DNA of 64,000 bases from Elusimicrobiota bacterium. GTDB lineage: Bacteria > Elusimicrobiota > Elusimicrobia > UBA1565 > JACRDR01. Of this stretch, positions 1 to 64,000 are shown piece after piece. The stretch spans positions 2,470 to 66,469 of the forward strand of contig JAPLKK010000033.1 in the NCBI GenBank assembly GCA_026388115.1. Direction: 5' to 3'. Numbering within the stretch: the stretch's first letter is position 1; every line of letters begins with the position of its first letter. Made by a program: the position numbers and the translations under genes. The notes under the pieces were generated by a model, which saw only the letters and a program-made list of their open reading frames with translations, was not told the origin of the DNA and did not search any database.

Positions 1-127
1 TCAAAACGTACAAAGCGGAGGCGTGCCCCCTTTGCCGGCAGGGCAGCCCGGCCGTCAAGCCGGGAAGCCGGCCAATAGGAGGGGTGCCCGGCACCGCTCC
101 GCGGAGCCAGGCACCCCCCATAATCCA

Positions 128-1105
128 ATGACCACCATGCTCACTTACAAGAAAGCAGGCGTTGACGCCGAGCTCGCCGACAAGCTCGTCGAGCATCTTC
201 AGAAGAAATCGCCCGCCATCGGCGGCTTCTCCGGCCTTTTCCCCTTGAAGTTCGCGAGCGCGGGGGAGTACTGCCTGGTGGCCTGCACCGACGGCGTCGG
301 CACCAAGCTCAAGATCGCGTTCGTGCTGGACAAGCACGAGACGGTCGGCATCGACCTCGTGGCGATGTGCGTCAACGACCTCATCACCTGCGGAGCCAAG
401 CCCCTGCTCTTCCTCGATTACTACGCCACCGGCCGGCTCGACCTCGACAAGTCCAAGCGCATCATGGCCGGCATCCTCGAAGGCTGCCGGCAGGCGCAGT
501 CGGTGCTCTTGGGCGGGGAGACCGCGGAGATGCCGGGCTTCTATCCGAAAGGCGAGTACGACCTGGCGGGATTCTCGGTCGGCATCGTGCCCAGGAACGA
601 GGTGATCGACGGGCACAAGATATTCCCCGGCGACCTCGTGCTCGGCCTGCCGTCCTCGGGGCTCCACTCCAACGGCTTCTCGCTCGTGCGCCGGGTCTTC
701 AAGGGCCGCGACCTCAAGAAGTGGGGGCCGAAGCTGCTGACCCCGACGCACATCTATGTCCACGACATCGAGCTGCTTCAGCGCGGGTTCAAGGAGGCGG
801 GGCACATCATCCTCGGCCTCGCGCACATCACCGGCGCGGGCATCCCGGGAAACCTCCCCCGCGTGCTGCCGCGCGGCTGCAAGGCCGTGATCCACACCAA
901 GGCGTGGCACGTGCCGTCGATCTTCCAGGTCATCCAGGAGAAGGGCCGCGTTCCCGACGCCGAAATGTGGAACACGTTCAACATGGGCATCGGCATGTGC
1001 GTCGTGATCCGGCCCAACTCGCTGCAGCTCGCGCTGAAGATCCTGCCCCAGGCGCGCCTCATCGGCGAGATCATCAGCGGCCGCGCGGAGGTACTGCTCA
1101 AATGA
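128..1105 (+). CDS. purM: Phosphoribosylformylglycinamidine cyclo-ligase (AIR synthetase)
   Basis: The translation MTTMLTYKKAGVDAE...GTKLK...VAMCVNDL...GGETAEMPG is the canonical PurM sequence over its full length. The ORF-track start at 23 is an N-terminal over-extension; the start was moved to the ATG at 128. Confidence 0.9.
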   Translation: MTTMLTYKKAGVDAELADKLVEHLQKKSPAIGGFSGLFPLKFASAGEYCLVACTDGVGTKLKIAFVLDKHETVGIDLVAMCVNDLITCGAKPLLFLDYYATGRLDLDKSKRIMAGILEGCRQAQSVLLGGETAEMPGFYPKGEYDLAGFSVGIVPRNEVIDGHKIFPGDLVLGLPSSGLHSNGFSLVRRVFKGRDLKKWGPKLLTPTHIYVHDIELLQRGFKEAGHIILGLAHITGAGIPGNLPRVLPRGCKAVIHTKAWHVPSIFQVIQEKGRVPDAEMWNTFNMGIGMCVVIRPNSLQLALKILPQARLIGEIISGRAEVLLK

Positions 1106-1611
1106 AGCGCGCGTCTCTCATCGTCGCCGTCCTGCTCGCCGCCGCCTGCTCCCACGTCCTCGTCAAGCCGACGGACCGGACCGAGGTGATGATGCCTTCC
1201 GACAAGCACGCCGCCGTCGTGGACGTCACCGCGCGCGCCCTGATGAGCCGGGGCTGGCAGCTGCGCTCCCTGAACCAGAAATCCGCGCTCTTCGCCCGCC
1301 AGCCCGAGGGCAGCCTCCCCTCGGCCCCCTACAACGAGCTTCACGTGGCTTTCGCCGACGCCTACGAGGGCCTGCGCGTCTCCGCCCGCGTCACCGGCAC
1401 CGAGACCATCAACAGCGTCGAAGACGTCCTCGAGCTCGTCCGGGCGAAGGTGCGCAAGGGCATCACCCCTTCGCCGGCCAAGCCCGCCGGCCGCAGGCCT
1501 TCGCTTTCCGAGACGCCCGCGCAGAAGGCCCCCCAGCAGGCGGCCGGGCCGGACTCGGGCAAGGAAGAGCAGATCCTCGATGAGATGAAGAAGCGGGCGC
1601 TGAAGGAATAG
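1102..1611 (+). CDS. Lipoprotein of unknown function (signal peptide plus lipobox LAAAC)
   Basis: ATG at 1102 overlaps the purM stop. N-terminus MKRASLIVAVLLAAACSH is a type II signal/lipobox. It sits between purM and purNH in a reasonable coding frame. Confidence 0.55.
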   Translation: MKRASLIVAVLLAAACSHVLVKPTDRTEVMMPSDKHAAVVDVTARALMSRGWQLRSLNQKSALFARQPEGSLPSAPYNELHVAFADAYEGLRVSARVTGTETINSVEDVLELVRAKVRKGITPSPAKPAGRRPSLSETPAQKAPQQAAGPDSGKEEQILDEMKKRALKE

Positions 1612-1621
1612 GGGAGCCGGG

Positions 1622-3817
1622 ATGACCAAGATCGCGGTGTTCGCGTCGGGCGAGGGAACGAATCTCCAGGCGCTGCTGGACGCGACGAAGAGCCGCCGCA
1701 TCCGCGGCGAGATCATCCTGGTCGTCTCGAACAACGAGGACGCCGGGGCACTACGGCGCGCCGAGCGAGCCGGCGTCGAACGGCTGGTCCTGAAGCCGAA
1801 GGGATTCGCCACCGGCGAGGAGTACTGCGCGGCGCTGGCGGCCGAGTGCAAGAAGCGCAACGTCGAGCTGATCTGTCTCGCCGGATTCCTCCTGCATCTG
1901 AAGAGCCCGCTGCTCTCGGCCTTCCCCGGGCGCATCTTCAACATCCACCCCGCGCTCCTGCCGGGCTTCGGCGGCAAGGGGATGTACGGGCGGCACGTGC
2001 ACGAGGCGGTGCTGGCCGCTGGCGCCAAGGTCACGGGCTGCACCGTCCATTTCGTCGGCGAGAGCTACGATACCGGCCCCATCGTCTCCCAGACGCCGGT
2101 GCCCATCCTGCCGGGCGACACGCCCGCCACCCTGGCCGCGCGCGTGCGCGCGCAGGAGCACTGGGCCTATCCCGAGGCCGTGCGGCTCTTCTGCGAGGGC
2201 AAGCTCCGGATCGACGGCCTCTCCGTCTCGGTCCTGCCCTCCCACCGCGACGAGTCGCCGCGCGTGAGGCGCGCCCTGGTCTCGGTCTCCGATAAGGCGG
2301 GCTTGGCCGAGTTCTGCCGCGGCCTCTTCGACCTCGGCGTCGAGATCGTCTCCACCTCCGGCACGGCCCGCGCCCTGCGCGAGGCGGGCATCGAGGTGCG
2401 CTCGCTCGACACGGTGACGGGCTATCCCGAGATCCTGCAAGGCCGCGTGAAGACCCTGCACCCCAAGATCCACGGCGGCATCCTGCTGCGGCGGAACGAC
2501 CCCGAGCAAGCGCAGGAGGCGGCCGCCTTGGGGCTCGAGCCCATCGACATGGTCGTCGTCAACCTCTATCCTTTCGCCGCCGCGGCGGCGCGCGCCCAGT
2601 CGCCGTACTCCCGCGAGGTGATCGAGCAGATCGACATCGGCGGCGTCACCTTGATCCGCGCCGCCGCCAAGAACTTCGAGGACGTCGCGGTCGTCGTCTC
2701 GCCCGCCGATTACGGCGCCGTCTTGAAGGAGCTCGAGGTGAGCCAGGCGCAGCTCGCGCTGGAGACCCGCCGCCGTCTCGCCCTCGCCGCCTTCCAGCAC
2801 ACGGCCGGCTACGACGCGATGATCTCGTCGGCGTGGAACGAAGGCCAGAAGCCGCTGCCCGCGGCCGGCCTGGAGCGCTTTCCCCAGCGGCTCACCGTCT
2901 CGCTCGAGAAGACGCAGGACCTGCGCTACGGCGAGAACCCGCACCAGCGCGCGGCGCTGTACGCGCCCCGGGGCCGCACGAGCTTCGAGCAGCTCCACGG
3001 CAAGGAGCTCTCCTACAACAACCTGCTCGACGCCGCCGGCACCTGGGACGCGGCGAGCGAGTTCCCCGCGCCCGCCGTCGCCTTCTTCAAGCACGTGACG
3101 CCTTGCGGCATGGCGACCGGCAAGACCCTGCTCGAAGCCTTCGAGAAGGCCTGGGCCTGCGATCCGCTCTCCGCCTTCGGCGGCGTGCTCGCGGTGAACC
3201 GACCGTTCCCGAAGGAGGTCGCGGAGCTGTTGGCCAACCGCTTCGTCGAGGTGATCACCGCGCCCGAGTTCGAGCCCGAGGCATTGGCGCTCCTGAAGAA
3301 GAAGCCGAACCTGCGGCTTCTCGTGCGGCGCGAGCCGCCCTCGCACGACGTCCAGTTGCGCTCCGTCGGCGCCGAGGTGCTGGCGACCGAGCCGGACCGC
3401 ATGACCTTCGGCGACTCGCTCAAGGTGGTCACCAAGCGCGCGCCGACCAAGGAAGAGGAGGCGGCGCTGCGCTTCGCCTGGGTCGCCTGCAAGCACGTGA
3501 AGTCCAACGCCATCGTCCTGGCCGGCACCGACGCCACCGTCGGCATCGGCGCGGGCCAGATGTCGCGCGTGGATTCGGTGCTCCTCGCGGGAGTGAAGTA
3601 CCGGACCTATCTCAAGGACCACCCGGCCCCCGAGCCGCTGGTCCTGGCTTCCGACGCCTTTTTCCCGTTCAAGGACGGCCTCGAGGCCGCCGCGACGCTG
3701 GGCATCTCCGCCGTCATCCAGCCCGGCGGCTCGGTGCGCGACGCCGAGGTCATCCAGGCCGCCGACGAGCACAATCTGGCCATGGTCTTCACCGGCATGC
3801 GCCACTTCAGACATTAG
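1622..3817 (+). CDS. purH: Fused phosphoribosylglycinamide formyltransferase (PurN) and bifunctional AICAR transformylase/IMP cyclohydrolase (PurH)
   Basis: The N-terminal ~200 aa ([20 protein letters not shown]...[12 protein letters not shown]...) is PurN. After a ~20-aa linker comes [34 protein letters not shown]...[12 protein letters not shown], the PurH MGS-like and AICARFT domains. It is one continuous 731-aa frame with no stop. Confidence 0.85.
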
Positions 3818-3826
3818 GCCGTTGTT

Positions 3827-3865
3827 CCCTCTCCCGCGAAGCGGGAGAGGGCAGGGGTGAGGGCA
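3827..3865 (+). repeat. Short palindromic repeat element, type A (CCCTCTCCCG-N5-CGGGAGAGGG-CAGGGGTGAGGGCA)
   Basis: Read directly. It forms a perfect 9-bp stem hairpin plus a conserved tail. It lies between the purNH stop and the next start, and supplies a GAGGG Shine-Dalgarno 7 nt before ATG 3870. Confidence 0.8.
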
Positions 3866-3869
3866 AATT

Positions 3870-4415
3870 ATGATCCTGACAATCGCCGCGCTGACCGCCG
3901 TCCTTTCCGTCCCATCCTTCGCCCAGCCACCCAATCCGCCCGACAAGAAAGCCGAAAGCAATCTCCCCGCCCGCGCTCCCAAGAACAGGACTTTCTCCCC
4001 GAAGGCGCCCTCGACGGCGCTCTCCGACATGAACCTTAAGGTCTCCTTCAAGCTCAAGTTCAAGAGGCTCGAGAGCTCGGGAAATTTCACGGTCCAGAGC
4101 GGCACCCAGGCGAATTACGTCATCGGCGGCGACGATCCCGTTGAGGTAATCACCAAACAGGGCACGGGCATCGAGTTCAAGAAATACGGCACCATCGTGA
4201 ACATCCTCCCCGCCGTCGTGTTCGACAGCGACAAGGTGGACGCCCAGTTGCAGGCGGAGCTCTCGGGCCCGCAGGCGCCCGAGACCTCGCTCAAGGTCAA
4301 CCCCATCTCTACGTTCCAAATCCAGACTGAGTTCACCATCACCCTCGGGAAGACCATCGTCCTGGTGGACGAACCCGACCGCCGCGTCGAAATAAAGATC
4401 GAACCCGCACCCTAA
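3870..4415 (+). CDS. Secreted hypothetical protein
   Basis: Signal peptide MILTIAALTAVLSVPSFAQ. The frame is non-repetitive with an SD supplied by the upstream repeat. No recognised domain. Confidence 0.5.
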   Translation: MILTIAALTAVLSVPSFAQPPNPPDKKAESNLPARAPKNRTFSPKAPSTALSDMNLKVSFKLKFKRLESSGNFTVQSGTQANYVIGGDDPVEVITKQGTGIEFKKYGTIVNILPAVVFDSDKVDAQLQAELSGPQAPETSLKVNPISTFQIQTEFTITLGKTIVLVDEPDRRVEIKIEPAP

Positions 4416-4433
4416 GCCGTTTTTCGTCGTTCC

Positions 4434-4472
4434 CCCTCTCCCGCCGTTCGGGAGAGGGCAGGGGTGAGGGCA
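4434..4472 (+). repeat. Short palindromic repeat element, type A
   Basis: Near-identical copy of 3827-3865 (CCCTCTCCCGCCGTTCGGGAGAGGGCAGGGGTGAGGGCA), in an intergenic position. Confidence 0.8.
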
Positions 4473-4497
4473 GTCGCCGTTTTGTAGACTACACCCG

Positions 4498-5427
4498 ATG
4501 TTTCCGCAACTGGCCCTGGCGTTCGCTGTCGCGCTCCCGCTTTGCGCCTCCCCCCGCGATACTCAGCTATCGCTCATCATCGACGACCGCCCGCGCGCGT
4601 ACCTGCCCCACGTCCCCGCCCTTTCGCCCGATAGGCCCTTGCCGTTGGTAATAGTCCTCCACGGCGGCGGCCAATCCAGCAAGGGCGCGCAGAGGTTCAC
4701 CGGCTTCAACGACCTCGCCGACCGCGAGGGCTTCATCGTCGCCTATCCCGACGCGATCGCGCACAAGTGGAATGATGGGCGCGGGACCACCAAACCGGCC
4801 AAGGGAGGCGTCGACGACGTTCGCTTCATCCGCGAGCTGATCGCGCAAGTCTCGAAGGAGCACAGCGTCGACCCGCGCCGCATCTACGCCACCGGCCCTT
4901 CGAACGGCGGCTTCATGACCCATCGCCTAGCCTGCGAGCTGTCCGATGTCTTGGCCGCCGCCGGTCCGGTCATTGCGGGCTTCCCCTTGGACTATCGCGA
5001 CAGTTGCCGCCCAGCCAAGCCGATTTCGATCATCATGATCCAAGGCACCGCCGACAAGCTGGTGCCCTTCAACGGCGGGCAGGTCGGCGGCAAGGGCCAC
5101 TGGGGCGCGGGCGGCAAGACGGACTCCGCCGAGAGCACGCGCGCCTTCTGGGCTGAACGCGAAGGCTGCAAGGCGCCGCCGGAAACCGCCGACTTGCCGG
5201 ATGAGGCCAACGACGGCACGAAGGTCCGCAAGTACGCCTACACGAGCTGTCAGTCAGGCGTCGAAGTGGTCCAGTACATCGTCGACGGGATGGGCCACCG
5301 CTGGCCCACAAAACACGCGCCGCTCCGACGCCGCGGCCTGGTCACCTGGATGCTCGGCCCCACTACGACCAACATCGACGCCACCGAGACCGTCTGGGAG
5401 TTCTTCAAGGCCCATCCCAAGCCTTGA
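4498..5427 (+). CDS. Secreted esterase of the poly(3-hydroxybutyrate) depolymerase / LpqC family
   Basis: It has a signal peptide. The motifs VIVLHGGGQS, FIVAYPD and the nucleophile elbow GPSNGGFM (GxSxG) are typical of PHB-depolymerase-like esterases (PF10503). Confidence 0.65.
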   Translation: MFPQLALAFAVALPLCASPRDTQLSLIIDDRPRAYLPHVPALSPDRPLPLVIVLHGGGQSSKGAQRFTGFNDLADREGFIVAYPDAIAHKWNDGRGTTKPAKGGVDDVRFIRELIAQVSKEHSVDPRRIYATGPSNGGFMTHRLACELSDVLAAAGPVIAGFPLDYRDSCRPAKPISIIMIQGTADKLVPFNGGQVGGKGHWGAGGKTDSAESTRAFWAEREGCKAPPETADLPDEANDGTKVRKYAYTSCQSGVEVVQYIVDGMGHRWPTKHAPLRRRGLVTWMLGPTTTNIDATETVWEFFKAHPKP

Positions 5428-5528
5428 GAAGTTTACACGCCTTCGGCACCTTGAAGCTTGCGGCGGAGGACCAACACGTATGTTATGTATAATGAGTTTA
5501 CAAGATATATATCGTCTTGTACACACAC

Positions 5529-5559
5529 TTGACAAAAGATGCCATAAACACCATAATCT
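5529..5559 (+). promoter_or_regulatory. Candidate sigma70-type promoter (TTGACA, 18 nt spacer, ATAATC) in an AT-rich leader
   Basis: TTGACA is at 5529-5534 and ATAATC at 5553-5558, only about 8 nt before the ATG at 5566, so the transcript may be leaderless or short-leadered. An extended -10, TGTATAAT, also lies at ~5487. Confidence 0.35.
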
Positions 5560-5565
5560 TGGTGG

Positions 5566-6768
5566 ATGGATACACTTCTAGAGCTCAACGACCTCGCAAA
5601 GAAGCAAGCCGGGAGATACACCAAGAAGCGCCCGATCTTTGAGCGGCTAAAGGCGGACGAAGGGCGAGCCTTCTCGGGGATCATCGGTCCGCGGGGCGTC
5701 GGGAAGACCGTTCTGCTCCGCCAGCTCCTGCGCGAGGTTCCCGACGCGTTCTATGTCTCCGTGGACACCTTGGACGACGCGACTCTCTTCGAGACCGCAA
5801 AGAAGTTGGAAGAGCGTTACGGCGTACGCCTGCTGCTGCTCGATGAGATCCACTTCGCCAAGGGGTACGCCGAGGACCTCAAGAAGATCCACGACTTCCT
5901 CGGCCTGCGCGTCGTGTTCACGAGCTCGGTGGCGCTGTCGCTCGTCCAGAGCGCGCAGGACCTGTCGCGCCGGGCGGTCCTCCGCCGGCTCTGGCCGTTC
6001 ACGTTCCGCGAGTACCTCGACTTCGTCCACGGCAGGCCGCTGCGCGCGTTGAGCCTCGCCGATATCCTCGAGAAGCGTTGGGACCCCGAGCACCTTCGGC
6101 AGGGCCATCTCTTCGACGAGTATCTTACCGGGGGGCTTTTCCCCTTCCGCATGGAACAGCCGGAGACCAAGGCGGTCTTCGAGGCAATCCTTGAGAAGAT
6201 CTTCCAGCGGGATATCCCCCGAACGGCGGGGCTGCGGACGGACGAGCCCGCGCTCATCGAGAAGCTGGTCCGCTTCGTCGGAAAGTCGGCGTGCGACGAC
6301 ATCAGCTACAGCTCGCTCTCGAGGAACCTGGGAATCACCAAGTACAAGGCCGAGCAGTACGTCGCCTTGCTCGACAAAGCGTTCGTCCTCGACCCCGTCC
6401 TGCCGGCGGGGACCAACGTCCTGCGGGAGCCCAAGATACTGATGTCCTTGCCGCTGCGGCTGCTCTACAAGGAACGCGACGAGGCGATCGGAGGGCTGCG
6501 AGAGGACTTCGCGGCCGAGACGCTCAGGATGGCCGGGAAAGAGTTCCACTACCTCAAGAGCCCCATCGGAGGCAAGACCCCCGATTTCCTGGTGACCGAC
6601 CCGGACGGCGACGTCGTCGTCGAGGTCGGAGGCAAGGGGAAGGGCCGGCGTCAGTTCAAGGGCTACCAGGCGCGCAGAAAGGTGCTGCTGACCCCGTCGG
6701 ACTCTCTGGAGGGCGACCGGCGGCCGCTCTTCCTGCTGGGCTTCCTCCCGGCTTCTTGCGAGCCGTAA
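5566..6768 (+). CDS. AAA+ ATPase of the COG1373 / DUF4143 family (C-terminal restriction-endonuclease-like domain)
   Basis: Walker A GPRGVGKT and Walker B LLLLDEIH. The C-terminal DFLVTDPDGDVVVEVGGKG matches a PD-(D/E)xK-like DUF4143 tail. Confidence 0.8.
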   Translation: MDTLLELNDLAKKQAGRYTKKRPIFERLKADEGRAFSGIIGPRGVGKTVLLRQLLREVPDAFYVSVDTLDDATLFETAKKLEERYGVRLLLLDEIHFAKGYAEDLKKIHDFLGLRVVFTSSVALSLVQSAQDLSRRAVLRRLWPFTFREYLDFVHGRPLRALSLADILEKRWDPEHLRQGHLFDEYLTGGLFPFRMEQPETKAVFEAILEKIFQRDIPRTAGLRTDEPALIEKLVRFVGKSACDDISYSSLSRNLGITKYKAEQYVALLDKAFVLDPVLPAGTNVLREPKILMSLPLRLLYKERDEAIGGLREDFAAETLRMAGKEFHYLKSPIGGKTPDFLVTDPDGDVVVEVGGKGKGRRQFKGYQARRKVLLTPSDSLEGDRRPLFLLGFLPASCEP

Positions 6769-7268
6769 GGGCCGTCAGCGAACCCCGACTTTCCCCTCCA
6801 GATCCGCCGCGTGAGCGCCGAGCTCGCGCTCGCCCGGCATGAGGGACGCCTTCCTGCGCGGGCCACCGAACTTGATGATGAGGCCGGCGACCACCGCCGC
6901 AGCGGCGCCGATCGACAGCGTGGCGAGAAAACCGATCATCGGATCATTCGTCCCCACGAATCAAGCTTACTTCTGCGTAGCGCGACAGCCGATGATACCA
7001 ACTTGGTTTTCTGCCTTTCGGTGCTCCTGCTTTTTCAAGTGCTCTGATTGCATGGCCTATGTCATCGGCCAAATCGGCTGTCCAAACGACATCACAGACC
7101 TTGCGAGAGGTGCTGAAGGCTACTAATTGGAAGTCGCAGTCCCGAGGCCATTGTGGCGATTTAAGTTGGGTCCCGTGGTTTGTCTCGACAATCGTTGTTC
7201 CTGTTGCGTCGGTGTCGATAGCAATTGCTAAGTCGAGCATAAATTTCTTCTCTCTCGCATTCTGGTTG

Positions 7269-8024
7269 CTAGACGGTGGTGAGCCAAGAAGTTTGAACTG
7301 TGATTCTCTCTCTTTTCCTAAATCTTAGCGCACCTGACAGCGGGGCTTGATAAATTTCGTGGAATGGAGACTCCCGAAAGTTCTTCACAACGAATAGAAA
7401 GAACCTATCAGCCAAAGATGAAGCGGTCTCATACTCTTTCGGTGTTAGAGATACGCTCCCCGTCCGTTCCTTGAGACCTTTGACTTCGACAGCCAGAAAA
7501 TCTTTTCGGGCGTCTGTTTCGAGTCGAAAATCATAGCCGCAGCCAAGCCGTGTTGTGTTCTCTAGGGCATAACCCTTGAATTGAGGGATATCCTGCCGAA
7601 CCGCTTCGAAGTATTGTTCCGCGGCCAGACCCGTAATGAGGCGTTCGGCGAAGAAGGACTTGCGATCTTCCTTTCCTGATATTTCGCTCCAAGCATTTTC
7701 GTTGTATGAGACAAAAGACTTGATCAACATGGAAAATGTTTCGAGGTCCAAACCTTTATATTCCTCGAACATCTTGCGGCAATAGTCTCGCGTGGGTCGT
7801 CCGTGCCAACCCTTTCGGCGATTGGGAAACAGAGGGTCGAACTCGTCACGGTAATTCTTAATCGAAGCTGGCTTTGCTCCCAGCGCATATCCAACTGCGT
7901 TAAACGCCTCCGCGAAGCTTTCAAAGCCGAGTTTCTTCAAGCCAGTCGAATCATATTTCGAGAGATACAGGCCAACAAGGATGAGTTTCTCCCTGGTTGC
8001 GATTCGCTGTGGATTCAGGATCAT
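7269..8024 (-). CDS. DUF3883-like PD-(D/E)xK nuclease-fold protein in a low-GC islet
   Basis: The C-terminal GCGYDFRL...FLAVEVKGLKE...SLTPKEYETA...FFLFVV matches the DUF3883 pattern (GYDi ... iEVK ... Lt.nE ... YyLyvV). The N-terminal half is unrecognised. The surrounding ~1.3 kb is visibly AT-richer than the flanks. Confidence 0.55.
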   Translation of the reverse strand: MILNPQRIATREKLILVGLYLSKYDSTGLKKLGFESFAEAFNAVGYALGAKPASIKNYRDEFDPLFPNRRKGWHGRPTRDYCRKMFEEYKGLDLETFSMLIKSFVSYNENAWSEISGKEDRKSFFAERLITGLAAEQYFEAVRQDIPQFKGYALENTTRLGCGYDFRLETDARKDFLAVEVKGLKERTGSVSLTPKEYETASSLADRFFLFVVKNFRESPFHEIYQAPLSGALRFRKRERITVQTSWLTTV

Positions 8025-8277
8025 ATCGCCCGGGTTCTGTCTTTGTTCATCAAACAGGGGGACGTTTTCGCCGAAACTGGGCGGGAACTGTCAGGGAGCG
8101 CACGCTGGGAGAGTGTGGCAGTCAGCAACATTAGATTCAGGATCAGGCAAAGCGGATTGTGTGATTGTACCATACCCACTATGTGCGAATGAGTTGGCCC
8201 AAAAATGCATGTGAGAGAAACCCGAAGCAAGAAATTCGCCACGACTGGGAAGTGCTTTTGCCACAATCGCTCTTTAG

Positions 8278-8347
8278 GTAAGCAAGCCAAGCGGGGTTTG
8301 GGCCCTGGAAGACGGAAGCGTCTTCCGGGGTTTTCCATGCGGGGCTG
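8278..8347 (+). repeat. Upstream direct-repeat copy of the carA 5' end (gene fragment)
   Basis: GGTAAGCAAGCCAAGCGGGGTTTGGGCCCTGGAAGACGGAAGCGTCTTCCGGGGTTTTCCATGCGGGGC is about 90% identical to 8895-8964, the real carA start ([19 protein letters not shown]). The fragment's frame terminates after about 35 codons. Confidence 0.8.
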
Positions 8348-8428
8348 ACGGAGAGGCGAAGGGAACCTTTTCGCTCCTGATTCGTACTAGTGGGTGGGGG
8401 CCGCGCCAGGGGAGGGCCCGCGCTCCGC

Positions 8429-8457
8429 TTGACGGTAGCAGGGGGCGCTGATACACT
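8429..8457 (+). promoter_or_regulatory. Candidate sigma70 promoter (TTGACG, 17 nt spacer, TACACT)
   Basis: Read directly. It lies 7-20 nt upstream of the retropepsin-like ORF start codons (GTG 8464 / ATG 8479). Confidence 0.4.
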
Positions 8458-8463
8458 GACTTT

Positions 8464-8901
8464 GTGGCGCGAAAGAAGATGGGGACATTCCACGAGCCGA
8501 TCGAGGTTTTGAATCCGTCCAACCGGCGGCGCAAGATTTCACTGGATGCTTTGGTCGACACGGGCGCCGCCTACAGCTTGATTCCCGGAAGGCTGCTGCG
8601 CGGCATCGGCGTGAAGCCGTCGCGCACGGGCCGGTTCAAGCTCGCCGACGGACGGATCGTCCACCGCGGCGTAGGACTGGTCACCGCCCGCGTCCGGCGC
8701 GAGGAGACTCCGACATGGGTCGTATTCGGCGACGCGGAGTCCGACCCGCTTCTCGGAGCCTTGACGCTGGAGGAGCTTGGTCTGGGCGTCGACAGCATCC
8801 ATCGAAGCCTCGTCAAGGTTACGCCCTTGCCGCTGTCGGCCTGCTTGCGTCCAGCCGCGCCTACCTCCACAGGACTTTTGCTACACTCCCTGCCGAGGTG
8901 A
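8464..8901 (+). CDS. Retropepsin-like (clan AA) aspartyl protease family protein
   Basis: The active-site motif ALVDTGAAYSLIP (D-T/S-G-A) sits in a ~120-aa domain typical of bacterial retropepsin-like proteases (PF13650/PF13975). The likely start is ATG 8479. The C-terminal extent is uncertain because the frame runs into the carA start region. Confidence 0.6.
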   Translation: MARKKMGTFHEPIEVLNPSNRRRKISLDALVDTGAAYSLIPGRLLRGIGVKPSRTGRFKLADGRIVHRGVGLVTARVRREETPTWVVFGDAESDPLLGALTLEELGLGVDSIHRSLVKVTPLPLSACLRPAAPTSTGLLLHSLPR

Positions 8902-10032
8902 GCAAGCCGAGCGGGGTTCTGGCCCTGGAAGACGGAAGCGTCTTCCGGGGTTTTTCATGCGGGGCCGAAGGCGAGGCGGGCGGAGAGCTGGTCTTCAACA
9001 CCTCGATGACGGGCTACCAGGAAGTCCTCACCGACCCCTCCTATAAGGGCCAGCTTGTCGTGATGACGTATCCGCAGATCGGCAATTACGGCATCACCGC
9101 GGAAGATAACGAATCGAAAAAGCCATTTCTTGAGGCGTTCGTCGTCCGGGAGCTGTGCCGGCATCCCTCCAACTGGCAGTCGGTCGAGACGGTCGAGTTC
9201 TTCCTCAAGAAGCACGGCGTGTGCGCGATCGAGGGCATCGACACGCGCGCGCTGACGCTCAAGCTTCGCGATAAAGGGTCTTTACGCGCGATCGTATCCT
9301 CCGTGGACCTCGACGGCAAACGGCTGGTCGAGAAGGCGCGCGGGCTGCCGTCGATGGCCGGAAGCGACTTTGCGCAGACGGTGACTTGCGACAAGGCGCA
9401 TCCCTGGACGGAGAAGCTCCAGGCGGGACCCTCGGGCCTTGGCGAGTTCCTGGTGCCCGGGCGACCGCTGCATGTCGTCGTGGTGGATTTCGGCGTGAAA
9501 TACAGCATCCTCCGCTGCCTTGCGACGCTCGGTTTTCGCGTGACGGTCGTGCCGGCGAAAATGACGGCGGAGGAGATCCTCGCGCTCAAGCCGGACGGCG
9601 TGCTCCTCTCCAACGGCCCAGGCGACCCGGAACCGGTCACTTACGCCATCGAGACGATCAAGAGGCTCATCGAGACAGGCACGCCGCTGTTCGGCATCTG
9701 CCTCGGCCATCAGCTTCTTGGGCTGGCGCTGGGCGCAAAGACGTTCAAGTTGAAGTTCGGCCATCATGGCGCCAATCATCCGGTCAAAGATCTGACCACG
9801 GGAAAGATCGAGATCACGACGCAGAACCATGGCTTCTGCGTGGATATAGATTCCCTGCCGCGCGAGGTGAAGACGACGCACGTCAATCTCAACGACGGGA
9901 CCTCGGAGGGGATGGCGCACACACAGCTGCCGCTCTTCTCCGTGCAATATCATCCGGAGGCGGCGGCGGGGCCGCATGACACGAGGTATCTCTTCAAACG
10001 ATTTGGCGAGGTGATGGTAGAGAAGAAGATTC

Positions 10033-10040
<8 letters not shown>
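8898..10040 (+). CDS. carA: Carbamoyl-phosphate synthase small (glutamine amidotransferase) subunit
   Basis: GTG start giving [49 protein letters not shown], with the class I GATase triad region (GICLGHQLL...HHGANHPV). It overlaps the carB start by 8 nt. Confidence 0.9.
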
Positions 10041-13285
<3,245 letters not shown>

Positions 13286-13299
<14 letters not shown>

Positions 13300-14998
13300 T
13301 CGCCCGGCGGAAGAACTTGCGGATGGCGAGGCGGAGCTTGTCTCCGGGCGGCAGGCGGGCGAAGTTCGCGCGCAGGACGCCCTTGGTGAAGTAGGTCGGC
13401 TGAGAGACGTCGACAGGGACCTCGATCACCGCGGATCTCCCCCCGCGCGCGGTCCGGAGCGCCCGCTCGACCGCATAGGGAACCTCGTCGTCGGAACCGG
13501 CGAGGAAATACGCCGCGCGGCACAGGCGAGCCAGGCCCTCGATGCTGTAATCGGGCAGCTTCGTCGCGGCGGCGCGGCCGAGCGCGAGGCGCTGAAACTG
13601 GGCGATCTGCCCCAGCTCGCCGTCTTTCAGCGCGCAGACCACGACGGGGGCGCGCTCCTGGACGGACGTCATGAGCGAGAGCCCGGTCATGAGCAGGGCG
13701 CCGTCTCCGGCCACCGCGATCACGTCCGCCTCCGGACGCGCGAACTTGGCGCCGATGGCGGCGGGGACGGAGTAGCCCATGCACGAGAAATCCACCGGGG
13801 CCAGGAAGCGGCCGGGCTTGTCGAGGCGCAGGCGCTCCATCGCGAGGAAAAGCCCGTTGCCGCTGTCGGCGGTGTAAACGGCCCGGGGCGCCGCGCGCTG
13901 CAGCGCGTCGAAAAGAGCTTTCGGCGAAACGCGGCCCGGCTCGGCCTCGCCCGAAGCAAGCGCCTTGGCGTGGCCCTCTTTCAGGCGGCGCTCCAGCTCC
14001 TCCGGACGCGGGCGGGCCTCGACCTTGGGAAGCAGCGCGTCCAGGAACGCGCCCGCGTCGGCTTCGATCGCCAGGCTCGCCGGAAAATTCTTCCCAAACA
14101 CGCCCGCGTCCGCGTCGACATGGATGAGGCAGCGGGGCGCCGGCAGGTCGTAGCCGCCCGTCCCCACCTCGCTGAAGCGGCAGCCCAACGCCAGGATGAC
14201 GTCCGCGTGTTCCAGTTCGCGCGCGGCGAACCGCGGCGCGGCGCAGCCGGCCACGCTCCAGAGCCAAAGGGGATGCGTCTCCGGAAAGACGCCTTTGCCC
14301 TGGATCGTGGTGGCGACCGGGGAGCCGAGCCTCTCCGCCAGCGCCGTCAGCGCCGCCTGCGCGCCGCGCGCCCCGTAGCCGGCGCACAGCACCGGCCGCT
14401 TCGCTGCGCCAAGCAACCGGGCGGCCTCCTCGACCGCGGCCGGAGCGGGAGCGCGCGGCGCCGGCGGTTTGGCCGCATGCTCCATCTTCGGCCAGAGGTG
14501 CGACAACAGATACAGCTCCGCCGGCACCTCGACGGCGACGGGGCCGGCCGGCGCCGCCCGCGCCAGCTCGAAGGCCTCGCGGACGGCGCCGTAGAGTTCC
14601 CCGGCCGCTCTAGGACGCAGCACGGCCTTGGTCACGGGCTTGAGCAAGGCGGCCTGGTCGATGTCGTGAAGCTGGAAGGCGCGGCCGGAGTCGGAGCGGA
14701 CGGCGCAGGCGAGGACCACCATCGGCACCTGGTCCAGATACGCCTCGGCGACGGCGGAGAGGGCATGGGTCAGGCCCGCGCCGGGAACGAGGCTGACGAC
14801 GCCGGTCTCCTCCGAGGCGCGCGACACGCCGTCCGCCATGAAGGCGGCGGCCCGCTCATCGGTGACGAGCACGGCGCGCGCCTTCGAACCCGCCAGCGCG
14901 TCGTAAAGGGCGACGTTGTGGGTGCCGGGAACGCCGAAGACGCGCCGGACGCCCGCGTCCTCGAGAGCGCGCGCGACGATCTGCCCGCCGTCGAGCAT
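13286..14998 (-). CDS. Thiamine pyrophosphate-dependent enzyme (acetolactate-synthase-like family)
   Basis: N-terminal TPP_enzyme_N signature ([19 protein letters not shown]...FMADGVSRA), a central domain, and a C-terminal TPP-binding GDGA/L motif ([10 protein letters not shown]). Confidence 0.75.
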
Positions 14999-15045
14999 CA
15001 GCTGAACACCTCGTGCGACCGCGAGAGGACGGCCATGCGCCGAGT

Positions 15046-16497
15046 TTAGCGGGCGAGGGCGACTTTGTAAAGAGTCGGGCGCTGGTAGGAGAAGAACACG
15101 TCCTCGTAGGAGCCAGTCGTCCCGTCGGCGCGGACGAAAGAAGCGCCCGCGCGGCGGACGACGTCGGAGCCCTGGCCGTCGAAATCGGCGGTGCGCATCG
15201 AAGGGGCGTTCGAGAGCCGGATCTCGCCGACGCCGGCCTCCTCCAAGGAGACCGTGCGGGCGGTCAACGAGCCGCGCCGCATGCCCAGGCCGTACGCCTT
15301 CGCGAGGGCGGCGAGCGCGCGCGCATCGAGGCGGCCGCCGGCCAGGGTCCCCTCGGGCAGCACCCCTTCGCGCTCGGCCTTCTTGACCAGGCCCGCGAGC
15401 GCCTCGAAGCCGTCCACGAAGCCGTCCGGCCGGCCCCGGCCTTCGAGGTCCGTGCGGTCGCCGAAGAGCTGGCTTCCGTTGCCGCCCGCGACGCCGTCGC
15501 GGTTCCTGAACACGAGCACCCCCGTGCCCGAGCCGATGTCATGGATCGTCGAGATCCGCCCGTCGCCGGACAGGTCGAAGCGCGCGAACCCGTCGGAGAC
15601 GCGCACGCCGCGGCCGGACAGGTCGAAGACCAGCGGGCTCATGTGCGTGACCGTCTGGTTCCCCAGCGCGTCCTGGATGATGATGGTGTTGCGCTGTCCG
15701 AAATCCTTCGACTGGTCGTAGCCCCCGTAGATCCACTTCTGGCCGTTGCCCAAGTCGACGGCCGGCCGGCCCTGCGCATCGGTGGTGCAGCGCGTCCCCA
15801 GGCCGCTGCAATTAGCGAACATGCCGTGGCGCGCGTAGTCGGTGTTGATGTTCGCCATCGCCTCCCTGACGCCGACGCTTCCGCGGACGATGGCGGCGGC
15901 GAGGACGCTGCCCGCCAGCGCCGCCTTCCCCCGCAGGCCGGGCCCGCCCGCGTGCCAGAGCGAGGAGACGAAGTGCAGCCGCTTGAAGCCGGCGGGGTCG
16001 GCGTCGGAAGAGAGCCATTCGGAGCTCGCGGCCCGCAGGCTGGGCCGCCGCGCGACATGCTCCACCATCTTCTCCTCCGGCGCCGGCTGGACCGCGAACG
16101 CGGCGACGGCCGCGGGCGCCGCGCCAAGCGCGGGGAGGACCGGGGACTCGTTGACGATCGGGGCGGCGAGGGAGAAGGGCACGAGGCCGTCCTCGTATTG
16201 CGGCGTGAGCGCCTGGGCGGGGTCATAAGGCGCGAGGATCTCGGGTGCGGCGGCCGCGGGCAAGGCCGCCTCGGGGGCCGGTTGCGGCAGGGGGGCCGCG
16301 GAAGGCTCGACCGCCGGCTCGATGGCGGACTTCGGCGCCTCGAAGATGGCGAAAGAGGCGACGCCCGCGGCGAAAAGCAGTTGGGCCACGAACGCCGAAG
16401 GCGCGCTCAGCCGGGCAACGGTCCGCCGCGCCTGCGGGGCAGGGCGGGGAGCGGCCTTGGCCGCTTCGGCGAGTTCAACGTAGGCCAGGGTCTCCAT
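15046..16497 (-). CDS. Membrane-anchored hypothetical protein with a Pro/Ala-rich linker
   Basis: Start chosen at METLAYVELAEAA. It has one TM helix (SAFVAQLLFAAGVASFAIF) and a P/A-rich spacer before a non-repetitive C-terminal domain. No recognised family. Confidence 0.4.
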   Translation of the reverse strand: METLAYVELAEAAKAAPRPAPQARRTVARLSAPSAFVAQLLFAAGVASFAIFEAPKSAIEPAVEPSAAPLPQPAPEAALPAAAAPEILAPYDPAQALTPQYEDGLVPFSLAAPIVNESPVLPALGAAPAAVAAFAVQPAPEEKMVEHVARRPSLRAASSEWLSSDADPAGFKRLHFVSSLWHAGGPGLRGKAALAGSVLAAAIVRGSVGVREAMANINTDYARHGMFANCSGLGTRCTTDAQGRPAVDLGNGQKWIYGGYDQSKDFGQRNTIIIQDALGNQTVTHMSPLVFDLSGRGVRVSDGFARFDLSGDGRISTIHDIGSGTGVLVFRNRDGVAGGNGSQLFGDRTDLEGRGRPDGFVDGFEALAGLVKKAEREGVLPEGTLAGGRLDARALAALAKAYGLGMRRGSLTARTVSLEEAGVGEIRLSNAPSMRTADFDGQGSDVVRRAGASFVRADGTTGSYEDVFFSYQRPTLYKVALAR

Positions 16498-16649
16498 TTT
16501 CTCCTCTCTCGCCCATAGCATGCCTGTCCCAGGCAAAATGCCGTTAGCCTTTCGGTTAAAGTTTGGACATATAGGCCCTTGGACCTATTCGGCATAGGTC
16601 CCTAAGGCCCAGGGGAGCCGCCCCCCCTTCCTCTTATAATATCGATGTC

Positions 16650-17594
16650 ATGGGACGGTTCTGGAGCTTCCTCTCGGCGCTGACAATCCTCTGCGGCGCC
16701 GCCCTTTTGCCCGCAAAAGCCGCCGTCACCCTCGTCCAGCCGGTCGAACTGGACAATAAGATCGACGACATCAAAGACGCCCTCGCCGACGTCAACGCGG
16801 ACCCGGCCGGCCTGCACGTCAGGGCCCAGCGGATGTTCGACCAGGCGCAGGACACTCACCATATTCCGGTGACGGGCATCGGCGAATGGCAGCGGCCCGA
16901 GGCGCTCACCGCGGACCCGGCCGAGGAAGCCGACGTGGCCGCGACCCTGCGCAAGTTCAAGGGCCTCGTGACTTCCGAGCCGCCGCCGCCGATCGCCAAA
17001 TCGCCGGACGCGCACAACCGCATCCTCGAGGACTACGCCGCTTTCGAGGACCTCGTCGGGCAGGACCGCGTGAAGAAGGACACGGACGGCCAGCTCCCGA
17101 AGAACGCCGTCGCGGCCTATGTCTGGAACGTGGCCGAGAGCGCGAAAGACGGTGCGGTCGACGGGATGATGCTCGCCCAGCCGGCCCTCTTCAAGGCGGC
17201 GCGCAAGCTCGGCGAGTTCATCCTCCCCACCCTCGGCGCGCACGAGCCGCGCCACCGCATGGAGCACCTGCAGGACGCCAAGAAGCTCTCCGACCAGGTG
17301 CAGGACGAGGAGGTCGAGGCCTTCTACGACGAGGGCGCGCTCATGACCTGGATGGACCCCTCGGGCGAGAAGTTCATGTACCTGTGGACCGTCACCGTCG
17401 AGCGGCCCGACACGCCGAAGTTCGTCGTCGAGTACGTCAAGCACCTCGCCAAGGTGCGCTACGCCTACAGCCAGGGCCGCCCGGCGATCAAACAGCTCGT
17501 GCAGGAGCTGGGCTACGAGGACAAGCCCGGCCAGTACCAGGCGACCCAGCAGGCCGTGCAGGCGCCGGCGGCCGCCGGCCAGCCCGGCTCCTGA
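16650..17594 (+). CDS. Secreted hypothetical protein
   Basis: Signal peptide MGRFWSFLSALTILCGAALLPAKAAV, with a clean non-repetitive frame. Confidence 0.5.
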   Translation: MGRFWSFLSALTILCGAALLPAKAAVTLVQPVELDNKIDDIKDALADVNADPAGLHVRAQRMFDQAQDTHHIPVTGIGEWQRPEALTADPAEEADVAATLRKFKGLVTSEPPPPIAKSPDAHNRILEDYAAFEDLVGQDRVKKDTDGQLPKNAVAAYVWNVAESAKDGAVDGMMLAQPALFKAARKLGEFILPTLGAHEPRHRMEHLQDAKKLSDQVQDEEVEAFYDEGALMTWMDPSGEKFMYLWTVTVERPDTPKFVVEYVKHLAKVRYAYSQGRPAIKQLVQELGYEDKPGQYQATQQAVQAPAAAGQPGS

Positions 17595-18332
17595 TCAGCC
17601 GAGCGCGCTCACCGCGAAGGCCGCCGCGGTCCCCAAGACAGTCGCCACGACCGTTCCCGCCGTGCTTTGCTCGCTGTGGGCCTCGGACAAGAGATAGGCT
17701 CCGCCGATATACAGGATGAAGCCGGCGAAATATCCCAGGAAGATCGTCAGCGTCTGGGGCGAAGGCTGGATGAAGAAGGTCAGGATGACGCCCGCGATCG
17801 GCGCCAGCGCGTCCACGACCAGCAGGGCGGCGGCCCGCCGGTCTGAATTCTCCGAGTTGAGCATCACGGCGACGGTGTTCATTCCGTCGATGGCGTCGTG
17901 CGAGATGACCGCGACGCCGACGGTGATGCCGATCGCGTGGCTCACCTGGAACGCCAGGCCGAGGCAGATGCCGTCGGTCATGCTGTGGCCGATGAGCGCC
18001 ACCGCCGACAATATCCCCGCCTGCGGGTGGCGGTGCCCCGCGTCGCAGTAGCCCTCGCCGTGGTGGATCGCGATCGCGCGCTCCAGGACGTGAAAGATAA
18101 GATAGCCGGCGGCGAAAGCCATCATCGGCCCGCGGGCGGAGACGCCGAGGTCGCGCACGCGCGTCATGATCTCCGGGAGGATGTCGAAGGTCACCAAGCC
18201 GAGCATGACGCCGGCGGCCAGGCCCATCAGCAGGTGCATCCGCTTGCGCAGGCGGAACGCCCCCAGGCCTCCAAGGAGCGTGGAGACGAGCGAGGCCGCG
18301 CAAAAGCCCATCGGCAGAAGGTAGCGGTTCAT
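17595..18332 (-). CDS. zupT: ZIP-family zinc transporter (ZupT-like)
   Basis: Eight TM segments with His-rich motifs HHGEGYCDAGHRH and HSMTDG..SHDAIDG, characteristic of ZIP permeases. Confidence 0.85.
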   Translation of the reverse strand: MNRYLLPMGFCAASLVSTLLGGLGAFRLRKRMHLLMGLAAGVMLGLVTFDILPEIMTRVRDLGVSARGPMMAFAAGYLIFHVLERAIAIHHGEGYCDAGHRHPQAGILSAVALIGHSMTDGICLGLAFQVSHAIGITVGVAVISHDAIDGMNTVAVMLNSENSDRRAAALLVVDALAPIAGVILTFFIQPSPQTLTIFLGYFAGFILYIGGAYLLSEAHSEQSTAGTVVATVLGTAAAFAVSALG

Positions 18333-19198
18333 GACAAGGCAGCGCGCACGCCGCGCACGGCGCTCGAAAGGAGCAGGAGGATGAACGCCATGGCGACGAC
18401 CACCGGGCCGAGCGGCAGGTCATAGGTGTACGAGACGTAGAAGCCGCCGAAGGCGCTGATGCCGCCGAGAAGCGCCGACAAGACGGAGAACGACATGATC
18501 CCCCGCGACCAGGGCAATGCCGTCATGGGCGGAAGCACCAGGAAGCCGAAGATGACCAGCGGGCCGACCGTCATGACGCCCAAGGAGATCGTCAGCCCGA
18601 CGAGCGCGTAGAGGAGCACGTCCCAGAGCAGCACGTTGCGGCCCAGGGTCACGGCCATGTCCCGGTCGTAGGAAACGAGCAGGAACTCCTTCTGGAACAC
18701 CAGCATCGTGGCCGCCACGACGCCGAAGACGTCGAGCATGGCGTGGAAGTCGGCCTCGGAGATGGAGACGATCTCGCCCTTGAGCAGCCCCAGCATCTCG
18801 GTCTCCCCCGCCGCGTTCCAGGCGACGAAGAGGATGGAGGCCGCCCCGGCCGCCGCGTAGATGGCGCCGATGCGGCCCTCGGACATGCCTTGGCTGCGCC
18901 GCTCGAGCCAGGCAAGGATCAGGATCGCCAAGCCGGTGAAGATCAGAGAGCCGATGATCGCCAGATGCTTCTCCTGGCTCTCGCTGCCCGAGAAATAGTT
19001 GAGGCCCAGGCCCTGGAGCAGGAAGGCGAAAGCGATGCCTGCCGCCGAGACCTGAGGCAAGGCGACTCCCCAGAAGACGAGCCGCCTCAGCACGAAGTAG
19101 ACGCCGACGAGCGGGCAGACGAGGCCCACCACAAGGCTGCCGTACACCGCATGGTGCAGGAGGAAGTCGGGCTTGATGATCTCAAGGAGCTGGCTCAT
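18329..19198 (-). CDS. znuB: Metal ABC transporter permease (ZnuB/ABC-3 family)
   Basis: Start MSQLLEIIKPDF. It is polytopic and ABC-3-like. Its ATG overlaps the znuC stop (ATGA). Confidence 0.8.
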   Translation of the reverse strand: MSQLLEIIKPDFLLHHAVYGSLVVGLVCPLVGVYFVLRRLVFWGVALPQVSAAGIAFAFLLQGLGLNYFSGSESQEKHLAIIGSLIFTGLAILILAWLERRSQGMSEGRIGAIYAAAGAASILFVAWNAAGETEMLGLLKGEIVSISEADFHAMLDVFGVVAATMLVFQKEFLLVSYDRDMAVTLGRNVLLWDVLLYALVGLTISLGVMTVGPLVIFGFLVLPPMTALPWSRGIMSFSVLSALLGGISAFGGFYVSYTYDLPLGPVVVAMAFILLLLSSAVRGVRAALS

Positions 19199-19922
19199 CC
19201 CGCCTCTCCGTGGAAGATCTCCTTCAGCTCGCCGGTCAGCATCTCCTCGGTCGTCCCCATGGCGGCCTTGCCGTCGTTGCACCAGAGGATGTGCGTGAAC
19301 AAGCCCTTCTCGGCGCGGATGCGATGGCTGACCATGAGGATGGTCAGGCCGCGGTCCTGCTTGAGCTCGCCGAGGAGCTTGAGCAAGGCCTTTTGCGTCG
19401 TCACGTCGATGCCGGCCAAGGGCTCGTCCAAGGCGAGCACCTCGGGCTCGGCGGCGAGGGCGCGCGCGATGAGCACGCGCTGCTTCTGCCCGCCGGAAAG
19501 GTCGCTGTACAGCTTGTCGGCCAGCGTCTGCGCGCCCGCCGCCGCCAGGCAGTCCTGCACGAACCCGCGGCGGCCAAGGCCGCGCAGCCGCTGGAACAGC
19601 TCGACGTTGCGATAGGTGCCCATGGCCACCACGTCGAAAGCCGAGAGCGGGTAAAGCGGGTCGAGCCGTTCTTTTTGGGGAACGTAGCCGAAGCGCACCA
19701 AGCCGAGACCGGCCCCCCGTCGGACGAGTTGTCCCTTGAGCGGCGGGATCAGCCCCAGGAGCGTCCTGAGCAACGTGGTCTTGCCCGAGCCGTTGTGGCC
19801 CAGGATGCCGACGAACGAGCCCGCCTCGATGCCCGCGTCCACTCCCGCGAGCACGGCGTTCTTGCCGTAGCCCAACGAGGCGTGCCTGAACTTGAAGAGC
19901 GGCTCTATCAGGAAGGCTCCTT
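19195..19922 (-). CDS. znuC: Metal ABC transporter ATP-binding protein
   Basis: Walker A GHNGSGKTTLL, the ABC signature LSGGQKQRVLIARAL, and Walker B VLALDEP. The true start is probably a non-ATG codon near 19916-19922, abutting the znuA stop. Confidence 0.8.
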
Positions 19923-20846
19923 GCCCGTCACGGCGGTCACGATGTTCTTGAGGTTCTTCTCCTGGAGCTTCACCCAGGTCTTGGTGTCCGGCAGGGAATT
20001 CGCCATGACGCCGATGACGGCGATCTTGGCGCCCGTCTGCTCGGCGAGCCACTCGACGGTCTTCGTCTCGAAATGCTGCTCGCGGACGATGAGCTTCACG
20101 TTCTGGGCCTTCATCTCCTCGACGAGCCGCTCCAGGTGCGTCGGCGTGGGCGGCACGCCCGGCTTGAACTCGACCGTGTCGATGAAATCCAGGCCGGTGA
20201 ACTTGCCCAGGTAGGCCACGTCCTTATGGTAAGAGATCGCCTTGACGCCCTTGAGAGACGCGACCCATTTCCTCCACTCTGCGATCTTGGGATCCATCTC
20301 CGCGAGAAAAGCCTTGAGGTTCTTCTGGTAATCGGCCGCATGCGCCGGGTCGATGCGAGAAAACCCCGCCGCGATGTTGCGCGCGATCTGCGGGCCGTTC
20401 TGCGGGCCGAGGTTGTAGTGGGGATTGCCGTAGGGGTGCAGCTCCCCCTCCGCGCGGCTCAGCGTCTCCGGCTTCTCCAGGATCTGGACGCCTTCCGACA
20501 CGTCGATGCAGCCCGGGCCCACGCATTCGCGGATGGGATCGGTGCGCATCTTGGGGTTCACCGCCGCGTCGAGCAGGCCGGGCAGGAACGAATGCTCGAC
20601 GGTGAGGCCCAAGTAGATCACCGCGTCGGCTCGATTGAGCCTGGTCACGAAGCTCGGCCGCATGACGACCTGGTGGATGTCCTCGGTCCCCCGGGCCAGC
20701 GAACCCTGCACGTCGACATCATCGCCGCCGATCTGCGAGGCGATGTCGGCCAACTCCGGGATGGTGGCGAGCACCTTGAGCTTGGCCGCGTGCGCGGGCG
20801 CGGCAAGGGCGGCCAGCAGAGCCGCCGCGAAAATCATCCCATTCAC
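19908..20846 (-). CDS. znuA: Zinc/manganese ABC transporter substrate-binding protein (TroA/ZnuA family)
   Basis: It has a signal peptide. Cluster-9 solute-binding-protein signatures are present (His-containing ...HPYGNPHYNLGPQN..., ISYHKDVAYL). Confidence 0.85.
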   Translation of the reverse strand: MNGMIFAAALLAALAAPAHAAKLKVLATIPELADIASQIGGDDVDVQGSLARGTEDIHQVVMRPSFVTRLNRADAVIYLGLTVEHSFLPGLLDAAVNPKMRTDPIRECVGPGCIDVSEGVQILEKPETLSRAEGELHPYGNPHYNLGPQNGPQIARNIAAGFSRIDPAHAADYQKNLKAFLAEMDPKIAEWRKWVASLKGVKAISYHKDVAYLGKFTGLDFIDTVEFKPGVPPTPTHLERLVEEMKAQNVKLIVREQHFETKTVEWLAEQTGAKIAVIGVMANSLPDTKTWVKLQEKNLKNIVTAVTGKEPS

Positions 20847-20856
20847 GAGGCTCTCC

Positions 20857-22081
20857 TCAAGCTCCCCAGCGTCCGCGGAAGCCGTGGACGTGATAGCCGA
20901 TCACGCAAGTCCACTGTAGCGCGATCATGTGCCCCGCGCGCAGGGCGAAGAGGTCGTTGGCCCCGAAGTCCGTGCCGGCCACGCCGGTCACCGCCTCGCG
21001 GAAGTTGTTGACGGTGCGCGAGTACTGGAGCCGCACTCGGTTGAACTCCGTGATCTCGAAGGTGAGATAGCCGGCGAAGGTCTTCGAGACCTTCGCCCGG
21101 TCGCCGGGGAGCTCGGTCACGTCCACGAAGCCGCCGACGTGGGTGTCGCGGCCGAGCTTGGTCTCGATGTTCGAGTAGCCCGCGTAGGAATGCACGCGCC
21201 CGGCGGGGGCGCTCAGATCGGGCGCGTATGCCTCCTCGTTGTCCTGCAGCACCTCGGTCGTCCAGATGATCCCGTGGTAGAGGCCTCCGACCGGAGGCTG
21301 ATAGCGGACGGTCAGGTCCACGCCCGACAGCGCGCGGAAGCTCTTGTTCAGGGCGAGGCCTGCGCCGTTCACCGTCGAAACGACCTGACGTTTAGGCGTC
21401 CAGGCCGCGCTGGCGCCGAGGTCCGCGCCCCAGGAGTCGCCGAGGTCGCCGTAGCCGTGCAGGCGCCCCAGATAGGTGAACCGGTCCAGCGGCCGCGCCG
21501 GCTGATTGTCGGCGCGAACATTGCTGGCGCCGATCTTGTTGTAGGCGCCGACGTAGCCTTCCAGATAGAACGGCGTCGGGAAGAGAAAATTGACGTCCAA
21601 TCCGTCGGCGCGGCTCTCGGACCCGATGTAGGTCACCAGCGAATTCGGCCGATAGACCATCGGGAGCCCGTGATCGGCCGAAAGGCGCGAAGACGCGCCC
21701 GCCTCGAACCGTGAGATTATAGGGAAGGGACGTGGTTTGGGCGGCCGCCTCCTCCACGTCGACGCCGCCATCGAAGCCGGTGATGATGGCGAAGACTTTG
21801 GCGAACGGGTCCGCCGCCGCCTCCAGGTTCAACTCGGCCGCGCGGAAGTCGAAGGTCGCCTTGTCGCTCGTGTTGCGGAACACAGTGTCGAGCGCCATGC
21901 CCATCGCCGGGTTGAACGAGGAGATCGATGCCTTGGCCGGCGCGCCCTCGATGGCCGCGAGACGCTGCTCGAGCGACTTGATGCGCTCCTCGGCGCTCTG
22001 CGGCGCCTCGGCCGCGGGCATCTCCTGCCCGCGTACAGCCGGCGCGAAGCATAAGAGCAGCATCCAAATGAATTTATTCAT
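20857..22081 (-). pseudogene. Outer-membrane beta-barrel porin, reading frame interrupted by a frameshift near 21700-21725
   Basis: The upstream frame (signal peptide MNKFIWMLLLCFAPAVRGQ, coiled-coil, ...GFDGGVDVEEAAAQ) and the downstream frame (FEAGASSRLSADHGLPMVY... with an alternating hydrophobic beta-barrel pattern to the C-terminus) overlap by about 380 nt in different frames. The upstream frame becomes Arg-rich junk after the overlap. This is either a true pseudogene or a sequencing indel. Confidence 0.5.
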
Positions 22082-22139
22082 GACCCTTCGCAAAGAAAGG
22101 CCCTTTCCGGGGCCGGAGGAAGCTCGAATGATAGAAAAT

Positions 22140-22718
22140 TCAGCCAGCCGGCGGGCATCGAGGCTTTGACAGTCGCCGCAGGAAGAAGGCGCCGGCCAGG
22201 CCGAAGGCCAAGCCAAGGAGCGCGCCGCTGGTGACGTCGAGCGGGAAGTGGACGCCGACATACACGCGGCTATAAGCCACGACCACGGCCAAGCCGAAGA
22301 CCCAGGGAGCCGTCGCCGGCTCGACCAGGCTCAGAAACGTCGCTCCAGCGAAGCAATTAGCCGCATGGTTCGAGGGGAAGCTCATGCCGTACATGGGCTG
22401 GGTGCGCAAGACCGTCTCCACCCCCGCTTTCTGGGGCCGGGCGCGATGAAAATACGGCTTAATGATCCTGTGCGCGACCGAATCAGTCAGCCCGATGACC
22501 AGGACCAGGGTCAGGATGGCCTTTGCCGCTGCCCAGCCGCGCCTGTACACCCAGTAGGCCAGCGCAGCCGGCACGACGCCGAAAGCGACCAGCCGGACCT
22601 TGTGGAGATCGGTGACGACCGGCATGGTCTTATCAAGGAAAGAGCACGTCCAGACCTGGTTCACCTGATGGAAGAGCCAATGGTCCGCGCCCCGCAACGA
22701 CTGAAAAACGCTCAGCAT
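22140..22718 (-). CDS. PAP2-family phosphatase (phosphatidic acid / undecaprenyl-pyrophosphate phosphatase type)
   Basis: The three PAP2 motifs are KPYFHRARP, PSNH and SRVYVGVHFPLD, on a polytopic membrane protein. Confidence 0.8.
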   Translation of the reverse strand: MLSVFQSLRGADHWLFHQVNQVWTCSFLDKTMPVVTDLHKVRLVAFGVVPAALAYWVYRRGWAAAKAILTLVLVIGLTDSVAHRIIKPYFHRARPQKAGVETVLRTQPMYGMSFPSNHAANCFAGATFLSLVEPATAPWVFGLAVVVAYSRVYVGVHFPLDVTSGALLGLAFGLAGAFFLRRLSKPRCPPAG

Positions 22719-22848
22719 CGCCGAGAAATATAGCTTACCATTAAGCTACAATAGAAACCTCAGCCCGGTCGACCGCCCCCGAGATTCGGCGGCCGTCGAC
22801 CGCGCGACCTAACCTACAGCCACTACAGCGACGATCACATAATAACCC

Positions 22849-24381
22849 ATGGGAATACTTAGAACCCGCGAGGAATACCTGCCGGTCACGTGCGCCATCT
22901 TGAAGCCTGCGGACCGCGAAGCGTTCTTCTCCGCGATCAGGAAGCAATCGCACGGCAAGCCGGACCAGATCGCGAAGCTCTGCGAGGTCGAGACGGACAT
23001 GGTCAACGATTGGGTCGGCGGCAAATCCAACGTGCCCTACCATTTCCTTCAGATGCTGGCGCATCAATACAACGTTCCTTTGCCGCCGGTCGGGGAGCTG
23101 CGACGCGAATATCTGGCCGTCAGCCAGACCGCGGCGCGACGCGACATCGTCCCCGCCGCGGCGAAGGCCAAGGCGCAGCCTCAAAAAGAGGAGCGCCAAG
23201 GCCGGCGCGAACGCAAGCCGAAGGCCGAGAAGCCGAGGCGCGAGGAGCGTCCCCGGCGCGAGCGCGCGCCGCGAGGCGCGGCCAAGCCCAAGGCCGAACG
23301 GCCGCAGCCGCCGCAGCAGGCGCGCCCACAGCAACAGCAGGCGCAGCCGCCGCAGCCGCAGCAGGCGCACCCGCAGCAACAGCAGCCGCACCCGCAGCCG
23401 CCGCAGAAGAAGGCGCCGAAGGGGAAGGCCGAGCCGAAGGGCCCGCGCGTCCCGGAGCCGTCCGAATCCCTCGCTTATTGGGTCGGCGTGACCATCATGA
23501 CGGCGCAGCGGCAACCAACCGAGCTGGTCATGACGGCCGACCGGCGCATCGGTCAGAATTTCGCCGGCACCTGGGCCAACCTCACCCGCGAGCTGCTCGG
23601 CGTGAGGCCCTTGCTGAAGATGGTGGACAACGGCAAGGCCCAAGAGGCGCGCCTGCCCTGCGAAGGCTTCGAGGAATTCTTCGACCGCCTCGACCTCAAG
23701 CCCGACAGGAAGCCCGGCGAGGCCGGCGTGCCGCGGTGGGCCTGGTCCAACCCGGCGTGGAAGGTCGCGTGCGTGAAGGGGGTCGTGGACGCCTGCGCGC
23801 ATTTCCAGCGCGCCCCCGCGCTCACCCTCCACGCGCTGCCCGAGCGGCTCGCCAAGGCGCTCCAGAAGATGCTCCACGCCATGGGATTCACCGCCGAGGC
23901 GGCGGCCGACGGCACGGTCACCCTGCACGGCGTGGAGCTCTTGGACCGGTATTTCGATAAGATCGGCACCTCGAACATGAAGCTGCGCGACCAGTACAAG
24001 GCCTACAAGAACCCGCACACCGGCGGGCGGCGCCTGGCCGAGGAGGCCGAGAAGGAAGCGGTCGAGGCCGTCGGCCTCGGCCCCGGCACCGAAGAGGACG
24101 CCGAGAAGGACGAGGTGCGCGTCGTCGGCGAGGAGGTCGTGACGGTCGTGACGGCCGACGAGGAAGAGAAGCACGCGCACGAAGAAGAAGTGCTGGAGGC
24201 GGCGGCCGGTCTAGAGGCCAGCCCTGAAGAAAGCAGCGAAGCCGCTCTCGACGCGGCGGCCGCGGCCAAGGCGGCCGCCTCAGCCCAGCCGAGCCGATTC
24301 GGCGAACCGCCGCCGCAGCCCAAGCCGAAGCCGATCCTGCACCGCCGCCGCACCGTCTGGCGCGGCCGCCCGAAGAACTAA
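22849..24381 (+). CDS. Hypothetical protein: N-terminal HTH-like segment, K/R/Q/P-rich low-complexity linker, acidic C-terminus
   Basis: The 510-aa frame contains a helix-turn-helix-like stretch IAKLCEVETDMVNDWVGGKSN, a basic Q/P-rich stretch (aa ~95-190), then a globular region. No recognised family. Confidence 0.45.
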   Translation: MGILRTREEYLPVTCAILKPADREAFFSAIRKQSHGKPDQIAKLCEVETDMVNDWVGGKSNVPYHFLQMLAHQYNVPLPPVGELRREYLAVSQTAARRDIVPAAAKAKAQPQKEERQGRRERKPKAEKPRREERPRRERAPRGAAKPKAERPQPPQQARPQQQQAQPPQPQQAHPQQQQPHPQPPQKKAPKGKAEPKGPRVPEPSESLAYWVGVTIMTAQRQPTELVMTADRRIGQNFAGTWANLTRELLGVRPLLKMVDNGKAQEARLPCEGFEEFFDRLDLKPDRKPGEAGVPRWAWSNPAWKVACVKGVVDACAHFQRAPALTLHALPERLAKALQKMLHAMGFTAEAAADGTVTLHGVELLDRYFDKIGTSNMKLRDQYKAYKNPHTGGRRLAEEAEKEAVEAVGLGPGTEEDAEKDEVRVVGEEVVTVVTADEEEKHAHEEEVLEAAAGLEASPEESSEAALDAAAAAKAAASAQPSRFGEPPPQPKPKPILHRRRTVWRGRPKN

Positions 24382-24390
24382 AGTCTTTCT

Positions 24391-24464
24391 CCCTCTCCCG
24401 CCTAGGGCGGGAGCCTCCGCCGTTCCCCCTCTCCCGCGTTCGGGAGAGGGCAGGGGTGAGGGCA
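24391..24464 (+). repeat. Tandem pair of palindromic repeats (partial hairpin plus full type A copy)
   Basis: CCCTCTCCCGCCTAGGGCGGGAG is followed by CCCTCTCCCGCGTTCGGGAGAGGGCAGGGGTGAGGGCA. It lies between two convergent genes and is likely terminator-like. Confidence 0.8.
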
Positions 24465-24475
24465 AGCGCCGTTTC

Positions 24476-25057
24476 TTACTGCGGCTGTCCCTTCACAAAA
24501 TGCCCGTAGCACACGGACACGTAGCTTTCGTTGCCGCCGATCTGCACCTGCTCCCCTGAGCGCAGCACGCGGCCCTTGTCGTCGACCCGCAGTGTCATCG
24601 TCGCCTTTCGGCCGCAATGGCAGATGGTCTTGATCTCCGTCATCTCCTCCGCCCAGGCAAGAAGGTACTTGCTGCCTTCGAAGGGCTCGCCCATGAAGTC
24701 CGTCCGCAGCCCGTACGCGAGCACCGGCAGCCCCAGTTCAATCGAAATCCGCTTGAGCTGCTCGACCTGCGCCTTCCTCAAGAACTGCGCCTCGTCGATG
24801 AGCACGCAGCGTATCTTGCCGTTGCCCTCGACGGCCTTGGCCACGTGGGCGAAGAAATCGAACTTGTCGTCGAAGGATACCGCGTCCCGGCTGAGGCCGA
24901 TGCGGGAGGTGACCTTGCCCGTTCCGAACCGGGCATCGATGGTGGGAACGAACATCACCGTCGCCATGCCGCGTTCCTGGTAGTTGTAAGCAGACTGGAG
25001 CAGCCACGTGCTCTTCCCTGCGTTCATCGCCGAATAATAGAAGTACAGCTTCGCCAT
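24476..25057 (-). CDS. tdk: Thymidine kinase
   Basis: [17 protein letters not shown] (P-loop), VLIDEAQF, and the zinc-ribbon [12 protein letters not shown]...CYGH are canonical Tdk. Confidence 0.9.
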
Positions 25058-25391
25058 CGCGCCTCCGACCCGAACGGGCTCGCGCGGATTATACGTTTCC
25101 ATCCGCCTGCTCGGCTAAGGCTCCGTCCCGCCGAACGGTCATGCCTTAGTCAGGCCCCGCCCCGCGGCCCCTCTCTATTGCGCCGCAGTCGCGAATCCAT
25201 GAGGCATTCCCCGTCGAGGCCGGCCCACCATCATCCGAGCGTTGCTTGGTGATATATTTTCGCTGAGACCATCATCGCATCGCATCTTGAGCCAGCGAGG
25301 AGTATGCAGGGTTGTCCAGCGCACTCCTGCGGCTTGACTGAAACGCCCCCCTAGCATATGCTCCCTCCCCGTCGTTCCAGGAGGAGCCCCC

Positions 25392-25712
25392 ATGAAATAC
25401 TGGCAACAAGGAGACGTGCTGCTGCGCCCCGTAGAGCCCGATGCGATCCCGGAAGGCAGAGCCGTCAAGCCGGTCGATGGCAGCCTGATCCTCGCGCATG
25501 GAGAGGCGACCGGCCATGCGCATCGCATCAGCGCGATGGACGGTCTCACGCTCATCGATGCCCGAGGCAAAATGTTCCTCCGCGCCGGGGTCCCATTCAC
25601 CATCCTCCACGAGGAACACGGCCCCATCGAGCTGCCTCCCGGCGGATACAAGGTCTCTCGCGTCCTCGAGTATGACTACTGGGCCGAGCGCACCCGCGAG
25701 GTGGCTGATTGA
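25392..25712 (+). CDS. Small conserved hypothetical protein (106 aa)
   Basis: A strong RBS AGGAGG lies 8 nt upstream. The clean frame includes QQGDVLLRPV...GEATGHAHRI. Its stop overlaps the next start (ATGA). The family is not recognised. Confidence 0.55.
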   Translation: MKYWQQGDVLLRPVEPDAIPEGRAVKPVDGSLILAHGEATGHAHRISAMDGLTLIDARGKMFLRAGVPFTILHEEHGPIELPPGGYKVSRVLEYDYWAERTREVAD

Positions 25713-26671
25713 CGACGGCCTGGGTCCGCCATTCGCCGATCATCAAGCGTCTGGCGGGCATCGACCTCGGTCGCGCGGTGCTCGACAAGGAGGCCGCGGA
25801 GAGAGCCCTGAGCGAGCACCTAGACGCGCTCCTCCTGCCTACGCTGCCCGTGCGCTGGGTCGCCAACCCGGCGGCGGGCGGCGTAGAAGCGCATCAATCG
25901 GCGTTGCGGCAGGCCAGGGCCACCGGCAAGAGGGCGGTGCGTCACGCACGCTGGTCGGGCGCCGTCGCCTCCGTCCGCAGGCTCATCCGGACCTTCAAGT
26001 ATCCGGCCGCGACCGAGACGGCACGATATCGGATGCCTCCGCAGGTCCGGATGGTCGCACGCGGCGCCATAGCCGACACGGAGCGCGCGGCGAATTGGAC
26101 GGCGGAAGCGGATGACTTGGCGATCTTGGCCGCCACCGCGCAGGAGCGCGGGGCATTTCTAGAACCGTTCGCGCGCGCCTTCGAGGCGGGGCTCTTCCTG
26201 CTCTGGGTGACTCGCGCCGAGGTCATCGCCTGCCCCCGGCCCGTCGTGCATCTCCTGGCGGGCCGGCCGCACAATCCCGCCGGCCCCGCCATCGAGTGGG
26301 AAGGCGCAGCCCGCTATTGGTTCCTCCACGGTGCCGAGGTGCCCGACGACCTCGTCACCACTCCGGCAGACCAGTTCAATCCCAGGAGAATACTGCACGA
26401 GACGAACGCCGAGGTTCGCAAGGAGATCGCGCGGAAGGTGGGGATGCAAAGGATCGCCAAGGCGTTCGGCACGACAACGATTGACCGGGAAAGCTCCTAT
26501 GAGCTGCTGCTATTAAGGATCGATGGCATGAGGTGCGTGTACCTATCCATGCTCAATCCGAGCACGGGCGAGCGCCACATAGAGGCGGTCCACCCCAGCT
26601 GCCGGTCGGTGGCCGAAGCCTTGGCATGGAGGAACGGAGGGCTGTTCGGGTCCCCCCTTCGCCTGACCTAG
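25709..26671 (+). CDS. Hypothetical protein with a DUF6745-like C-terminal domain
   Basis: It is translationally coupled to the upstream gene. The C-terminal ...LRIDGMRCVYLSMLNPSTGERHIEAVHPSCRSVAEALAWRNGG resembles a conserved domain of unknown function that I recall ending in AW(T/R)xG. Confidence 0.5.
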   Translation: MTTAWVRHSPIIKRLAGIDLGRAVLDKEAAERALSEHLDALLLPTLPVRWVANPAAGGVEAHQSALRQARATGKRAVRHARWSGAVASVRRLIRTFKYPAATETARYRMPPQVRMVARGAIADTERAANWTAEADDLAILAATAQERGAFLEPFARAFEAGLFLLWVTRAEVIACPRPVVHLLAGRPHNPAGPAIEWEGAARYWFLHGAEVPDDLVTTPADQFNPRRILHETNAEVRKEIARKVGMQRIAKAFGTTTIDRESSYELLLLRIDGMRCVYLSMLNPSTGERHIEAVHPSCRSVAEALAWRNGGLFGSPLRLT

Positions 26672-26783
26672 CAATCGGGATCGGCCTCCGGCTCATCCCT
26701 TGAGACCAGCTGGGTCCATTATTGGGCGAAGCTTGCCCGTTCGGCCCAGGTCACTCCACCCGGCCCTCCGTATATTGTCGGGT

Positions 26784-27623
26784 ATGAACTCCTCCTGCCG
26801 TTGGCGCATCCCCTTGGCTCTTGTGTCCATCCTGGCTTGCCTAGCCGCGGCAACGGCACGGGCCGACGACACGGAGTGGCTGACGACCGGGTCAGGCGAG
26901 GATGCGAGCGCCCTCGCAAAGAACCTCACCAGTTCCATGCGCGGCCTCCATCTGACTGCGATGCCAACGGACGCGGCGCAAGCGCAGCCCGACTATCCGG
27001 GTTTCGGCAGCTTCAGCGACGGCTACAGCATGGGCATGCTGAAAGATTTCTCGGTCCGAGGCGTGTTCACGGACTCCGGCGAAGGCGAGCTTTGGCTGGG
27101 CCGGGAGTCCGCCCCCGCCTACCGGGGCTACGGCAAATTCATCAGAGGAATCAATCCTTGGCGGTTCAGCGCGGACCCGGGCAAGGCCTCGCGGATCGCG
27201 CCGTATCGCGGTCAGTACGTCGTGATCAAGTACCACCAAGTCGGCATCTTCAACCCGCTCAAGCGCGGCACGGGTCTTGAACTCGTGGAGATAGCCCCCG
27301 TTGACGGCGCCGCCCGGCCTCAAGAGACGTGCCAGGACGGCGTCAGCGGGCAGCCGGGGGATTTCCAAGCTGCGCGCGTCGTCGACGCCGGCACCAGCGC
27401 GGGACAGGGACCCATCTCCTACTCGATCATGCTCCAACTGGGAGATTCGGGCAAAGCCTTTCGCGATGCGTCCGTGCCGAACGACACGATGTTCCAATGC
27501 GCCTTGCGCTGGCTGAGATCGGGCGATAAGGCCCGGATATGGTACCGGCCGTCCTCCAAGAGAGACCCGCTGGGCCAGGATATGAGCGACATCTGGAAGA
27601 TCGAGCCGCTGCCTGCCCGCTGA
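26784..27623 (+). CDS. Secreted hypothetical protein
   Basis: Start moved to MNSSCRWRIPLALVSILACLAAATARA (signal peptide). The frame is non-repetitive. Confidence 0.5.
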   Translation: MNSSCRWRIPLALVSILACLAAATARADDTEWLTTGSGEDASALAKNLTSSMRGLHLTAMPTDAAQAQPDYPGFGSFSDGYSMGMLKDFSVRGVFTDSGEGELWLGRESAPAYRGYGKFIRGINPWRFSADPGKASRIAPYRGQYVVIKYHQVGIFNPLKRGTGLELVEIAPVDGAARPQETCQDGVSGQPGDFQAARVVDAGTSAGQGPISYSIMLQLGDSGKAFRDASVPNDTMFQCALRWLRSGDKARIWYRPSSKRDPLGQDMSDIWKIEPLPAR

Positions 27624-27690
27624 CCGACCAGAATCGGATTTCTCGACACGGCGCACGTTAGGTATACTGTCGTCCGCCGCGCCAGATTTT

Positions 27691-27781
27691 GGAGAGGTGC
27701 GTGAGCGGTTGAAACGGACGCTCTCGAAAAGCGTTAGGCGGCAACCCCGCCTCCAGGGTTCGAATCCCTGCCTCTCCGCCA
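27691..27781 (+). tRNA. tRNA-Ser (anticodon CGA)
   Basis: GGAGAGG acceptor stem, long variable arm, anticodon loop CTCGAAA, T-arm GGTTCGAATCC, 3' GCCA. It is near-identical in architecture to E. coli tRNA-Ser(CGA). Confidence 0.9.
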
Positions 27782-27785
27782 GTTT

Positions 27786-27822
27786 GCCGCCGGCTGACAT
27801 CAGCCGGCGGTTTTGTTTTGGC
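27786..27822. terminator. Bidirectional rho-independent terminator
   Basis: GCCGCCGGCTGACATCAGCCGGCGG hairpin followed by TTTTGTTTTGG, directly after tRNA-Ser and at the 3' end of the convergent WD40 gene. Confidence 0.6.
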
Positions 27823-29056
27823 GAAGGACTTTGACCGCCAGAACGAGGGCAACGATCACTAGAGCAGCAAGGGCGGCGACGACGAATTTGCCCTCACCCC
27901 CACCCTCTCCCGAAACGCGGGAGAGGGAGACCGGAGGCTTGCCCTCACCCCCCACCCCAGCCCTCCCCCACAAGGGGGGAGGGAGAACGACCCTGAGGGA
28001 GAGTTTAGCGGGTGGACGACCGCTGGCGCGCTGAGTCTTGCGCGCGGCAGGCGGCGCCGCGGCGGGCGGGGCCACAGCCGAGATCTTCATCGGGCCGACG
28101 GAGTCGCGCCCCCCCGCCGCGAGCGCGTCGCCCTCGGGAGAGAACACGAGGCGCTCGATGACCACCGGCCGCCCCGCCTGCGTCCAGCCGTCCGCCTTGC
28201 CCGCCCGCCGGCCCGTGCGGGCATCCGTGAAAAGCACGGCACCTTCCGCGTCGGAGTGGGCCAAGAGGCGGCCGTCGGGAGAGAAGGCGACCGCGTTCGC
28301 CGCGGCGACCGCTCCCGCGTCGCTCTTCCACTCCTCCTTGCGCGCCGAGAAATCCCACAATGCCAACTCCATGCGGGAGCCGCCGTCGCGAAGAAAGACC
28401 AGCTGGGTCCCGGCGGGCGAAAAGACGAGCGCGTGCATCCGCCCTCCCGAGGGAGCTTGGGCCGCGAGCGCGCCGGTGACCGCGTCCCAAACACGCAGGG
28501 ATCCGTCGCGGCAAGCCGCGACTACGATGAGGCCGTCAGGCGAGAAGGCGAAGGCTTCGGTCGCGGCGCACGAGCTTTCCAGCCTGGCGGCGGCCAGCCG
28601 GCGCATGTCGAAGAGCGAGAGCCCTCGGTCCTCCGAGTCCCACAGAAGACGATACCCTTCCGGCGACAAGAGCGCGCGCACCTCGCCTCGGTGCAGACCG
28701 ACATCGAGCGCGCGCTGAGTCCCGGTCGCCATGTCCCAATAGCGCAGGCCGCCCACGCCAGGCAACGGCGAGAGGATGGCGGCCTTGGGATCGGCGGCCA
28801 AGGCGACGAGAAACAGGCTCGCCGGCGCGGCGATCGCCTGCTTCTGCCGGCCCCCGTCCAGGTCCCACAGGCGCACTTCGGAGCCGCTTTCGCCGCCGGC
28901 GGCCGAGACCAGGGAACGGCCGTCCGGAGAGAAAGCGAGGCCCGAGAGCTTACCGCCGCGGCCGGACAGGGTGAGCCGCTCTTTGACAGCCACTTCGGCG
29001 GCCTGAGCCGACGCGGCGAATGCCGCCGTGAGAAACAACAGCGCGCGAAGCCTCAT
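27800..29056 (-). CDS. Secreted WD40/beta-propeller repeat protein with repeat-element-derived C-terminal extension and hydrophobic tail
   Basis: Start at MRLRALLFLTAAFAASAQA, followed by multiple LxFSPDG...WD-type blades. The last ~90 codons read through two palindromic repeat copies (27889-27983), then a TM-like FVVAALAALVIVALVLAVKVL plus RQNK. Confidence 0.65.
   Translation of the reverse strand: MRLRALLFLTAAFAASAQAAEVAVKERLTLSGRGGKLSGLAFSPDGRSLVSAAGGESGSEVRLWDLDGGRQKQAIAAPASLFLVALAADPKAAILSPLPGVGGLRYWDMATGTQRALDVGLHRGEVRALLSPEGYRLLWDSEDRGLSLFDMRRLAAARLESSCAATEAFAFSPDGLIVVAACRDGSLRVWDAVTGALAAQAPSGGRMHALVFSPAGTQLVFLRDGGSRMELALWDFSARKEEWKSDAGAVAAANAVAFSPDGRLLAHSDAEGAVLFTDARTGRRAGKADGWTQAGRPVVIERLVFSPEGDALAAGGRDSVGPMKISAVAPPAAAPPAARKTQRASGRPPAKLSLRVVLPPPLWGRAGVGGEGKPPVSLSRVSGEGGGEGKFVVAALAALVIVALVLAVKVLRQNKTAG
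27889..27927 (-). repeat. Palindromic repeat, type A, inverted orientation, inside WD40 gene 3' region
   Basis: TGCCCTCACCCCCACCCTCTCCCGAAACGCGGGAGAGGG is the reverse complement of the type A consensus. Confidence 0.8.
27941..27983 (+). repeat. Palindromic repeat, type B (CCCTCACCCC...CCCTCCCCCACAAGGGGGGAGGG)
   Basis: Variant hairpin CCCTCCCCC-ACAA-GGGGGGAGGG, preceded by the CCTCACCCC box. Confidence 0.75.
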
Positions 29057-29082
29057 CCGATCACCGCCGCCATTGTAGCATC

Positions 29083-29116
29083 CCCCCACCCCTCCCCTCC
29101 CCCACAAGGGGGAGGG
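29083..29116 (+). repeat. Palindromic repeat, type B
   Basis: CCCCCCACCCCTCCCCTCCCCCACAAGGGGGAGGG in the divergent intergenic region between the WD40 gene and the DUF47 gene. Confidence 0.75.
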
Positions 29117-29150
29117 AGAATCGAGAGTCAAATTTCGCTATCATCGCGCC

Positions 29151-29834
29151 ATGGCATTCTCGCTACTTCCCAAGGAAGAGAAATTCTTCGAGCTGTTCGA
29201 GACGCAGGCGGCCCACAACGTGGCGGCGGCGCGGGCGTTCAAGGAATTGATGCAGAAGTGGAACCCCGAGTCGGACATCTTCGACAAGCTGCGCGACATC
29301 GAGCACGAGGGCGACATCACGACCCACGAGGTCATCGACCGGCTCAACCGCACTTTCATCACCCCCTTCGACCGCGAGGACATCCACGCGCTGGCCGGCG
29401 AGCTCGACGACATCGTGGACCTGATCCAGTCGGTGTCGGCGCGCATGAAACTGTTCGGCATCGCGGCCATCCCGCCAGACCTCGTCGAGATGGCCGACAT
29501 CCTCGCGCAGTCCACCGAGAACATCCGCAAGGCGATGCATGAGCTCAAGGATTTCTCGAACCCGAGGCGCCTGCTCGATTACTGCATCGAGATCAACCGC
29601 CTCGAGAACGCGGGCGACCTTGCATTCCAGAACGCGGTCGGCCGCCTGTTCGCCAGCAACGCCGGCAAGCCCTGGCACGGCAACCAGGGGTGCTTCGCCC
29701 CGGACAGTTCAAACCAGATCCTCCGCACCATGAAAAACACCTTCTCTCACTCCCCCACCCCCACGTTGGGGAGATTATTTCTCGCGGTGAGACGGTCGTT
29801 TCCACCCGCGTGCTTTCCCCTCGCGCGGCGGTGA
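29151..29834 (+). CDS. DUF47 (PhoU-like, Pit-associated) family protein, C-terminus replaced
   Basis: MAFSLLPKEEKFFELFE...TFITPFDREDIHALAGELDDIVD...CIEINRLENAGD matches DUF47 for about 172 aa. The conserved C-terminal block (KWKEIY..DRCEDVAN) is absent in all three frames; the gene instead ends in unrelated sequence running through a repeat-like box. Confidence 0.65.
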   Translation: MAFSLLPKEEKFFELFETQAAHNVAAARAFKELMQKWNPESDIFDKLRDIEHEGDITTHEVIDRLNRTFITPFDREDIHALAGELDDIVDLIQSVSARMKLFGIAAIPPDLVEMADILAQSTENIRKAMHELKDFSNPRRLLDYCIEINRLENAGDLAFQNAVGRLFASNAGKPWHGNQGCFAPDSSNQILRTMKNTFSHSPTPTLGRLFLAVRRSFPPACFPLARR

Positions 29835-30688
29835 TATGGGCCGCGTTCTTCAACTTCATCGCCTTCCTCATCTTCCCGCTGCACGTGGCCAACACCGTCG
29901 GCAAGGGGATCGTGGACCCGGCGATCGTCGACAGCGCGGTCATCGCCGCGACGCTCGTCGGCGCATGCGTCTGGGACCTCTGGACGTGGTACGCCGGACT
30001 GCCGACCAGCTCCTCGCACGCCCTGATCGGGGGCTTTATCGGCGCGGCGCTCGTAAAGGTCGGCCCAAGCGCGCTCGTCCTGCCCGGCATCGAGAAGACG
30101 GTCGCATTCATGATCCTAGCGCCCTTGCTGGGCATGGCAGCCGCCTCGGTCATCGGCGTGGCGAACTACTGGATCTTCCGCAATGCGAGCCCCGGCCGCG
30201 TCGACCATATTTTCCGCAAGGGACAGCTTCTCTCGGCTGCGCTCTACAGCCTTGGCCACGGAGGCAACGACGCGCAAAAGACCATGGGCGTCATCTCGAT
30301 CCTGCTGTTCTCCGCCGGCCTGCTCGGCCCGAAGTTCTACGTACCGCTCTGGGTCGTGCTCTCCTGCCACGCGGCGATGGGCCTGGGCACGATGTTCGGC
30401 GGCTGGCGCATCGTGAAGACGATGGGCCAGCGGGTCGCGAAGCTGCGGCCCTTCGACGGATGTTGCGCCGAGACGGGCGGCGCCTTGACTCTGTATCTGG
30501 CCTCCGCCCTAGGCGTGCCGGTGAGCACGACTCATACCATCACGGGCGGCATCATGGGCGTGGGGGCGCTCCGGCGCTTCTCGGCGGTCAAGTGGGACGT
30601 GGGCGGCCGCATCGTGTGGGCGTGGATCCTCACCATCCCCGCCTCGGCGCTGGTGTCGGCCGCGTGCTACTGGGCAATCGCTAGATAA
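29690..30688 (+). CDS. pitA: Inorganic phosphate transporter PitA, N-terminus (TM1 and first GxNDxxN motif) missing
   Basis: From ...VVSTRVLSPRAAVIWAAFFNFIAF onward it is canonical Pit, including the second motif LGHGGNDAQKTMGVI. The first ~30 aa that should carry NGFHDAANAI are replaced by unrelated sequence (GTG-initiated MLRPGQFKPDPPHHEKH...) overlapping the DUF47 3' region. Confidence 0.7.
   Translation: MLRPGQFKPDPPHHEKHLLSLPHPHVGEIISRGETVVSTRVLSPRAAVIWAAFFNFIAFLIFPLHVANTVGKGIVDPAIVDSAVIAATLVGACVWDLWTWYAGLPTSSSHALIGGFIGAALVKVGPSALVLPGIEKTVAFMILAPLLGMAAASVIGVANYWIFRNASPGRVDHIFRKGQLLSAALYSLGHGGNDAQKTMGVISILLFSAGLLGPKFYVPLWVVLSCHAAMGLGTMFGGWRIVKTMGQRVAKLRPFDGCCAETGGALTLYLASALGVPVSTTHTITGGIMGVGALRRFSAVKWDVGGRIVWAWILTIPASALVSAACYWAIAR
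29751..29774 (+). repeat. Degenerate type B-like palindromic box (TCCCCCACCCCCACGTTGGGGAGA)
   Basis: CCCCACGTTGGGG palindrome with the CCACCCC box, located exactly at the DUF47/pitA disruption junction. Confidence 0.5.
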
Positions 30689-30690
30689 TC

Positions 30691-30724
30691 CCCCCACCCC
30701 GACCCTCCCCCACAAGGGGGGGGG
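30691..30724 (+). repeat. Palindromic repeat, type B
   Basis: CCCCCACCCCGACCCTCCCCCACAAGGGGGGGGG, immediately after the pitA stop and at the 5' truncation point of the next gene. Confidence 0.75.
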
Positions 30725-30746
30725 GCGCGCCTGCGCCTTCGATCTA

Positions 30747-31886
30747 TTGCGCAATCCGGACACGGAGTCGGTCCTCCTCGCCGACAGTTCGGCCGAAAAC
30801 CTGGCCTCCGCGAAATCGTGGCTGAAGACCGCCAAGGTGGAGACCGTCCGCGTCGACGCCGGCGACACCAAACGCATTGCCGAGCTGGCGCGCGGCAAAG
30901 ACGTGCTCATCAGCTGCGTCCCCTATTTCTTCAACCTCGAGCTGGCGAAAGCCGCGATCCACGCGAAGACGAATTTCATCGATCTCGGCGGCAATACGGA
31001 CATCGTCTTGAAGGAACTGGCGCTCACGAGCCAAGCCGAGAAGGCCGGCGTGACCCTGCTACCCGACGTGGGGCTCGGCCCGGGCATGCTCTCGACCATC
31101 GCGGCCCACGGCATCAGCCAGCTCGACAAGACCGACGAGGTGCATCTGCGCGACGGCGGCCTGCCGCAGAAACCGCGGCCGCCCATGAACTACCTGCTGA
31201 CCTTCTCGGAGCACGGGCTGATCAACGAGTACGTCGAGGACGCCTACGCCATCCGCGACTACAAGCGGGTCAAGGTGCCGGGCCTCTCCGAGGTCGAGGA
31301 GATCGACGTGCCGACTTTGGGCCGCTGCGAGGCGGCGCACGCCTCGGGCGGGCTCTCGACCTTGGCCCACACCTACGAGGGCAAGATCCGCACGATGGAC
31401 AACAAGCTCATCCGCTATCCGGGGCACATCGGCATCATCAACGCGATGAACGCGATGGGGTTCTTCGGCACCGAGAAGATCGCCTTGAGCGGCGGGAGCC
31501 TCAAGCCGCGCGATCTCAGCGCGAAGCTCTTCCGCCAGCACTTCGAGCGGCCCGCCGACAAGGACCTCGTCATCATCCACAGCACGGTCCGCGGCGTCAA
31601 GGACGGCCGGAAAGCCGAGGTCGTCTACGACATGCTCGACTACTACGACGACAAGAAGAAGATGACCGCCATGATGCGCACGACGGGATTCCCGGCCGCC
31701 ATCGTCGCCCAGATGCTGGCCTCCAAGGTCATCAACAAGCCCGGCGCCTTCCCGGTCGAGCTCGGCATCCCGCCGGAGCCGTTCTTCGCCGAGATGCACA
31801 AGCGCGGCTTCAACCTGTCCTGGAAGCTGAGCTTCCCCGAGGGCGCCGCCGCCAAGCCTCACCCGCACGCCAAGGCGGCGGCTTAA
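30747..31886 (+). CDS. Saccharopine dehydrogenase-family protein, 5'-truncated (NAD(P)-binding Gly-rich N-terminus absent)
   Basis: [14 protein letters not shown]...[47 protein letters not shown] and the rest match Sacchrp_dh. The first ~30 aa (GxGxxG Rossmann start) are missing. The ORF begins at TTG next to a repeat copy, and no upstream in-frame Rossmann segment exists. Confidence 0.6.
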
Positions 31887-31894
31887 CGCGCGAC

Positions 31895-32797
31895 GTGGCG
31901 GCCCAGCGCGTCGTCTCCCTGATCGCGTCGAGCACCGAGATCGTCTACGCGCTGGGCTTGGGCGAGCGCCTGGTGGGACGCTCGCAGGAGTGCGACTTTC
32001 CGCCGCAAGCGGGGCAGCTGCCGGCGCTCACCGCTCCCAAGCTCAACGTCAACACGTCGAGCAAGGGCATCGACGATCAGGTCCGCAAGCTCGCCGCCTC
32101 CGGCGCTTCCGCCGACGCGTTGGACGTCGAGAAGCTCAAGGCGCTCGCTCCCGACGTCGTCATCGCGCCGGCCCGGGGCAGCCTGTTCTCGGTGAGCCTC
32201 AAAGACGTGGAGGCCGCGCTGGGCGGCCGGGCGGACGTGAAGATCGTCGCGCTCGAGCCGAACCGGCTCGAGGACGTCTTCAACGATATCCGCAAGATCG
32301 CCGACGCGCTGGAAGCGGCCTCGGCGGGCGAGGCCCTCGTCCATCGCCTGCGCTCGCGCATGCACGCGGTGGCGGAGAAGGCCGCCGAGCTGCCGCCGGT
32401 CCCGGTCGCCTGCCTCAGTTGGCTCGACCCGCTGATGCTCGCGGGCGGCTGGATACCGGAGCTGGTGGCGATGGCCGGAGGGCGCAGCGTGGAGGCCGAG
32501 CGAGGCGGCGAGTGGAACGCCCTCGCCGGCTCCGCGCCGGAGGCCATCGTCGCGATGCCCTGCGGCTTCAATCTGATGCGCACGCGCCTCGAGATGTCCG
32601 CGCTCGCCTCGAAGCCGGAATGGTGCCGCCTCAAGGCGGTCCAGTCCGGCCGCACCTGCGCCGCCGACGGCAACCAATTCTTCAACCGGCCCGGCCCGCG
32701 CTTGGCCGAGTCGCTCGAGATCCTGGCCGAGATCCTGCATCCGAAGGAGTTCGCCTTCGGCTACCAGGGGACGGGCTGGGAGCCTTATCGTCTTTAG
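31895..32797 (+). CDS. BtuF/FhuD-like periplasmic-binding-protein-fold protein (cobalamin/siderophore-binding type), no signal peptide detected
   Basis: GTG start. [27 protein letters not shown] is the typical class III SBP N-terminus. No signal peptide is encoded in frame upstream. Confidence 0.55.
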
Positions 32798-32818
32798 AAA
32801 ACGCGCAAGGAGAGACCA

Positions 32819-33267
<449 letters not shown>

Positions 33268-33340
33268 CGATCGGTCGCCGCGAGACGGCGCGCGCGAAGA
33301 CTGGCTGAGAAAGACGGGAGACGCTGACGCGGCTCGAGCG

Positions 33341-33823
33341 CTAGCGCGAGTCGAGCTGCACGTCGCGGTCGATGTCTTCGAGCAGGCGGCGGCGGTGCAG
33401 GCCTTCCGCCCCTTCCTTGATGATACCGAGCTCGAGGTCCATGCTCCGCCCGAGCCAGCGGCGCAAGATGGGGCGCAGGACCTTGAGGGCCAGAGGAAGG
33501 TGATAGCTCTCCAGGTGCATGACGCGCGTGCCGCCGGCGACTTTCGTCAGCTCGAAGCCGCCCAGCCCTTTGCGGAAGGGGCCCTTCAGCATCTCGCTCT
33601 GGTAGCCGCCGTCACCGGTGTACACCATCTTGAACGAGCCGCTCCATGGAAAGCCGAAGTAGCGGCCGGACACCTCGGCGAGCGCCGTTTCGCCGTCCGG
33701 ATAGGTGACCTTGCACTGGTCGACCTTCTGTTCGTAGTCGGCGAGACGGGTCGCGTCGCGTAGATACTCAGAGACGCGTTCCTTCGGGGCGCTGACGAGG
33801 ATGTGTCGGGTGACGGTCAACAT
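33341..33823 (-). CDS. SRPBCC-superfamily protein (polyketide cyclase/START-like)
   Basis: The 160-aa product has the SRPBCC pattern (…RHILVSAPKERV…YEQKV…). Confidence is moderate. Confidence 0.6.
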   Translation of the reverse strand: MLTVTRHILVSAPKERVSEYLRDATRLADYEQKVDQCKVTYPDGETALAEVSGRYFGFPWSGSFKMVYTGDGGYQSEMLKGPFRKGLGGFELTKVAGGTRVMHLESYHLPLALKVLRPILRRWLGRSMDLELGIIKEGAEGLHRRRLLEDIDRDVQLDSR

Positions 33824-33833
33824 GGCCTTAAAG

Positions 33834-33907
33834 TGGAGCGGGCGAAGGGAATCGAACCCTCGTCTCTACCTTGGCAAGGTAGCATTCTACCATTGAACCA
33901 CGCCCGC
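33834..33907 (-). tRNA. tRNA-Gly (anticodon GCC)
   Basis: The reverse complement GCGGGCGTGGTTCAATGGTAGAATGCTACCTTGCCAAGGTAGAGACGAGGGTTCGATTCCCTTCGCCCGCTCCA folds as a cloverleaf with anticodon loop TTGCCAA. Confidence 0.9.
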
Positions 33908-34105
33908 GTCGGATTCTGAACGCCGACACGCGATTATATCAAAAGTCCGAGCCGGACGTCGTCAATCGTGACGAAGGGTCCGGATCTTGGCGCGATCGGG
34001 AATCTGCACCCTAGGGTCTATTCCTTAATAGGCCTACTACCGCGCCTGCGAAACCCCAAAGGCTCAATCGGACCCTCCCCCGCCTATCCTAGAATTGCTG
34101 CCACT

Positions 34106-37100
34106 ATGGTTAAGAATCTCCGCCGGTCGCGCATCCTCCCCATCTTCCTGGCCGCCAGTCTTCTTTTGAGCGGGCCCGCCGGCACGGGTTGGGCGCAGAC
34201 CGTCGGCGCCGCGGCGCATGGCGCCGCCTCGGCCGTGGGCATCTCCGCGGCGGCCGGCGCCCAGGTGGTCGCGCTCCCGCAGGCGAGCGTCCTGCCGCTC
34301 GCGCCTGTCGCCTTGCCCGGCGCCTTGCCGCTCGCCAATCCGTTCCCGCTTTCGGCGCCGCAGACCGCGCCGGCCGCCTCGGCGCAAACGGCCGAAGCCC
34401 TCGCGACGGCCCTGCCTCAAGCCGCCGCTTTGGCGCCGGCGGTCGAACGGCATCCCGTCATCGACCTCATCAACCGCCTCCAGCAGGCGGGCGTCGCCCT
34501 TCCCGAGACGATCGACTCGCCCGCGGACGCGGCCAAGCTGCGCGCCGCGGCCGAGGCCCTGCCCGCCGGCGGCATGCGCGACACGCTCGTCCGACTGGCC
34601 GTGGCGGTGGAGACGCCTCAGGGCCCGGCGCGGCAGGTCGCGCTGGACAACATCTTCGAGAACGGCGTCCCTCCGGCCGCGGCCGCTCCGCAGGCGGTCA
34701 AGCCGGGGCTATGGGAGCGCCTCGCGCAGTCCAAGCTCGTCCCCGCCTCGCTCAAGCGCTACGCCGCGGCCCGCGCAGAAGAGCGGCGTCCCAAGGCGCA
34801 GCCCGTCCCGGCGGATGCTTATAAGGTAAAGACCGACCGCCTGCGCTGGACACCCGACGCGGCCATGCTCGACCAGGCCGCGGCGCTCCCCGCGCCTGCC
34901 AAGGAAGTCGTCGGCCAGGACTTGGCGCTCGAGGCGCTGGAGTTCGGCCTCAAGATGTCGGGCGACGGGCACAACGTCATCATCACCGGCCCGGACGGCT
35001 CCGGCCGCGAGACCGCGACGCGGCGCATGCTCGAGCGCATCGCGCCCTCCATGGACACGCCGCCGGACCTCGTGGCGGTCACGAATCTCAAGCAGAAGGA
35101 GCAGCCGCTGGTGCTCGAGCTGCCGGCCGGCACCGCCGCGTCCTTCAAGGCAGGGCTGAACGGCCTGCTCTCCGCGTTCAAGAAGGGGCTTCCCGCCCTG
35201 CTCGGCTCGGGAGAAGCCGCGGCGAAGAAACACGAGATCCGCGACGCGTTCCAGGAGGCCGCCGCCGGGGCCGAGGCGAAGTTCCAGGAGCAGGTGTCGC
35301 AGGTCAAATTGGCCAACGGCAAATTCGGCGTGATGGCCAAGCCGCAAGAGGACGGCGAGGGGCACGTGACCCTCGTCATCGCCCCGACCTTCAACGGCGA
35401 GCCCCTCGCCAAGGGGGATGAGAAGGCGAAGATCGAAGCCGGCGCCTTCACGGCCGCGGAGTGGGAGCAGGCGATGAAGGAGCTCCCCGGCGTCGCCCAG
35501 CAGGTCAGCCAGCAGTACATGCAGCTGGCGCGGATGATCGCCGCCGCCGGAGCGCAGGCGCAGGGCGCCATCGTCGCCATCGACGCCAAGACCGCGGCGG
35601 CGGCCGTGCATCAGCTCGGCGCTCCGCTCAAGGCGCTGGCCCGGCCGGAGGCCGCGCACGACGACGCGCGCCACGCCGAGCTGCAGAAGCGCGCCAAGCT
35701 TTTGATGCAGGAGTTCGAGAAGACGCACGGCTCCAAGCAGGTGGGGCCGTTCCTGGTCGTCATCCGCATGGCGCAGACCAAGGAAGGCACCCAGCCGGTG
35801 CCCTCGCTGTCCAAGGACGGAAAGCCGGTCGGCCGCGAGACGCTGATGGGCATGATCTTCTCCGGCGAGATGTCCGAGGCCGACTGGGAGAAGATCCAAT
35901 CCGAGATCGAGACCTTCGTCACCGAATATCGCGACGGGCTCAAGAAGCTGACGGAACAGCTCGAGAAGGAGCACGGGGCGCTCCACGCCGGCGACCCGCC
36001 GCCCACCGCGGCGCAGGCCAAGGCCTCGGCCTATGTGGATATGCTCCTCGCGGACATCGCCAAGAACTACCAGGCGTTCCTGCCGCAGCGCGAGGAGGGC
36101 GGCAATCCCCTTGCCGCGCTCATGGCCGCCAAGAAGGGCGACCCGGCCGAGGCGTACGTCGTGAGCGTCCTCGCCGCCAACCAGCCCGGCTCGGGCGCGC
36201 CCGTCATCTTCGAGCGCTCGCCCAGCTTCGAGAACCTGTTCGGCTCCGTCGAGGGCGACGGCCGCGTCCTGATGATGCCGGGCGCCGGCATGGTCAAGGC
36301 CGACGCCCCGGGCGGCCCGGAGCTCAAGAGCGGCTCGTACGTGAAGGCCAACGGCGGCTTCCTCGTGCTCAACCTCATGGACGTCCTGCGCGAGCAGGGA
36401 ACCTGGGCCGCCCTGATGCGCGCCGTTCGCGCCGGCCAGGCCGAGATCGCGGAAGGCGGGGCCATGGGAGCCCTTGTAGGCGCCAACGCCAAGCGCCACC
36501 CGGTCCAGGCCAAGGTCAAGGTCGTGCTCATCGGCTCGACCTCGTTGAAGATGCTCCTTGCGGAACACGACCCCGACTTCGCCCGCCACTTCAAGGCCGC
36601 CTCGCAGTTCGAATCGTCCATGAACATGGCGGTCGAGAACATCGCCGGCTACCTCCACTTCATGAGGTCGATGGCAGAGACGTCCACCGCGGGCGTCCTC
36701 TCCATGACGCGCGACGCCATGGTCGAGGTTCTCCAGTACGCCGCGAAGCTCGCGGGCTCCAACGAGAAGCTGACGGCGAGGTTCAGGCCGCTGCTCGACC
36801 TCATGACCGAGGCGACCTACTGGGCGCGCCAGGCCGGCCATAGCGAGGTCACGGGCTCCGACGTGGCCGCCGCGATCCAGAAGAAGCTGGACTTCGAGGG
36901 CAGCGCGCGCCGCCACATGCAGGAGATGTACTCGAAGGACATCTTCCATATCCAGACCGAGGGCACGGCCGTCGGACAGACGAACGCGCTCACGGTCTAC
37001 GGCGACTTCGGCTTGCCGACGCGCGCCACCGTGACCGTGAAGGCCGGCGGTTCGGGCGTGACCGCGCTCGACGACAAGGCGGGCCTCGCGGGGCCGTTCT

Positions 37101-37642
37101 ACAAGCAAGGCGTCGCGGTGCTCGAGAGTTTCCTCGACCACGTCTTCGCCAAGGAGCGCGGCCTGCCGTTCGAGGTCCGCGTGAAGAAGGAGCAGCTGTA
37201 CTCTCAGATCGACGGCGACTCCTCGACCTCGACGAACATCTACGCGACCCTGTCGGCGCTGTCCGGCGTGCCGATCAAGCAGTCGATCGCGATGACGGGC
37301 TCGGCCGACCAGTTCGGCAACGTCCAGCCGATCGGCGGCGTGAACTACAAGATCGAGGGCTTCTACGACATCATCACGGCGAAGCTGAAGGCGGCGGGCA
37401 AGTCGCTCGACGGGACGCAAGGCGTGATCATCCCGGCGACGAACGTGCCGGACCTCATGCTGCGCGCCGACATCGCCCAGGCCGTCAAGGACGGCAAGTT
37501 CCAGCTGTGGGCCGTCACGCACGTCAGCCAGGGCATCGAGATCCTGACGGGCGAGGCGTACTCCGAGATCGTGCGCAAGATCCAGCTCCGCGCGGACAAG
37601 GTCCGCGGCGGTGGAAAGTCCGGCGCGTCGAAGCCGGATTAA
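34106..37642 (+). CDS. LonC/LonB-like (COG1067 'lon_rel') protease with signal peptide, degenerate AAA+ Walker A and intact Ser-Lys catalytic dyad
   Basis: Start chosen at MVKNLRRSRILPIFLAASLLLSGPAGTGWAQT (signal peptide). An Ala/Pro-rich linker follows. The AAA-like module has VVGQDLALEALEFG...ITGPDGSGRET (34988-35014) with Arg in place of the Walker A Lys. The C-terminal S16 domain has QIDGDSSTS (catalytic Ser codon ~37220) ...AMTGSADQFGNVQPIGGVNYKIEGF (catalytic Lys). Confidence 0.8.
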   Translation: MVKNLRRSRILPIFLAASLLLSGPAGTGWAQTVGAAAHGAASAVGISAAAGAQVVALPQASVLPLAPVALPGALPLANPFPLSAPQTAPAASAQTAEALATALPQAAALAPAVERHPVIDLINRLQQAGVALPETIDSPADAAKLRAAAEALPAGGMRDTLVRLAVAVETPQGPARQVALDNIFENGVPPAAAAPQAVKPGLWERLAQSKLVPASLKRYAAARAEERRPKAQPVPADAYKVKTDRLRWTPDAAMLDQAAALPAPAKEVVGQDLALEALEFGLKMSGDGHNVIITGPDGSGRETATRRMLERIAPSMDTPPDLVAVTNLKQKEQPLVLELPAGTAASFKAGLNGLLSAFKKGLPALLGSGEAAAKKHEIRDAFQEAAAGAEAKFQEQVSQVKLANGKFGVMAKPQEDGEGHVTLVIAPTFNGEPLAKGDEKAKIEAGAFTAAEWEQAMKELPGVAQQVSQQYMQLARMIAAAGAQAQGAIVAIDAKTAAAAVHQLGAPLKALARPEAAHDDARHAELQKRAKLLMQEFEKTHGSKQVGPFLVVIRMAQTKEGTQPVPSLSKDGKPVGRETLMGMIFSGEMSEADWEKIQSEIETFVTEYRDGLKKLTEQLEKEHGALHAGDPPPTAAQAKASAYVDMLLADIAKNYQAFLPQREEGGNPLAALMAAKKGDPAEAYVVSVLAANQPGSGAPVIFERSPSFENLFGSVEGDGRVLMMPGAGMVKADAPGGPELKSGSYVKANGGFLVLNLMDVLREQGTWAALMRAVRAGQAEIAEGGAMGALVGANAKRHPVQAKVKVVLIGSTSLKMLLAEHDPDFARHFKAASQFESSMNMAVENIAGYLHFMRSMAETSTAGVLSMTRDAMVEVLQYAAKLAGSNEKLTARFRPLLDLMTEATYWARQAGHSEVTGSDVAAAIQKKLDFEGSARRHMQEMYSKDIFHIQTEGTAVGQTNALTVYGDFGLPTRATVTVKAGGSGVTALDDKAGLAGPFYKQGVAVLESFLDHVFAKERGLPFEVRVKKEQLYSQIDGDSSTSTNIYATLSALSGVPIKQSIAMTGSADQFGNVQPIGGVNYKIEGFYDIITAKLKAAGKSLDGTQGVIIPATNVPDLMLRADIAQAVKDGKFQLWAVTHVSQGIEILTGEAYSEIVRKIQLRADKVRGGGKSGASKPD

Positions 37643-39051
37643 TCGGCGCCGCCGAGCTTCCTCAGCTCTTTCTGCGCCGAGCGCGCGGTCTCGGGCGACG
37701 GGTTGCCCTCGAGCGCCCTGCGGAAGAACTTGACCGCATAGCCGGTATTCTTCTCCTCAAGGAGGCAGAATCCCATCCCCGCGTAGGCGTCGGCCACGTA
37801 ACGGTCGCGCAGGCCGCTCTTGATCGCCATGGTCAGCGAGTCCATGAACGCGACTCGGGCCGCGCTGAAATCCTTCTGCTGCAGGCGCAGCCCGCCGAGA
37901 AGGCTCAGGCGGCGGATCTCGCGCGGGTCCGTCGGCACCAGCAAGGCCGTGGCCTCGCCCAGTTCGTCTTGCGCCTGGGCAAACATACCCAGCCTCAAGA
38001 ACTCTTCGGCCGCGTTGAGATGCTTCTCGATGCGTTCGTCGACTGACAAGCCCGCGAGGTCCCGCTCCGGGACCCGCACCGGCACGGCAGGTGCCTTCGC
38101 GCCCCCCCAGCGGAAGGTTGCGCTCAATCGGTGCGCAGAGCCCAGGTCGCCCAGCGGTGTGAACGCGTAATCGAGCTGGAACCCGTCATGCCGCCAGCCG
38201 AAGCCGGCCGTGATGCCGATGCCGGCGTCGTTGCGGCCGTTGAATCCCACGCGCGCCGCGAAGGAAGGGGCGAGCCAGCTTTCCGCGCCGAAAGAGAATA
38301 AAGCATTGTCGGAGCGCTCCTTGATCAGGTCGAGCTCGAACGTCACGGGCAAGGCCAGGAGATTATCTACCCAGTCGAAGGAAGCTGGAGCCTCGGCGCC
38401 TGAGCGGACCTCATAAGCCGCGCCGAGCCGCAATTGGGCTGGCAGCTTCTCGTTGGCGCTCTGGAAGCGCACTGTGGAGCCCATATTTTGCAGGGCCGCC
38501 GCGAAGAGCCAGCGCCGCCTGCCCGGCGTCGCATAGAGGATGCCGCCGTCGGCCGCGTAGGCCGAGCCTGAAACATTGTCGATCGACTCGCGAATGAACT
38601 TCACCGCGCCACCGACACGCAGGCCTTCGGCCACCTCCCGGCCCAATCCAAGCCCCAGCGCCGTGTCCGTGATACCGAAAGACGCGCCCGTGCCGTCGGG
38701 GTTCGACACGGTCGTCCGGGGAACGTGTCCGTAGGTCAGGTAATTGAGCTGGAGGCCGAGGCCCTGGGGCGTGGCGAAGCCGACGTACTCCTGCGTGATC
38801 GGCGAGACATACTGATTGTGCATCAAGGTCGCCTCGTAGCGCCCGCCTCGCCCGAGCGCGGCGGGATTGTAGATGAGGGCCTCGGCGTCGGAGGCGAGCG
38901 CCGCCTGGGCCCCTCCCATGGCCACGGCGCGCGCCCCCGCGTCGAGCGAAAGGAAATCGAAGGGCTCGGCCCCCGGGCTCGCAGCCAGCGCCCGGCCGCC
39001 CGCGGCGAACGCGGCCAGAGCCACCCCGATCGCTGCCGCAGTCCTCTTCAT
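37639..39051 (-). CDS. PorV/PorQ-like (UPF0164-type) outer-membrane beta-barrel protein with C-terminal TPR-like extension
   Basis: Signal peptide, then the family-defining LDAGARAVAMGGAQAALASDAEALIYNPAAL motif and an alternating beta-barrel pattern. The last ~130 aa form TPR-like helices. The ATG overlaps the stop of the upstream giant gene (ATGA). Confidence 0.6.
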   Translation of the reverse strand: MKRTAAAIGVALAAFAAGGRALAASPGAEPFDFLSLDAGARAVAMGGAQAALASDAEALIYNPAALGRGGRYEATLMHNQYVSPITQEYVGFATPQGLGLQLNYLTYGHVPRTTVSNPDGTGASFGITDTALGLGLGREVAEGLRVGGAVKFIRESIDNVSGSAYAADGGILYATPGRRRWLFAAALQNMGSTVRFQSANEKLPAQLRLGAAYEVRSGAEAPASFDWVDNLLALPVTFELDLIKERSDNALFSFGAESWLAPSFAARVGFNGRNDAGIGITAGFGWRHDGFQLDYAFTPLGDLGSAHRLSATFRWGGAKAPAVPVRVPERDLAGLSVDERIEKHLNAAEEFLRLGMFAQAQDELGEATALLVPTDPREIRRLSLLGGLRLQQKDFSAARVAFMDSLTMAIKSGLRDRYVADAYAGMGFCLLEEKNTGYAVKFFRRALEGNPSPETARSAQKELRKLGGAD

Positions 39052-41837
39052 CGAATGATCGCGAGCACGCGAGTGGCGCCCACTTGGCCTTGGCTCGTCA
39101 TGACCGCGATGTAACCTCCCGTCGCCACGTCGCGCCCGTCCTCATTGCGGGCGTCCCACTGCAGCCTGCCGCCGGCCTCGCTCGTCATCCGCTTGACGCG
39201 CCGCCCGCTCACCGTGTAGATGGTGACGACGGCTCCCGGAGGCAGCTTATTGAAAACGATGCCGGAGTCCGGGTCCGAGGGGCTGAAGGGGCGCCCCTCG
39301 TCCGGGTTGCCGCCGTTCGGCTTGAACGGCACTGGGTAGATCTGGACCTCGTTCAGGGCGGCGTGGGCGGGCGCCGCGAAGAGGCCGAAGAGGCTGAAGT
39401 GCGGCGTGTTGCCCGTGACCCGATGGTTCACCGCGTCCACGGTCGACAAGAAATCCTTGCGCCATTGCTCGGCGACCGGGTCATAGGCCCACATCTGCAG
39501 GTCCGCGGCGCGCAGACCCGTGCCGTCTACGATGCCGTCGTTGTCGGCGTCCGGGTATGAGATCGAGACCGCCGCGGTCATGCCGTTGACGAGCGCGCTC
39601 TGCCCGTTGTCGAGCGTGATCTCGACGTAATCGTTCGCAGGCAAAGGGTCAGCGTTGAGGACGCGCGCCAGAGCGCGCACGGCCGCCGCGGTGAACGCCG
39701 GCGCGTCGAGCGGGTTATTGACCACGGTGATCGTGACCGTCGAGGAAGCGAGCGCCCCGGCGGGGATCGCCACCGAGGAGAGCTGGCCCGAGCCCGCGTC
39801 TCCCGACTGGACGGTGGTCGCGGCCCCGTTATTGACCTTCTGCTGCGTCTGGACGCTGCCGCCCCCGAGGTCCGTCTCTTGGATGTCGGGCTGGGCCGGG
39901 TCCACGCCGACCGTGATAGCCGGCGGGGTCGCGTCGGCCCGGCCCGAGAAATCCGTGGCGAGGGCGCGAAGGTCATAGGAGCCTGGGGCGAGCAGGTTCG
40001 CGTTCCAATGCACGTACCATGGGGGCGCCGAGGCCGGGTTAGGATGGTTGAACTCGGCGGCGGCCAGCGCGGCCCAGACCGCGGCCGAGGACGGCTTGTA
40101 CTGGAACAGGACCTGGCGGGTCTGCGCGACGTCCCCTAGGACGATCTGGGCCTGGACGGTGATGCGGTTGCCGATGATCTTCTTCCCCGCCTCTGGCGTC
40201 GCGATCGCGGCGCGCACGCCGTCCAAGCTGTTGAGCGCGGCCGCGGCGGCCGACACGCCGGCGTCCTGCTCCTCGACGCCGCAACGATTGACGGCCCGCA
40301 GGCTGAAGCGGTAGGCGGGGCTGGAGACCAGGACGTCGGTGAGGTAGCCCGTCGCCGACGCCGGAAGCTCGGCAAGCGGTTGCACGTAATCGACCTGGCC
40401 GGTCCCCGCGTCGTAATAGAGCTTGTAGCCCGTGACGCCCTCGGAGGGCGATGGAGACCACTGCAGACGGATCCGATCGCTCGCCAGCGACATGGCGGAG
40501 AGCCGGCCCGCCGGAAGCGGCGCCTGGGCCTGCGTGACCAATTGGACCGGCGGGGAATAGTCGCTGGCGAGGCCGTCGCCGTTGATCGCGCGGATCTTCG
40601 CGAAGGCCGGCAGGCAGGCAAGCAGGTAGTAGTCCGTGGCCGAGGTACCGATGCCTTGGAAGACGCGGTTGAACGTCGCGCCGTCGGTGGAGACTAAGAG
40701 CTCGACCGGCGTTCCGGGTGGATCGGAGCCCATCGACCAGGCGAACGCCGCGCTGGTGATCTCGACATCGGCGACGGCCAGCGCCGGAGGGTCCGCCAAG
40801 GTGTAGGCCTGCGCCGGCGCCGAGCGGAGGCCCTCCCCCGTCGCGTTCACGGCGGAGACCACGAGGCGCTGCAAAGTGTTCGGCGCCAGGCCCCCTGACA
40901 CGAACGGCAGAGCGTCCGCGACCCCCGCGGATACCGTCGGATTGGAAGCGTAATAGAGCCGGTACTGCGATGCCCCGGCGACCGCGGTCCATGTCCACAG
41001 CAGGGCGGAGTCGCCGATCGCCGAGACGGACAGGCCCATGGGCGCGGGCGGGCCCGGATCCGCCGCCGTCGCCGCCGCGCCGGCGTACGCCGTGCCGATC
41101 CCGTCGCCGTTGACCGCCCGCACGCGGTAGGAATAGGCGGTCGAGGGCGACAGCCCGGCGTCAACGGCAGCAAGACCGGCGCCGGCCCATCTCTTGACGA
41201 AGCTCGCGCCGGCAGAGCGCTCCAGCTCGAAGATCGTCCCGTCGGGATCGTCGTTGCCCGACCACGCCAAGCTCGCGGAGACCGACGAGACCGCCGTGAC
41301 GGACAATGACGACGGCGCGCCGGCGAGCGTATAGCGCGAGGCGGAGCCCGAGTTCGCCAAACCGCCCGCGTTGAACGCCTGGACATGGTACGCCCCGTAG
41401 GGGAGATTGGCCTGCAGGCCTGACTGCACCCAAGTCGTCGCGGCAGCCGCCAGGTCCCCAGAGAGGTTGGAGGTGCCCGACATCACGCGGTAGCCTGCCG
41501 CGTCCGGCGCATGCGGTGTCCAGGACCATTCGATGGAGGCGCCATCGAGCGCGCGGGCGCCGAAGGCCGACGCGGGAACGGGCGCGCTCAGGTCGTTGGT
41601 GCGCGCGGCAAGCTCGGGAGTAAAGGCGCTCTTGAGCCCGGCGCCGTTGACGGCTCGGACCTGATAGAAGTAGCTCGTGCCGGGCGCGAGCCCCGTGTCG
41701 ATGAACGCGAAGGAGCTTTGCGAGGCGAGCGTCGAAGCGGGGCCGCCGGTGGAGCGCTGGAGCTCGTAGACCGTTTGAGCGGGATTGCCTCCCGCCGCCC
41801 AGGCGAGAGCCACGCTCGTGGGCGACTGGGCCGTCAC
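39048..41837 (-). CDS. C-terminal portion of giant surface protein: Fn3-like tandem domains plus T9SS-type C-terminal sorting domain
   Basis: It continues the same alternating Fn3 module architecture as the upstream 3531-aa ORF. The terminal ~70 aa, AVVTIYTVSGRRVKRMTSEAGGRLQWDARNEDGRDVATGGYIAVMTSQGQVGATRVLAII, match the Por secretion-tail / FlgD-Ig-like CTD. It starts in a +1 frame relative to the upstream ORF's TGA. Confidence 0.8.
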   Translation of the reverse strand: MTAQSPTSVALAWAAGGNPAQTVYELQRSTGGPASTLASQSSFAFIDTGLAPGTSYFYQVRAVNGAGLKSAFTPELAARTNDLSAPVPASAFGARALDGASIEWSWTPHAPDAAGYRVMSGTSNLSGDLAAAATTWVQSGLQANLPYGAYHVQAFNAGGLANSGSASRYTLAGAPSSLSVTAVSSVSASLAWSGNDDPDGTIFELERSAGASFVKRWAGAGLAAVDAGLSPSTAYSYRVRAVNGDGIGTAYAGAAATAADPGPPAPMGLSVSAIGDSALLWTWTAVAGASQYRLYYASNPTVSAGVADALPFVSGGLAPNTLQRLVVSAVNATGEGLRSAPAQAYTLADPPALAVADVEITSAAFAWSMGSDPPGTPVELLVSTDGATFNRVFQGIGTSATDYYLLACLPAFAKIRAINGDGLASDYSPPVQLVTQAQAPLPAGRLSAMSLASDRIRLQWSPSPSEGVTGYKLYYDAGTGQVDYVQPLAELPASATGYLTDVLVSSPAYRFSLRAVNRCGVEEQDAGVSAAAAALNSLDGVRAAIATPEAGKKIIGNRITVQAQIVLGDVAQTRQVLFQYKPSSAAVWAALAAAEFNHPNPASAPPWYVHWNANLLAPGSYDLRALATDFSGRADATPPAITVGVDPAQPDIQETDLGGGSVQTQQKVNNGAATTVQSGDAGSGQLSSVAIPAGALASSTVTITVVNNPLDAPAFTAAAVRALARVLNADPLPANDYVEITLDNGQSALVNGMTAAVSISYPDADNDGIVDGTGLRAADLQMWAYDPVAEQWRKDFLSTVDAVNHRVTGNTPHFSLFGLFAAPAHAALNEVQIYPVPFKPNGGNPDEGRPFSPSDPDSGIVFNKLPPGAVVTIYTVSGRRVKRMTSEAGGRLQWDARNEDGRDVATGGYIAVMTSQGQVGATRVLAIIR

Positions 41838-44800
41838 CGCGGCGCCGCGGGCGGGCCGGGCGACGACGTCATCGTCATCCCCGAGCGGACGAAGGCCGTC
41901 GGCACCCCGTCGCCGTTGAGCGCGCGGACCTGGTAGGAGTAGGCGACGAGAGGCGAAAGCCCCGTGTCCAGGTACGTCGTCGAGCGCACATTGGCCACGA
42001 ACAGGAAGACGCCGCCGGTCGAGCGGTCCACCTCATAGAGCGTGCCCGCTGGGTTCGAATTGGCCGACCATCTCAAGCTCGCCGTCGTCGACGCCGCCGA
42101 CACGACCAAGCCCGCCGGCGCCACGGCCAAGGTGTAAGCCGATACGGGAGGCAAGGAGACGGACGCGCCCCCGTGGTTGAAAACCTGCACGGTCATCGGG
42201 CCGTACTGCGTATTCGTGGACAAGCCCGTCTGCAGCCATACGACGGTGAACGGCGGCAGATCGCCGGAAAGGTTCACGCCCGCGCTGAGGACCCGGTAGC
42301 CGGTCTCGTTCATCGAGTTGCCGGTCCAAGTCCAGCGGATGGCGTTTCGGGCGACCGCCGCGCCCGAGACGTTGGTCGGCGCGGGCGGAGCGTCCGCCGA
42401 GGGAGTGACGACGGCCGCCGCCGGGGTGTAGGCGCTGAGCACGCCGTCCGCGTTGACGGCGGCCAGGCGGTAGTAGAAGGTCGTCGCGGGACTTAAGTAT
42501 CCATCGGTCGCCGCGGTGTCCAGCGTCGTGATCCAAGGCGAGAAATTCGCGGTCGCCCCCGTCGTCGACCTCTCAAGCCGGTAAGGCGTGCCGGATGGAT
42601 TGCCCGCGGCCGACCAGGAGAACGTCGCCGAGGTCGAAGAGATGCGGACTGCGGCGAAGCCGGCCGGCGAGGCGGCAAGGGTAGCGCGCGAGGCCAGGCC
42701 AGAATCGGCCGTGCCCCCCGAATTGAAAGCCTCGACGAGGCAAGGGCCGTAGATTCGGTTGGGCGACAGGCCCGTCTGAGTCCAACTGTTCAGGCTCGGC
42801 GGGAGGTCCCCGGAGATATTCGCCGTTCCTGCCAGGACGCGATAGCCGGCGGCGACAGCCGAGTTGACCGTCCATCTCCATTGCACCGCGCTCGTGCCCA
42901 AGGCGACCCCCGCAAAACCGGTCGCCGCCGCCGGCGCGCTGGCATCCGCCGTGCGCGCGGACGTCACCGTTTGCTGAGAGGTGTCCGAGGACGGGCTGAT
43001 CGCGACTATCGAGAAGAGGTACGTCGTCGCGGGCAGCAGTCCGCCGAACGTCACCGTGGCCGTCGCGGTCGTCTGGCTCAGGAACGGGGAGCCTGCGGTG
43101 GACGCGGAGACTGTGTATCGCGTGCCTTGAGGGTTGCCGTTGGTGGACCAAGATAGCGTCACGGACGTGGTGCTCACCGCGAGGGGATAGAACATCGTGG
43201 GAGGGGCGGCCAGCGTGCACGCGGAGGCGGCCGAGCTTGAAGTGCTGACGCCGCTCCCGTTGAAGGCCTGCAGCAGGTAGGGGCCGTAGCACGTGGCCGT
43301 GGACAGCCCATCTTGCATCCACGAGGTGGCGTCCGGGAACAGGTTCCCCGAAAGATTCGTGGCGCCGGCCATCACGCGATAGCCGAGGGCGTTGGTCGCG
43401 CCGCTCGACCAACTCCACGCGATGCGGGTGGTGGCTACGCCCTTGCCGGCGAACCCCTTGGGCGCGACCGGAGGGCCTTGTGCCGCGGTGAGCGTGGAGG
43501 CCATGACGCCGAAATCCGTGAATAGGCCTTCGGCGTTCTTGGCCCGCACCTGATACCAGTACATCGTCGAAGGGTTCAGCCCCGTGTCCAAGAACGTCGC
43601 CGCCGTCGTCAGCGCGATGGAGACGAACGTCCCGCTCGTCGAGCGCTGCAGATCGAAAAGCGTCGTCACCGGATTCCCATTGGCCGACCAGCTCAAGCCG
43701 ACGGCGGACGAGGACGCCGCGACCGCGGCCAAGCCGGAAGGCGCGGCCGCGAGGGTGTAGCGGGAGGCGGGGGCGGAAGTGGCGTTGGTCGCCCCGTTGA
43801 AGGCCGTCACCCAATACGGACCGTAGAGAGTGTTGGGCGTGAGGCCCGTCTGAAGGAAGGTGGTGGTGTTGCCCGCGAGGTCGCCGGACACGTTGGCGTT
43901 CCCGGAGATGACGCGATAGCGCGTCCCGAGGACGGACTTGTCGTTCCAGGACCAGAATATGCTGCGCGTGGAGACGGGCGTGCCCGCGAAGATCGACGGC
44001 GGAGCGATGAGCGGCGGCAGCGCGACCGGGCCCGCCAGCGCGCTGTCGATGGAGTCCCGATTCCTGCCCGCGACCTTGAAATAGTAAGTGGACAACGGAG
44101 CGAGGCTCGTGTCGGTGAAACTCGTCGCCCCCGTCGTCAAGAGGGAGCGCCAAGCGTAGCTCACGCCGTCGGTGGATCGAAAGATGTCCCAAGTCGTGCC
44201 CGCGGGGTTGCCGTTCGCCGACCAGCTCAACGTCGCGCTGCTCGGCCCGACCGGAGATATCGCCAGACTCGTTGGCGGCGCCGCCGATGTGGCCCCCGGA
44301 AATTGGTAAGAATCCGCCGTACCAGTCGAATTGAAAGTGCGGAGGAAGCGGTAGTAGGTGGTGTTCGTCGATAGGCCCACCTCCAGCCAACTCGTGGCGC
44401 TTGCCGGAAGATCCCCGGAAAGGTTGACCGTGCCGGACATGACGCGATAGCCCACGACGAGAGATGCGGGGGCGGGCCAGAACCAGAGCATCGAGCCGGT
44501 CCCCATGGCCCGACCGGAAAGCCACGACGCGATGGGCGGCCCGGCTGCCTGGATCGCGAACGGTCCGGCTGTCCGCACATTCCCGGCGCGGTCCCATGCC
44601 GTGAAGATCGCTTGATTGGTCGCCCCGCAAGGCGAGATTCCATTGCAGACCATGGAAGCGGCCGAGTTGGATAGGTTCAGCAGGGCCCCGGTCAGCGTTT
44701 GCGCCGCCGTCGTCCCGTCGGCACCGGACAAGGCGGATGCCAAAGGAGCGGCCCTTGCGATCCCACCATTAGTCCACGACCCGATGTACAGTTTCCCGTT

Positions 44801-47800
44801 GAAGGCCGCGAGGCTTACCAGACTACGCGGCGACCAAGGCCAGTTTACCACCAGCCAATTCACGCCGTCGGGCGTGGTGAATAGCGGCCCGTTTGAATTG
44901 GCCGCGTACAGTTTTCCGTTGAACGCGGACAGCGCCGTGATCGTCCCCTCTACGGTGGATCCCGCCGTCCAATTGAGCCCGTCGGCGGATGAGGCGATCT
45001 GGCCGTGGTAGTCGGTCCCGGCGTACAATCGTGCGCCGAATATCGCGAGGCTGTAGACATTCCCGTTCACCGCCGGGTGCGTCCAGCTCACGCCGTCAGC
45101 CGAAGCGTAAATCCCCCCGGAGCCTCCAGCATAAAGCTGTCCGTTGAATGAGATCAACGAGAGGATCGGAGGGCCGGGCGCAGGGTTTTGGTACCAGTTG
45201 ATGCCGTCGGGAGAACTGTACAGCGCCGAAGGTACCGCGCCCGTGCTCGCCGCGTAGAGCCTGCCGTTGAATGAAGCCAGAGCGGTGATGGAGGCGACGC
45301 CGTCCCCCGCCACCGCGTAGTTCCGCGTCCAGGCGCCACCTCCGCCCGTGCTGTATACGGCGGCGCCTGCGACGGTACCCGCATAGAGCCTTCCGTTGAA
45401 AGCCGCAAAACTCCTGACCGAGCGGCCGCTCGTGACGAATTCCGTCGACCAGGCGAGCCCATCCGAGGATGAGTAGACGGCGCCGCTATTCGCGGAGCCC
45501 GCGAATATCTTTCCGTTGTAGGAAGCCAGGCTCTGCACCCCGGAATTCCAATAGGGCCAGTCCATGTTGGCGAAGTCCTGCCACGCGCTTCCAGCCGACG
45601 ACGAGCACATCACCCCGAAGCCCTGCACGAAGCCCGGGGTGTCGTGCCCGTCTCCAACGAGCGCGAGCGCGTTCGCCGAGACCGCCAGGCCGCTGACCGC
45701 GTCCTGGACGCCGATCTGCACCGTCACGGTCGAGCGCAGGTCGTTCACCTGCGATTCGCTCACGGCCGCGCCGCTCGAATTGAGGCTCGCGAAAGCCCCG
45801 GCCTGGGCGGGAGGCGTGAAGTCGGTCACGAAGCTGAACGTCGGCGACCACGGCCCGACGCTGTCGCCGCTCAGCGCCACCCGCCAGTAGTACGTGGCGG
45901 CCTCAGTGAGAGTGAAAGTAGAGAGATAGGCCGCGTCCGCCGTCGGCAGGCCGGTACTCGCCACGACTGCCGGCGTCGAGATGCCGATGACGATGCTTGC
46001 CGGCGAAAAGCCGGGGTCGTTGTTCGACACTTGAAGGAGATAGGACGCGCCGGAGGACATGCCGGCCACGACCGCCGTGCTGGCGCCGATCCAATCGAAG
46101 TTGGGCTGGAGGTTCACGTAGGCGCCGTTGGCCGGGTAGGTCGGCAGGAGGCTCACCGGCGTGAGCGCGAGGGATACGGGGCCCGCGAAATCGGTCGCGA
46201 TCCCCTCGCCATTCTTGGCCCGGACCCAGTACGTGTAGGTGATGCCGGGCAGCAGAGCGTCGGTGAACGTAGGCGCCGCGCTCGATTGGAAGACGGCGGC
46301 CAGGGTCGTGCCGGTCGAGCGTTCAAGGTCCCATATGGTATTGGGCGGATTCCCGTTGGGCGACCAGGAGAGCGTCGCGCCGCCGGCGCCGAGGGGCGAG
46401 ATCGAGAACTGGGCGGGCGCCGCCGCCAAGGTGAAGCCCGAATTGGAAGACGAGTCCGCTGTGCCGGATGAATTGAAGGCGCGCGCGAAATAGGGACCGT
46501 AGCGGGTGTTGATCGACAGTCCCGTCTGCAGCCAGCTCGTCGTCCCCGCCGGAAGGTCGCCGGAGATGCTCGTCGATCCGGACATGACCCGTAGACCGGC
46601 CGCGTTCGGCACGCTGTTGACCCAGCTCCAGCGGATCGCATCCGGGCCGGCGGCGGCATGCGCGAACAAGCCCGGGGCCGTCGGCGCCGCGAGGTTCCAG
46701 CCCGAGACGTTGACGGGAACCGGACCGGCGAAGGCGGTGAAATAGCCGTCGCCGTTCTTGGCCCGGACCTTGTAGTAATAGGTCGCCGAGAGCGTCAGGC
46801 CGCCGTCGGCGACACTCGCCGCGACGCTGGATTGAAAGACCGGCGCGTATAGCACGCCGTCGGTCGAGCGTTCCAAGTCCCAGAACGTCCCGCTCGGATT
46901 CCCGTTCGCGTCCCAGCTCACGGTCGCACTGCTCGGGCCCACGGCGGTCGCCGCGAGATTCGCGGGGACCGCCGCCAAAGTGAAGGCCGAAGCGGACCAC
47001 GAGTCGGCGGCGCCGGTGGAATTGAAGATGCGCACGAAGTACGGTCCGTACCTCGTGTTCGTCGCGAGGCCGAGCTCCAACCACACCGTCGTGCCCGGCG
47101 GCAGGTCGCCCGAGATGTTCGTCGTCCCGGACATGACGCGAAATCCGGAGATCATCGTAGCGGTGCTGACCCACGACCATTGGATCGCATCCACGCCCAC
47201 GGCGCTGTGCATGTAGTTTGCCGCAGCCGGCGGCGGCGAGGACACCACGATCGCGTAAGGTCCGGCCGCGAGCACGTTCCCCGCGAGATCGGAGACGGTG
47301 AAGATCACTTGGTTGGTGGCCGCGCAAGGCGAGGCTCCGCCGCAGGTCACCGTATTGGATGAATTGTTAAGCGCGAGACCGAAGACGCTCAGCGTCTGCG
47401 CCGCCGTCGTGCCGTCCGCGCCGCCGAGGTTGGGGAAGAGCGGATTCTTTAGGATGATCCTGCCGTCATTGGTCCCGGCGTAGAAATTGCCGGAAAACCC
47501 CGCCAAGCTCGCGATCCCGCCTGCCGCGGCGGTGCTGAAGACGAGCATCCACCGCGCTCCATCAGGCGAGGCATAGATCGCGCCGTCGGGTCCCGCGCCG
47601 GCATAGAGCTTGCCGTTGAAGACGGCGAGGCTCCGGATCGCGGTCTCTCCGGTGCCGGTCAGGACCGCGGCCCAATCGGAGCCGTTGGCCGAAGCGTAAA
47701 CCGCGCCCGCCGGCTCGGTCCCCGCGTAGAACTTGCCGTTGAAGGCGGCCAGGGTCCGGATAGCCGTCGCCCCCGGCAACGATGCCTGGCTCCAGTTCAC

Positions 47801-50800
47801 GCCGTCGACGGAGGCGAACAGGATGCCGGCGCCTCCCGCGAAGAGCCTGCCGTTGAACGCGCCGAGCGTCCCGATGGAAGGACCCGGAGCGGGCACCCGG
47901 CTCCAACCGGCGCCGTCGGACGACGCATACAGCATCGACGCGGCGCTGTTCGAGGCGTATATCCTCCCGCCGAACACCGTCAGGCTCGCGATGCCCTGAG
48001 GCCCCGCCTGCGCCGGCGCGGTGTAAGCCGCCGACCAGGTGGTCCCGTTGAACGATGAGAATATCTTCCCGGCCCCATAGGTGCCGAAGAAGAGCTTCCC
48101 ATTGAATACGGCGAAGCTTTGGATCTGCGTCTCGCCGGCGCCGCCCGGGAACGTGCTGCTGAAGACAAGATTCCAGGTGACGCCGTTCGCCGAGGCATAC
48201 AATCCCGCGTTGTTCGCGGTCGCGGCGTACAATCTCCCGTTGAAGGAGGCAAGAGCCGGCACCGATACGGCCGCGGTGCTGGAAAAGGTGGGCGTCATGT
48301 AGTAGGAATCGACCCAACTCTTGCCTGCGTCGGTCGAATAGAGGACGCCGCAGCCCCCGCTCGAACCCGGGCCGTCATGCCCGTCCCCCGCGAATGCAAG
48401 GCGGCCTTGGGTGACCGCAAGACCGGTGCCGGCGTCTTGGACGCCGAGCCGGGCCGCTCCCCCGAACCCCGGATTGATCTGCGCCTCGCCGACCAGCGTG
48501 GAGGTCCCGCTGAGACTGGCGAAGGCCGCGGACTGAACGGGCGGCGTGAAGTCCGCGTAGAACTTGGACGCCTGCGACCATGCCCCGAATGCGCCGTTGT
48601 TCGCGGCGACGCGCCAATAGTAGGTGGTGTTGTCGGTGAGGGTGAAGGTGGAGAGGTACGCCGCGTCCGCCGTCCGCACGCTCGTGCTCGTCAAGACGGC
48701 CGGAGTGGATATGCTGATCACGATATTGGACGGCGTGAAAGCCGGGTCGTTGTTGGAGACCTGGAGATAGTACGCCGACCCCGCGGGCAGAGCGGCGGCC
48801 GAGGTGGTGCTGAGCCCGATCCAATCGAAGTTGGGCTGGATGTTGACATACGATCCATCGACTGGAAACGTCGGGACGGCGGTGGAGAGCGCCGGAAGGG
48901 TGATGACCGTGGCCGTGGCCGCGAACGCGGTGAAGAAGCCGTCGCCGTTCTTGGCGCGCACTTGGTAGAAATAGGTCGATGCGGGCAGCAGGCCGTAGTC
49001 CGTATAGCTCGCCGCCGCGCTCGACTGGAAGATGCTGTTGACGTTGATGCCGTCGCTCGAACGCTCAAGGTCCCATACGGTGCCCGCCGGGTCGCCGTTC
49101 GCCGACCAGCTCAACGTCGCGCTGCTCGCTCCGGCGACGCTGCCGGCGAAGCCGGCGGGCACCGCCGCCAGCGTATAGCCGGAAACGGAAGCCGAATCCG
49201 CCGTCCCGCTCGAGGTGAAGACTCGGACGACATAGGGACCGTAGCGCGTGTTCGTCGAAAGGCCGGTCTGCAGCCAGCCGGTCGCGTCGGGCGGCAGGTC
49301 TCCCGACACGTTCGCGCTCGCGGCCATCACGCGATAGCCGGACGGGTTCGGCGAGGCGCCGGTCCAAGACCATTGGATCGAATCGACGCCCGTCGCGCGA
49401 CGGGCAAAGCTCAGGGGCGCGCTCGGCATCGATGAAATGAGGACGGCGAACGGACCGGCCGTGAGCACGTTGCCCCCCAGGTCCGAGGCCGTGAAGAGCA
49501 CCTGGTTGGTCGCGCCGCACGGCGAGACCCCGCCGCAAACGACCGAATTCGACGAGTTCACCAAGCTGAGGTTGAAGGCGCTGAGCGTCTGCGCTCCGGT
49601 CGCACCGTTCGTTCCCGTGAGCCCGGCCTGGACCGGCGTGAACTGGTATATCTTTCCGCCGTCGGTCCCGGCATACAGCTTTCCGTTCAATGCCGCCAAG
49701 CCCTCGACTCCGCCTGCCGCGGCGCTGCTGAATACGGGCATCCATGTCGCCCCGTCCGGCGAGGCATAGATCCCCCCCATGTATGTCCCGGCATACAGCT
49801 TCCCATTGAAGACAGCAAGGCTCCGGATGGAAGCTCCGCCGGTGCCGGTCAGCGCCGGAGTCCAATCGACGCCGTTCGCGGAGCCGTAGACCGCACCGCT
49901 GGGCTCCGTTCCGGCGAACAACCTGCCGTTGTACGAGGCGAGACTCCGGATCGCGGTCGTTCCCGGTATCGAGGTCTGCCCCCAGTTGACGCCGTCGGCC
50001 GAGACGAAAAGCACGCCGTTGGCGCCCGCATAGAGCCTGCCGTTGAACACCCCGAGCGTGTTGACCGACGGACCCGGAGAGCCCACCGGGCTCCAGCTCG
50101 CCCCGTCACCCGAGACATAGATCACCGAGGTCACGCTGTTCACCGCGAACAGCTTCCCGTTGAACACGACCATGCTCTCGATGCCCTGCGCCCCGGCCTG
50201 GACCGGCGAAGTGAAGACAGCCGTCCAAGTGCTTCCGTCGGGCGAGGAGAAGATCTTTCCCTTTCCGTAGGTGCCGAAGTACAGCTTTCCATTGAAGGGG
50301 GCGAAGGATTGGATCTGGGTCTCGCCGGCTCCGCCCGGGAACGTGCTGCTGAAGACCTGGGTCCAGCTGCCGCCGCTCGCCGAGACGTACAATCCCGCGT
50401 TGTTCGTGGTGCCGGCATAGGCCTTGTTGTTGAAGGCCGCAAGGGCCAACACGTGAGTCGTGCTGCTGCCGGCAAAGACGATGTTGGGGCTCGGCGAATC
50501 GATCCAAGTCCGGCCGGCATTGGTGGAATACAGGACGCCGAAGGGGCTGCTCCAGCTGGAATAGTCGTGCCCGTCCATGGTGGGCGGGCTCGGAAAGACC
50601 GCGAGGCCGGTGCCGGCGTCTTGAACGCCGATCTGCGCGGTCACGTTGGCCGCCAAGCTCTGGAGCTGAGCTTCGCCCGCCGGCGGATAGGTCGAGACGC
50701 GGGTGCCGAAACCCGCGGCCTGAGCCGGCGCGGTAAAATCGGTCTGGAATCTCGCGGGAAAGAAACCCATGCCGGTCTGGATCAACCACGGTCCGAGCAC

Positions 50801-52429
50801 CTCGGACTGCGCGTCGGCCACCGCGACGCGCCAATAGTAGGTCGTATTGTCGGTGAGCGTGAACGTCGAGCCGTACGCTCCGTCCGCCGTCGGAAGGCCG
50901 GCGGCGACGACGACGGGCGTCGCTATGCTGATCACGATGCTCGATGGCGCAAAGGCCGGGTCGTTGTTCGAGACTTGGAGGAGATACAGCGCGCCGCCCG
51001 GCAGGCCGGCGGCCGAGACCGTGCTGAGGCCGATCCAATTGAAATTCGGCTGGACGTTCAAATACGCGTAGTTGGGCGGGTAGCTCGGCGCGATCGCCGA
51101 CAGGTCCGGGGGGAGCACGCCGCTCAGGGTCAGGCGGAGCGCGCGGTACGCGTTGGCCAGCCCCGCGCCGGCCGCCGCCGAGGCGCCGATGGCGTATGCC
51201 GAGCTTCTCAGATTGGTCTGCACCTGCGCCGGCGTCAGCGTCGGCATGGCCGAGAGCATGAGGGCCGCGATGCCCGCGACCAGCGAGGAGGCGTACGACG
51301 TGCCGGCCACGGAAACGTAGCCGCCGTTGAGGCCGGTGGTGAGGATCCCGTTGACGGCGTCGCCGCCCGGAGCGACGAGGCCGTTGGCGGCGAGCTCGGG
51401 GCCGCGGGACGAATAGGCGGCCACGGCGTTGGATATGTCCGTGGCGCCCACGGGGATCACATTCGCGCAATTGGCGGGGTTGTTGACCGCGTTCCCATCG
51501 TTTCCCGCGGAGGCAACGACGGTCATTCCCGCTGCGGAGGCGGCGTTGAGCGCGTTCTGCAGCGGCGCGCCGCACGGGCCCGCCGCGCCGAGGCTGAGGT
51601 TCGCGACGACGCGACCCGTCAAAGTCTCGGCGTAGCCAAGCGCGGCGATGACGGAAGCGTCCGAAGCGACGCAAGCGCTTCCCCCGCAGGAGGAGTCGCA
51701 GGAGCCGTCGCTCGGGAATACTTTCAGCGAGACGACCTTCGCCCCCCACGAAATGCCCGCGACACCGATCCCGTTGTTGGTCGAGGCGGCGGCGACGCCC
51801 GCGACCGCCGTGCCGTGGTAACAGGCCGGAACCGGCGGGTTCTCACCGACGCAGACGCCGCTCGAGCAGTCCTGGCTATGCGACGCGTCGATCTTAGCGG
51901 CAAGGTCGGGATGGTCGGCCTGTATGCCGGAGTCGATGATCGCGATCGAGACCGGATTGGTGTTCCCCGTCTCGTAGCTCCAGGCGGCGAGCGCGGCCAC
52001 GTTGTTCAAGTACCACTGGCCGCCCAGTTGAGGGTCGTTCGGGCTCAGCAGCGCCCGGTGGGCGCGGTTGGGATGGGCGTCGAGCACGCCGGGCAAGGCC
52101 TTCAATATCTCCAGCCCATTGGCGACGGGCATGCCCTCGGGCATGAAGACGAGGTGAGCGGCGCTTCGCCCGAGCCGCCGCTGCACCAACATCCCTGCGT
52201 TCCTCAACGCTTGCGCCCGTACCTTCGCGTCCACGCCCTCATCGAAGAGAACGAGTGCCTCCCCGGCGAGCACTTCCGCATTGCGAAAGGACGGCATGCG
52301 CTCGACGCGGCGCCTATGCGCCGCCTCGGCCGAAGCGGGAACGAGAGAGACGGCCGCCAGCGACAGGAGGGCGCCGACCAGGCGACAGGCGGCGGAACGG
52401 GCTGTTCGGCGGCCACAAAATCCAAGCAT
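41834..52429 (-). CDS. N-terminal portion of giant secreted protein: signal peptide, I9-like propeptide, S8 subtilisin domain, multiple BNR/Asp-box beta-propellers, Fn3 arrays
   Basis: S8 triad in IIDSGIQ (Asp), CYHGTAVAG (His), AGTSYASS (Ser) at ~51229-52039. It has dozens of S-x-D-G-x-x-W Asp-box motifs with FNGKLYAGT blades, and repeated Fn3 modules (LAAVP...SATLSWSANGNP...WDLERS). The 3531 codons run without a stop. Confidence 0.85.
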   Translation of the reverse strand: MLGFCGRRTARSAACRLVGALLSLAAVSLVPASAEAAHRRRVERMPSFRNAEVLAGEALVLFDEGVDAKVRAQALRNAGMLVQRRLGRSAAHLVFMPEGMPVANGLEILKALPGVLDAHPNRAHRALLSPNDPQLGGQWYLNNVAALAAWSYETGNTNPVSIAIIDSGIQADHPDLAAKIDASHSQDCSSGVCVGENPPVPACYHGTAVAGVAAASTNNGIGVAGISWGAKVVSLKVFPSDGSCDSSCGGSACVASDASVIAALGYAETLTGRVVANLSLGAAGPCGAPLQNALNAASAAGMTVVASAGNDGNAVNNPANCANVIPVGATDISNAVAAYSSRGPELAANGLVAPGGDAVNGILTTGLNGGYVSVAGTSYASSLVAGIAALMLSAMPTLTPAQVQTNLRSSAYAIGASAAAGAGLANAYRALRLTLSGVLPPDLSAIAPSYPPNYAYLNVQPNFNWIGLSTVSAAGLPGGALYLLQVSNNDPAFAPSSIVISIATPVVVAAGLPTADGAYGSTFTLTDNTTYYWRVAVADAQSEVLGPWLIQTGMGFFPARFQTDFTAPAQAAGFGTRVSTYPPAGEAQLQSLAANVTAQIGVQDAGTGLAVFPSPPTMDGHDYSSWSSPFGVLYSTNAGRTWIDSPSPNIVFAGSSTTHVLALAAFNNKAYAGTTNNAGLYVSASGGSWTQVFSSTFPGGAGETQIQSFAPFNGKLYFGTYGKGKIFSSPDGSTWTAVFTSPVQAGAQGIESMVVFNGKLFAVNSVTSVIYVSGDGASWSPVGSPGPSVNTLGVFNGRLYAGANGVLFVSADGVNWGQTSIPGTTAIRSLASYNGRLFAGTEPSGAVYGSANGVDWTPALTGTGGASIRSLAVFNGKLYAGTYMGGIYASPDGATWMPVFSSAAAGGVEGLAALNGKLYAGTDGGKIYQFTPVQAGLTGTNGATGAQTLSAFNLSLVNSSNSVVCGGVSPCGATNQVLFTASDLGGNVLTAGPFAVLISSMPSAPLSFARRATGVDSIQWSWTGASPNPSGYRVMAASANVSGDLPPDATGWLQTGLSTNTRYGPYVVRVFTSSGTADSASVSGYTLAAVPAGFAGSVAGASSATLSWSANGDPAGTVWDLERSSDGINVNSIFQSSAAASYTDYGLLPASTYFYQVRAKNGDGFFTAFAATATVITLPALSTAVPTFPVDGSYVNIQPNFDWIGLSTTSAAALPAGSAYYLQVSNNDPAFTPSNIVISISTPAVLTSTSVRTADAAYLSTFTLTDNTTYYWRVAANNGAFGAWSQASKFYADFTPPVQSAAFASLSGTSTLVGEAQINPGFGGAARLGVQDAGTGLAVTQGRLAFAGDGHDGPGSSGGCGVLYSTDAGKSWVDSYYMTPTFSSTAAVSVPALASFNGRLYAATANNAGLYASANGVTWNLVFSSTFPGGAGETQIQSFAVFNGKLFFGTYGAGKIFSSFNGTTWSAAYTAPAQAGPQGIASLTVFGGRIYASNSAASMLYASSDGAGWSRVPAPGPSIGTLGAFNGRLFAGGAGILFASVDGVNWSQASLPGATAIRTLAAFNGKFYAGTEPAGAVYASANGSDWAAVLTGTGETAIRSLAVFNGKLYAGAGPDGAIYASPDGARWMLVFSTAAAGGIASLAGFSGNFYAGTNDGRIILKNPLFPNLGGADGTTAAQTLSVFGLALNNSSNTVTCGGASPCAATNQVIFTVSDLAGNVLAAGPYAIVVSSPPPAAANYMHSAVGVDAIQWSWVSTATMISGFRVMSGTTNISGDLPPGTTVWLELGLATNTRYGPYFVRIFNSTGAADSWSASAFTLAAVPANLAATAVGPSSATVSWDANGNPSGTFWDLERSTDGVLYAPVFQSSVAASVADGGLTLSATYYYKVRAKNGDGYFTAFAGPVPVNVSGWNLAAPTAPGLFAHAAAGPDAIRWSWVNSVPNAAGLRVMSGSTSISGDLPAGTTSWLQTGLSINTRYGPYFARAFNSSGTADSSSNSGFTLAAAPAQFSISPLGAGGATLSWSPNGNPPNTIWDLERSTGTTLAAVFQSSAAPTFTDALLPGITYTYWVRAKNGEGIATDFAGPVSLALTPVSLLPTYPANGAYVNLQPNFDWIGASTAVVAGMSSGASYLLQVSNNDPGFSPASIVIGISTPAVVASTGLPTADAAYLSTFTLTEAATYYWRVALSGDSVGPWSPTFSFVTDFTPPAQAGAFASLNSSGAAVSESQVNDLRSTVTVQIGVQDAVSGLAVSANALALVGDGHDTPGFVQGFGVMCSSSAGSAWQDFANMDWPYWNSGVQSLASYNGKIFAGSANSGAVYSSSDGLAWSTEFVTSGRSVRSFAAFNGRLYAGTVAGAAVYSTGGGGAWTRNYAVAGDGVASITALASFNGRLYAASTGAVPSALYSSPDGINWYQNPAPGPPILSLISFNGQLYAGGSGGIYASADGVSWTHPAVNGNVYSLAIFGARLYAGTDYHGQIASSADGLNWTAGSTVEGTITALSAFNGKLYAANSNGPLFTTPDGVNWLVVNWPWSPRSLVSLAAFNGKLYIGSWTNGGIARAAPLASALSGADGTTAAQTLTGALLNLSNSAASMVCNGISPCGATNQAIFTAWDRAGNVRTAGPFAIQAAGPPIASWLSGRAMGTGSMLWFWPAPASLVVGYRVMSGTVNLSGDLPASATSWLEVGLSTNTTYYRFLRTFNSTGTADSYQFPGATSAAPPTSLAISPVGPSSATLSWSANGNPAGTTWDIFRSTDGVSYAWRSLLTTGATSFTDTSLAPLSTYYFKVAGRNRDSIDSALAGPVALPPLIAPPSIFAGTPVSTRSIFWSWNDKSVLGTRYRVISGNANVSGDLAGNTTTFLQTGLTPNTLYGPYWVTAFNGATNATSAPASRYTLAAAPSGLAAVAASSSAVGLSWSANGNPVTTLFDLQRSTSGTFVSIALTTAATFLDTGLNPSTMYWYQVRAKNAEGLFTDFGVMASTLTAAQGPPVAPKGFAGKGVATTRIAWSWSSGATNALGYRVMAGATNLSGNLFPDATSWMQDGLSTATCYGPYLLQAFNGSGVSTSSSAASACTLAAPPTMFYPLAVSTTSVTLSWSTNGNPQGTRYTVSASTAGSPFLSQTTATATVTFGGLLPATTYLFSIVAISPSSDTSQQTVTSARTADASAPAAATGFAGVALGTSAVQWRWTVNSAVAAGYRVLAGTANISGDLPPSLNSWTQTGLSPNRIYGPCLVEAFNSGGTADSGLASRATLAASPAGFAAVRISSTSATFSWSAAGNPSGTPYRLERSTTGATANFSPWITTLDTAATDGYLSPATTFYYRLAAVNADGVLSAYTPAAAVVTPSADAPPAPTNVSGAAVARNAIRWTWTGNSMNETGYRVLSAGVNLSGDLPPFTVVWLQTGLSTNTQYGPMTVQVFNHGGASVSLPPVSAYTLAVAPAGLVVSAASTTASLRWSANSNPAGTLYEVDRSTGGVFLFVANVRSTTYLDTGLSPLVAYSYQVRALNGDGVPTAFVRSGMTMTSSPGPPAAPR

Positions 52430-52642
52430 TTGATCCCGGCTATTCGGCTGGCTCCGCGAGTGAGGTACTGGATTTCAAAAAACTACGACCTGCCGGCCGA
52501 TTTAGCGTTTTATCTGAATTTAGGCGCAACTCTTAGGTTAGCCCCGGGGCGCCACCGAATCCCGAAGAAATTCCGACTTTCCTTAATACACTAAGCAGGC
52601 AAGGCTTCGGCCGTTGCGTTGCAAAAAGGTATAAAGACCCGC

Positions 52643-53047
52643 ATGGACATCAAGATCGCTTTCCCCGGAAACAAGAAGGTCTCGGCCGAGTTCGACGGCA
52701 TGACGGTGCTGACCGATCAGCCGAAGGAGTCGGGCGGCGACGGCACGGCGCCCAGCCCCTTCCAGCTCTTCTTGGCGTCGCTGGGGACCTGCGCGGGCAT
52801 CTTCGCGCTGAGCTTCTGCAGGAAACGCGACCTCTCGACCAAGGGGCTGGAGATCGTCCAGCACGTCGATTGGGACGACACCGAGCACCGCGCCACGAAG
52901 ATCACTTTCGACGTCATCTTGCCGGACGGATTCCCCGAGAAATACCGCGACGCGCTCGTGTCGGCCGTGAACCTATGCACGGTCAAGAAGCATCTGCTCC
53001 AGCCGCCCGCGCTCATCACGCGGACGCTGACCCGCGCCGCGGGCTGA
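52643..53047 (+). CDS. OsmC/Ohr-family peroxiredoxin-like protein
   Basis: MDIKIAFPGNKKVSAEFDG...APSPFQLFLASLGTCAG...NLCTVKKHL matches OsmC-like proteins. The ATG at 52643 was chosen over the TTG extension. Confidence 0.8.
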   Translation: MDIKIAFPGNKKVSAEFDGMTVLTDQPKESGGDGTAPSPFQLFLASLGTCAGIFALSFCRKRDLSTKGLEIVQHVDWDDTEHRATKITFDVILPDGFPEKYRDALVSAVNLCTVKKHLLQPPALITRTLTRAAG

Positions 53048-53056
53048 CCCGCCGGC

Positions 53057-53434
53057 TCAGCCCCACCAGACGCCGCAGCCTTGCGCGCGCAACTCGCTCG
53101 CCAGCCCAGCCTCACGCCGCTCCGCCTCCGCGCGCGTCCTCATCGGATTGTGATGTTCGTAAAGCTCGCGCTTGAGGAAGCGTCCATACTCCCGCACGTA
53201 GCGGTTCGATAGGTTGCGGGAAAAATCGCCCAGGGGCTTGGCGCAGATGCAGGAGAAGCGGATCACCGGCCCGTGGCACTCCTTGTGCTGGCGGTAGCGG
53301 CAATCGGGCTCATGAGCCGACTGGCCGACATAGTAGCAGGGCGCGTCCGAAGCGAGCCCCGGGTTGCGGTCGCGAAAGCGCGCGCTCTTCTTCACGGCGG
53401 GGTCGAGAGCGACGACGTACACGTAGTACGGCAC
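53057..53434 (-). CDS. Small GIY-YIG-like domain protein (tentative)
   Basis: YYVYVVAL ... CYYVGQSA ... RYRQH ... REYG is loosely compatible with the GIY / YIG / Arg / Glu spacing of GIY-YIG nucleases. The assignment is weak. Confidence 0.35.
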   Translation of the reverse strand: MPYYVYVVALDPAVKKSARFRDRNPGLASDAPCYYVGQSAHEPDCRYRQHKECHGPVIRFSCICAKPLGDFSRNLSNRYVREYGRFLKRELYEHHNPMRTRAEAERREAGLASELRAQGCGVWWG

Positions 53435-53444
53435 GCTCGCGACC

Positions 53445-54590
53445 CTAGTCTTCTTTCCCTGCCTTCACGCGCGGCGGGCGGCCGGAGGCGAGCCAGTTCA
53501 GATACTCGTGGATGAAGGCGTCCAGGTCGCCGTCCATCACGAGGTCGATGCGCGACGTCTCGCGGCCGGTGCGCAGGTCCTTGACCATCTGATAGGGCAT
53601 GAAGACGTAGGAGCGGATCTGGTGGCCCCAGGCGATGTCGCCCTTGTCGTCGTAATGCTTCTCGGCGGCGGCGCGCTTCTTGTCCAGCTGGATCTGGTAG
53701 AGGCGGGCCTTCAGCATCTTCATGCAGTTGAGGCGGTTCGCCAGCTGGGAGCGCTCGGTCTGGCAGGCGACGACGATGCCGGTCGGGATATGGGTGAAGC
53801 GCACCGCGGTCTCCACCTTGTTGACGTTCTGCCCGCCGTGGCCGCCCGCGCGGAAGGTGTCGACGTTGATCTCGGAATCGGCGACCTCGATCTCGATGTC
53901 CTCCTCGATGTCGGGGAGCACGTCCACGGAGGCGAAGGAGGTGTGCCGCCGCTTGGCGGAGTCGAACGGCGAGATGCGGACCAGGCGGTGCACGCCGATC
54001 TCGCTCTTCGTGTAGCCGTAGGCGTGGTCGCCGCGCACGAAGGCGGTCACGCTCTTGACCCCCGCCTCCTCGCCTTTCAGGATGTCGGTGATGACGAACT
54101 GAAAGCCGTGCTGCTCGCACCAGCGGGTGTACATGCGCAAGAGCATCTCCGCCCAGTCGCACGCCTCCGTGCCGCCGGCGCCGGCGTGGATGGAGAAGAT
54201 GGCGTCCATGCCGTCGAACTCGCCGGAGAGCTTGAGGCGGCTGTCCGTGTCCTCGAGCTGGCGCACCAGGCCATCGATGCCGCCGACCACCTCCTTCAGC
54301 TCGGCGGTGTCGTCGACCTCCTGGGCCAGCTCGATATGCGCCTGCAGGTCGCCGAGGGCCCGTGTGGCCTTGTCGAACTCGGCGACGAGCTTCTTGATGT
54401 CGTTGAGCTCCTTGGAGCGCTTCTTGGCCTTGGCGGAGTCGGCCCAGAACGCCGGCTGCGCCGCCTCCGCCTCCCGCGCCAGGATGTCCTGGCGCTTGAC
54501 GGGAACATGGATCAGCTTCTCCAGGCGCGCCAGCGTCTCGCGGCACTTGCCCAAGCGGTCGCCGGCTTCACGGAAAGCTGGGTCTGCCAT
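53445..54590 (-). CDS. prfB: Peptide chain release factor 2
   Basis: SPF tripeptide (RISPFDS) and GGQ ([12 protein letters not shown]) are present. The N-terminal region, including the segment homologous to the E. coli frameshift site, is encoded in frame, so no programmed +1 frameshift is needed. Confidence 0.9.
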
Positions 54591-54617
54591 CGACGTATTT
54601 TAGGATATCGGAAGGAC

Positions 54618-55560
54618 TTATGAACCCTCACCCCGACCCTCTCCCGCCGTTGGCGGGAGAGGGAGAGCGTGGTATACGGCGAGGGCTTCCTGCACGGTTC
54701 GGGCATGGAGGGCCACGGTGTCCTCGAGCTTGGGGGCATAGCCCCCGCCCAGCGTCAAGACGACCGGGATGCGCCGGTCCTCGCAGGCGGCGAACACGAA
54801 CTGGTCGCGCGCGGCGATGCCGTTGGCGGTCAGCTTCAGGCTCGCCAAGAGGTCGCGCTCGTGCACGTCCACGCCGGCCTGATAGACGACGAGGCCCGGC
54901 TCGTGACCGTCCAGAGCGGTAGGCAGGCGCGAGCGCAAGAGCTCCAGATACTCGATGTCGCGCGTCCCGGTGGGCAGCTCGATGTCCATCGTGCTCTTCT
55001 GGCGAGGCTGGGGATAGCCGTCCTTCTGATGCATCGAGAAGGTGAACACGTCCGGCTCGCCGGCGAAGATCGACGCCGTGCCGTTGCCCTGGTGCGCGTC
55101 GAGGTCGACGACGAGGGCGCGCCGCACGACCTTCTCGCGCCGCAAGGTCTCGATGGCGAATGCGATGTCGTTGAACATGCAGAAGCCCTCGCCATGGTCG
55201 CGGAAAGCGTGATGCGCGCCGCCGCCGATGTGCAGGCCCAGGCCGCCCTCGAGCGCCAGCCGCGCGGCCGCGAGGGTCCCCCCCGCCGCGAGCGCGTGCG
55301 CCTCCATCCCCGGGCGCGACCATGGCAGCTCCATCATGGTCTCCTCGTCCAAGGTGAGCGCGCCGGTGCCCGCGCGGCGGACCCAATCGGCGGCGTGCAC
55401 GAGCCCCAGCGCCTCGGGAGACGGCATCTCAGGCTCGACGCGCCGGTCCGCATCGAGCGCGCCCTCCGCCATGAGCTTCTCGGCGGTGCGCTGGAACTTC
55501 AGGGTGGGAAACGTGTGCGCGCCGATATCGACGGTATAACGCGCCGAAAAGACCCAGTGG
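54618..55560 (-). CDS. Histone deacetylase-family (AcuC/HDAC-like) protein
   Basis: Zinc/catalytic motifs HIGGGAHHAF, FCMFNDIAF, DLDAHQGNGT. The N-terminus ...LFHWVFSARYTVDIGAHTFPTLKFQR lies in frame upstream of the first ATG (55472), so the start is non-ATG and overlaps the tonB 3' end. The C-terminal PLPPTAGEGRGEGS is encoded by a repeat element. Confidence 0.7.
54625..54663 (-). repeat. Palindromic repeat, type A, inverted orientation
   Basis: CCCTCACCCCGACCCTCTCCCGCCGTTGGCGGGAGAGGG. It forms the last codons and stop of the HDAC-like gene and the spacer to the prfB start. Confidence 0.8.
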
Positions 55561-55572
55561 AAGAGGTTGGTG

Positions 55573-56379
55573 TTAGTCGTTGGTGAGCTGGAAGTAGACG
55601 GATTGCTTTCTGTGCGAGCGGACGGGAACCGACGCTCTCAGCTCGGGCTCGAAGCGCATGATCCTGCCGACGGACCTGGCGGCGTCGTCGAAAAAATCGC
55701 CGGCGGAGCCGGCGACCGCCACGTCCCGCACCACGCCGTGATCGTCGATATCGAGCTCAAGCACCACCTTGCCCTGCCGGCCGGCGCGCCGCTCGACCTC
55801 GGGGTACAGGCGCTTGAGGCTCGCCATCACTTCTTCCTTGTTGATCAGCCTGGGCGGGCGATTTACGAGGTCCCCCCCGGTGCCGGAGCCACCGGTCCCG
55901 AGACCTTGTCCGTTCATCCCACCGGGGCCCGTGCCGTCTTTGGAGGTGAAGGCGGGCCGCTGCACTGCCGACGAGCCGTCGAGCGTGGGCTTGTTCAGGA
56001 CCTTGGTGTCCGGGGTCGGCAGGACCCAAGGCTGGGGCTTGGCGCCGGTCACCGGGCCCTCCTCGGCCTGCTTCGGCACGTTCGAGGGCTTCGTCTGCTC
56101 GGGCGGCAGGGGCAAGGGGACGGGCGCGCGCTGGAAGGTCAGCGGCGCGGGAGCGCCCTTCATCGCTCCCGGCAGGCGGTGGTCGTTGGGGTCGCGCGGG
56201 CGGAACGGCGTGCGGATGTCGACGTCGATGACCTCCGGCTTGTACTCGCTGATGGGCGTCAGCGCGCGCTTGCGCTCGATCCAGCCGAACAAGAGCAGGT
56301 GAGCCGCCAATGAGACGCCGAGCGAGGCCCGAAAGAGCGCGGGACCGCGGACGGACCTGGCGGGCAGCGCCAGGGTCAC
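55573..56379 (-). CDS. tonB: TonB-family energy transducer
   Basis: N-terminal TM anchor, a Pro-rich spacer (PVPLPLPPEQTKP), and a C-terminal TonB_C-like domain (LKRLYPEVERRAGRQGKVVLELDIDDHGVV). Confidence 0.7.
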   Translation of the reverse strand: MTLALPARSVRGPALFRASLGVSLAAHLLLFGWIERKRALTPISEYKPEVIDVDIRTPFRPRDPNDHRLPGAMKGAPAPLTFQRAPVPLPLPPEQTKPSNVPKQAEEGPVTGAKPQPWVLPTPDTKVLNKPTLDGSSAVQRPAFTSKDGTGPGGMNGQGLGTGGSGTGGDLVNRPPRLINKEEVMASLKRLYPEVERRAGRQGKVVLELDIDDHGVVRDVAVAGSAGDFFDDAARSVGRIMRFEPELRASVPVRSHRKQSVYFQLTND

Positions 56380-56774
56380 GGCCGCACCTCAAGGCCGATG
56401 CGCTTGATGCCGGAGCCCTTGATCGTGTCGAGCACGCCGACGATCTCGCCGTAGGGCAGCTTCTCGTCGGCGGCCAGCGCCACGTGCGTCGCCGGCTCGA
56501 TGTCCAATAGGCGCTTGAGCTCGCGCTCCAGGTCGGGCAGCGTGAGCTTGCGGCCCTCGTAGATCAGCTCGTGCTTGTCGTTGAGCTCGACGCGCACGGT
56601 CTGCGTCGCCGCGCGCTCCGATTTGGCCGAGCGCGGCAGCTGGATGTTGAGGGCGCGGCGCGAGAGCAGCGGCGCCGTCGCCATGAAGATGATCAGCAGG
56701 ACCAGCACCACGTCCACCATGGGCGTGATGTTGATGTTGGTGATCGGGTCCTGGTCTTCGGCCGTCCCCGCCAT
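56376..56774 (-). CDS. exbD: ExbD/TolR biopolymer transport protein
   Basis: ITPMVDVVLVLLIIFM TM plus the periplasmic domain. Its start overlaps the tonB stop. Confidence 0.85.
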   Translation of the reverse strand: MAGTAEDQDPITNINITPMVDVVLVLLIIFMATAPLLSRRALNIQLPRSAKSERAATQTVRVELNDKHELIYEGRKLTLPDLERELKRLLDIEPATHVALAADEKLPYGEIVGVLDTIKGSGIKRIGLEVRP

Positions 56775-56777
56775 CGG

Positions 56778-57398
56778 CTACCTCGTCTTCAGCCGGGCCA
56801 GCAGGAGCCGGTTCAAGGACTCCATGCCGGCCGTAAGGTCCTTCACGCGCTTCTGATAGAAATTGTAGGCGACCACGCAGGGGATGGCCACGAAGAGGCC
56901 GACCGCCGTGGCCAACAGCGCCTGGGAGAGGCCCTGCATCACCGCCTCGGGGCCGGCGCCCGCGTTGGCCGAGAGATCGTGGAAGGCCTTGATGACGCCC
57001 AGCACCGTGCCGAAGAGGCCGACGAACGGCGCGTTGTTTCCGAGCGTGCCGAGGATCAGCAGCCGGTGCTCGACGTCCTGGCGGCAGGCGAGGCTCTCGG
57101 CGGCCATCACCTCCTCGGCCACGGCCGGCCCGGCCTTGGCGTGGGCGAGGCCCACGCACAGCACGCGGCTGGCCATGCCCGGCACCTTGGCCGCCTCCTT
57201 GGCGACCTCGGCGAGGTCGTCGACGCCGAGGCGCTGCTCCACGCAGCCGCGCAGCGATCGAAGCCCCTTGAGCTCGCGCATGAGGACGACGGCGCGCTCG
57301 ATGATGATGGCGAGGGCGAGCACCGAGCAGGCGAGCAAGAGATAGATGACCCAGTCGCCGCCCGTCAACGCGAGGCGCCGCAGTCCTTCGAGGTTCAT
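56778..57398 (-). CDS. exbB: MotA/TolQ/ExbB proton-channel protein
   Basis: Three TM segments with the conserved GTLGNNAPFVGLFGTVLGVIKAF motif. Confidence 0.85.
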   Translation of the reverse strand: MNLEGLRRLALTGGDWVIYLLLACSVLALAIIIERAVVLMRELKGLRSLRGCVEQRLGVDDLAEVAKEAAKVPGMASRVLCVGLAHAKAGPAVAEEVMAAESLACRQDVEHRLLILGTLGNNAPFVGLFGTVLGVIKAFHDLSANAGAGPEAVMQGLSQALLATAVGLFVAIPCVVAYNFYQKRVKDLTAGMESLNRLLLARLKTR

Positions 57399-58975
57399 TT
57401 GGGCTGCAGCCTGGCGAGGCGCATGAGCGCGCCGGCCATCTCCGCTTTGACGAAGTTGTTATGCTCGTTGCTCAGCGCCTGCAGGATGCGCGGGTAATCC
57501 TCGGCCACGCCGAACTTGCCGAGGGTGCGGATGGCGAGCGAGCGCACGACCCAGTCCGGGTCGTCCCAGTGGCGGATCAGCGTATCGCGCCCGGAGGCGT
57601 CGCCGCGGCGCAGCAGCACGCCGGCCGCGTACACCTGCAGGAACATGGAGGGATCCAGGCGCGACACGTTGCCGATATCCTCCATCGCCCCCTCCTTGCC
57701 CCACACCTCCAAGCCCTCCACCGCGGCGAAGCGCAGGGTGAAGTCCTGGGAATTGATGGCCTCCATGAACATCCCGCGGTCGCCCTGGTCCTGGTTGTAC
57801 GCCAGGGCCATGATCGCGGCCGCGCGCACGGTGGAGTTGGTCCCCGCGTGCGCCACGCTGAGGATCTGCTGGCGCAGCAGGAGGTCCGAGGAGCCGGCCA
57901 AGCCCTCGGTCAGCAGGAACGCGAGCTCCGTGTACCGGATCTTGAGCAGGAAGCCCGCGGGCGAGACGAGATTATTGAGCGTCTGCACGGATGGGTTCTG
58001 CTGCATGTCTTGCGTCGGCCGCCAATCGGGCGTCTGCAAGAGGCGCAGGAGGTTCACGTTGATGCGCGTATCGATGAGCGCCGTGGCCGGTATCGGCAGG
58101 CGCGGCTTGGTGACGATGAGGGGGTCGAGCTCGTCCTCGCCGGTGGGCGACACCGCGGCCGGCGTCGTCGCGGGCGTTTCCGGCGCCTCCTTCTTCGGGA
58201 AGAGCTTCAGCGCCGCGATCGCCATCTCGGCGACGACGAAATTGTTGGTCTGCTCGCGGCCCATGCGGTCGAGCATCAGGTCGTAGTCGTCGCCGATGCC
58301 GAAATCGCCCAGGTAGCGGGCCGCCATGGCCTTGGCGAGCCAGTCGCTCGAATCGAGCTGCTGCAGAAGGTACTCGCGCCCCTTGTCGTCGCCTCGGCGC
58401 AGGAGCGCCTGCGCGGCGAACACCTTGAGGATCGGCTGGTTGTCGCTGAGCATGACACGCTCAAGGATCTGCTTGACGTCGGGGTCCTTGTTCCAGGCCA
58501 TCAGCGCTTCCATGCCCCCCCAGCGCACCGCCGGGTCGGGATTGTTGACGGCCTCGTTGCACCACTTGCCCGCTTCGGGGTCCTTGCGCACGGCCAACTG
58601 CGACAGGCCGATGGAACGGATCTCCGGGTAGCGGTCCCAGCGCGCCAGCTCCAGCATCTGGTCGTGCAACCGCGGGTCCTCGGTAGGCGCCAGGGCCTCG
58701 GCCAGCGGGATGCCGAGGTGCATGTAGCGGTTGCGCAGGTGGTAGCCCATCGGCGTGCCCAGGGTGATGAGGTCCTTGAGCGCCGTATTCTTGTAATCGT
58801 CGTTCGTCGGCCGCGTGTTGTCCTTCACGTCCATGAGCTGCAGCAAGGTGGTGACGATCTGCGGGTCCGACTGCATGCTGGGACCGGCCGTGAAGCCGCT
58901 TCCCGGAGCCTGAGCGAAGGAGGCGCAGCTGAGATTCAGAAAGGAGCCGGCGAGCACGAAGGCTATCGATCGCAT
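57395..58975 (-). CDS. Exported HEAT/PBS-lyase-repeat protein
   Basis: Start at MRSIAFVLAGSFLNLSCASFAQA (signal peptide). Multiple HEAT-like repeats are present (..DPAVRWGGMEAL.., ..VRAAAIMALA.., ..DWVVRSLAIRTLG..). Its stop overlaps the exbB start. Confidence 0.6.
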   Translation of the reverse strand: MRSIAFVLAGSFLNLSCASFAQAPGSGFTAGPSMQSDPQIVTTLLQLMDVKDNTRPTNDDYKNTALKDLITLGTPMGYHLRNRYMHLGIPLAEALAPTEDPRLHDQMLELARWDRYPEIRSIGLSQLAVRKDPEAGKWCNEAVNNPDPAVRWGGMEALMAWNKDPDVKQILERVMLSDNQPILKVFAAQALLRRGDDKGREYLLQQLDSSDWLAKAMAARYLGDFGIGDDYDLMLDRMGREQTNNFVVAEMAIAALKLFPKKEAPETPATTPAAVSPTGEDELDPLIVTKPRLPIPATALIDTRINVNLLRLLQTPDWRPTQDMQQNPSVQTLNNLVSPAGFLLKIRYTELAFLLTEGLAGSSDLLLRQQILSVAHAGTNSTVRAAAIMALAYNQDQGDRGMFMEAINSQDFTLRFAAVEGLEVWGKEGAMEDIGNVSRLDPSMFLQVYAAGVLLRRGDASGRDTLIRHWDDPDWVVRSLAIRTLGKFGVAEDYPRILQALSNEHNNFVKAEMAGALMRLARLQPK

Positions 58976-59012
58976 CGAATGGCGCCCGAGGCGCAAAAAG
59001 CATTGTAATTCT

Positions 59013-59867
59013 TCACGGTTTCGGAAACAAGGAGCAGGCACGCAGGTCTCTTACGAACCCCTCCTTCATCGGCGCGCCCGGCCAGGGCAGCCACCCCGGC
59101 TCGGGGGCGAACTCGACGGAGGTGCCGCCGCAGCGCGCTTCGATCCAGCCCGGACGGCCGGCGGAAAGCGTCCAGCCCTTGAGCCAGAGCTCGCCGGGCC
59201 TCATCCCGTCCACGAAAACGACGGCGGCGCGAGGATGAAGGAGCAGCACGGCCGCTCTGGCCGCGCTGAGCCGGCACGCCCGCGCGCGCCGGACAACGAG
59301 GTCATGGCAGGCGCCGCGGCCGATGAGGGCCGCCTCGCGGCGCAACGCCCGCCGCGCCCGCGCCCGCCGCGCCAAGAGCCCAAAGCGGCCGAGGATGAGC
59401 GCGAGGAAAGCGGCAACGACGCTTGCCCTCACCCTACCCTCTCCCGAACGTCGGGAGAGGGAAAGAGGCCGTTCTCCCTCTCCCACCGAAGGCGGGAGAG
59501 GGCCGGGGTGAGGGCAAATCCTCCACTGTCCGAACCGCTCTCGCACCGCTTCCAGCCGGCCCGAGCCGTCCGCGGCTTCGAAGGACACGCGCGCTCGATT
59601 CCAGTCCTCCATCGCGAGCCCCACCCGGCTCCCCGGCCGCGCCTCGGCCGGGATGCGCTCATGGCGCCAGCCCTCGCCGGGCCACGATGCCACGCGTTGG
59701 GCCAGATACGGCTCGTTTCCATACAGATAAGCGACCCGCTCCAACCCGTCCGGACCGCGCGCGGCCTCGGATATCACGATGGCCGGATCCAGCCGCCCGG
59801 GGCCGCCGACCCTGTCGAGGGGCCCGCCAGGCTGGGAAAGGAAAAGCGCCAGAGCCGCGGTGATCAT
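59013..59867 (-). CDS. Hypothetical protein carrying an in-frame inverted pair of palindromic repeats (low confidence)
   Basis: The 284-codon frame from MITAALALFLSQP has GC-rich third positions and continues through 59424-59516 (31 codons of repeat-derived PHPGPLPPSVGEGERPLSLSRRSGEGRVRAS). It has no recognisable domain and could be non-coding. Confidence 0.25.
   Translation of the reverse strand: MITAALALFLSQPGGPLDRVGGPGRLDPAIVISEAARGPDGLERVAYLYGNEPYLAQRVASWPGEGWRHERIPAEARPGSRVGLAMEDWNRARVSFEAADGSGRLEAVRERFGQWRICPHPGPLPPSVGEGERPLSLSRRSGEGRVRASVVAAFLALILGRFGLLARRARARRALRREAALIGRGACHDLVVRRARACRLSAARAAVLLLHPRAAVVFVDGMRPGELWLKGWTLSAGRPGWIEARCGGTSVEFAPEPGWLPWPGAPMKEGFVRDLRACSLFPKP
59424..59516. 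repeat. Inverted pair of type A palindromic repeats (59424-59461 inverted, 59476-59516 direct)
   Basis: TGCCCTCACCCTACCCTCTCCCGAACGTCGGGAGAGGG ... CCCTCTCCCACCGAAGGCGGGAGAGGGCCGGGGTGAGGGCA. Confidence 0.8.
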
Positions 59868-59924
59868 CGCCCGGTTCGACACCGGAGAGGTTGATTTGTT
59901 CCCGGTTGCGGCTATACTGGGTGC

Positions 59925-60647
59925 ATGGGAAGAGCACAGGGCGCGCTGCTCGGGCTGCTGAGCCTGGCGGGCGTGGGCGCCTTCGCGGCCTACAAGAAGC
60001 TCGGCTCCGTCATCAAGGACCGGCTCGAACGCTACGCGTCCAAAGCCGCCGGCACGGCGGTCTCCGTGCGCGAGGTCTCGGTCAACCCGTGGACCGGCGC
60101 GGGGAGCATCCGCGGATTGGTCATCGGCAACCCCGCCGGCTTCAAGACGGAAAGCGTTTTTCGCGTCGACGATATCCGCGTCCGGCTGGAGCCGAAGACG
60201 CTCCTGAGCGGGACCATCCGCATCAAGGAAATGGTGCTCGACAGCCCCGTGCTCACCTGGGAGCTCGGCCCGGGCGGAGGAAACCTCGGACGCATCCGGA
60301 AGAACCTCGAAGCCCGGACCGGAACGAAGGTCAAGAACGGGAAAAGAGCCGTCAGCGAAACCTCCGAGCGAAGGCTCATCGTCGAGCGCTTCGTCCTCAG
60401 GAACGCGCGGCTGCGCGTCGCCCGCTCGGGCCTGGACGGCCCGGTGCTCCTGCCCATGCCGGATCTCAAGCTCGAAGGCCTGGGGGAAGGACGCGGAGGC
60501 GACAGCGCGCAGCAGATACTTTCGCAGATCCTCGACGCGACGATCCGCTCGGGACTCGACGCCGCGGGCGGGGCGGGCGACGTCCTGCGTTCGGCGGGAA
60601 AGGCGATCTCGAAGACGCTGGGGAGTCTTTTCAAGAAGAAGAGCTGA
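59925..60647 (+). CDS. AsmA-like / DUF748-type membrane-anchored protein
   Basis: N-terminal anchor LLGLLSLAGVGAFAAY. The repeated ...VSVREVSVNPWTGAGSIRGLVIGNPAGFK... / ...IRIKEMVLDSPVLTWE... pattern is typical of AsmA/DUF748 N-terminal regions. Confidence 0.45.
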   Translation: MGRAQGALLGLLSLAGVGAFAAYKKLGSVIKDRLERYASKAAGTAVSVREVSVNPWTGAGSIRGLVIGNPAGFKTESVFRVDDIRVRLEPKTLLSGTIRIKEMVLDSPVLTWELGPGGGNLGRIRKNLEARTGTKVKNGKRAVSETSERRLIVERFVLRNARLRVARSGLDGPVLLPMPDLKLEGLGEGRGGDSAQQILSQILDATIRSGLDAAGGAGDVLRSAGKAISKTLGSLFKKKS

Positions 60648-60660
60648 TTTTTCCGCCCAC

Positions 60661-61188
60661 ATGCCGCCTTTGAAGGACGCGCTGCGCCGTGCGCTCGCCA
60701 AGCAGAAACCCCGCCGGGAGCCGATGGATGGATCGATCCGCGCGGCGGTGCTCGTGCCGATGCTCGGCGGCCGAGAGCCGCGGCTCCTCTTCATAGAGCG
60801 CACGGCCCACGCGCTCGACCCGCACTCCGGGCAGATCAGCTTTCCCGGCGGCCGCTGGCACGCCGGCGACACCGACGCCGTGGCGACGGCCTTGCGCGAG
60901 GCGGAAGAGGAACTGGGGCTCGGCAGGGATGCGGTCGAGGTGCTCGGCTGTCTCGCCGAGCGGCGCACGATCACGGGCTTCGCCATCACGCCGGTCATCG
61001 GCTGGATCGAGACCTGCCCGCCGCTCACGCCGCAGGCCGCCGAAGTGGCCGACTGTTTCCAGGTGAGCATCGGCGAATTGTCAGGGACCCGCGAGAACGG
61101 ACGCCTCGAGTATCATGCGGACGGCCGGGTGATCTGGGGCGCGACGGCGCGGATCACGTCGGAGCTGCTGGAGCTTTTGGCTAAATAA
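60661..61188 (+). CDS. NUDIX hydrolase, CoA pyrophosphatase-like
   Basis: Nudix box GGRWHAGDTDAVATALREAEEELGL. An upstream AAVLVPM... region is as in NudL-type CoA pyrophosphatases. Confidence 0.75.
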   Translation: MPPLKDALRRALAKQKPRREPMDGSIRAAVLVPMLGGREPRLLFIERTAHALDPHSGQISFPGGRWHAGDTDAVATALREAEEELGLGRDAVEVLGCLAERRTITGFAITPVIGWIETCPPLTPQAAEVADCFQVSIGELSGTRENGRLEYHADGRVIWGATARITSELLELLAK

Positions 61189-62698
61189 CCAGCGCGGCTA
61201 TCGCCGCGACCAACGCGAGCCAGCCGAACCAGTCGCCGGCGCGGGAATAGAGCGAGCGGCGAGGGAACGGATCGACGCTCGGGACCGAGCCGTAGAGCAC
61301 TCCCTCCCGCATCAAGTCCAGTCTCGCCGTGACGCGGCCCCAGGGATCGATGACCGCCGAGATGCCCGTGTTTCCCGCGCGGATCACATAGGCGCGGTTC
61401 TCGATCGCGCGGAAACGGTTGGCGTAGAAGTGCTGTAAGGGTCCCCAGGTGTCCTTGTACCACCCGTCGTTGGTGAGGTTCGCGAGCACGCGCGCGCCCG
61501 CCTGCACGTTCACGCGGCTCCAGCGAGGAAAGATCGCCTCATAGCACAGCGTGACGCCGACGGGGCCGATCGGGGTCTCCAGCGGAGGCTGCTTCAGCGC
61601 TCCAGGGGTGAGATCGCCCATCTGCCCCAGGATGCCGATCCAGCCCTCCAGGTATCGGCGGAAGGGGACATACTCGCCGAAGGGCACCAGCTCGCGCTTA
61701 TGATAGACGCCCGCGATGCGGCCCGACGCGTCGACCAGCACCGCCGAGTTGCGGTGAAAGCCATTCTGGTCGGTCAGCGCTCCGGCTAGCTGGGCCACGC
61801 CGCTGCGCGCGGCCCAAGACGAGACCCAGACCCGATTGTCCTCGAGCCAGCCGGGGACGGAAGTCTCCGGCCAGACGATCAGCGCGGGCTTGGCCTGGGC
61901 GGCTTGGGCAAGCAGGCGGTCGAAGCTCGAACGGATGCTCACGACCTCGCCCTCGTCCCACTTGCGATATTGGTCGACGTTCGGCTGGATGATCGCGACC
62001 AAGTACTCCCTCCCCCCTCGTGGGGGAGGGTTGGGGTGGGGGGTAGGCGCCGTTCGCAATGAGATCGTTCCGGCCAGCCACCAGGCGGCGATGAGGGCCA
62101 CCACGACCACAGCGTTCCTTAAAAGAACGACGCTTTCCCTCACCCCCGCCCTCTCCCCTTTGGGGGAGAGGGCGCAAGCCAAAACGCCGTTTGCGGCGAC
62201 GATGAGGAAGCCGAGGGCGTGGGGGCCGAACCAGGAGGCCGGCTGCAGCAGCGTCAAGAAGCGCCATTGAGTATAGCCGAGGAGGTCGCAGCCGACGCGC
62301 GGAGTCCAGCGGGCGAGCGCGAACTCCAGGGCGGCCCACAACGCCGCGCAAGCCCAAGGCCGCAGCGCCGCCGGAAGGCGGGCGAGCCGATAGACGCCGG
62401 CGGCGAACACCGCCCAAGCGGCCCCCTCGAAGGCCGCGAGCGCGGCCCAGGCCAGCAGGGACACCGGGACCGGCACGCCGGCGAAGCGGCAGGTGAGATA
62501 GATCCAGTGAAGCAACAGGGCGAAGAAGGCGGCGCCCGCGACCCAGCCGAGCGCGGCCGCGCGCCAAGCGCTCTTGGCCCCGCGCGCGGCGAGAAGCAGC
62601 GGGACCAAGCCGATCCACGCGAGCGGACAGAGGCTGGGCTTAGGGAAGCAGAGGGCGAGGAGGACTCCCGAGAGGACGGCGGCTAAGAGCCGTGGCAC
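61181..62698 (-). CDS. lnt: Apolipoprotein N-acyltransferase with two in-frame palindromic-repeat insertions
   Basis: N-terminal polytopic membrane domain and C-terminal CN-hydrolase domain (LVAIIQPNV..., WPETS, catalytic-Cys region VTLCYEAIFP). LSPKGERAGVRES and LRTAPTPHPNPPPRGGREY are encoded by repeat copies at 62138-62173 and 62008-62044. Confidence 0.85.
   Translation of the reverse strand: MPRLLAAVLSGVLLALCFPKPSLCPLAWIGLVPLLLAARGAKSAWRAAALGWVAGAAFFALLLHWIYLTCRFAGVPVPVSLLAWAALAAFEGAAWAVFAAGVYRLARLPAALRPWACAALWAALEFALARWTPRVGCDLLGYTQWRFLTLLQPASWFGPHALGFLIVAANGVLACALSPKGERAGVRESVVLLRNAVVVVALIAAWWLAGTISLRTAPTPHPNPPPRGGREYLVAIIQPNVDQYRKWDEGEVVSIRSSFDRLLAQAAQAKPALIVWPETSVPGWLEDNRVWVSSWAARSGVAQLAGALTDQNGFHRNSAVLVDASGRIAGVYHKRELVPFGEYVPFRRYLEGWIGILGQMGDLTPGALKQPPLETPIGPVGVTLCYEAIFPRWSRVNVQAGARVLANLTNDGWYKDTWGPLQHFYANRFRAIENRAYVIRAGNTGISAVIDPWGRVTARLDLMREGVLYGSVPSVDPFPRRSLYSRAGDWFGWLALVAAIAALVI
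62008..62044 (-). repeat. Palindromic repeat, type B, inverted, in frame inside lnt
   Basis: CCCTCCCCCCTCGTGGGGGAGGGTTGGGGTGGGGGG. Confidence 0.75.
62138..62173 (-). repeat. Palindromic repeat, type A variant, inverted, in frame inside lnt
   Basis: CCCTCACCCCCGCCCTCTCCCCTTTGGGGGAGAGGG. Confidence 0.75.
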
Positions 62699-64000
62699 TT
62701 TTTGTACTTCTTGCCGCTGCCGCAGTAGCAGGGGTCGTTGCGGCCGATCTTCTCGATGCCGGCGGGCACGGCGGACTTGCGCAAGAGCGAGCCCGGCGCT
62801 TTCGCGGCCGGCCTCGGCGGCGCGCCGTTGCCGTCGCCTTTGGGCGCCGTCGTACCCTCGGGACCGCTCAAGGTCACGTGCGGCAGCGGCGGAGGCGGCG
62901 CCTTGGGCGCCTGGATCTTGAACAGGTACTCCACCGTCTGCTCGCTGATGCGCTCCAACATCCGGTTGTAGATCTCGTAGGACTCCTTCTGGTACTCGAT
63001 GAGCGGGTCTTTCTGCCCGTAGGCGCGCAGGCCGATGTATTTCTTGAGGTGGTCGAGGTCGTAGAGGTTGTTCTTCCAGGCCGTGTCGAGCATCTGGAGC
63101 AGCACCATGCGCTCCACGTCCTTGAAGTCGAAACCGGCGAACTCCTGGGTGCGCGAGGCGTAGCGCGCCTCGATCTTCTCCAGGAGCTCGTCCTTCAGCG
63201 TCTCCTGGTCGATCCTGTAGAGCTCATCTTGGGTGATGCCCCACTCGACGCCGAAGGTGCGCCCCAGCCACGCCCCCAGGCTCTCGACGTCCCAAGCCTC
63301 CGCGTGCTTGTTCTTGGGAGCCCAGACGTCGAGCTTATCCTCGAGCCCCTCGGCCATCATCTCGTGGATGATGGGCGTGACATCAGCGCCGTCGAGGATC
63401 TCGTTGCGGCGCCTGTAGACCCGCAACCGCTGCAGGTTCAAGACCTTGTCGTAGTCGAGGAGCTGCTTGCGGATGTCGAAGTTGTGCGTCTCGACGCGGC
63501 GCTGGGCGCCCGCGATCTGGCGGCTGACGAGGCCGGACTCGATGACCTCGCCCTCCTCCATGCCGAGCTTCTCCATGATGGCGGAGAGGCGGTCGGAGCC
63601 GAACAGGCGCATCAGCTCGTCGTCGAGCGCGAGGTAGAAGCGCGAGGAGCCGGGGTCGCCCTGGCGGCCGCAGCGGCCGCGCAGCTGGTTGTCGATGCGC
63701 CGCGCCTCGTGGCGCTCGGTGCCGAGGATGTGCAGGCCGCCCAAGGACACCACGAGCTTGGCGTCCTCCGCGTCAGCCGGGCTGCCGCCCAGGACGATGT
63801 CGGTGCCGCGGCCGGCCATGTTGGTCGCGATGGTCACCATGCCGGACCTGCCCGCCTGGGCGATGATCTGCGCTTCCTGCTCGTGGTACTTGGCGTTCAG
63901 GACCTGGTGGGGGATGCCTTTCTCGCGCAGGATGCCCGCGAGCTTCTCGGATTTCTCGATGGAGCGCGTGCCGACAAGCACCGGCTGGCGCTTCCTCCAT
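62683..64000 (-). CDS. secA: Preprotein translocase subunit SecA (3' portion; gene continues beyond window end)
   Basis: ...VLVGTRSIEKSE...TNMAGRGTDIVLGG...DELMRLF... and the C-terminal zinc-binding [20 protein letters not shown]. The frame is open to position 64000. Confidence 0.9.
   Translation of the reverse strand, partial: WRKRQPVLVGTRSIEKSEKLAGILREKGIPHQVLNAKYHEQEAQIIAQAGRSGMVTIATNMAGRGTDIVLGGSPADAEDAKLVVSLGGLHILGTERHEARRIDNQLRGRCGRQGDPGSSRFYLALDDELMRLFGSDRLSAIMEKLGMEEGEVIESGLVSRQIAGAQRRVETHNFDIRKQLLDYDKVLNLQRLRVYRRRNEILDGADVTPIIHEMMAEGLEDKLDVWAPKNKHAEAWDVESLGAWLGRTFGVEWGITQDELYRIDQETLKDELLEKIEARYASRTQEFAGFDFKDVERMVLLQMLDTAWKNNLYDLDHLKKYIGLRAYGQKDPLIEYQKESYEIYNRMLERISEQTVEYLFKIQAPKAPPPPLPHVTLSGPEGTTAPKGDGNGAPPRPAAKAPGSLLRKSAVPAGIEKIGRNDPCYCGSGKKYKKCHGS

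Follow-up and report, generated by a model that had tools for sequence, protein, structure and literature searches.

The BoxC or triplex motifs are among the best conserved short repeats of bacteria and, to our knowledge, have stayed unexplained since 1992, with neither a function nor a mode of spread established. Rickettsia palindromic elements (RPE-1 to RPE-8) are 100-150 bp long, AT-rich and confined to Rickettsia, and for the DUF559 proteins, we know of no activity on triplex motifs and of no demonstrated target or mobility. The published TMECO consensus of the triplex motif reads CCCTCNCCC N3-6 GGGNGAGGG N3 GGGNGAGGG (PMC4666352), and triplex formation was demonstrated by CD and NMR for E. 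coli oligonucleotides, whilst an in vivo triplex went undetected in E. coli by DMS footprinting (PMC4666352). In the same work by Holder et al., E. coli copies showed no promoter or terminator activity in tests, NMR argued against a quadruplex, and no transposase was seen near any E. coli copy (PMC4666352).

A three-block repeat in an Elusimicrobiota genome

The DNA analysed here, which we call the window, is a 64-kb stretch from an uncultivated Elusimicrobiota bacterium, in which an earlier note had described palindromic repeats, dispersed and of two subtypes, as one family with 14 or more copies. Our own scans of the window recovered 12 full copies (c1 to c12) and one partial copy of a 34-39 nt element with at least 80% G+C; the family is real, its total of 13 is lower than claimed, and its density is ~190 per Mb. 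The motifs lie at the positions given for them and their counts far exceed chance: in the window, the type A pattern has four exact matches where 0.06 are expected, the type B pattern four against 0.00 and the G-box five against 0.44. The scans also returned copies in both orientations and all three pairs that had been named (24391-24464, 27889-27983 and 59424-59516), whilst the assertion that lengths are multiples of three holds for some copies only, the cores being 34-39 nt long. The pair at 59.4 kb is included in the independent Logan SRR25046533 assembly (L127, 99.98% identical), where the contig breaks inside the pair, which excludes an assembly artefact as the source of the copies.

Every copy consists of a C-arm, a complementary G-arm with which it forms a hairpin of 9-12 bp, and a second G-block 2-3 nt further on, as in c1 (type A, 3827-3863, +), where the hairpin precedes the G-block and both Watson-Crick pairs and triplets score 9/9. 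All nine arm positions pair in 11 copies and eight of the nine in c7, and the third block gives 9/9 allowed triplets (G*G:C, A*A:T or T*A:T) in the antiparallel register in 12 of 12 copies; in the parallel control, the asymmetric type B scores just 7/9. Box and arm covary in a triplex-compatible way over 121 loci drawn from many phyla (TT 97, CC 20, CT 4, TC 0; Fisher p = 3e-19), a covariation that could come partly from the descent of two subfamilies rather than from repeated compensation. Type B is a compensated variant of the type A architecture; the two subtypes stand, as versions of one architecture rather than as different elements. The hairpins are stable (-10 to -17 kcal/mol as DNA, z-scores down to -4.4), values from ViennaRNA folding that describe the hairpin alone, with the triplex outside the model, and each of the 12 copies, having four G-tracts, is also a potential G-quadruplex sequence.

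The window repeats are the BoxC / PIT / TMECO intrastrand triplex motif and not REP elements of the RAYT kind, a match that was missing from the earlier description together with the third block. The strict published consensus is matched by two of the 12 copies (c3 and c12), by 11 when loop 1 may reach 9 nt, loop 2 may measure 2-3 nt and a single position of block 3 is left free, and by all 12 with up to two mismatches per block. E. coli copies, found in 4020 of 5426 E. coli genomes, share 86% identity with those of the window over 43 nt; the arms of type A do not differ from the E. coli arms, and the 9-nt arms are the same across at least 12 phyla.

Copies inside and between genes

Seven copies (c4, c5 and c8 to c12) lie in frame within open-reading frames, two each in the apolipoprotein N-acyltransferase Lnt, a membrane protein and the linker of a WD40 protein and one in the 14-aa tail of a deacetylase, confirming that repeats sit in frame inside genes in the manner of Rickettsia palindromic elements. 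In Lnt (61181-62698, -), c11 (type B, 62008-62042, +) encodes APTPHPNPPPRGGRE between the last N-terminal membrane helix and the nitrilase domain, and c12 (type A, 62137-62172, -) encodes LSPKGERAGVRES in the loop preceding that helix. The Lnt open-reading frame is intact, its LNT_N and CN_hydrolase domains are complete and the columns with the invariant E, K and C residues are kept. Both peptide segments are insertions, absent from ten orthologs aligned at 53-70% identity, and both copies are present in a 96% relative, in which c11 has a 9-nt in-frame indel and a broken hairpin.

The adjacent c4 (type A, 27891-27927, -) and c5 (type B, 27949-27983, -) occupy the linker between the WD40 propeller and a C-terminal membrane anchor (27800-29056, -), with a further, incomplete type A box on c5 at 27940-27948. 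The gene at about 59034-59882 (-) codes for a conserved membrane protein of unknown function and hosts c9 (type A, 59426-59461, -), just ahead of a membrane helix, and its inverted partner c10 (type A, 59476-59514, +), 14 nt away. At the 3' end of a histone-deacetylase-family gene (54618-55562, -), c8 (type A, 54625-54663, -) is read through and adds the 14-aa tail PLPPTAGEGRGEGS; alignment to the ortholog in relative L002 stops exactly at 54663, one residue short of the ortholog's stop. Coding insertions survive because the C-rich strand is free of stop codons in every frame, and the G-rich strand has stops in at most two frames (none in type B, two in c9 and one in the other seven copies of type A). 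Membership of the Rickettsia palindromic elements is ruled out by size (34-39 nt) and composition (at least 80% G+C).

Between genes, c1 separates a purN-purH fusion (1622-3817) from a 181-aa secretin-like gene (3870-4415) and ends 6 nt before the ATG. In the relative L249, the spacer downstream of purH has no element and carries a AAGGAGGAG Shine-Dalgarno sequence ahead of the ATG; in the window this stretch is replaced by c1, whose GGTGAGGG sits 7-14 nt before the ATG, which makes it plausible that the repeat at 3827-3865 donates a Shine-Dalgarno sequence to the next gene, as had been proposed. The intergenic c2 (type A, 4434-4470, +) lies beyond the secretin-like gene in the same orientation, so that two direct copies bracket it, and the L249 contig ends in element-like sequence at the c2 position. 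Since its homologs are mostly about 180 aa (range 157-208 aa), this gene is not truncated, and the idea that truncated genes adjoin copies applies to the dehydrogenase at c7 (see below) and not here. Between two convergent genes (22849-24381, + and thymidine kinase, 24476-25102, -), c3 (type A, 24427-24462, +) interrupts a partial older copy consisting of C-arm, loop and part of the G-arm (24391-24420, +). A terminator-like role for copies so placed was not supported: inspection of the flanks found no T-run after any of the copies, and a terminator scan of 20-34 kb called none of the five copies there whilst finding the true terminator after tRNA-Ser (27786-27811). By their coordinates, seven copies place the G-version on the mRNA strand, three the C-version and two are ambiguous.

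Gain, loss and rearrangement between relatives

Comparison of orthologous loci, as the earlier note had advised, showed copies gained and lost among close relatives. In relatives at about 70-80% protein identity, copies are absent at five of the nine sites that their contigs cover; the syntenic 11.6-kb L002 has none at the five sites c8 to c12, and L126 has no copies. L124 has c4 with a different loop and lacks c5, which marks c5 as a recent insertion, and the net length change over c4 and c5 relative to L124 is +39 nt, in frame. At the c3 locus, L124 has one intact copy where the window has a 33-nt insertion in the loop or right arm, c3 being nested in the older copy. The c6 copy (type B, 29083-29116, -), in the 94-nt divergent spacer between the start of the WD40 gene (29056) and PhoU_div (29151), is solo, at a site where in L124 a 1.1-kb NTP-transferase gene stands between two direct copies; the left flank of c6 is that of the L124 left copy and its right flank that of the L124 right copy. 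The c7 copy (type B with a damaged C-arm, 30691-30725, -) begins 1 nt past the PHO4 stop codon and replaces the spacer, the start codon and the first 11 codons of a saccharopine/lysine dehydrogenase gene, truncating it to a remaining open-reading frame of 30747-31886. At this site 156 nt are present in L124 and L125, among them a type A copy and the codons of MKFMVLGSGMQ, and the junction is at a GGGG microhomology. Breakpoints between the window and L124 or L125 fall at c3, c5, c6 and c7, copy-bearing loci alone being scored. In this lineage the element behaves like a selfish or near-neutral repeat that has expanded recently.

Association with DUF559 endonuclease genes

Outside the window, DUF559 genes are bracketed by these elements in an orientation consistent with terminal inverted repeats. 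In 2.0 Mb of element-selected DNA there are six DUF559 genes, each no more than 35 nt from a copy, and about 12 of 16 DUF559 loci on plasmid records, picked by protein similarity, are flanked. Around 104 DUF559 genes collected by a coding motif, copies number 1.95 per kb next to the gene vs. 0.027 per kb far from it, a 71-fold difference, with a boxed copy adjacent in only 44% of the genes and a TM-type hairpin in 67%. In E. coli, the DUF559 gene ycjD adjoins TMECO #9 at fabI, the original 'box C' locus. The DUF559 profile matches the homing endonuclease structure 3R3P, and DUF559 units carry the motif as inverted ends, the extended ends TTCY-core-CRAGCGY being common to these units and the window copies. 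The recurrent CGTT-type flanks in the window belong to this extended consensus. Ends shared with a gene-carrying parent would suit a MITE derived from an autonomous element, but the window pair c9-c10 has the end-to-end arrangement opposite to that of DUF559 units, and none of 26 DUF559 units had a direct repeat of at least 3 nt at its edges that could mark a target-site duplication. Neither the 64-kb window nor the sequence of its close relatives (about 55 kb) contains a DUF559 gene, so the link is putative for this lineage. DUF559 genes are associated with the elements, which suggests a DUF559 role in element mobility, though the gene could instead insert into pre-existing copy pairs.

Origin and spread of the repeats

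We consider it probable that a three-block BoxC / PIT / 'TM' identity, a recent selfish or near-neutral expansion and a putative DUF559 driver together account for the repeats of the window. A single strand would fold to the hairpin and the third block would bind the purine arm, giving a purine-motif intrastrand triplex; new copies would enter intergenic spacers and stretches encoding flexible loops or linkers, and resident copies would bring about rearrangements through copy-copy recombination and microhomology deletions. Spread would be driven by a small DUF559 (Vsr-like PD-(D/E)XK) endonuclease cassette, with the elements as its terminal inverted repeats or homing site, and the solo copies and pairs of the window may be gene-less remnants of it. 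More tentatively, and with real doubt, we propose for BoxC elements at large that they form the inverted ends of, or the homing site for, a selfish cassette of 400-550 bp that encodes a DUF559 Vsr-like endonuclease and is spread over many bacterial phyla and some viral contigs, with the dense solo and paired Elusimicrobiota copies, also those within essential genes, as non-autonomous offspring and a nuclease that recognises a triplex- or mismatch-bearing hairpin.

REP elements mobilised by a RAYT, the explanation first put forward, would likewise be short GC-rich dispersed palindromes in both orientations, often paired or at gene ends, whose presence differs among relatives. However, the window copies have no conserved GTAG-type tetranucleotide beside the hairpin (the hairpin is flanked by (C)GTTCY and the box by CRAGCGY), and REP elements have no counterpart of the conserved third block. 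The search for a RAYT that had been advised found no Y1 transposase or RayT homolog in the window, and an E. coli RayT query gave a single homolog in 2.09 Mb of element-selected DNA, unflanked and 2.7 kb from a copy, whereas six of six DUF559 genes in such DNA adjoin copies; with no transposase near any E. coli copy either (PMC4666352), a REP/RAYT origin is highly improbable. Selected RNA or DNA signals (terminators, mRNA 3' stabilisers, ribosome-binding sites or G-quadruplex switches) would fit the stable hairpins (-10 to -17 kcal/mol as DNA, z to -4.4), the placing of c1 to c3 and c7 at gene ends, the GGTGAGGG of c1 where L249 has its Shine-Dalgarno sequence and the four G-tracts in every copy. 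Yet T-runs are lacking, none of the five copies in 20-34 kb is terminator-like where the tRNA-Ser terminator was detected, seven of 12 copies are within open-reading frames, in which a terminator would do harm, the copies have no uniform orientation relative to the mRNA strand (7, 3 and 2 as above), orthologous sites in relatives do without copies, and the published tests found no promoter or terminator activity, with NMR against a quadruplex (PMC4666352); such a function seems quite unlikely for the family.

Spread may also have been enzyme-free and driven by structure, through template switching, gene conversion and unequal recombination, with DUF559 genes as passengers or as genes that prefer such sites. 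Tandem and nested copies (c3, c4-c5), the conversion-like replacement of flanks at the c3 locus, copy-copy recombination at c6, the lack of target-site duplication and the lack of a DUF559 gene in the window all agree with it. It leaves unexplained, however, why 12 or more phyla use the same 9-nt arms, given that the triplex rule admits many sequences, why DUF559 genes are bracketed 71-fold and in a specific orientation, and how new copies arose at sites without a neighbouring copy (e.g. Lnt), and we rate it as doubtful.

The window presents BoxC or triplex motifs as an active, lineage-specific invader in a phylum with no earlier description of them, tolerated inside essential proteins and lying exactly at breakpoints of gene loss and truncation between near-identical genomes. 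These breakpoints give sequence-level backing to an earlier statistical claim of 'genomic instability', and the DUF559 association, including E. coli ycjD at the box C locus, makes repeat movement testable with purified protein and defined substrates.

Comparison with known systems

REP / BIME elements with their RAYT are likewise short, dispersed GC-rich palindromes at gene ends, and they too have a suspected mobiliser in a small gene between inverted copies, a formal parallel to the DUF559 units; the window elements differ in having no GTAG head or Y1 transposase, in their third block and in their candidate partner, a PD-(D/E)XK endonuclease. Rickettsia palindromic elements are similarly placed in frame in coding genes, to which they add surface or loop peptides that do not destroy the protein, but they are AT-rich, measure 100-150 bp, occur in Rickettsia only and have no sequence relationship to the window copies. 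The proven homing endonuclease I-Bth0305I (PDB 3R3P; PMC3239194) shares the Vsr-like nuclease fold family with the bracketed DUF559 genes (PMC3424549), which, like E. coli YcjD, belong to the DUF559 family (PDB 3HRL) and sit as tiny insertions within operons. I-Bth0305I differs in being intron-encoded and in having an extra DNA-binding region; the DUF559 genes considered here all lie outside the window.

Closest are the BoxC / PIT / TMECO motifs (Bergler 1992; Hoyne and Maher 2000; Holder 2015, PMC4666352), with the same three-block layout, near-identical arms (CCCTCTCCC / GGGAGAGGG / GGGTGAGGG), variable loops, solo copies and inverted pairs, local genome rearrangement and no linked transposase. 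TMECO was reported from 262 proteobacterial genomes at up to 143 copies per genome, whereas the window comes from the phylum Elusimicrobiota and holds ~190 copies per Mb; the E. coli copies are all intergenic, whereas seven of 12 in the window are within open-reading frames. Loop 1 is longer in the window than in TMECO because the stem of the window copies is extended by one G-C pair, and type B departs from TMECO by the change of one whole triplet, from T-A*A to C-G*G.

Identity and distribution of the repeats

Pattern scans with the two consensus sequences proposed in the earlier note (types A and B) returned four matches each in the window, against 0.06 (A) and 0.00 (B) expected from shuffled sequence, the G-rich box gave five matches against 0.44 expected, and a general repeat finder cross-linked the same sites (families D20 and I2-I7). 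A dispersed family is therefore confirmed, and the three pairs named in that note (24391-24464, 27889-27983 and 59424-59516) all exist; its count of 14 or more does not hold, as the scans give 13 copies, 12 full (which we refer to as c1-c12) and one partial (24391-24420). An unrelated assembly (L127, Logan SRR25046533) is 99.98% identical to the window and its contig begins within the copy at 59476-59514, so the copies are real, and repetitive enough to break short-read assemblies. Rfam, at gathering thresholds, matched tRNA only, and the copies are thus not covered by any known RNA family.

The window holds further repetitive sequence. A 57-nt stretch at 33196-33252 is 93% complementary to 62689-62745 (family I1); it was rejected as a repeat element, being conserved coding sequence for the SEC-C zinc-binding motif with which both SecA (62683-63981) and a second ORF, ending at 33267, terminate. 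The giant 3531-aa ORF at 41834-52429 (minus strand), with 39048-41837 (minus strand), consists of diverged internal repeats spaced ~537-549 nt and ~2.2 kb apart (families D1-D16).

The motif of the window copies was described by Holder et al. 2015 (PMC4666352), having been named BoxC (1990s), PIT elements (Hoyne and Maher 2000) and 'TMECO'. The TMECO consensus, CCCTCNCCC N3-6 GGGNGAGGG N3 GGGNGAGGG (PMC4666352), matches two of the 12 full window copies strictly, 11 once the loops are relaxed and one position of block 3 is left free, and all 12 at up to two mismatches per block. The window copies share the three-block architecture and obey the triplex rule; we consider their assignment to the BoxC/TM family secure. 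Searched against complete E. coli genomes, a window copy found 86%-identical sequences in 4020 of 5426, for example in the deoB-deoD spacer. A collection-wide scan with the box-plus-arm pattern matched at least 120 loci from at least a dozen phyla, the matches listed including Pseudomonadota, Bacteroidota, Cyanobacteriota, Chloroflexota, Verrucomicrobiota, Planctomycetota, Acidobacteriota, Myxococcota, Deinococcota and others, and among these listed matches the right arm matched in 126 of 138 copies. The pattern also occurred in at least 120 IMG/VR viral contigs (L129-L248), some of which may be prophages with host flanks; for this motif, earlier work reported no phage association.

Architecture and triplex rule

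Types A and B are a single architecture. On the G-rich strand, a 9-nt C-arm (CCCTCTCCC in type A, CCCTCCCCC in type B) is followed by a 4-9 nt loop, the complementary G-arm, 2-3 nt and a second G-block (GGGTGAGGG in type A, GGGTGGGGG in type B), with weaker extended ends common to the copies, (C)GTTCY outside the hairpin and CRAGCGY after the G-block. Folded as single-stranded DNA, blocks 1 and 2 form hairpins of 9-12 bp (-10 to -17 kcal/mol) and leave the third block unpaired. Laid antiparallel on the purine arm, this third block gives nine of nine allowed purine-motif triplets (G*G:C, A*A:T, T*A:T) in all 12 copies, whereas the parallel register on the asymmetric type B arm gives merely seven of nine; type B is therefore type A with one whole triplet swapped, T-A*A to C-G*G. 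Across 121 loci, the variable position in box and arm read TT in 97, CC in 20, CT in four and TC in none (Fisher p = 3e-19), the pattern that a triplet constraint predicts, to which the descent of two subfamilies could also contribute.

Every window copy qualifies formally as a G-quadruplex candidate and may fold as one, even though for the E. coli motif published NMR favoured a triplex. In vitro the motif adopts an intrastrand triplex of class II (purine motif), which was not detected in vivo, and the motif had neither promoter nor terminator activity (PMC4666352). A terminator-like role had been proposed for copies between convergent genes, this we reject: a T-run follows none of the copies, and a terminator scan of 20-34 kb called none of the five copies in that interval, though it detected the true terminator of the tRNA-Ser gene. 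The comparison with REP elements, and with it the expectation of a cognate RAYT, fails in turn, the GTAG head being absent from the flanks and E. coli RayT finding just one homolog, 2.7 kb from a copy, across 2.09 Mb of DNA selected for the element.

Intergenic and coding copies

Homologs of Lnt and of a dehydrogenase assign the window to uncultivated Elusimicrobiota, and one of its proteins is identical to NTX64_03280, encoded on a 125.5-kb contig of an NCBI MAG. Between genes, c1 (3827-3863) and c2 (4434-4470) bracket a 181-aa secretin-like gene, c3 (24427-24462) lies between convergent genes, c6 (29083-29116) in a divergent spacer and c7 (30691-30725) 3' of a PHO4 gene. The reading of this secretin-like gene as truncated is rejected, its homologs being mostly about 180 aa (157-208 aa). 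Around these sites we also observed a 731-aa ORF (1622-3817, plus strand) joining Formyl_trans_N (PurN-like), MGS and AICARFT/IMPCHase (PurH) domains, a purN-purH-type fusion found likewise in the relative L249 (7776-9971); a stretch of lower G+C (4001-12000, 0.60-0.64 vs. 0.65-0.71 elsewhere in the window) which begins directly after c1 and c2 and could be a foreign segment; and an imperfect 21-24 nt tandem repeat (GCCGCAGCCGCCGCAGCAGGC..., 23301-23411), coding for a Pro/Gln/Ala-rich low-complexity stretch in the ORF 22849-24381, which has no Pfam domain.

The remaining full copies are read in frame. In Lnt, c11 (62008-62042) and c12 (62137-62172) flank a membrane helix ahead of the nitrilase domain; c9 (59426-59461) and c10 (59476-59514) precede the helix of a conserved membrane protein; c4 (27891-27927) and c5 (27949-27983) occupy the linker from a WD40 propeller to a C-terminal membrane anchor; and c8 (54625-54663) closes a deacetylase-family gene, which reads through it and gains 14 residues beyond the ortholog's stop. 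The peptides encoded by these insertions abound in Pro, Gly, Glu, Arg and Ser. On its C-rich strand the element core has stop codons in no frame, and on its G-rich strand in none (type B), one (seven type A copies) or two (c9), and since so few frames contain stops, in-frame survivors are readily obtained. Aligned with its orthologs, Lnt keeps the columns of invariant E, K and C residues. Conserved peptide motifs, the alternative to insertion, are ruled out by the absence of these segments from the aligned Lnt orthologs (53-70% identity) and by a syntenic relative without copies. On the box side of c4, c9 and c12 (27880-27890, 59415-59425 and 62126-62136), the CAAGCGTCGTT-like flank after the G-block encodes the residues with which a membrane helix begins (..SVV.., ..FVV..); these may be supplied by the element, or such sites may be preferred by it.

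Gain, loss and rearrangement between relatives

Copies are gained and lost in a lineage-specific manner, those in coding sequence remain in frame, and breakpoints fall at copies. Orthologous loci, which the earlier note had proposed to compare, proved variable in the presence of individual copies. An 11.6 kb contig (L002), syntenic with 53.4-62.7 kb of the window and encoding proteins 51-84% identical, has none at the five sites c8-c12, the relative L126 (~75% related) has none in 21 kb, and L249 carries an ordinary AAGGAGGAG ribosome-binding site in place of c1. In L001, a 96% relative, a 9-nt in-frame indel in the Lnt copy c11 destroys the hairpin.

Closer relatives (L124 and L125, 84-97% DNA identity) resolve single events. 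They lack c5, gained in the window, and the net difference of 39 nt at c4/c5 keeps the frame. At the c3 site the relative has one intact copy; in the window a second copy is nested inside it and the box-side flank differs. At the c6 site the relative carries a 1.1-kb NTP-transferase gene between two type B copies in direct orientation. A single copy without the gene stands in the window, flanked on its left like the left copy of the relative and on its right like the right one. This pattern is the signature of copy-copy recombination, or of a cassette bounded by copies. At the c7 site the relatives have a 156-nt stretch with a type A copy, the start codon of a dehydrogenase and its first 11 codons (MKFMVLGSGMQ), whilst in the window a type B copy is fused at a GGGG microhomology to the dehydrogenase gene, which has therefore lost its start and most of the Rossmann glycine loop. 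A segment of ~975 nt directly upstream of tRNA-Ser (27691-27781) is also missing from the 90% relative L124 (26674-27648, including the ORF 26700-27623, no Pfam match).

Association with DUF559 genes

We examined the genes that paired copies enclose in the loci retrieved. Three unrelated loci had a small protein in common, DUF559 (PF04480), a Vsr-like PD-(D/E)XK endonuclease domain, and the element is associated with this gene in both directions of search. In 2.0 Mb chosen solely for element content, all six DUF559 genes lie within 35 nt of a copy. Conversely, among 16 DUF559 loci gathered by protein similarity alone (plasmid/chromid records, 12 genera of Pseudomonadota, Cyanobacteriota and Deinococcota), ~12 have a hairpin, boxed or not, immediately ahead of the gene and again immediately behind it; small, hairpin-flanked DUF559 genes occur, for example, at L257 577-987, L253 574-927, L251 592-930, L255 565-906 and L264 556-900. 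Several such units are wedged in otherwise standard operons (sufB|sufC, paaD|paaZ, TRAP permease|nirK, and beside hpaB in two Deinococcus species), which looks like selfish insertion. The unit is also carried by two element-bearing viral contigs (L162 and L182).

In metagenome contigs, 104 DUF559 genes were located solely by the back-translated coding motif KFRRQHP. Boxed copies are concentrated at -200 to -100 nt (38 of 102 loci) and +200 to +400 nt (40 copies, two bins covered by 96 and 88 loci) from this motif, and their density is 71-fold higher beside the gene (1.95 per kb) than beyond 700 nt (0.027 per kb). A boxed copy adjoins 46 of the 104 genes, on both sides in 28, and a TM-type hairpin adjoins 70. 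The order on the gene strand is [hairpin, G-block] - gene - [C-block, hairpin], with orientation ratios of 36:11 upstream and 35:8 downstream, which makes the copies inverted terminal repeats bounding a unit of 400-550 bp. Ends compared within one unit are 85% alike, those from different units 75%. No target-site duplication was found at DUF559 units, and the AACGRCG / CGTT flanks, considered as one, are instead an extended consensus common to unrelated contigs.

In the PDB, the DUF559 profile matches 3HRL and, less strongly, 3R3P; the former is the solved structure of a gonococcal DUF559-family protein (PMC3424549), the latter the homing endonuclease I-Bth0305I (PMC3239194, PMC3424549). At a Neisseria gonorrhoeae locus (L256, 488-1515) several copies of another hairpin repeat, akin to the present one yet distinct (CTCTCTCCCTGTGGGAGAG... 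and CCCTCCCCTGTGGGGGAGGG plus a G-block), surround the DUF559 gene, which suggests lineage-specific versions of the unit. E. coli K-12 has its DUF559 gene, ycjD, next to fabI, with TMECO #9 in the ycjD-fabI spacer; BoxC was first described beside fabI, then called envM. Literature searches (TMECO, potential intrastrand triplex, DUF559) found no paper tying the repeats to DUF559 or to any gene.

Spread of the element and comparison with known systems

As a testable hypothesis, DUF559 would drive the spread of the element as a homing-type nuclease with the motif, singly or as an inverted pair, for its site; in an alternative form, it would be the enzyme of a tiny TIR-bounded element. The window copies would be gene-less descendants of the DUF559 unit. 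Against spread by DUF559, neither the window nor ~55 kb of relatives contains a DUF559 gene, a full boxed copy is present at merely about half of DUF559 genes, and the c9-c10 pair is box-outward, the reverse of a collapsed unit; element pairs in E. coli are box-inward (Table 1, PMC4666352).

The repeats are genuine, densely spaced members of a known, so far unexplained family. Holder et al. counted 3610 copies over 262 proteobacterial genomes, with a maximum of 143 per genome, and linked the motif to genomic variability, mobility functions were never found near it, and the 23 copies of E. coli K-12 are intergenic without exception (PMC4666352). The window adds Elusimicrobiota, a phylum without earlier description of the family, and two features not reported before for it, in-frame copies within essential genes and exact rearrangement breakpoints.

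Follow-up and report, generated by a model that had tools for sequence, protein, structure and literature searches.

A duplicated carA 5′ end at a variable upstream spacer in an Elusimicrobiota genome

The carA gene in the 64,000-nt stretch of Elusimicrobiota DNA analyzed here (the window) is preceded by a second, defective copy of its own 5′ end, and a gene for a retropepsin-like protein lies between the two copies. These repeats make better sense as a junction where two alternative forms of the carA upstream spacer meet than as the borders of a single insertion. The left copy looks like a pseudogene stub, which is the original promoter-proximal end of carA positioned between swappable accessory islands. 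We favor, with a probability of roughly 0.55, an origin by recombination in which a carA allele located behind an island with a NOV_C gene received a patch of ∼0.65 kb that carried a promoter, the retropepsin gene, and a new carA 5′ end.

A working and a dead carA 5′ end

The two direct repeats (Table 1) align over 104 nt with 86% identity and an offset of 620 nt. The alignment begins ∼23 nt 5′ of the start codon. An earlier note on this DNA had placed the copies at 8278–8347 and 8895–8964 with ∼90% identity and 547 bp between them. The repeats are real, and 64 of 70 nt (91%) match when 8278–8347 is set against 8898–8967, but the right-hand coordinates had been given 3 nt too early, the repeat is longer than supposed, and the unique DNA that separates the copies measures 516 bp (8359–8874). 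Translation of both copies yields VSKPSGV(W/L) and the 11 residues that follow, much as the note had read them.

All 15 mismatches (left-copy positions 8262, 8266, 8269, 8272–8275, 8280, 8289, 8299, 8300, 8335, 8346, 8349, and 8352) fall in 70 nt of the repeat, and the other 34 nt form a core with none. If mismatches were evenly spread, a mismatch-free run of this length would have a chance of 0.025. The core occurs exactly twice in the window, compared with an expectation of zero from 100 shuffles, and a search throughout the window revealed neither a third copy of the repeat nor a further copy of the insert. The earlier view that the event was not very recent is supported. A simple tandem duplication was rejected because the sequences 3′ of the left and right copies are unrelated, as are those 5′ of them.

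Table 1. Features of the carA locus, in window coordinates
Feature	Coordinates	Strand	Basis or remark
Conserved left flank with a 60-aa ORF; left edge of the variable slot	6775–6965	−	L083/L090, 88%–93% identity
98-aa partner of NOV_C	6944–7240	−	Two-gene module
Low-GC (48%–52%) island: two-gene module plus 230 nt upstream of NOV_C; ends where the left copy begins	6966–8254	−	Pfam, GC, strain comparison
NOV_C/DUF3883 gene	7269–8024	−	Pfam
Left copy, dead carA 5′ stub	8255–8358	+	Repeat alignment; no Pfam match
Identical core; 12–15-bp hairpin, then a run of 4–5 T	8301–8334 (twin 8921–8954)	+	Repeat alignment, folding
Junction/filler, ∼26–29 nt	8359–8387		No match to carA, related strains, or any fetched sequence
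Retropepsin upstream region with a sigma70-like promoter, TTGACG-17-TACACT (8429–8457)	8388–8478	+	Common to related strains
Retropepsin-like (clan AA) gene, 140 aa	8479–8901	+	Pfam, DTGA motif
Right copy: 23 nt upstream plus codons 1–27 of working carA	8875–8978	+	Repeat alignment; strain contigs
carA, 380 aa, start GTG at 8898	8898–10040	+	Pfam, TIGR01368
Divergent carA block, ∼8% nt difference from L090 (2%–3% on either side)	9035–10100	+	Divergence profile; right edge approximate

As the earlier note had recognized, only the right copy runs on into a functional gene, whose product matches the Pfam families CPSase_sm_chain and GATase and scores 497 bits against TIGR01368 (cut-off 307). The left copy carries GTA (8278–8280) where the carA GTG start is expected and an in-frame TAG directly 5′ of it (8275–8277), and therefore cannot initiate translation. 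Its reading frame remains open for 57 codons (stop at 8449–8451) rather than the ∼35 that had been claimed, although only codons 2 to ∼27–29 retain homology with carA. Every one of its eight coding differences is unique to the stub, and several alter conserved residues. Residues W8, P20, and K28 of the stub appear in none of the ∼120 CarA amino termini compared. In annotation, 8255–8358 is better marked as a carA pseudogene fragment than as an att site.

The DNA upstream of the dead start is more informative about ancestry. The stub preserves an old extended −10-like box, TGcCACAAT (8259–8267), which corresponds to the −10 region of L092, a contig from the nearest species and one that lacks the retropepsin gene. 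Over the upstream 25 nt, the stub differs from this outgroup at four positions and the right copy at seven, and the comparison includes TGcTACAAT and CTTCTTTAGG. This pattern argues that the stub derives from an allele in which carA was under its own promoter. A distant donor is not indicated, because the derived residues G6, V7, and S14 are common to the stub and to this lineage's own carA. The right copy is the unusual one in its upstream 10 nt, where 5–6 clustered positions are unlike both the stub and L092. Homology between the copies begins precisely where the low-GC DNA ends (8254/8255).

The sole gene between the copies encodes the 140-aa retropepsin-like protein, which in the NCBI annotation has 145 aa and starts from GTG 8464. 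The earlier note had correctly identified both this clan AA aspartyl-protease ORF, which scores above cut-off for PF13650 and PF13975 and conserves the DTGA motif, and the sigma70-like promoter in front of it. The last ∼19 codons (from ∼8845), which are not conserved, extend across the former promoter region of carA, and the TGA stop overlaps the GTG of carA. On the left side of the gene, carA homology stops at 8355–8358 and homology with related strains resumes at 8385–8388. The 26–29 nt of filler between these points resembled nothing among all of the sequences fetched for comparison.

A variable slot upstream of carA

Members of this Elusimicrobia species cluster differ in what lies between purH and carA, a variable slot occupied by one or another accessory island. 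Five contigs from related strains (94%–98% identity) carry the retropepsin gene joined to carA but have no left copy. In three of these (L083, L090, and L091), positions 6966–8384 are replaced by the same unrelated 272 bp, which includes a 66-aa ORF. All three match the window from 8385 rightward, and in L083 and L090 the match returns on the left, as far as 6965. The stub is thus the right end of a strain-specific segment. In the other two (L081 and L082), homology starts only at 8424, where an IS with an rve transposase abuts. The slot therefore shows three arrangements, one of them an IS insertion, among strains just 0.2%–2.5% apart.

The earlier note had proposed searching relatives for an empty site, and the outcome was divided: L092 and the similarly more distant L093 have neither the insert nor the repeat, whereas the five close contigs keep the insert and lack only the left repeat. 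The note had also named an observation that would count against its reading, namely relatives with the retropepsin gene upstream of carA and no duplicated fragment, together with a left copy that proved to be a conserved leader. The first half describes the five contigs exactly, but the stub is specific to the strain of the window. The right copy differs from each of the five contigs at zero or one position. It belongs with its own promoter, retropepsin gene, and carA start, as was implied by the earlier suggestion that the incoming DNA brought its own copy of the target.

Comparison with L090, a 27-kb strain contig reached via a cluster look-up, revealed a second discontinuity inside carA. 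Codons 1–45 have a dS of 0 and codons 46–380 a dS of 0.269. A maximum chi-square analysis places the breakpoint at 9035, with 14 differences in 647 nt on one side and 80 in 1006 nt on the other (permutation P < 0.002). Identity to the L090 type extends through the right copy and 56 nt beyond it, up to the switch in sequence type at 9035. Within the divergent block, 46 changes are unique to the window and 26 to L090.

The stub and the right copy differ with a dS of 0.268, close to the 0.269 of the 3′ block of carA. Two pieces of one allele, here called D-type, that was split by a patch would be expected to agree in this way. However, synonymous sites in the first 27 codons are strongly constrained (dS 0.05 between L092 and the right copy), so the match may be partly coincidence and the divergence of the stub largely decay. 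Should decay account for most of it, the event would be as old as, or older than, the split between the strains.

The island to the left of the stub contains a NOV_C gene and its partner, a module that is scattered across phyla. The nearest nonidentical NOV_C homolog is 77% identical. No convincing terminal inverted repeat or target-site duplication was found around 6966–8387. The left flank is unusually diverged from L090, with a dS of 0.40 for the esterase gene compared with 0.08–0.11 for carB and the genes downstream from it. Since carB and everything beyond it lie at background divergence, the D-type segment itself requires an earlier import or a deep polymorphism. Moreover, the five strain contigs form a group outside which the window falls, so parsimony does not separate gain of the stub from its loss.

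Proposed recombination at carA and competing explanations

As to which allele received the DNA, and by what route, we infer the following. One version of the locus, the D-type, would have consisted of the conserved flank, the low-GC NOV_C/DUF3883 module, the carA promoter, and carA. The other, the L090-type, has the same flank, then the 272 bp with its 66-aa ORF, and then a promoter followed by the retropepsin gene, whose translation is coupled to that of carA. An L090-type patch of ∼8385–9034, comprising the promoter, the retropepsin gene, and carA codons 1–45, would then have entered a D-type allele. Its right end would have been resolved by a homologous crossover within carA near 9035, and its left end by an illegitimate joint, with 26–29 nt of filler, to D-type carA after codon ∼29 (8358). 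The pathway may have been homology-facilitated illegitimate recombination or the single-crossover integration of a circularized fragment. In either case the product would be an intact carA driven by the retropepsin promoter, with the old carA 5′ end stranded 620 bp upstream and decaying (GTG to GTA, L8W, S20P). An intact D-type carA would be expected to present the NOV_C upstream region (8025–8254) followed by the stub sequence running on to “...GAGCTGGTCTTCAACACC”. No NOV_C homolog directly beside an intact carA was encountered among the NOV_C homologs or in a metagenome scan, in which the exact core 26-mer recovered L083 again and two unrelated organisms only.

If this reconstruction is correct, then the locus is a natural example, from an uncultivated phylum, of accessory islands beside a housekeeping gene being swapped between strains. 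It would also illustrate how one-sided recombination can rewire an essential gene, in this instance by leaving carA cotranscribed and translationally coupled with a retropepsin-like gene and its old promoter behind as a fossil. Events of this kind are already known, and the locus reveals no new element or mechanism.

Homology-facilitated illegitimate recombination, which combines one homologous anchor with one illegitimate joint, is attributed to Acinetobacter, Streptococcus pneumoniae, and Pseudomonas stutzeri in passages of PMC5361080 and PMC3240628 that cite the original work. At carA, the sequence type changes inside a conserved gene at ∼9035, the other end of the patch is a novel joint whose filler lacks homology, little DNA was inserted, and part of the recipient gene has been left stranded. 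The locus departs from the usual result in that the outcome is a duplication rather than a deletion, and in that the event is deduced here from a mosaic.

One-sided recombination and single-crossover events are both known to leave duplications of 109–950 bp and stranded gene ends (PMC3240628; PMC5361080). For single-crossover (Campbell-type) integration of circular fragments in Escherichia coli, the direct duplications are 109–950 bp (PMC3240628). The repeat-insert-repeat order at carA, with 104 bp duplicated across a gene 5′ end and one intact copy surviving, resembles such products. Unlike in them, the type switch at ∼9035 lies outside the repeat, which ends at 8978, and neither copy looks like a hybrid. 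Mismatches between the stub and the right copy lie to either side of the core, although later gene conversion may have altered the pattern. Displacement arrays at T6SS effector–immunity, Rhs, and CDI loci, where incoming modules orphan the displaced gene ends (PMC5361080), likewise involve a slot beside a conserved gene, modules exchanged between strains, and gene-end relics at the borders. Those relics are orphan 3′ ends, often functional immunity genes, whereas the relic at carA is a single noncoding 5′ stub of a housekeeping gene.

A transfer in the opposite direction is possible, although we regard it only as a tentative alternative. An L090-type genome would have received D-type DNA (esterase, AAA ATPase, NOV_C island, and carA) that was anchored on the left by homology and joined illegitimately on the right at 8385, with carA 9035–10100 as a second donor segment. 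The patch at 8385–9034 and the region from carB onward are equally 2%–3% from L090, so the patch could be native, and the low-GC island and diverged left flank look foreign. Mosaic and discontinuous transformation outcomes have also been described (PMC13344027). This direction, however, demands two donor segments plus an illegitimate end, compared with one patch and one crossover for the preferred transfer into a D-type allele, and the two D-type parts of carA lie on either side of the patch, exactly as they would if it had split one allele.

An old duplication in place is unlikely. In this scenario, the arrival of the retropepsin gene in the common ancestor of all these strains duplicated 104 bp of target, for example through template switching or the integration of a circle by a single crossover, and the stub was later lost elsewhere through replacement of upstream DNA. 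That all eight coding differences are confined to the stub, several at conserved residues, suggests long neutral decay, and the fast turnover of the upstream slot would provide the later replacements. Left unexplained are the clustered differences in the 10 nt upstream of the right copy and the breakpoint at 9035, and the left edge of the later replacement would have to coincide with that of the NOV_C island.

It is quite improbable that a metagenome assembler created the arrangement by joining two co-occurring strains. The window does come from a MAG contig, strain variants of the locus co-occur in metagenomes, the junction at 8358–8388 is known from one assembly, and two Logan contigs stop exactly within the shared core, at 8330. 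Yet a graph assembler switches between strains only in shared k-mers, and the 3′ junction of the stub (8356–8388) is unique sequence, so reads that carry carA codon ∼29, the filler, and the DNA upstream of the retropepsin gene must exist. A break at 8330 is also what a 31-mer graph produces if both copies are present in a sample.

The idea that the stub is kept for a function deserves very little weight. Its promoter and terminator might insulate the retropepsin–carA operon from the NOV_C island, or it might give rise to a small RNA that serves as a decoy of the carA 5′ end. Its −10-like box, hairpin, and T-run are all intact, and its core is free of mismatches (P = 0.025). On the other hand, the core is conserved anyway in every functional carA of the clade, and the stub is missing from the five close strains as well as from L092 and L093, which is not the distribution of a conserved carA leader or attenuator. 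The hairpin is no more stable than synonymous-codon shuffles (z = −1.2, P = 0.15) and is not conserved in carA genes beyond the closest species, and neither it nor the stub has a match in Rfam. An attenuator within the coding region, formed by the hairpin and T-run at carA codons 9–20, was rejected on these same grounds of control-level stability, limited conservation, and the lack of an Rfam match. A broader speculation must be considered a long shot: either the promoter, dead start, and terminator hairpin of the stub have been kept together to serve as an insulator or as a regulator-titrating RNA, or gene-end duplications mark the recurrent transfer of homology-capturing, promoter-bearing mini-cassettes in Elusimicrobia.

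Some integrative elements target the start of a gene and bring a promoter and a new 5′ end to take the place of the old ones, as SXT/R391 elements do at prfC. The earlier note had interpreted the carA repeats as the footprint of a site-specific insertion into the carA 5′ end or of an old duplication. In the insertion reading, the repeats would be attL and attR of a small element that targets and replaces the carA 5′ end. The resemblance lies in the direct repeats of the target 5′ end and in incoming DNA that brings a promoter and a start. We give this reading hardly any credence, given that the locus has no defined att core or element-sized insert, that no recombinase occurs within or beside the 516 bp (the retropepsin gene is accompanied only by antisense ORFs without a Pfam match, and the neighbors are NOV_C, AAA ATPase, esterase, and carA/carB), that no second copy of the segment exists in the window, that close strains hold the supposed element with the right repeat only, and that 14% repeat divergence is too great for a recent att pair.

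The distribution of the retropepsin gene is similarly at odds with an element that recurs with the same ends. The earlier note had advised looking for other copies with similar flanks, and the homologs found elsewhere reside in toxin–antitoxin-type islands and never beside carA, with unrelated flanks in L084, L100, and L102. A species-level genome collection yielded 80 carA loci (CarA identity of 70% aa or less), and no retropepsin gene lies within 6 kb of any of them. Exact-protein look-ups with the 140-aa retropepsin and with carA returned no match, and the cassette proteins matched no PHROGs phage family.

Also in line with the favored recombination is L100, another Elusimicrobia contig. 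There, comparable gene-end stubs flank small inserted genes in three cases, and two of the three duplications surround retropepsin genes or their 75-aa partners.

Two copies of the carA 5' end

The DNA is part of an Elusimicrobia MAG contig 125.5 kb in length (proteins MCX5787525 to MCX5787529). The earlier note had described a duplication of the carA 5' end around a retropepsin-like gene, which is confirmed, although the repeat is longer than was stated there. It comprises 104 nt (8255-8358 versus 8875-8978; direct, offset 620, 86% identity), and spans about 23 nt 5' of the start codon plus approximately 27-29 codons. Between its 15 mismatches (8262, 8266, 8269, 8272-8275, 8280, 8289, 8299, 8300, 8335, 8346, 8349 and 8352) lies an identical 34-nt core (8301-8334 and 8921-8954) that occurs exactly twice in 64 kb, where none would be expected by chance. 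The core is free of mismatches (p = 0.025 if these were evenly spread) at least in part because this stretch is conserved at the DNA level in every functional carA of the clade.

The right copy is the true carA start, as its gene carries the Pfam CPSase_sm_chain and GATase domains. The gene scores 497 bits against TIGR01368 (cut-off 307), the N-terminus of its product can be aligned with those of about 120 homologues, and its GTG at 8898 shares nucleotides with the TGA (8899-8901) that ends the retropepsin-like gene. The left copy has GTA at the start position, an in-frame TAG directly upstream and no alternative start codon, and it cannot be translated. It also encodes W8, P20 and K28, residues found at those positions in 0 of about 120 CarA relatives (L8 is present in 118 of 122). 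These features identify it as a relic, or stub, of the carA 5' end.

The coding part of the stub has G6, V7 and S14 in common with this lineage's own carA, where the residues are A, I and T in the nearer other species L092 and L093; the stub accordingly comes from within this species cluster rather than from a distant donor. A comparison of the 25 nt preceding the start with those of L092 gives 4 differences for the stub and 7 for the right copy. Stub and L092 both have an extended -10-like box, TGc(C/T)ACAAT, and CT(C/T)TTTAGG just before the start, where the right copy has TACACT and CTGCCGAGG. This match indicates that the stub preserves promoter-proximal sequence of a carA that was once its own transcription unit. 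In the right copy, the corresponding sequence has become the C-terminal tail of the retropepsin ORF, a part that is not conserved. A -10-like box lies only about 10 nt before the carA GTG, and thus the carA mRNA may be nearly leaderless.

The first 20 carA codons contain a GC-rich hairpin of 12-14 bp with a downstream TTTT(T) run, a structure that recurs at codons 9-20 of carA in L092 and L093. A coding-region attenuator was considered and rejected because the stability of the structure is not above that of synonymous-codon controls (p = 0.15) and it is missing from L001, a more distant carA locus, and from other more distant carA genes. Hairpin and T-run are mostly a by-product of the codons for a 10-residue stretch of the protein.

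Features of the locus and of related loci (window positions unless a locus is named)
Feature	Position	Strand	Remarks
PurN-PurH-like fusion	1622-3817; L093 2590-4797	+ (window)	
Secretin-like fragment	3870-4415	+	
Esterase	4498-5427; L090 80-1012	+ (window)	
AAA_14/DUF4143 ATPase	5566-6768	+	PADLOC candidate PDC-S01
60-aa ORF	6775-6957	-	
Low-GC segment	6966-8254	-	GC 48-52%
NOV_C/DUF3883 gene	7269-8024	-	In low-GC segment
98-aa partner of NOV_C	6944-7240	-	
NOV_C module	6944-8024; L095 3195-4264	- (window)	
carA stub	8255-8358	+	Direct repeat
Core hairpin and T-run	8921-8959; twin 8301-8339		
TTGACG-17-TACACT	8429-8457		Precedes retropepsin-like gene
Retropepsin gene	8479-8901	+	140 aa, clan AA; PF13650/PF13975; DTGA motif conserved
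carA, then carB	8898 onwards	+	Pfam
REP-like repeat	54617-54666, 59432-59514, 27891-27930, 24387-24462, 3826-3863, 4434-4470; L090 3216-3265, 1-49		
IS with rve-type transposase gene	L081 1-1243; L082 1-1273		Ends just upstream of retropepsin promoter
Retropepsin and partner pairs	L084 4865-5477, 6151-6757; L100 2248-2995		
Hairpin-unit arrays	L084 1638-1809, 3802-3861, 5944-5982		
64-nt repeat	L100 2543-2606, 3001-3064		91% identical
84-nt repeat	L100 4830-4913, 6119-6202		

A variable slot between purH and carA

Among the 80 best carA loci of a species-level genome collection (at most 70% amino-acid identity), none has a retropepsin gene within 6 kb of carA. L092 (CarA 89% identical) has no retropepsin gene, and 70 nt upstream of its carA lies a gene for a Vsr-type endonuclease; in L093 (CarA 80% identical), also lacking retropepsin, the interval from the purH fusion to carA is occupied by small Zn-ribbon and HTH genes. 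From this it follows that the spacer between purH and carA is a variable slot. Its conserved left border is an apparent PurN-PurH fusion of 731-735 aa (Formyl_trans_N + MGS + AICARFT/IMPCHase) that is kept in the sister species.

Retropepsin-carA is present in all five contigs from close strains (94-98% DNA identity), and the left copy in none. Three of them (L083, L090 and L091) match the window from 8385-8388 rightwards and have the same unrelated 272 bp (GC 51%) in place of 6966-8384; L083 and L090 also match over 6821/6849-6965. The stub is therefore the right-hand end of a strain-specific segment, and the two-copy homology starts exactly at the end of the low-GC DNA. In L081 and L082, the match starts only at 8424, where it abuts an IS that has two 32-nt subterminal direct repeats, GGGCC(C/T)ATTCGGGAACATCTTAG(G/A)TGAGTTGA.

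The AAA ATPase gene, whose best PADLOC match is the candidate defence family PDC-S01, is strain-specific and represents an insertion of about 1.35 kb (5424-6776). It is absent from L090, which has only about 50 nt there. The low-GC island contains a conserved two-gene module, in which NOV_C/DUF3883 (251-254 aa) is followed 26-28 nt downstream by a 92-98-aa partner that has no known domain. The module recurs in different phyla (Verrucomicrobia, Acidobacteria and others), with protein identities of 70-77% and a GC content that is always below that of the host. The module at another locus, L095, is 71% identical to window 8023-6994 at the DNA level, and the partner 60% identical (E = 2e-42). In PADLOC, the NOV_C domain had weak matches to the C-terminal ends of TmtA.

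A short GC-rich palindromic repeat resembling REP elements, CCCTCACCCC-N-ACCCTCTCCCGCC...GGCGGGAGAGGG, is interspersed at many intergenic sites. Two copies bracket the secretin-like fragment, and another sits between carA and carB in L090 and L091; in the window these genes overlap by 8 nt.

A mosaic carA and its possible history

Synonymous divergence (dS) between the window and L090 is 0.40 for the esterase left of the slot, 0.15 for the small ORF, 0.09 for the retropepsin gene, 0.23 for carA, and 0.08-0.11 for carB and four further genes. The esterase value is far above those right of carA, and therefore divergent flanks move with island alleles. Within carA, window and L090 are identical over 8875-9034 and then differ by about 8% as far as about 10100. 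A maximum chi-square test puts the breakpoint at 9035 (14 of 647 nt differ on one side and 80 of 1006 nt on the other; permutation p < 0.002), with a dS of 0 for codons 1-45 and 0.269 for codons 46-380. L081 and L091 display the same step. Relative to L092, the diverged block carries 46 changes unique to the window versus 26 unique to L090.

Stub and right copy differ over codons 1-27 by a dS of 0.268 (dN 0.06), which equals the divergence of the carA 3' block. Since the first 27 codons show an unusual constraint that extends to synonymous sites (dS 0.05, L092 versus right copy), part of the stub divergence must be decay after the event, and the match of 0.268 with 0.269 may be partly luck. 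Most simply read, the stub (codons 1 to about 29) and the 3' block (codons 46-380) would be two pieces of one diverged carA allele, here called D-type (flank, low-GC NOV_C island, own carA promoter, carA).

We favour, at a probability of roughly 0.55, the entry of a linear patch into this allele. The D-type carA would have been positioned directly behind the NOV_C island and then split by a patch (approximately 8385-9034) of L090-type DNA (flank, 272 bp, promoter, retropepsin gene, carA), which supplied the promoter and the retropepsin gene together with a new 5' end for carA. Its right end would be a crossover within homology near 9035, and its left end a joint without homology. Similarity to carA stops at 8355-8358, that to the strains starts at 8385-8388, and the intervening 26-29 nt match nothing. 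One homologous end together with one non-homologous joint is the signature of homology-facilitated illegitimate recombination. The earlier interpretation is supported in part, in that the left copy is a relic of the carA 5' end and the incoming DNA brought its own copy of the carA start. Integration of a circularised fragment by a single crossover is a closely related possibility. In a study of Escherichia coli, single-crossover events yielded 109-950-bp target duplications and outnumbered true one-sided events (PMC3240628), and a comparable origin has been proposed for the orphaned gene ends of T6SS and Rhs arrays (PMC5361080). The duplication is another instance of an already known sort of recombination scar, and it would illustrate clearly how, in nature, the exchange of islands can rewire a housekeeping gene's promoter.

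Two other histories are retained because the window is an outgroup to the five strain contigs and no D-type parent was found, either in a metagenome scan with the core 26-mer or among NOV_C homologues. The entry of a D-type island into a retropepsin-carA genome is unlikely, and an older duplication that arose in place and then disappeared from the other strains is more doubtful still.

Site-specific insertion, with the repeats as the two ends of a 547-bp element, had been put forward earlier and did not hold up. No recombinase or other domain beyond retropepsin was detected between the repeats and no recombinase in the neighbouring genes, a check of the window for further copies of the segment returned none, relatives carry the insert without the left repeat, and homologous retropepsin genes elsewhere occupy toxin-antitoxin-type small-gene islands with unrelated flanks. 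An assembly artefact also seems unlikely because the sequence at the 3' junction of the stub is unique, and a graph assembler has no way to switch between strains there. Two Logan contigs of other sequencing runs match 4468-8330 at 100% identity and stop at 8330, 30 nt inside the core, which is the point at which a 31-mer graph must break if the sample holds both copies. A conserved carA leader (absent from relatives, no Rfam match) and a simple tandem duplication (unrelated flanks of the two copies) were rejected.

Gene-end stubs and small modules at other loci

In 1.08 Mb of loci examined, 14 dispersed direct repeats (50-250 nt, at least 80% identity, spacing 200-3000 nt) were found, five of them in the Elusimicrobia small-gene islands L084 and L100. 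In L100, the 64-nt repeat consists of two copies of the 3' end of a retropepsin-like gene (130 aa), with a 75-aa gene inserted between them and the native stop retained in the orphan copy, and the 84-nt repeat duplicates a ParE 3' end around two toxin-antitoxin pairs. Gene-end stubs therefore recur at the borders of small accessory modules in these genomes, which suits a general recombination process better than it does a specialised element.

Small retropepsin-like genes repeatedly occur in a pair with the gene for a protein of about 75 aa or a DUF5678 protein, in islands rich in HicAB, Uma2, DUF433 and ParE/Phd genes. The former partners (77 aa in L084, 75 aa in L100) are 51% identical (E = 1e-24), and retropepsin plus small partner could constitute an undescribed two-gene module; the window retropepsin has no such partner. 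Between its small same-strand genes, the L084 island also has hairpin units of 33-40 nt (CGTATCGAAC...GTTCGATACG and variants) that are arranged in arrays. No integrase was seen on this 8-kb contig, and the arrays are REP/BIME-like or possibly attC-like.

Follow-up and report, generated by a model that had tools for sequence, protein, structure and literature searches.

A candidate two-gene surface-display cassette of a giant CTD protein and a PorV/PorQ-family barrel in Elusimicrobia

In the Porphyromonas gingivalis T9SS, the attachment subcomplexes PorQ-PorZ and PorV-PorU each hold a surface protein with a retained C-terminal domain (CTD) on a 14-strand barrel, in a 1:1 arrangement (PMC5562754). 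Type B CTD cargo is handled by cognate PorP/SprF-like barrels, as in SprB-SprF of Flavobacterium johnsoniae and in PG1035-PorP-PorE (PMC9143113). T9SS is regarded as confined to the Bacteroidota/FCB group (PMC4793230, PMC5445135). In bacterial MAIN domains, cleavage between the F and S of an HFS motif has been demonstrated experimentally and the products remain associated. For MAIN proteins, the anchors that have been described comprise sortase signals, SLH domains and cell-wall-binding domains, and MAIN is presented as a Gram-positive counterpart of autotransporters. The main text of this 2026 preprint contains neither T9SS, PorV nor Elusimicrobia, and a few architectures with ZU5 followed by FlgD_ig appear uncommented in its supplement (bioRxiv 10.64898/2026.05.12.724683). 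MtaLonC of Meiothermus taiwanensis is an ATP-independent Lon-like protease, LonC (PMC3391209, PMC13069640).

The window analysed here is a 64-kb stretch of DNA from the high-GC, non-Bacteroidota MAG of an Elusimicrobia bacterium. On balance, we favour the reading that the region is an autonomous two-gene surface-display cassette, with proposed CTD-barrel anchoring and GAIN/MAIN-like self-cleavage, and that the adjacent Lon-like gene is an unrelated neighbour.

Locus layout and the split giant gene

The locus contains four ORFs, namely the Lon-like gene, the gene of a 470-aa barrel protein, and ORFs of 929 and 3,531 codons (Table 1), where the original prediction counted three large genes. The outer boundaries it gave coincide with the ORF starts of Lon (33968) and the giant gene (52429). 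The Lon-like gene on the plus strand converges on the minus-strand genes, as had been described, and the 3' ends overlap by 4 bp (37639-37642). At 39048-39051, the ATG of the barrel gene and the stop codon of the cargo gene form a second 4-bp overlap. The control region proposed at 52430-52640, upstream of the giant gene, is visibly AT-richer; no match to the sigma-70 consensus was found in it. The deletion that shifts the frame and breaks the giant gene in two had been overlooked.

Table 1 Features of the locus, numbered from the first nucleotide of the window
Feature	Position	Strand	Remarks
LonC-family Lon-like protease, 1,178 aa from M47	34106..37642	+	ORF 33968-37642
PorV/PorQ-family outer-membrane protein, 470 aa, with signal peptide	37639..39051	-	
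C-terminal TPR domain of the 470-aa barrel protein	about 37642-38043	-	
14-strand FadL/PorV-like barrel of the 470-aa protein	about 38104-38982	-	
C-terminal ORF of the giant protein, 929 codons	39048..41837	-	
T9SS-type CTD of the 929-codon ORF	39051-39356	-	
GAIN/MAIN-like domain of the 929-codon ORF	39357-39902	-	
H-F-S motif, predicted autoproteolysis site between F and S	39393..39401	-	turn between the domain's last two strands
Ig-like domain of the 929-codon ORF	39903-40223	-	
Fn3 domains of the 929-codon ORF	40224-41837	-	
Deletion junction, 268 bases fewer than contig L001	41834..41840	-	comparison with otherwise 100%-identical contig
N-terminal ORF of the same giant protein, 3,531 codons	41834..52429	-	Pfam/NCBIfam domain matches
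Paired Fn3 domain array of the 3,531-codon ORF	41840-44512	-	
Three supermodules, each Ig-like + DUF6242 beta-propeller + Ig-like	about 44510-51097	-	
S8 subtilase, triad D166/H205/S378	about 51179-51952	-	PF00082
Signal peptide of the giant protein	52322-52429	-	on the 3,531-aa ORF
AT-richer divergent intergenic region, giant gene/OsmC-like gene	52430..52643	.	presumed cassette promoter region

The 3,531- and 929-codon ORFs are one gene, not two, in the intact form. Logan contig L001 (run SRR25046533) carries 268 more bases at about 41840, is 100% identical to the window over the remaining 11 kb, and reads through the site as a single ORF of 4,549 codons. The giant protein reconstructed from this contig has 4,549 aa, and the 90 residues that are missing here form the Fn3 module expected at that position. 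The loss of 268 bp shifts the reading frame and produces both a TGA stop and the apparent GTG start of the 929-codon ORF, which opens midway through an Fn3 domain and lacks a signal peptide.

Judged from the domain matches, the intact giant is composed, in order, of a Sec signal, an S8 protease domain, three propeller supermodules, about 20 Fn3 domains and a conserved stalk. This stalk comprises Fn3, an Ig-like domain, the GAIN/MAIN-like domain and the T9SS-type CTD. The S8 domain matches Peptidase_S8 with E 1.9e-41, and its triad residues lie in the motifs IIDSG (D166), YHGT (H205) and GTSYA (S378). The S8 domain and signal peptide of the giant protease described earlier are present, whereas its CTD lies on the separate 929-aa ORF in the window.

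Interrupted by the deletion, the window copy of the gene may be non-functional or mis-assembled. If the deletion is real, this copy could be a decaying pseudogene, in which the S8 fragment is unanchored and the 929-aa fragment is not exported. The junction has a microhomology of 1 bp only and the surrounding repeats are 70-75% identical, which makes collapse by the assembler unlikely, and the mid-domain start of the 929-aa ORF without a signal peptide also agrees with decay. However, both fragments retain a coding-like GC3 of 0.85-0.88. Moreover, the contig from SRR25046533 is intact across the site, so the full gene exists in at least part of the population. We regard decay of this copy as a possibility to be taken seriously, though not as the reading to be preferred.

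The conserved cargo-barrel pair and its proposed anchoring

The conserved unit is formed by two genes, the giant CTD cargo and the PorV/PorQ-family barrel. Among GTDB species genomes, 145 loci were confirmed by tblastn and 79 of them were examined; nearly all of the 79 are from Elusimicrobia, with two to four examined loci in many genomes. In about 75 of the 79, the same-strand gene directly 5' of the barrel ends in the same ~390-aa module. The intergenic gap between cargo and barrel is usually -4 bp, an overlap suggesting translational coupling, and no other neighbour family is conserved across the related cassette loci. This conservation is in line with the earlier proposal of a CTD cargo co-transcribed with its own TPR-bearing PorV-like partner in a high-GC genome outside the Bacteroidota. 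The term "protease display unit" proved too narrow, as 36 family members carry chiefly Fn3 domains and Kelch or BNR propellers as payloads, with S8 in a single case. The distance matrices of CTDs and adjacent barrels correlate with r = 0.69, a value reached by 0 of 2000 permutations, and cassette paralogues of the same genome share only 34-65% identity. The CTD-barrel pairing looks specific in these comparisons, though the co-variation could come from co-inheritance alone.

The 470-aa barrel protein scores 151.3 bits against the PorV/PorQ family model NF033709 of NCBIfam (cutoff 90) and has a C-terminal, presumably periplasmic TPR domain, in agreement with the TPR-bearing PorV-like protein of the original prediction. 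It stays below the equivalog cutoffs of PorQ (NF033711, 105.5 against 220), PorV (NF033710, 50 against 250) and PorV2 (56 against 325), and among the specific models PorQ scores higher than PorV. No PorP/SprF model is found at E <= 0.01 among its NCBIfam/Pfam matches. The sequence profile of the barrel matches PorV 6h3i in the PDB with E 4.4e-16. The AF2 model (pLDDT 76) contains about 14 strands; in Foldseek it matches chain F of the T9SS RemA-CTD complex 8gl6 best (E 4e-12), followed by FadL. This chain belongs to the PorV sequence cluster of the barrel profile search. In the homologue P0022, an OmpA domain takes the place of the TPR tail.

The CTD of the giant is T9SS-type and, by profile comparison, nearest to the CTDs that PorZ and PorU retain. 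The CTD part of the NCBIfam PorZ model is matched by all 44 C-terminal modules (best E 1.2e-17), TIGR04183 by 33 and PorU by 10 of the 44. The window's own CTD matches the PorZ CTD only (E 6.6e-7) and has no TIGR04183 match at E <= 0.01. In the PDB, the CTD profile finds PorZ 5m11 (E 2.5e-7), with an alignment reaching the C-terminal ...IIR, and PorU (E 0.023). Type A T9SS cargo combines an N-terminal Sec signal with an Ig-like sorting domain of 70-100 residues that forms the extreme C-terminus, and the giant has both elements, the signal lying on the 3,531-aa ORF.

The domain preceding the CTD is GAIN-like, corresponding to the "MAIN" domain of the 2026 preprint, and is predicted to cleave itself. 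An AF2 model including this domain (pLDDT 81) matches the GAIN domain of BAI3 (4dlo) and CD97 (9mqr) in Foldseek, both with probability 1.0. The 4dlo match, with an rmsd of 5.0 over about 200 columns, points to a GAIN_B-like beta-sandwich; the global TM-scores are low because the query is the whole 400-residue three-domain model. Among PDB sequences, the domain profile matches adhesion GPCR B2 (BAI2) best, with a marginal E of 0.14 and an alignment that falls exactly on its GPS motif (W...HLS-x-FA). The HFS motif corresponds to H813-F814-S815 of the 929-aa ORF and to H4433-S4435 of the reconstructed protein; in the model it follows the strand at 277-282 and precedes that at 287-292. Across 44 members, the motif H-F/L-S/T-x-F has H in 41, F or L and then S or T in all 44, and the final F in 41. 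Of the 150 best family representatives, 143 have it at about 117 residues from the C-terminus. In all aligned members, about 12 residues separate the end of the domain from the CTD, and the domain thus sits between the ectodomains and the surface anchor, the placement of MAIN and GAIN domains. Even at E up to 10, none of the 44 members matches Pfam GPS, GAIN or ZU5. The giant's domain lacks the GPS cysteines, and no helical GAIN_A subdomain is detected in it. The original prediction had overlooked this domain.

We propose a mechanism in four steps. Both the giant and the barrel would be exported by Sec, as judged from their signal peptides alone. The giant would then be brought to the cell surface, for which a T9SS-like translocon is the obvious candidate route, although genes of a T9SS translocon, motor or sortase are found neither in the 64-kb window, which lacks SprA/Sov, PorK/L/M/N and PorU, nor as conserved neighbours, and the loci are nearly all from Elusimicrobia rather than Bacteroidota or the FCB group. 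Its CTD would be retained and would dock on its own barrel, in the way PorZ associates with PorQ and PorU with PorV; homology, 1:1 gene coupling and co-variation argue for this docking. Finally, the GAIN/MAIN-like domain would cleave itself between the F and S of HFS. An ectodomain of roughly 4,400 residues would then be held non-covalently on a stub of ~115 residues, composed of one strand and the CTD, and could be shed under force. Judging by the fold, motif and position of the domain, the giant is probably self-cleaved immediately in front of its anchor, which would allow the outer part to be released.

In a canonical T9SS, the barrel would instead collect cargo at SprA/Sov, and a PorU-like sortase would remove the CTD and link the cargo to LPS. 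The homology of the CTD to type A sorting domains, reflected in the TIGR04183 matches of its relatives, agrees with this reading, as does the PorV-family barrel, whose best structural match is a PorV in a CTD-bound translocon complex. However, each cargo here has one overlapping barrel gene and a genome holds several divergent pairs, whereas Bacteroidota have a single general PorV. The resemblance to retained CTDs likewise speaks against removal, and a self-cleaving domain before the CTD would be sensible only with the CTD kept as an anchor. Moreover, a literature search found no report of T9SS in Elusimicrobia. A canonical system is unlikely, and a dedicated 1:1 anchor fits the evidence better than the "shuttle" proposed earlier.

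The Lon-like neighbour and further readings of the locus

The Lon-like protein has the character of the exported LonC-like protease that had been predicted. Pfam AAA_32, LonB_AAA-LID and Lon_C match above cutoff and LonC_helical falls below (22 bits, cutoff 24 bits), and the N-terminus beginning at M47 (34106) is signal-peptide-like. Among proteins of known structure, MtaLonC comes closest (E 1e-57), and the catalytic Ser and Lys align with it, forming the dyad Ser1082 (DGDSS) and Lys1129 (GGVNYKIEG). The Walker A position reads GPDGSGRE (34988) and is degenerate, with K replaced by R and S/T by E; homologues read GPDGSGR[EQS]TA in eight of nine cases and GAGGSGRSLA in the ninth. By sequence, the protein thus combines the elements of the LonC subfamily, namely the AAA module, helical insertion, LID, S16 dyad and degenerate ATPase site.

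The earlier model joins this protease, the giant and the barrel in a three-gene unit for envelope proteolysis: the exported LonC-like protease would act together with the S8 giant and its PorV-like shuttle, or would process them. The genes do lie side by side, with a 4-bp overlap between the 3' ends of Lon and the barrel gene, and a signal peptide is predicted on each product. In two close relatives (57-61% Lon identity), Lon is located within about 2-3 kb of a giant Fn3 or Kelch gene, which in one of them is followed by the orthologous barrel. However, none of the 79 loci has a Lon-like gene within 10 kb of the cassette. Between Lon and the cassette, the close relatives have a PIN toxin pair, a channel-like gene and hypothetical genes; the cassette is inverted relative to the window, and synteny extends just as well to the housekeeping genes on the upstream side of Lon. 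No cassette is found near Lon homologues at 38-41% identity. Nor is the S8 head retained together with Lon, as the giants of the close relatives show no S8. Profiling of the trio thus retains the giant and barrel, with Lon nearby only in the closest relatives. As a general unit, the three-gene reading is already largely refuted, and we consider it very improbable for this locus. These comparisons indicate that the exported LonC-like protease neighbours the cassette in synteny but does not belong to it.

We give scarcely any credence to a nutrient-uptake pair, in which a FadL-type importer would take up the products of a surface enzyme and the linkage would mark a utilisation locus rather than anchoring: FadL, TodX and TbuX are strong Foldseek matches to the barrel model, but PorV precedes FadL in both fold and sequence-profile searches, the CTD stalk and not the mostly non-enzymatic Fn3/Kelch payload is conserved beside the barrel, and the barrel co-varies with the CTD.

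Comparison with known systems

The neighbouring Lon-like gene encodes the same arrangement as MtaLonC, an AAA-like module with a helical insertion, LID and S16 with a Ser-Lys dyad. It differs from MtaLonC in its predicted N-terminal signal peptide, a ~240-residue Ala/Pro-rich linker, a longer insertion and the Walker A sequence given above.

Within the proposed cassette, the giant resembles SprB in being a giant repetitive adhesin encoded beside its own outer-membrane barrel and, as we infer, anchored through its CTD. PorE brings TPR and OmpA domains to the PG1035-PorP complex, and here TPR is fused to the barrel itself (OmpA in P0022). Unlike the SprB-SprF and PorP systems, the barrel belongs to the PorV/PorQ family rather than to that of their partner barrels, and the CTD resembles type A or PorZ CTDs instead of type B. 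With PorQ-PorZ and PorV-PorU the proposed cassette would share a retained CTD held 1:1 on a 14-strand barrel of the PorV/PorQ family; its CTD is closest to those of PorZ and PorU, and the PorQ model gives the barrel a higher score than the PorV model. In contrast to these subcomplexes, the genes here overlap and a genome has many divergent pairs, a giant adhesin or enzyme takes the place of a machinery component, the barrel is often TPR-tailed and below the PorQ/PorV equivalog cutoffs, and the phylum is Elusimicrobia.

The predicted autoproteolytic domain shares with adhesion-GPCR GAIN/GPS (BAI2, BAI3, CD97) the beta-sandwich, the W...H-L/F-S/T-x-F-A motif and the position between a large ectodomain and a membrane anchor. 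It differs from them in lacking the GPS cysteines, a detectable GAIN_A and a 7TM receptor, and the sequence similarity is marginal. Like the MAIN proteins, for example Bacillus subtilis YfkN, the giant combines a signal peptide, adhesion or enzyme domains, a (here predicted) autoproteolytic domain and a surface anchor. Both are large, with Fn3, Ig and hydrolase payloads, and carry HFS in the turn before the last strand. Unlike the MAIN proteins, the anchor proposed here is a T9SS-type CTD together with a dedicated outer-membrane barrel, in a diderm.

The giant gene and its division

The region at 33968-52429 contains four ORFs, all with coding-type codon bias and GC3 values of 0.84-0.92. The three ORFs on the minus strand each overlap the next by 4 bp. 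The Lon-like ORF and the 470-codon barrel ORF face each other and share 4 bp at their 3' ends, at the stop codons (37639-37642). This arrangement leaves no space for an intergenic terminator, so the transcripts from the two strands must overlap. The original prediction described three contiguous genes; the contiguity holds, with four ORFs in place of three and the giant split over two of them.

Features of the region, with the domain order of the giant protein from N- to C-terminus
Feature	Position	Strand	Description
Lon-like ORF	33968-37642	+	1,224 codons
LonC-family protease	34106-37642	+	Sec-type signal peptide, ~240-residue Ala/Pro-rich linker
Barrel ORF	37639-39051	-	470 codons
C-terminal giant fragment ORF	39048-41837	-	929 codons
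N-terminal giant fragment ORF	41834-52429	-	3,531 codons
Deletion site (comparison with L001)	41834-41840		extra bases are L001:2401-2668
Giant, part 1			signal peptide, cleavage region ...ASAEA
Giant, part 2			I9-like propeptide region
Giant, part 3			S8 subtilase, D166, H205, S378
Giant, part 4			three supermodules, each Ig-like domain + DUF6242 beta-propeller + Ig-like domain
Giant, part 5			long array, Fn3 types alternating
Giant, part 6			conserved C-terminal stalk (Fn3, Ig-like and GAIN/MAIN-like domains, then T9SS-type CTD)

The giant is a single gene divided by a 268-bp deletion. The 3,531-codon ORF terminates in ...SSPGPPAAPR and a stop codon, and the 929-codon ORF starts with VTAQSPTSVALAW..., in the middle of an Fn3 domain. 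The Logan contig L001, from another sequencing run (SRR25046533), is otherwise 100% identical over 11 kb, carries 268 more bases exactly at the ORF junction and reads through it in frame. Its 90 additional residues form an Fn3 domain of the '...GCRVLAG...' type, as the repeat pattern predicts at this place, and the reconstructed intact giant has 4,549 aa. An independent, translationally coupled 929-aa gene was rejected, given the mid-Fn3 start and the continuity with the giant ORF in L001. An exact-sequence look-up of the 3,531-aa product returned no record.

Two origins are conceivable for the deletion, a true variant within the population or an error of assembly. Assembler collapse is not an obvious cause, since the junction has a microhomology of only 1 bp and the missing segment is only 70-75% identical to the paralogous repeats. 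As given, the window encodes an S8 fragment lacking an anchor and an anchor fragment lacking a signal peptide. The reading of the locus is corrected to one gene split by a deletion, with the Lon-like gene not a partner.

The genes flanking the region are of the housekeeping type: PhoU/PHO4, saccharopine dehydrogenase, a SEC-C protein and a Polyketide_cyc2 protein upstream; OsmC, RF2, a deacetylase, TonB-ExbBD, Lnt and SecA downstream. Purine and pyrimidine biosynthesis genes are located further away, and no T9SS machinery or core gene was found in the 64-kb window. The SEC-C motif lies at the end of a 425-codon ORF (31990-33267, plus strand), which overlaps other long ORFs and is of uncertain true extent. 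On the other side, a HEAT-repeat protein (548 aa) and a 685-aa ORF that has no Pfam match (57395-61070, minus strand) lie directly upstream of the ExbB-ExbD-TonB operon on the same strand, and the separate SecA gene (62683-63981, minus strand) is truncated by the window end. In addition, the GC content falls to 0.57-0.63 at about 4000-10000, compared with ~0.68 elsewhere. This segment, which may be foreign or mobile, surrounds an AAA_14/DUF4143 ATPase gene (5566-6768) and a 251-codon ORF (7269-8024).

A two-gene cassette of cargo and barrel

Relatives of the barrel were sought in one genome per GTDB species; 145 were confirmed and 79 loci were kept, almost all from Elusimicrobia MAGs, and many genomes are represented by two to four of these loci. 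The directly upstream gene on the same strand carries, at about 75 of the 79 loci, the C-terminal module of ~390 residues that also ends the 929-aa ORF. Identity to the window copy is 27-57% in the middle part of this module and 43-73% in the CTD. A 4-bp overlap is the commonest spacing between cargo and barrel genes (values of -112 are artefactual and arise where the earliest start codon was used), and cassettes occur in tandem at some loci (L006, L008 and L080). All-against-all clustering of 749 ORFs from the 79 loci yielded no third conserved family beyond closely related genomes; the recurrent clusters shared among such genomes are UvrA, PolA, RF, a response regulator and similar housekeeping genes. 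Among the large non-cargo ORFs listed from the loci, one only, of 1,980 aa at locus L077, is near SprA in size. The conserved unit is a lineage-expanded two-gene cassette of cargo and anchor.

A search of 1.84 billion proteins with the stalk profile recovered 863 representatives of clusters defined at 50% identity (E ≤ 1e-30), and 4,159 at E ≤ 1e-10. The stalk is located at the extreme C-terminus in every case, and the largest protein bearing it has 5,913 aa. The payloads in front of it differ across the family: Fn3 domains are present in 31 of 36 members, Kelch propellers in 10 and an S8 domain in one, and BNR, NHL and LamG domains occur in some of the 36.

The barrel protein carries a signal peptide and is named 'PorV/PorQ family protein [Elusimicrobia bacterium]' in the source database. 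It scores 151 bits against the PorV/PorQ family model NF033709 (cutoff 90) and falls short of the more specific model cutoffs (PorQ 105/220, PorV 50/250). A profile of the barrel and 13 homologues matches Flavobacterium PorV (6h3i) at E 4e-16. In the AF2 model (pLDDT 76), about 14 strands make up the barrel, and the seven helices after it fold into a TPR domain. The top Foldseek match of the model is chain F of 8gl6 (E 4e-12), with FadL next (3e-8); 8gl6 is a T9SS translocon complex with bound RemA CTD, and its chain F falls within the PorV sequence cluster. A TPR tail is found in 31 of 74 barrel homologues (~40%), and in one homologue (P0022) a C-terminal OmpA peptidoglycan-binding domain replaces it.

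The CTD resembles those of PorZ and PorU. All 44 aligned stalks match the CTD segment of the NCBIfam PorZ model (best E 1.2e-17, window copy 6.6e-7), 33 match the type A sorting domain TIGR04183, 32 match Pfam FlgD_ig and 10 match PorU. With a CTD-only profile, PorZ 5m11 is found at E 2.5e-7, with the alignment running through the C-terminal ...IIR, and PorU at E 0.023. PorZ and PorU are the two T9SS proteins with retained CTDs; PorQ keeps the former on the cell and PorV the latter (PMC5562754).

The distances between CTDs correlate with those between the neighbouring barrels (r = 0.69, a value reached by none of 2000 permutations), and cassette pairs within one genome are only 34-65% identical. 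This co-variation fits dedicated partners. Co-inheritance alone could give the same correlation; the CTD and the adjacent domain of the same polypeptide reach r = 0.54, below the CTD-barrel value.

The exported Lon-like neighbour

The Lon-like gene belongs to the LonC family. Its best solved relative is MtaLonC (E 1e-57), with which it aligns at both catalytic residues, Ser and Lys. The original description of the protein, as exported and probably ATPase-dead, holds in the light of its homologues: every full-length one found has a signal-peptide-like N-terminus, and the Walker A site is altered to GPDGSGR[EQS]TA in eight of nine and to GAGGSGRSLA in the ninth. All named homologues are from Elusimicrobia. 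No description of a periplasmic LonC, or of an exported, presumably ATP-independent Lon, was found in the literature searched.

The proposal that Lon forms a unit with the cassette is not supported by co-occurrence, as the Lon-like gene is missing from the 10-kb surroundings of all 79 cassettes. Two close relatives do have the Lon-like gene 2-3 kb from the orthologous cassette. In these relatives, the two are separated by a PIN pair, a channel-like gene or hypothetical genes, the cassette has the opposite orientation to that in the window and a Kelch rather than an S8 payload, and the genes upstream of Lon are just as syntenic. No cassette was found near Lon homologues of 38-41% identity. In our reading, Lon and cassette lie close together because the local gene order was inherited rather than because they form a functional unit. 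In the sister genome (locus L082), the Lon-like gene and a 5,077-aa Kelch-rich giant gene are separated by a PIN-domain toxin pair and by a gene weakly matching Neur_chan_memb (ligand-gated channel), at 8185-8888 and 8975-9955. Taken as a whole, the original prediction was largely right as an observation and partly right in its interpretation.

A GAIN/MAIN-like domain and a possible display mechanism

Between the Ig-like domain and the CTD, the stalk contains a GAIN/MAIN-like domain of ~180 residues, which has no Pfam match; GPS, GAIN and ZU5 gave none even at E values up to 10. An AF2 model of the C-terminal 400 residues (pLDDT 81), built from 9 alignment rows, matches PorZ and PorU. With this whole model as the Foldseek query, the BAI3 GAIN domain 4dlo is matched with probability 1.0 (rmsd 5.0 over ~200 columns), as is the CD97 GAIN domain 9mqr. 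Independently of the fold, the best PDB sequence match of the domain profile is adhesion GPCR B2, which is weak (E 0.14); the alignment falls exactly on the GPS (family ...gqWskd...tgqtphFSfFalfa versus ...GDWDTE...CQCQHLSTFAVLA).

The HFS motif, the predicted F|S autoproteolysis site, occupies the turn that joins the final two strands of the domain and ranks with the most strongly conserved positions in the family (H in 41/44, F or L in 44/44, S or T in 44/44, and the following F in 41/44). It is kept ~117 residues from the C-terminus in 143 of 150 representatives. The His is lost in about 5% of members (GFS, SFS or TFS, e.g., P0121, P0168 and P0198), which may be non-cleaving variants. Bacterial and archaeal 'MAIN' domains are the subject of a preprint of May 2026, which shows that HFS is cut between F and S and that the products remain associated, and which proposes force-dependent ectodomain shedding (bioRxiv 10.64898/2026.05.12.724683).

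The sequence itself shows the signal peptides of the giant, barrel and Lon-like proteins, the domain identities, the 4-bp overlap and the conservation of the cassette and HFS motif. By analogy with the PorZ-PorQ and PorU-PorV pairs and with the type B CTD-PorP/SprF pairs (PMC9143113), the CTD would dock on its own barrel. The GAIN/MAIN-like domain would cut at HF|S, as in MAIN and GAIN, and the ectodomain could then be released. More speculatively, the TPR or OmpA tails might fasten the barrel to the wall in the way that PorE fastens PorP; the replacement of TPR by OmpA in P0022 recalls PorE, a T9SS protein with TPR and OmpA domains. A 4,500-residue protein is unlikely to cross the outer membrane through a plugged 14-strand barrel.

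CTDs and PorV/PorQ barrels, paired 1:1 as cargo and anchor in a large cassette family, are found in a phylum to which no T9SS is ascribed; no report of T9SS in Elusimicrobia was found in the literature searched. If these genomes contain no SprA/Sov translocon, the cassette would bear on the origin of the T9SS attachment machinery. One reading, which we consider improbable, is that Elusimicrobia lack a canonical T9SS and that the cassette is a self-sufficient display system of ancestral type: each giant would be brought to the outer membrane and kept there by its own PorQ-like barrel, with TPR or OmpA tails as the tie to the cell wall, and GAIN-like self-cleavage would allow force to release the ectodomain. 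Were this so, prokaryotic diderms would have a counterpart to the mechanics of adhesion GPCRs, and the T9SS attachment complex may have evolved from such a system.

The cassette joins three known parts, namely a T9SS-type CTD, a PorV/PorQ barrel and a MAIN/GAIN-like domain, in a combination that we did not find described. The main text of the MAIN preprint mentions neither T9SS, PorV nor Elusimicrobia, and its supplement contains, uncommented, a few architectures of ZU5 followed by FlgD_ig (bioRxiv 10.64898/2026.05.12.724683). The anchors in that preprint are sortase, SLH and cell-wall types, the proteins being mainly Gram-positive and wall-anchored, whereas here the anchor would be composed of a CTD and an outer-membrane barrel. 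Our family suggests a way of anchoring a MAIN domain in a diderm bacterium.

Follow-up and report, generated by a model that had tools for sequence, protein, structure and literature searches.

Lon proteases are described as cytoplasmic or organellar-matrix enzymes, with LonB anchored in the membrane. The closest described system to the gene studied here is LonC (MEROPS S16.007), represented by MtaLonC of Meiothermus taiwanensis and TTC1975 of Thermus thermophilus. LonC works as an ATP-independent protease and holdase chaperone, neither MtaLonC nor TTC1975 has ATPase activity, and the P-loop of MtaLonC binds phosphate only (PMC3391209, PMC13069640). The enzyme is ATPase-dead by experiment even with the P-loop Lys present (PMC3391209). 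It is described as soluble and cytoplasmic (PMC9569914), and a search of the literature for an exported or periplasmic LonC found none. Archaeal LonB (Thermococcus onnurineus, 3k1j) is an active ATPase, with transmembrane anchors in its insertion and its catalytic parts toward the cytoplasm. In Bacillus subtilis, the S16 domain of DdcP/YlbL lies outside the cytoplasmic membrane and ATP is not needed (PMC8767453); DdcP (~39 kDa) has only a membrane anchor plus PDZ and Lon protease domains, and neither an AAA-like ring nor a basket.

The window (the whole stretch of DNA analysed, 64,000 nucleotides) encodes a 1178-aa protein with the domain order of LonC: an alpha/beta AAA-like domain split by a helical-hairpin extension (HHE), a LID domain and an S16 protease. 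The Ser-Lys dyad, both protease-domain insertions and the absence of the Walker B Glu are common to the two, and MtaLonC is its best match by sequence and by fold, at 21-27% identity. Unlike LonC, the window protein begins with a conserved predicted signal peptide, followed by an Ala/Pro linker (~85 residues) and an orphan N-module of four helices; its insertion is duplicated (~355 aa vs ~205 aa in P0028 of the short family), its P-loop has Arg-Glu in place of the Lys-His of MtaLonC, and it is nearly Cys-free. We consider it fairly probable that the gene product is a LonC-type, ATP-independent, ring-forming serine protease/chaperone exported by the Sec pathway; by analogy, the mechanism of LonC may be expected of it. 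We filed it as a LonC variant, location being a description of the known LonC members and not a structural criterion.

The nearest sequences outside its clade are a LonC-like family of ~800 aa (AAA_32 + LonC_helical + Lon_C) from WOR-3, Bacteroidota, Aminicenantes and others. These are 32-43% identical to the core of the window protein and share with it the N-terminal segment LRW...IIGQ, a G-x-x-G-[ST]-G-R P-loop and the Walker-B-like motif, but have no signal peptide, one insertion unit and normal Cys content.

Gene features and protease domain

The features of the gene are as follows.

34106-37642, + strand: putative exported LonC-like protease, whole gene, 1178 aa (ORF list, translation, homologue-supported start)
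34106-34195, + strand: predicted Sec-type signal peptide, residues 1-30, cleavage GWA↓Q (30/31) (hydrophobicity, clade-wide layout)
34196-34447, + strand: disordered Ala/Pro-rich linker, residues 31-114 (composition, AF2 pLDDT)
34448-34660, + strand: orphan four-helix N-module, residues 115-185 (alignment A3, AF2 model)
34817-35107, + strand: AAA-like alpha/beta domain, first part, with LRW motif (34838-34855) and degenerate P-loop (MtaLonC alignment)
35108-35635, + strand: HHE unit 1, residues 335-510, beta-hairpin 407-429 (hhalign, AF2)
35636-36175, + strand: HHE unit 2, tandem duplicate, residues 511-690, beta-hairpin 549-570 (hhalign)
36176-36925, + strand: rest of the AAA-like module, AAA_32 (residues 697-836) and LID domain (867-927) (Pfam)
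36926-37585, + strand: S16 Lon protease domain, LonC-type insertions at 37376-37414 and 37472-37486 (Pfam Lon_C, MtaLonC alignment)

The Ser of DGDSS (Ser1039, nt 37220-37222) and the Lys of GGVNYK (Lys1082, nt 37349-37351) are the counterparts of MtaLonC Ser582 and Lys625 in the alignment, and the dyad is intact as the original prediction had it. Neither residue varies among the 38 clade representatives, which have diverged to 35-60% identity, and this speaks for an active protease. The LonC-like identity proposed there also stood: phmmer to MtaLonC (4fwd) gave an E value of 1.3e-57 over two stretches flanking the insertion, Pfam Lon_C scored 30.2 bits (cutoff 21.1) together with AAA_32 (E 7e-28) and LonB_AAA-LID (E 4.5e-18), and the full AF2 model (pLDDT 84.8) had full-length MtaLonC (8k8v_A) as its best Foldseek match (E 3.3e-40, TM(target) 0.81). 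Marks specific to LonC are an insertion of consensus C-x3-G-L-x-G/E that follows the helix of the catalytic Lys and, in helix alpha5, the pattern phi-x2-A-phi (PMC3391209). At the first position, TAKLKAAGKSLDG of the window protein lies opposite MtaLonC CKALG--LSG and is longer, without Cys, and the clade member P0007 retains CKHRGLTG; at the second, IAQAV aligns with VLEAV of MtaLonC. The protein ends in a short tail rich in Lys/Gly.

Other assignments were rejected. The alignment to TIGR00764 (lon_rel) suggested as a check scored 118 bits, below the LonB equivalog cutoff of 516.6, and the protein has no functional Walker A/B and no transmembrane insertion, which argues against LonB. A Lon-PDZ protein of the DdcP/YlbL type was set aside since no PDZ match was found at E <= 1 and AAA_32 + LID are present. 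An anti-phage Lon-like protein such as BrxL was dismissed likewise (no PADLOC family at E <= 0.01; BrxL is a distant fold match only).

AAA-like module and basket insertion

The first AAA-like part aligns with MtaLonC residues 6-100. GPDGSGRET (residues 295-303, nt 34988-35014), placed opposite GPPSLGKHEA, was found exactly where the original prediction had located it, with Arg301 (nt 35006-35008) for Lys, and no Lys appeared on realignment. A G-x-x-G-[ST]-G-R P-loop is present in 36/38 clade representatives. The Walker-B-like GGFLVLNLMDVL (36353-36388) lies opposite MtaLonC GGYLILDALSL and lacks Asp-Glu; conservation of Walker B, which was also to be inspected, amounts to D-E in 0/38 clade representatives, with no Walker B Glu. 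Neither a GK[ST] motif nor a DE motif is present. The sensor and Arg-finger positions were judged by alignment to MtaLonC alone. From its motifs alone, the window protein would have no ATPase activity, would cut proteins independently of ATP and would form a ring oligomer.

One claim of the original prediction did not hold, namely that Arg for Lys is an inactivation special to this protein and its export. Arg is the majority (~3/4) at this position in the sampled ~800-aa LonC-like relatives without signal peptide, most of which carry G-x-x-G-T-G-R-T. Since LonC is ATPase-dead and Arg is common in relatives without signal peptide, the sequences indicate that the ATP independence of the LonC-type family is older than the signal peptide of this lineage.

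The insertion (residues 335-690) separates the Walker A-like motif from the Walker B-like one and is predicted by AF2 to consist of helical hairpins with beta-hairpins. Its two HHE units align with each other (hhalign probability 99.6%, E 7e-25, 123 columns), and the one HHE that the short family has can be aligned both to unit 1 (99.3%, E 4e-20) and to unit 2 (97.6%, E 3.5e-12). These profile alignments show the basket insertion of LonC as tandemly duplicated in the clade. Pfam LonC_helical scored 22.1 bits, below the cutoff of 24, and a Pfam search of the protein for LON_substr_bdg, the LonA N-domain, gave no match. Archaeal LonB, the second-best structural relative (Foldseek E 1e-25), also has an AAA module interrupted between Walker A and Walker B; unlike in LonB, no transmembrane or hydrophobic segment was found inside the insertion by hydrophobicity. 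The original prediction had missed three features: the doubling of the basket insertion, the orphan N-module and the depletion of cysteine (see below).

Signal peptide and proposed location

The N-terminus reads MVKNLRRSRILPIFLAASLLLSGPAGTGWA followed by QTV, with a basic n-region, a hydrophobic core of 13 residues and a small-x-small site. The signal peptide and the long Ala/Pro-rich spacer had both been noticed before and are confirmed here as a predicted, clade-wide layout that goes beyond what chance would give. The same kind of N-terminus occurs in 38/40 relatives of at least 950 aa, the two exceptions being truncated gene calls, and was flagged in 2/116 shorter LonC-like relatives, both members of the clade. 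The long relatives have classical n-h-c signal peptides with A-x-A sites, which none of the short relatives outside the clade has; the cleavage sites of most members are small-x-small (GWA↓Q, AWA↓Q, LSA↓Q, ALA↓Q and similar). Tat export is unlikely, the RR of the window copy not being conserved across the clade, and a lipoprotein is ruled out by the lack of Cys.

The mature clade proteins have 0 or 1 Cys, whereas the 208 shorter relatives have a median of 5; per 1000 aa the values are 0.54 and 6.45 (p 2e-22). Shared ancestry inside one clade could account for part of this difference. The window protein has zero Cys; the other ORFs of the window have 7.8 per 1000 aa. TonB, Lnt and a PorV-family barrel are encoded in the window, and the host therefore has an outer membrane and a periplasm. 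Judging from these sequence features, the protein is probably located outside the cytoplasm, in the Elusimicrobia cell envelope, and would be exported with cleavage of the signal peptide.

The linker (36% Ala, 13% Pro over residues 29-115) has an AF2 pLDDT <50 apart from a short strand at residues 53-56. Its sequence and length differ across the clade; the motifs AGAQVVALP (34253-34279) and NPFPLS (34337-34354) are common to the closer homologues (alignment A1). The N-module follows the pattern R-H-P-V ... L-Q ... G ... L-P-E ... D-A ... A-L-P-x-G, with H-P-V shared by all 19 sequences of alignment A3 and by 31/40 listed clade N-termini. It has a pLDDT of 85-92 within the full AF2 model and of 72 when modelled alone. 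A PDB fold search with it gave no match (best E 1.9), and a profile search found only two short proteins, on contigs of 1-2 kb and both without Pfam domain.

In the working that we propose, Ala30 would be the end of the segment removed by signal peptidase I, and the mature protein of ~120 kDa would form a closed ring in the periplasm of a two-membrane bacterium, as MtaLonC does, assembled via the protease and AAA-like domains. A taller basket above the pore would come from the pair of tandem helical-hairpin units in each subunit, and its beta-hairpins may hold unfolded or loosely folded polypeptides; these would be cut at the Ser1039-Lys1082 sites without nucleotide. The degenerate P-loop (G-S-G-R) may be retained as a structural or anion-binding element and not as an ATPase site. 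The role would be like that of DegP: quality control of envelope proteins, breakdown of imported polypeptides, or both. Export and cleavage, ring assembly, protease activity and physiological substrates are what we infer for the protein. Subunits of 120 kDa in a ring of ~700 kDa would be unusually large for the periplasm, which counts against the proposal.

The likeness to DegP/HtrA is one of proposed principle alone, that of an oligomeric serine protease of the envelope that is self-compartmentalising, works without ATP and also acts as a holdase. There is no homology, and the window protein has neither a trypsin-fold nor a PDZ domain; unlike that of DegP/HtrA, its cage would combine the ring of a Lon protease with that of a dead AAA+ module. 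On balance we lean, by a little, toward regarding it as the first Lon-family machine whose complete but dead AAA+ ring was moved to the periplasm, a lineage-specific ATP-free cage with doubled basket and, in the envelope of these Elusimicrobia, a counterpart of the DegP of Proteobacteria, for which the loss of ATPase in LonC was a pre-adaptation to an extracytoplasmic AAA+ protease. An exported clade would contradict the current description of the family, in which LonC is explicitly cytoplasmic. If conserved and exported, it would be an example of an AAA+-derived cage put to new use in a place without ATP, export would be one evolutionary reason for the ATP independence of LonC, and envelope proteostasis would gain a type besides HtrA, Tsp and Ctp. 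For structural work on ATP-free substrate capture, the duplicated basket and the orphan N-module would be defined targets.

Retention of the N-terminal segment as an uncleaved signal anchor, with the Ala/Pro linker tethering the ring on the outer side of the inner membrane in a mirror image of membrane-bound archaeal LonB, seems unlikely. The positively charged n-region would still direct the bulk of the protein outward, and the flexible linker follows the hydrophobic segment, the only one in the whole protein. With a KD19 maximum of 1.55, however, this segment is too weak, and also too short, to be a membrane helix, and its core is followed by Pro/Gly and by the small-x-small site conserved in most members.

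Clade, neighbourhood and translation start

The clade comprises ~40 sequence clusters, and every member with an organism name belongs to the Elusimicrobiota. Its marks are the signal peptide, the Ala/Pro linker, the orphan N-module, the duplicated basket insertion and the near-total loss of Cys. In a neighbour-joining tree the signal-peptide-bearing sequences all fall on one side of a single split, joined there by P0160 (an N-truncated call) and P0261. Monophyly is likely on this topology, with a negligible bootstrap (1/100) for the exact clade.

The neighbour genes differ in all 5 related loci and in 1 contig known from its gene list, and the gene is solitary; no conserved partner gene indicates a pathway in the related loci examined, which is a point against the proposal. 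In one related genome (L010) the gene has a canonical LonA nearby, as well as a gene with a CLP_protease (ClpP) domain, so the putatively exported protein is not the sole Lon of the cell. The PorV-like barrel and giant S8 protease reported as neighbours are real (470 aa, NCBIfam PorV_fam 151 bits vs cutoff 90; 3531 aa, S8 domain), but they are convergently transcribed and not kept in related loci, and the link was dropped as a functional argument. Type IX secretion cargo was also rejected, with no CTD or Por_Secre_tail-type match in Pfam/NCBIfam.

Export onward to the cell surface or medium, as a nutritional protease alongside secreted S8 subtilases, is in our judgement quite improbable. S8 peptidase genes lie within ~5 kb in 3/7 gene-list places (the window, the JGI contig of P0006 and L009), and the window encodes, besides the PorV-family barrel, a protein whose C-terminus is CTD-like. 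Chance may account for the S8 proximity, however, and the protease itself lacks a C-terminal sorting domain, a beta-barrel, a lipobox and any Cys.

We regard as very improbable an ordinary cytoplasmic LonC whose N-terminal segment is a mis-called start or a membrane-association helix: the characterised LonC enzymes are all cytoplasmic (PMC9569914) and the window has an in-frame GTG (33968) 46 codons upstream of ATG 34106, but the signal-peptide layout is clade-wide and missing from the sampled shorter LonC-like relatives, the clade is Cys-depleted, and in homologues Shine-Dalgarno sequences together with upstream stops pin down the start. The ORF of the window runs on the + strand from GTG 33968 or ATG 34106 to 37642, and the product from ATG 34106 is 100% identical to NCBI protein P0001 (1178 aa, Elusimicrobia MAG). 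The homologous genes have the Shine-Dalgarno sequence immediately 5' of the equivalent ATG, in-frame stops lie 16-19 codons upstream of it in three of them, and one of these three, L010, has no alternative start codon between the upstream in-frame stop and the ATG. ATG 34106 of the window copy has no obvious Shine-Dalgarno sequence, which is a point against the proposal. A divergent tRNA-Gly lies 61 nt from GTG 33968, its promoter-like site adjoining that codon, and an upstream extension would reach this promoter region; a search of the 5' region for regulatory RNA found the tRNA alone. Because of the homologue Shine-Dalgarno sequences and stops and the tRNA-Gly promoter region, translation from GTG 33968, the start that would have removed the signal peptide of the original prediction, appears unlikely.

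A scan of the genome collection with [TS]GPDGSGRE returned three true loci only, all in Elusimicrobia, and two weak matches in Promicromonospora that are apparently unrelated.

Start codon and LonC identity

The window is a piece of chromosomal DNA with a high GC content (~67%). Its gene content is unremarkable, with housekeeping and envelope functions represented by carAB, TonB, Lnt, a TPP enzyme, and a ZIP transporter. One long ORF on the plus strand runs from GTG 33968 or ATG 34106 to the stop codon at 37642, with the following features on its 5' side:

33834-33907, minus strand: tRNA-Gly(gcc)
33942-33913, minus strand: promoter-like site of the tRNA-Gly(gcc)

The product from ATG 34106 has 1178 aa and is identical to P0001, which NCBI lists for an Elusimicrobia MAG with "AAA family ATPase" as its sole annotation. 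The original prediction had considered that the true start might lie upstream, giving a protein without signal peptide. The homologs favor ATG 34106: a Shine-Dalgarno sequence lies immediately 5' of the equivalent ATG in related loci, an in-frame stop occurs just 16-19 codons upstream of it in three related loci, and in one related genome (locus L010) there is no alternative start codon between the in-frame upstream stop and the ATG. Judged by these sequences, GTG 33968 is not the start of the LonC-like gene.

The protein matched the Pfam families AAA_32 (E 7e-28), LonB_AAA-LID (E 4.5e-18), and Lon_C, with LonC_helical below threshold. By sequence, the closest solved structure was that of Meiothermus taiwanensis LonC (MtaLonC, 4fwd, E 1.3e-57), aligned in two stretches (residues 244-388 and 679-1160) that flank a large insertion. 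The AlphaFold2 model, built on 74 sequences, was confident (pLDDT 84.8, pTM 0.71) and its top Foldseek match was MtaLonC as solved at full length by cryo-EM (8k8v_A, E 3.3e-40, target-normalised TM 0.81), followed by archaeal LonB (E 1e-25), with LonA much weaker. The two protease-domain insertions that define LonC (PMC3391209) were both found. A LonB identity was rejected, with a score of 118 bits vs a cutoff of 516.6 on the LonB equivalog model. As predicted, the Ser-Lys dyad is intact, since Ser1039 (DGDSS) and Lys1082 (GGVNYK) match the catalytic Ser582 and Lys625 of MtaLonC residue for residue.

Signal peptide and architecture of the putatively exported clade

The LonC-like protein begins with MVKNLRRSRILPIFLAASLLLSGPAGTGWA|QTV, where the bar marks the predicted cleavage site. 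This is the layout of a signal peptide, with a basic n-region, a hydrophobic core of 13 residues that is the sole hydrophobic segment of the whole protein, and a small-x-small site; an uncleaved signal anchor fits less well. An Ala/Pro-rich stretch follows, disordered in the AlphaFold2 prediction. The signal peptide and spacer seen in the original prediction are thus supported by the n-h-c layout, the composition, and the presence of a classical signal peptide in 38/40 proteins of at least 950 aa. The other two start within conserved sequence and are apparently truncated. Textbook cleavage sites, among them ALWA|Q, SLSA|Q, AALA|Q, and AFA|Q, are frequent in these 38 proteins. A signal peptide was flagged in just 2/116 shorter relatives, one a partial sequence and the other P0022, and both belong to the exported clade.

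Gln follows the predicted cleavage site directly in at least 15 of the ~40 clade members (Gln31 in the window, 34196-34198) and could cyclise to pyroglutamate. It is absent at +1 in two other predicted exported proteins of the window (the PorV-like protein and ORF 16650-17594), so the feature does not extend to all exported proteins of this genome. An outlying relative that groups near the clade base, P0188 (1502 aa), has ~300 extra residues and, around residues 26-45, a stretch of strong hydrophobicity that resembles a membrane helix more than a signal peptide.

To delimit the clade, 1.84 billion representatives were searched exhaustively, giving 4690 matches. The best ~38 were 980-1241 aa long and aligned over the full query length; below them the score dropped and the lengths fell to ~800 aa. 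All clade members with an organism name come from Elusimicrobia or Elusimicrobiota. Two elements behind the signal peptide are common to the clade:

Linker: Ala/Pro/Ser-rich, 40-100 residues, variable, disordered
N-module: four helices with a conserved H-P-V and an A-L-P-x-G motif

No fold relative of the N-module was detectable in the PDB, and the only matches to its profile were two short proteins encoded on contigs of 1-2 kb, neither with a Pfam domain. The helical-hairpin insertion is duplicated: comparison of its two halves by hhalign gave a probability of 99.6% (E 7e-25), and the lone insertion of the short-family proteins could be aligned with it at two places, residues 335-510 (E 4e-20) and 524-688 (E 3.5e-12). 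One 821-aa member, P0022 (L010 8001-10466), still has a signal peptide, linker, N-module, and GPDGSGRKT loop but no part of the insertion, a natural basket-less variant.

The mature clade proteins (~1100 aa) contain no Cys in 29/39 cases and a single Cys in 10/39, vs a median of 5 in 208 shorter relatives (p 2e-22); the other ORFs of the window have ~7.8 Cys per 1000 aa. We read this loss as an independent signature of an oxidising compartment, to which shared ancestry may contribute. On these sequence features, the signal-peptide-bearing LonC-like clade is real and conserved. Reviews place LonA and LonC in the cytoplasm as soluble enzymes (PMC9569914), and a cytoplasmic location fits the present protein less well. 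No exported LonC was found in the literature searched, where the only extracytoplasmic S16 proteases were DdcP/YlbL and similar small Lon-PDZ proteins; these have no AAA ring (PMC8767453).

P-loop and proposed mechanism

The Walker A position reads GPDGSGRET exactly where predicted (34988-35014), with no intact Lys. The original prediction took the Arg as a special inactivation, which is not what the relatives indicate. LonC-like proteins ran into the thousands in a conserved-core search (of the candidates scored, 6289 reached E <= 1e-10), and the closest, ~800 aa long and from WOR-3, Bacteroidota, and other phyla, begin straight at a conserved LRW...IIGQ segment, without signal peptide. Most of the nearest have G-x-x-G-T-G-R-T. 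Because ~3/4 of these signal-less relatives carry Arg at the "Lys" position, Arg301 is an inherited family trait and not an export-linked inactivation. The interest of the protein lies in its exported topology and remodelled architecture, not in this residue. Two actinobacterial loci (Promicromonospora L007 and L008; 28-30% identity over 53-76 residues) that also came up when genomes were scanned with the P-loop peptide are probably unrelated P-loop proteins.

LonC has no ATPase activity. The Walker-A-like sequence of MtaLonC is GPPSLGKHE, its Walker B motif is without Glu, and its sensor and Arg-finger residues are gone (PMC3391209); the P-loop of MtaLonC binds only phosphate (PMC13069640). 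Among 38 representatives of the exported clade, G-x-x-G-[ST]-G-R is kept in 36, Asp-Glu at the Walker B position in none, and the catalytic Ser and Lys in all. In our reading, the loop would be retained for structure or anion binding and the protease would remain active.

We infer both export and activity computationally. The precursor would be exported unfolded by Sec and cleaved after Ala30; Tat is unlikely, since the twin-Arg seen in the window is not a conserved feature of the clade. The mature protein would fold in the periplasm, needing neither cofactors nor disulfides, and assemble into an MtaLonC-like ring via its protease and dead-AAA domains, the doubled helical-hairpin units giving a taller basket. 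Non-native polypeptides, perhaps misfolded envelope proteins or imported polypeptides, would be held by the beta-hairpins of the basket (residues 407-429 and 549-570) and cut ATP-free at Ser1039-Lys1082. The linker and N-module may serve as a tether, gate, or propeptide. Onward secretion to the cell surface fits less well than this periplasmic location. The measured dual protease/holdase behaviour of MtaLonC (PMC13069640) agrees with the proposed mechanism, and we propose DegP as a functional parallel.

Gene neighbourhood

Three ORFs follow the LonC-like gene on the opposite strand:

37639-39051, minus strand, convergent: 470-aa PorV-like protein (NCBIfam PorV/PorQ family model, 151 bits vs cutoff 90)
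39048-41837, minus strand: fn3-rich ORF of 929 aa, beyond the PorV-like gene and downstream of the S8 subtilase
41834-52429, minus strand: S8 subtilase of 3531 aa with fn3, DUF6242, and beta-propeller-like regions

The original prediction described these neighbors correctly. The 929-aa ORF has a CTD-like C-terminus, its final ~70 residues weakly resembling a PorZ/FlgD-Ig type domain. The neighboring genes are convergent and not conserved. The stop codons of the PorV-like and LonC-like genes overlap (37639-37642). The LonC-like gene appears monocistronic, and its neighbors differed in all five related loci and in one additional contig. A Peptidase_S8 gene occurs within ~5 kb in 3/7 places with a gene list (the window, the JGI contig of the relative P0006, and locus L009 at 4777-6015), possibly by chance or through a loose functional link. 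In L010, a few kb from the LonC-like gene, there are a gene for a canonical LonA and another whose product has a ClpP (CLP_protease) domain; the exported protein would thus add to cytoplasmic Lon and not replace it.

The PorV-like protein has a signal peptide and a C-terminal TPR region and gives this Elusimicrobia genome an outer-membrane component like those of type IX secretion. The 3531-aa and 929-aa ORFs overlap by 4 nt, which may reflect translational coupling or one frameshift-split gene. In one related genome (L009), a 2288-aa gene (11295-18161) with weak Peptidase_M50 and AAA_2/ClpB_D2-small matches starts one base past the LonC-like stop codon. Two further long plus-strand ORFs of the window (30818-32797 and 31990-33267) overlap by ~800 nt in different frames, one with a Peripla_BP_2 domain and the other with a C-terminal SEC-C motif.
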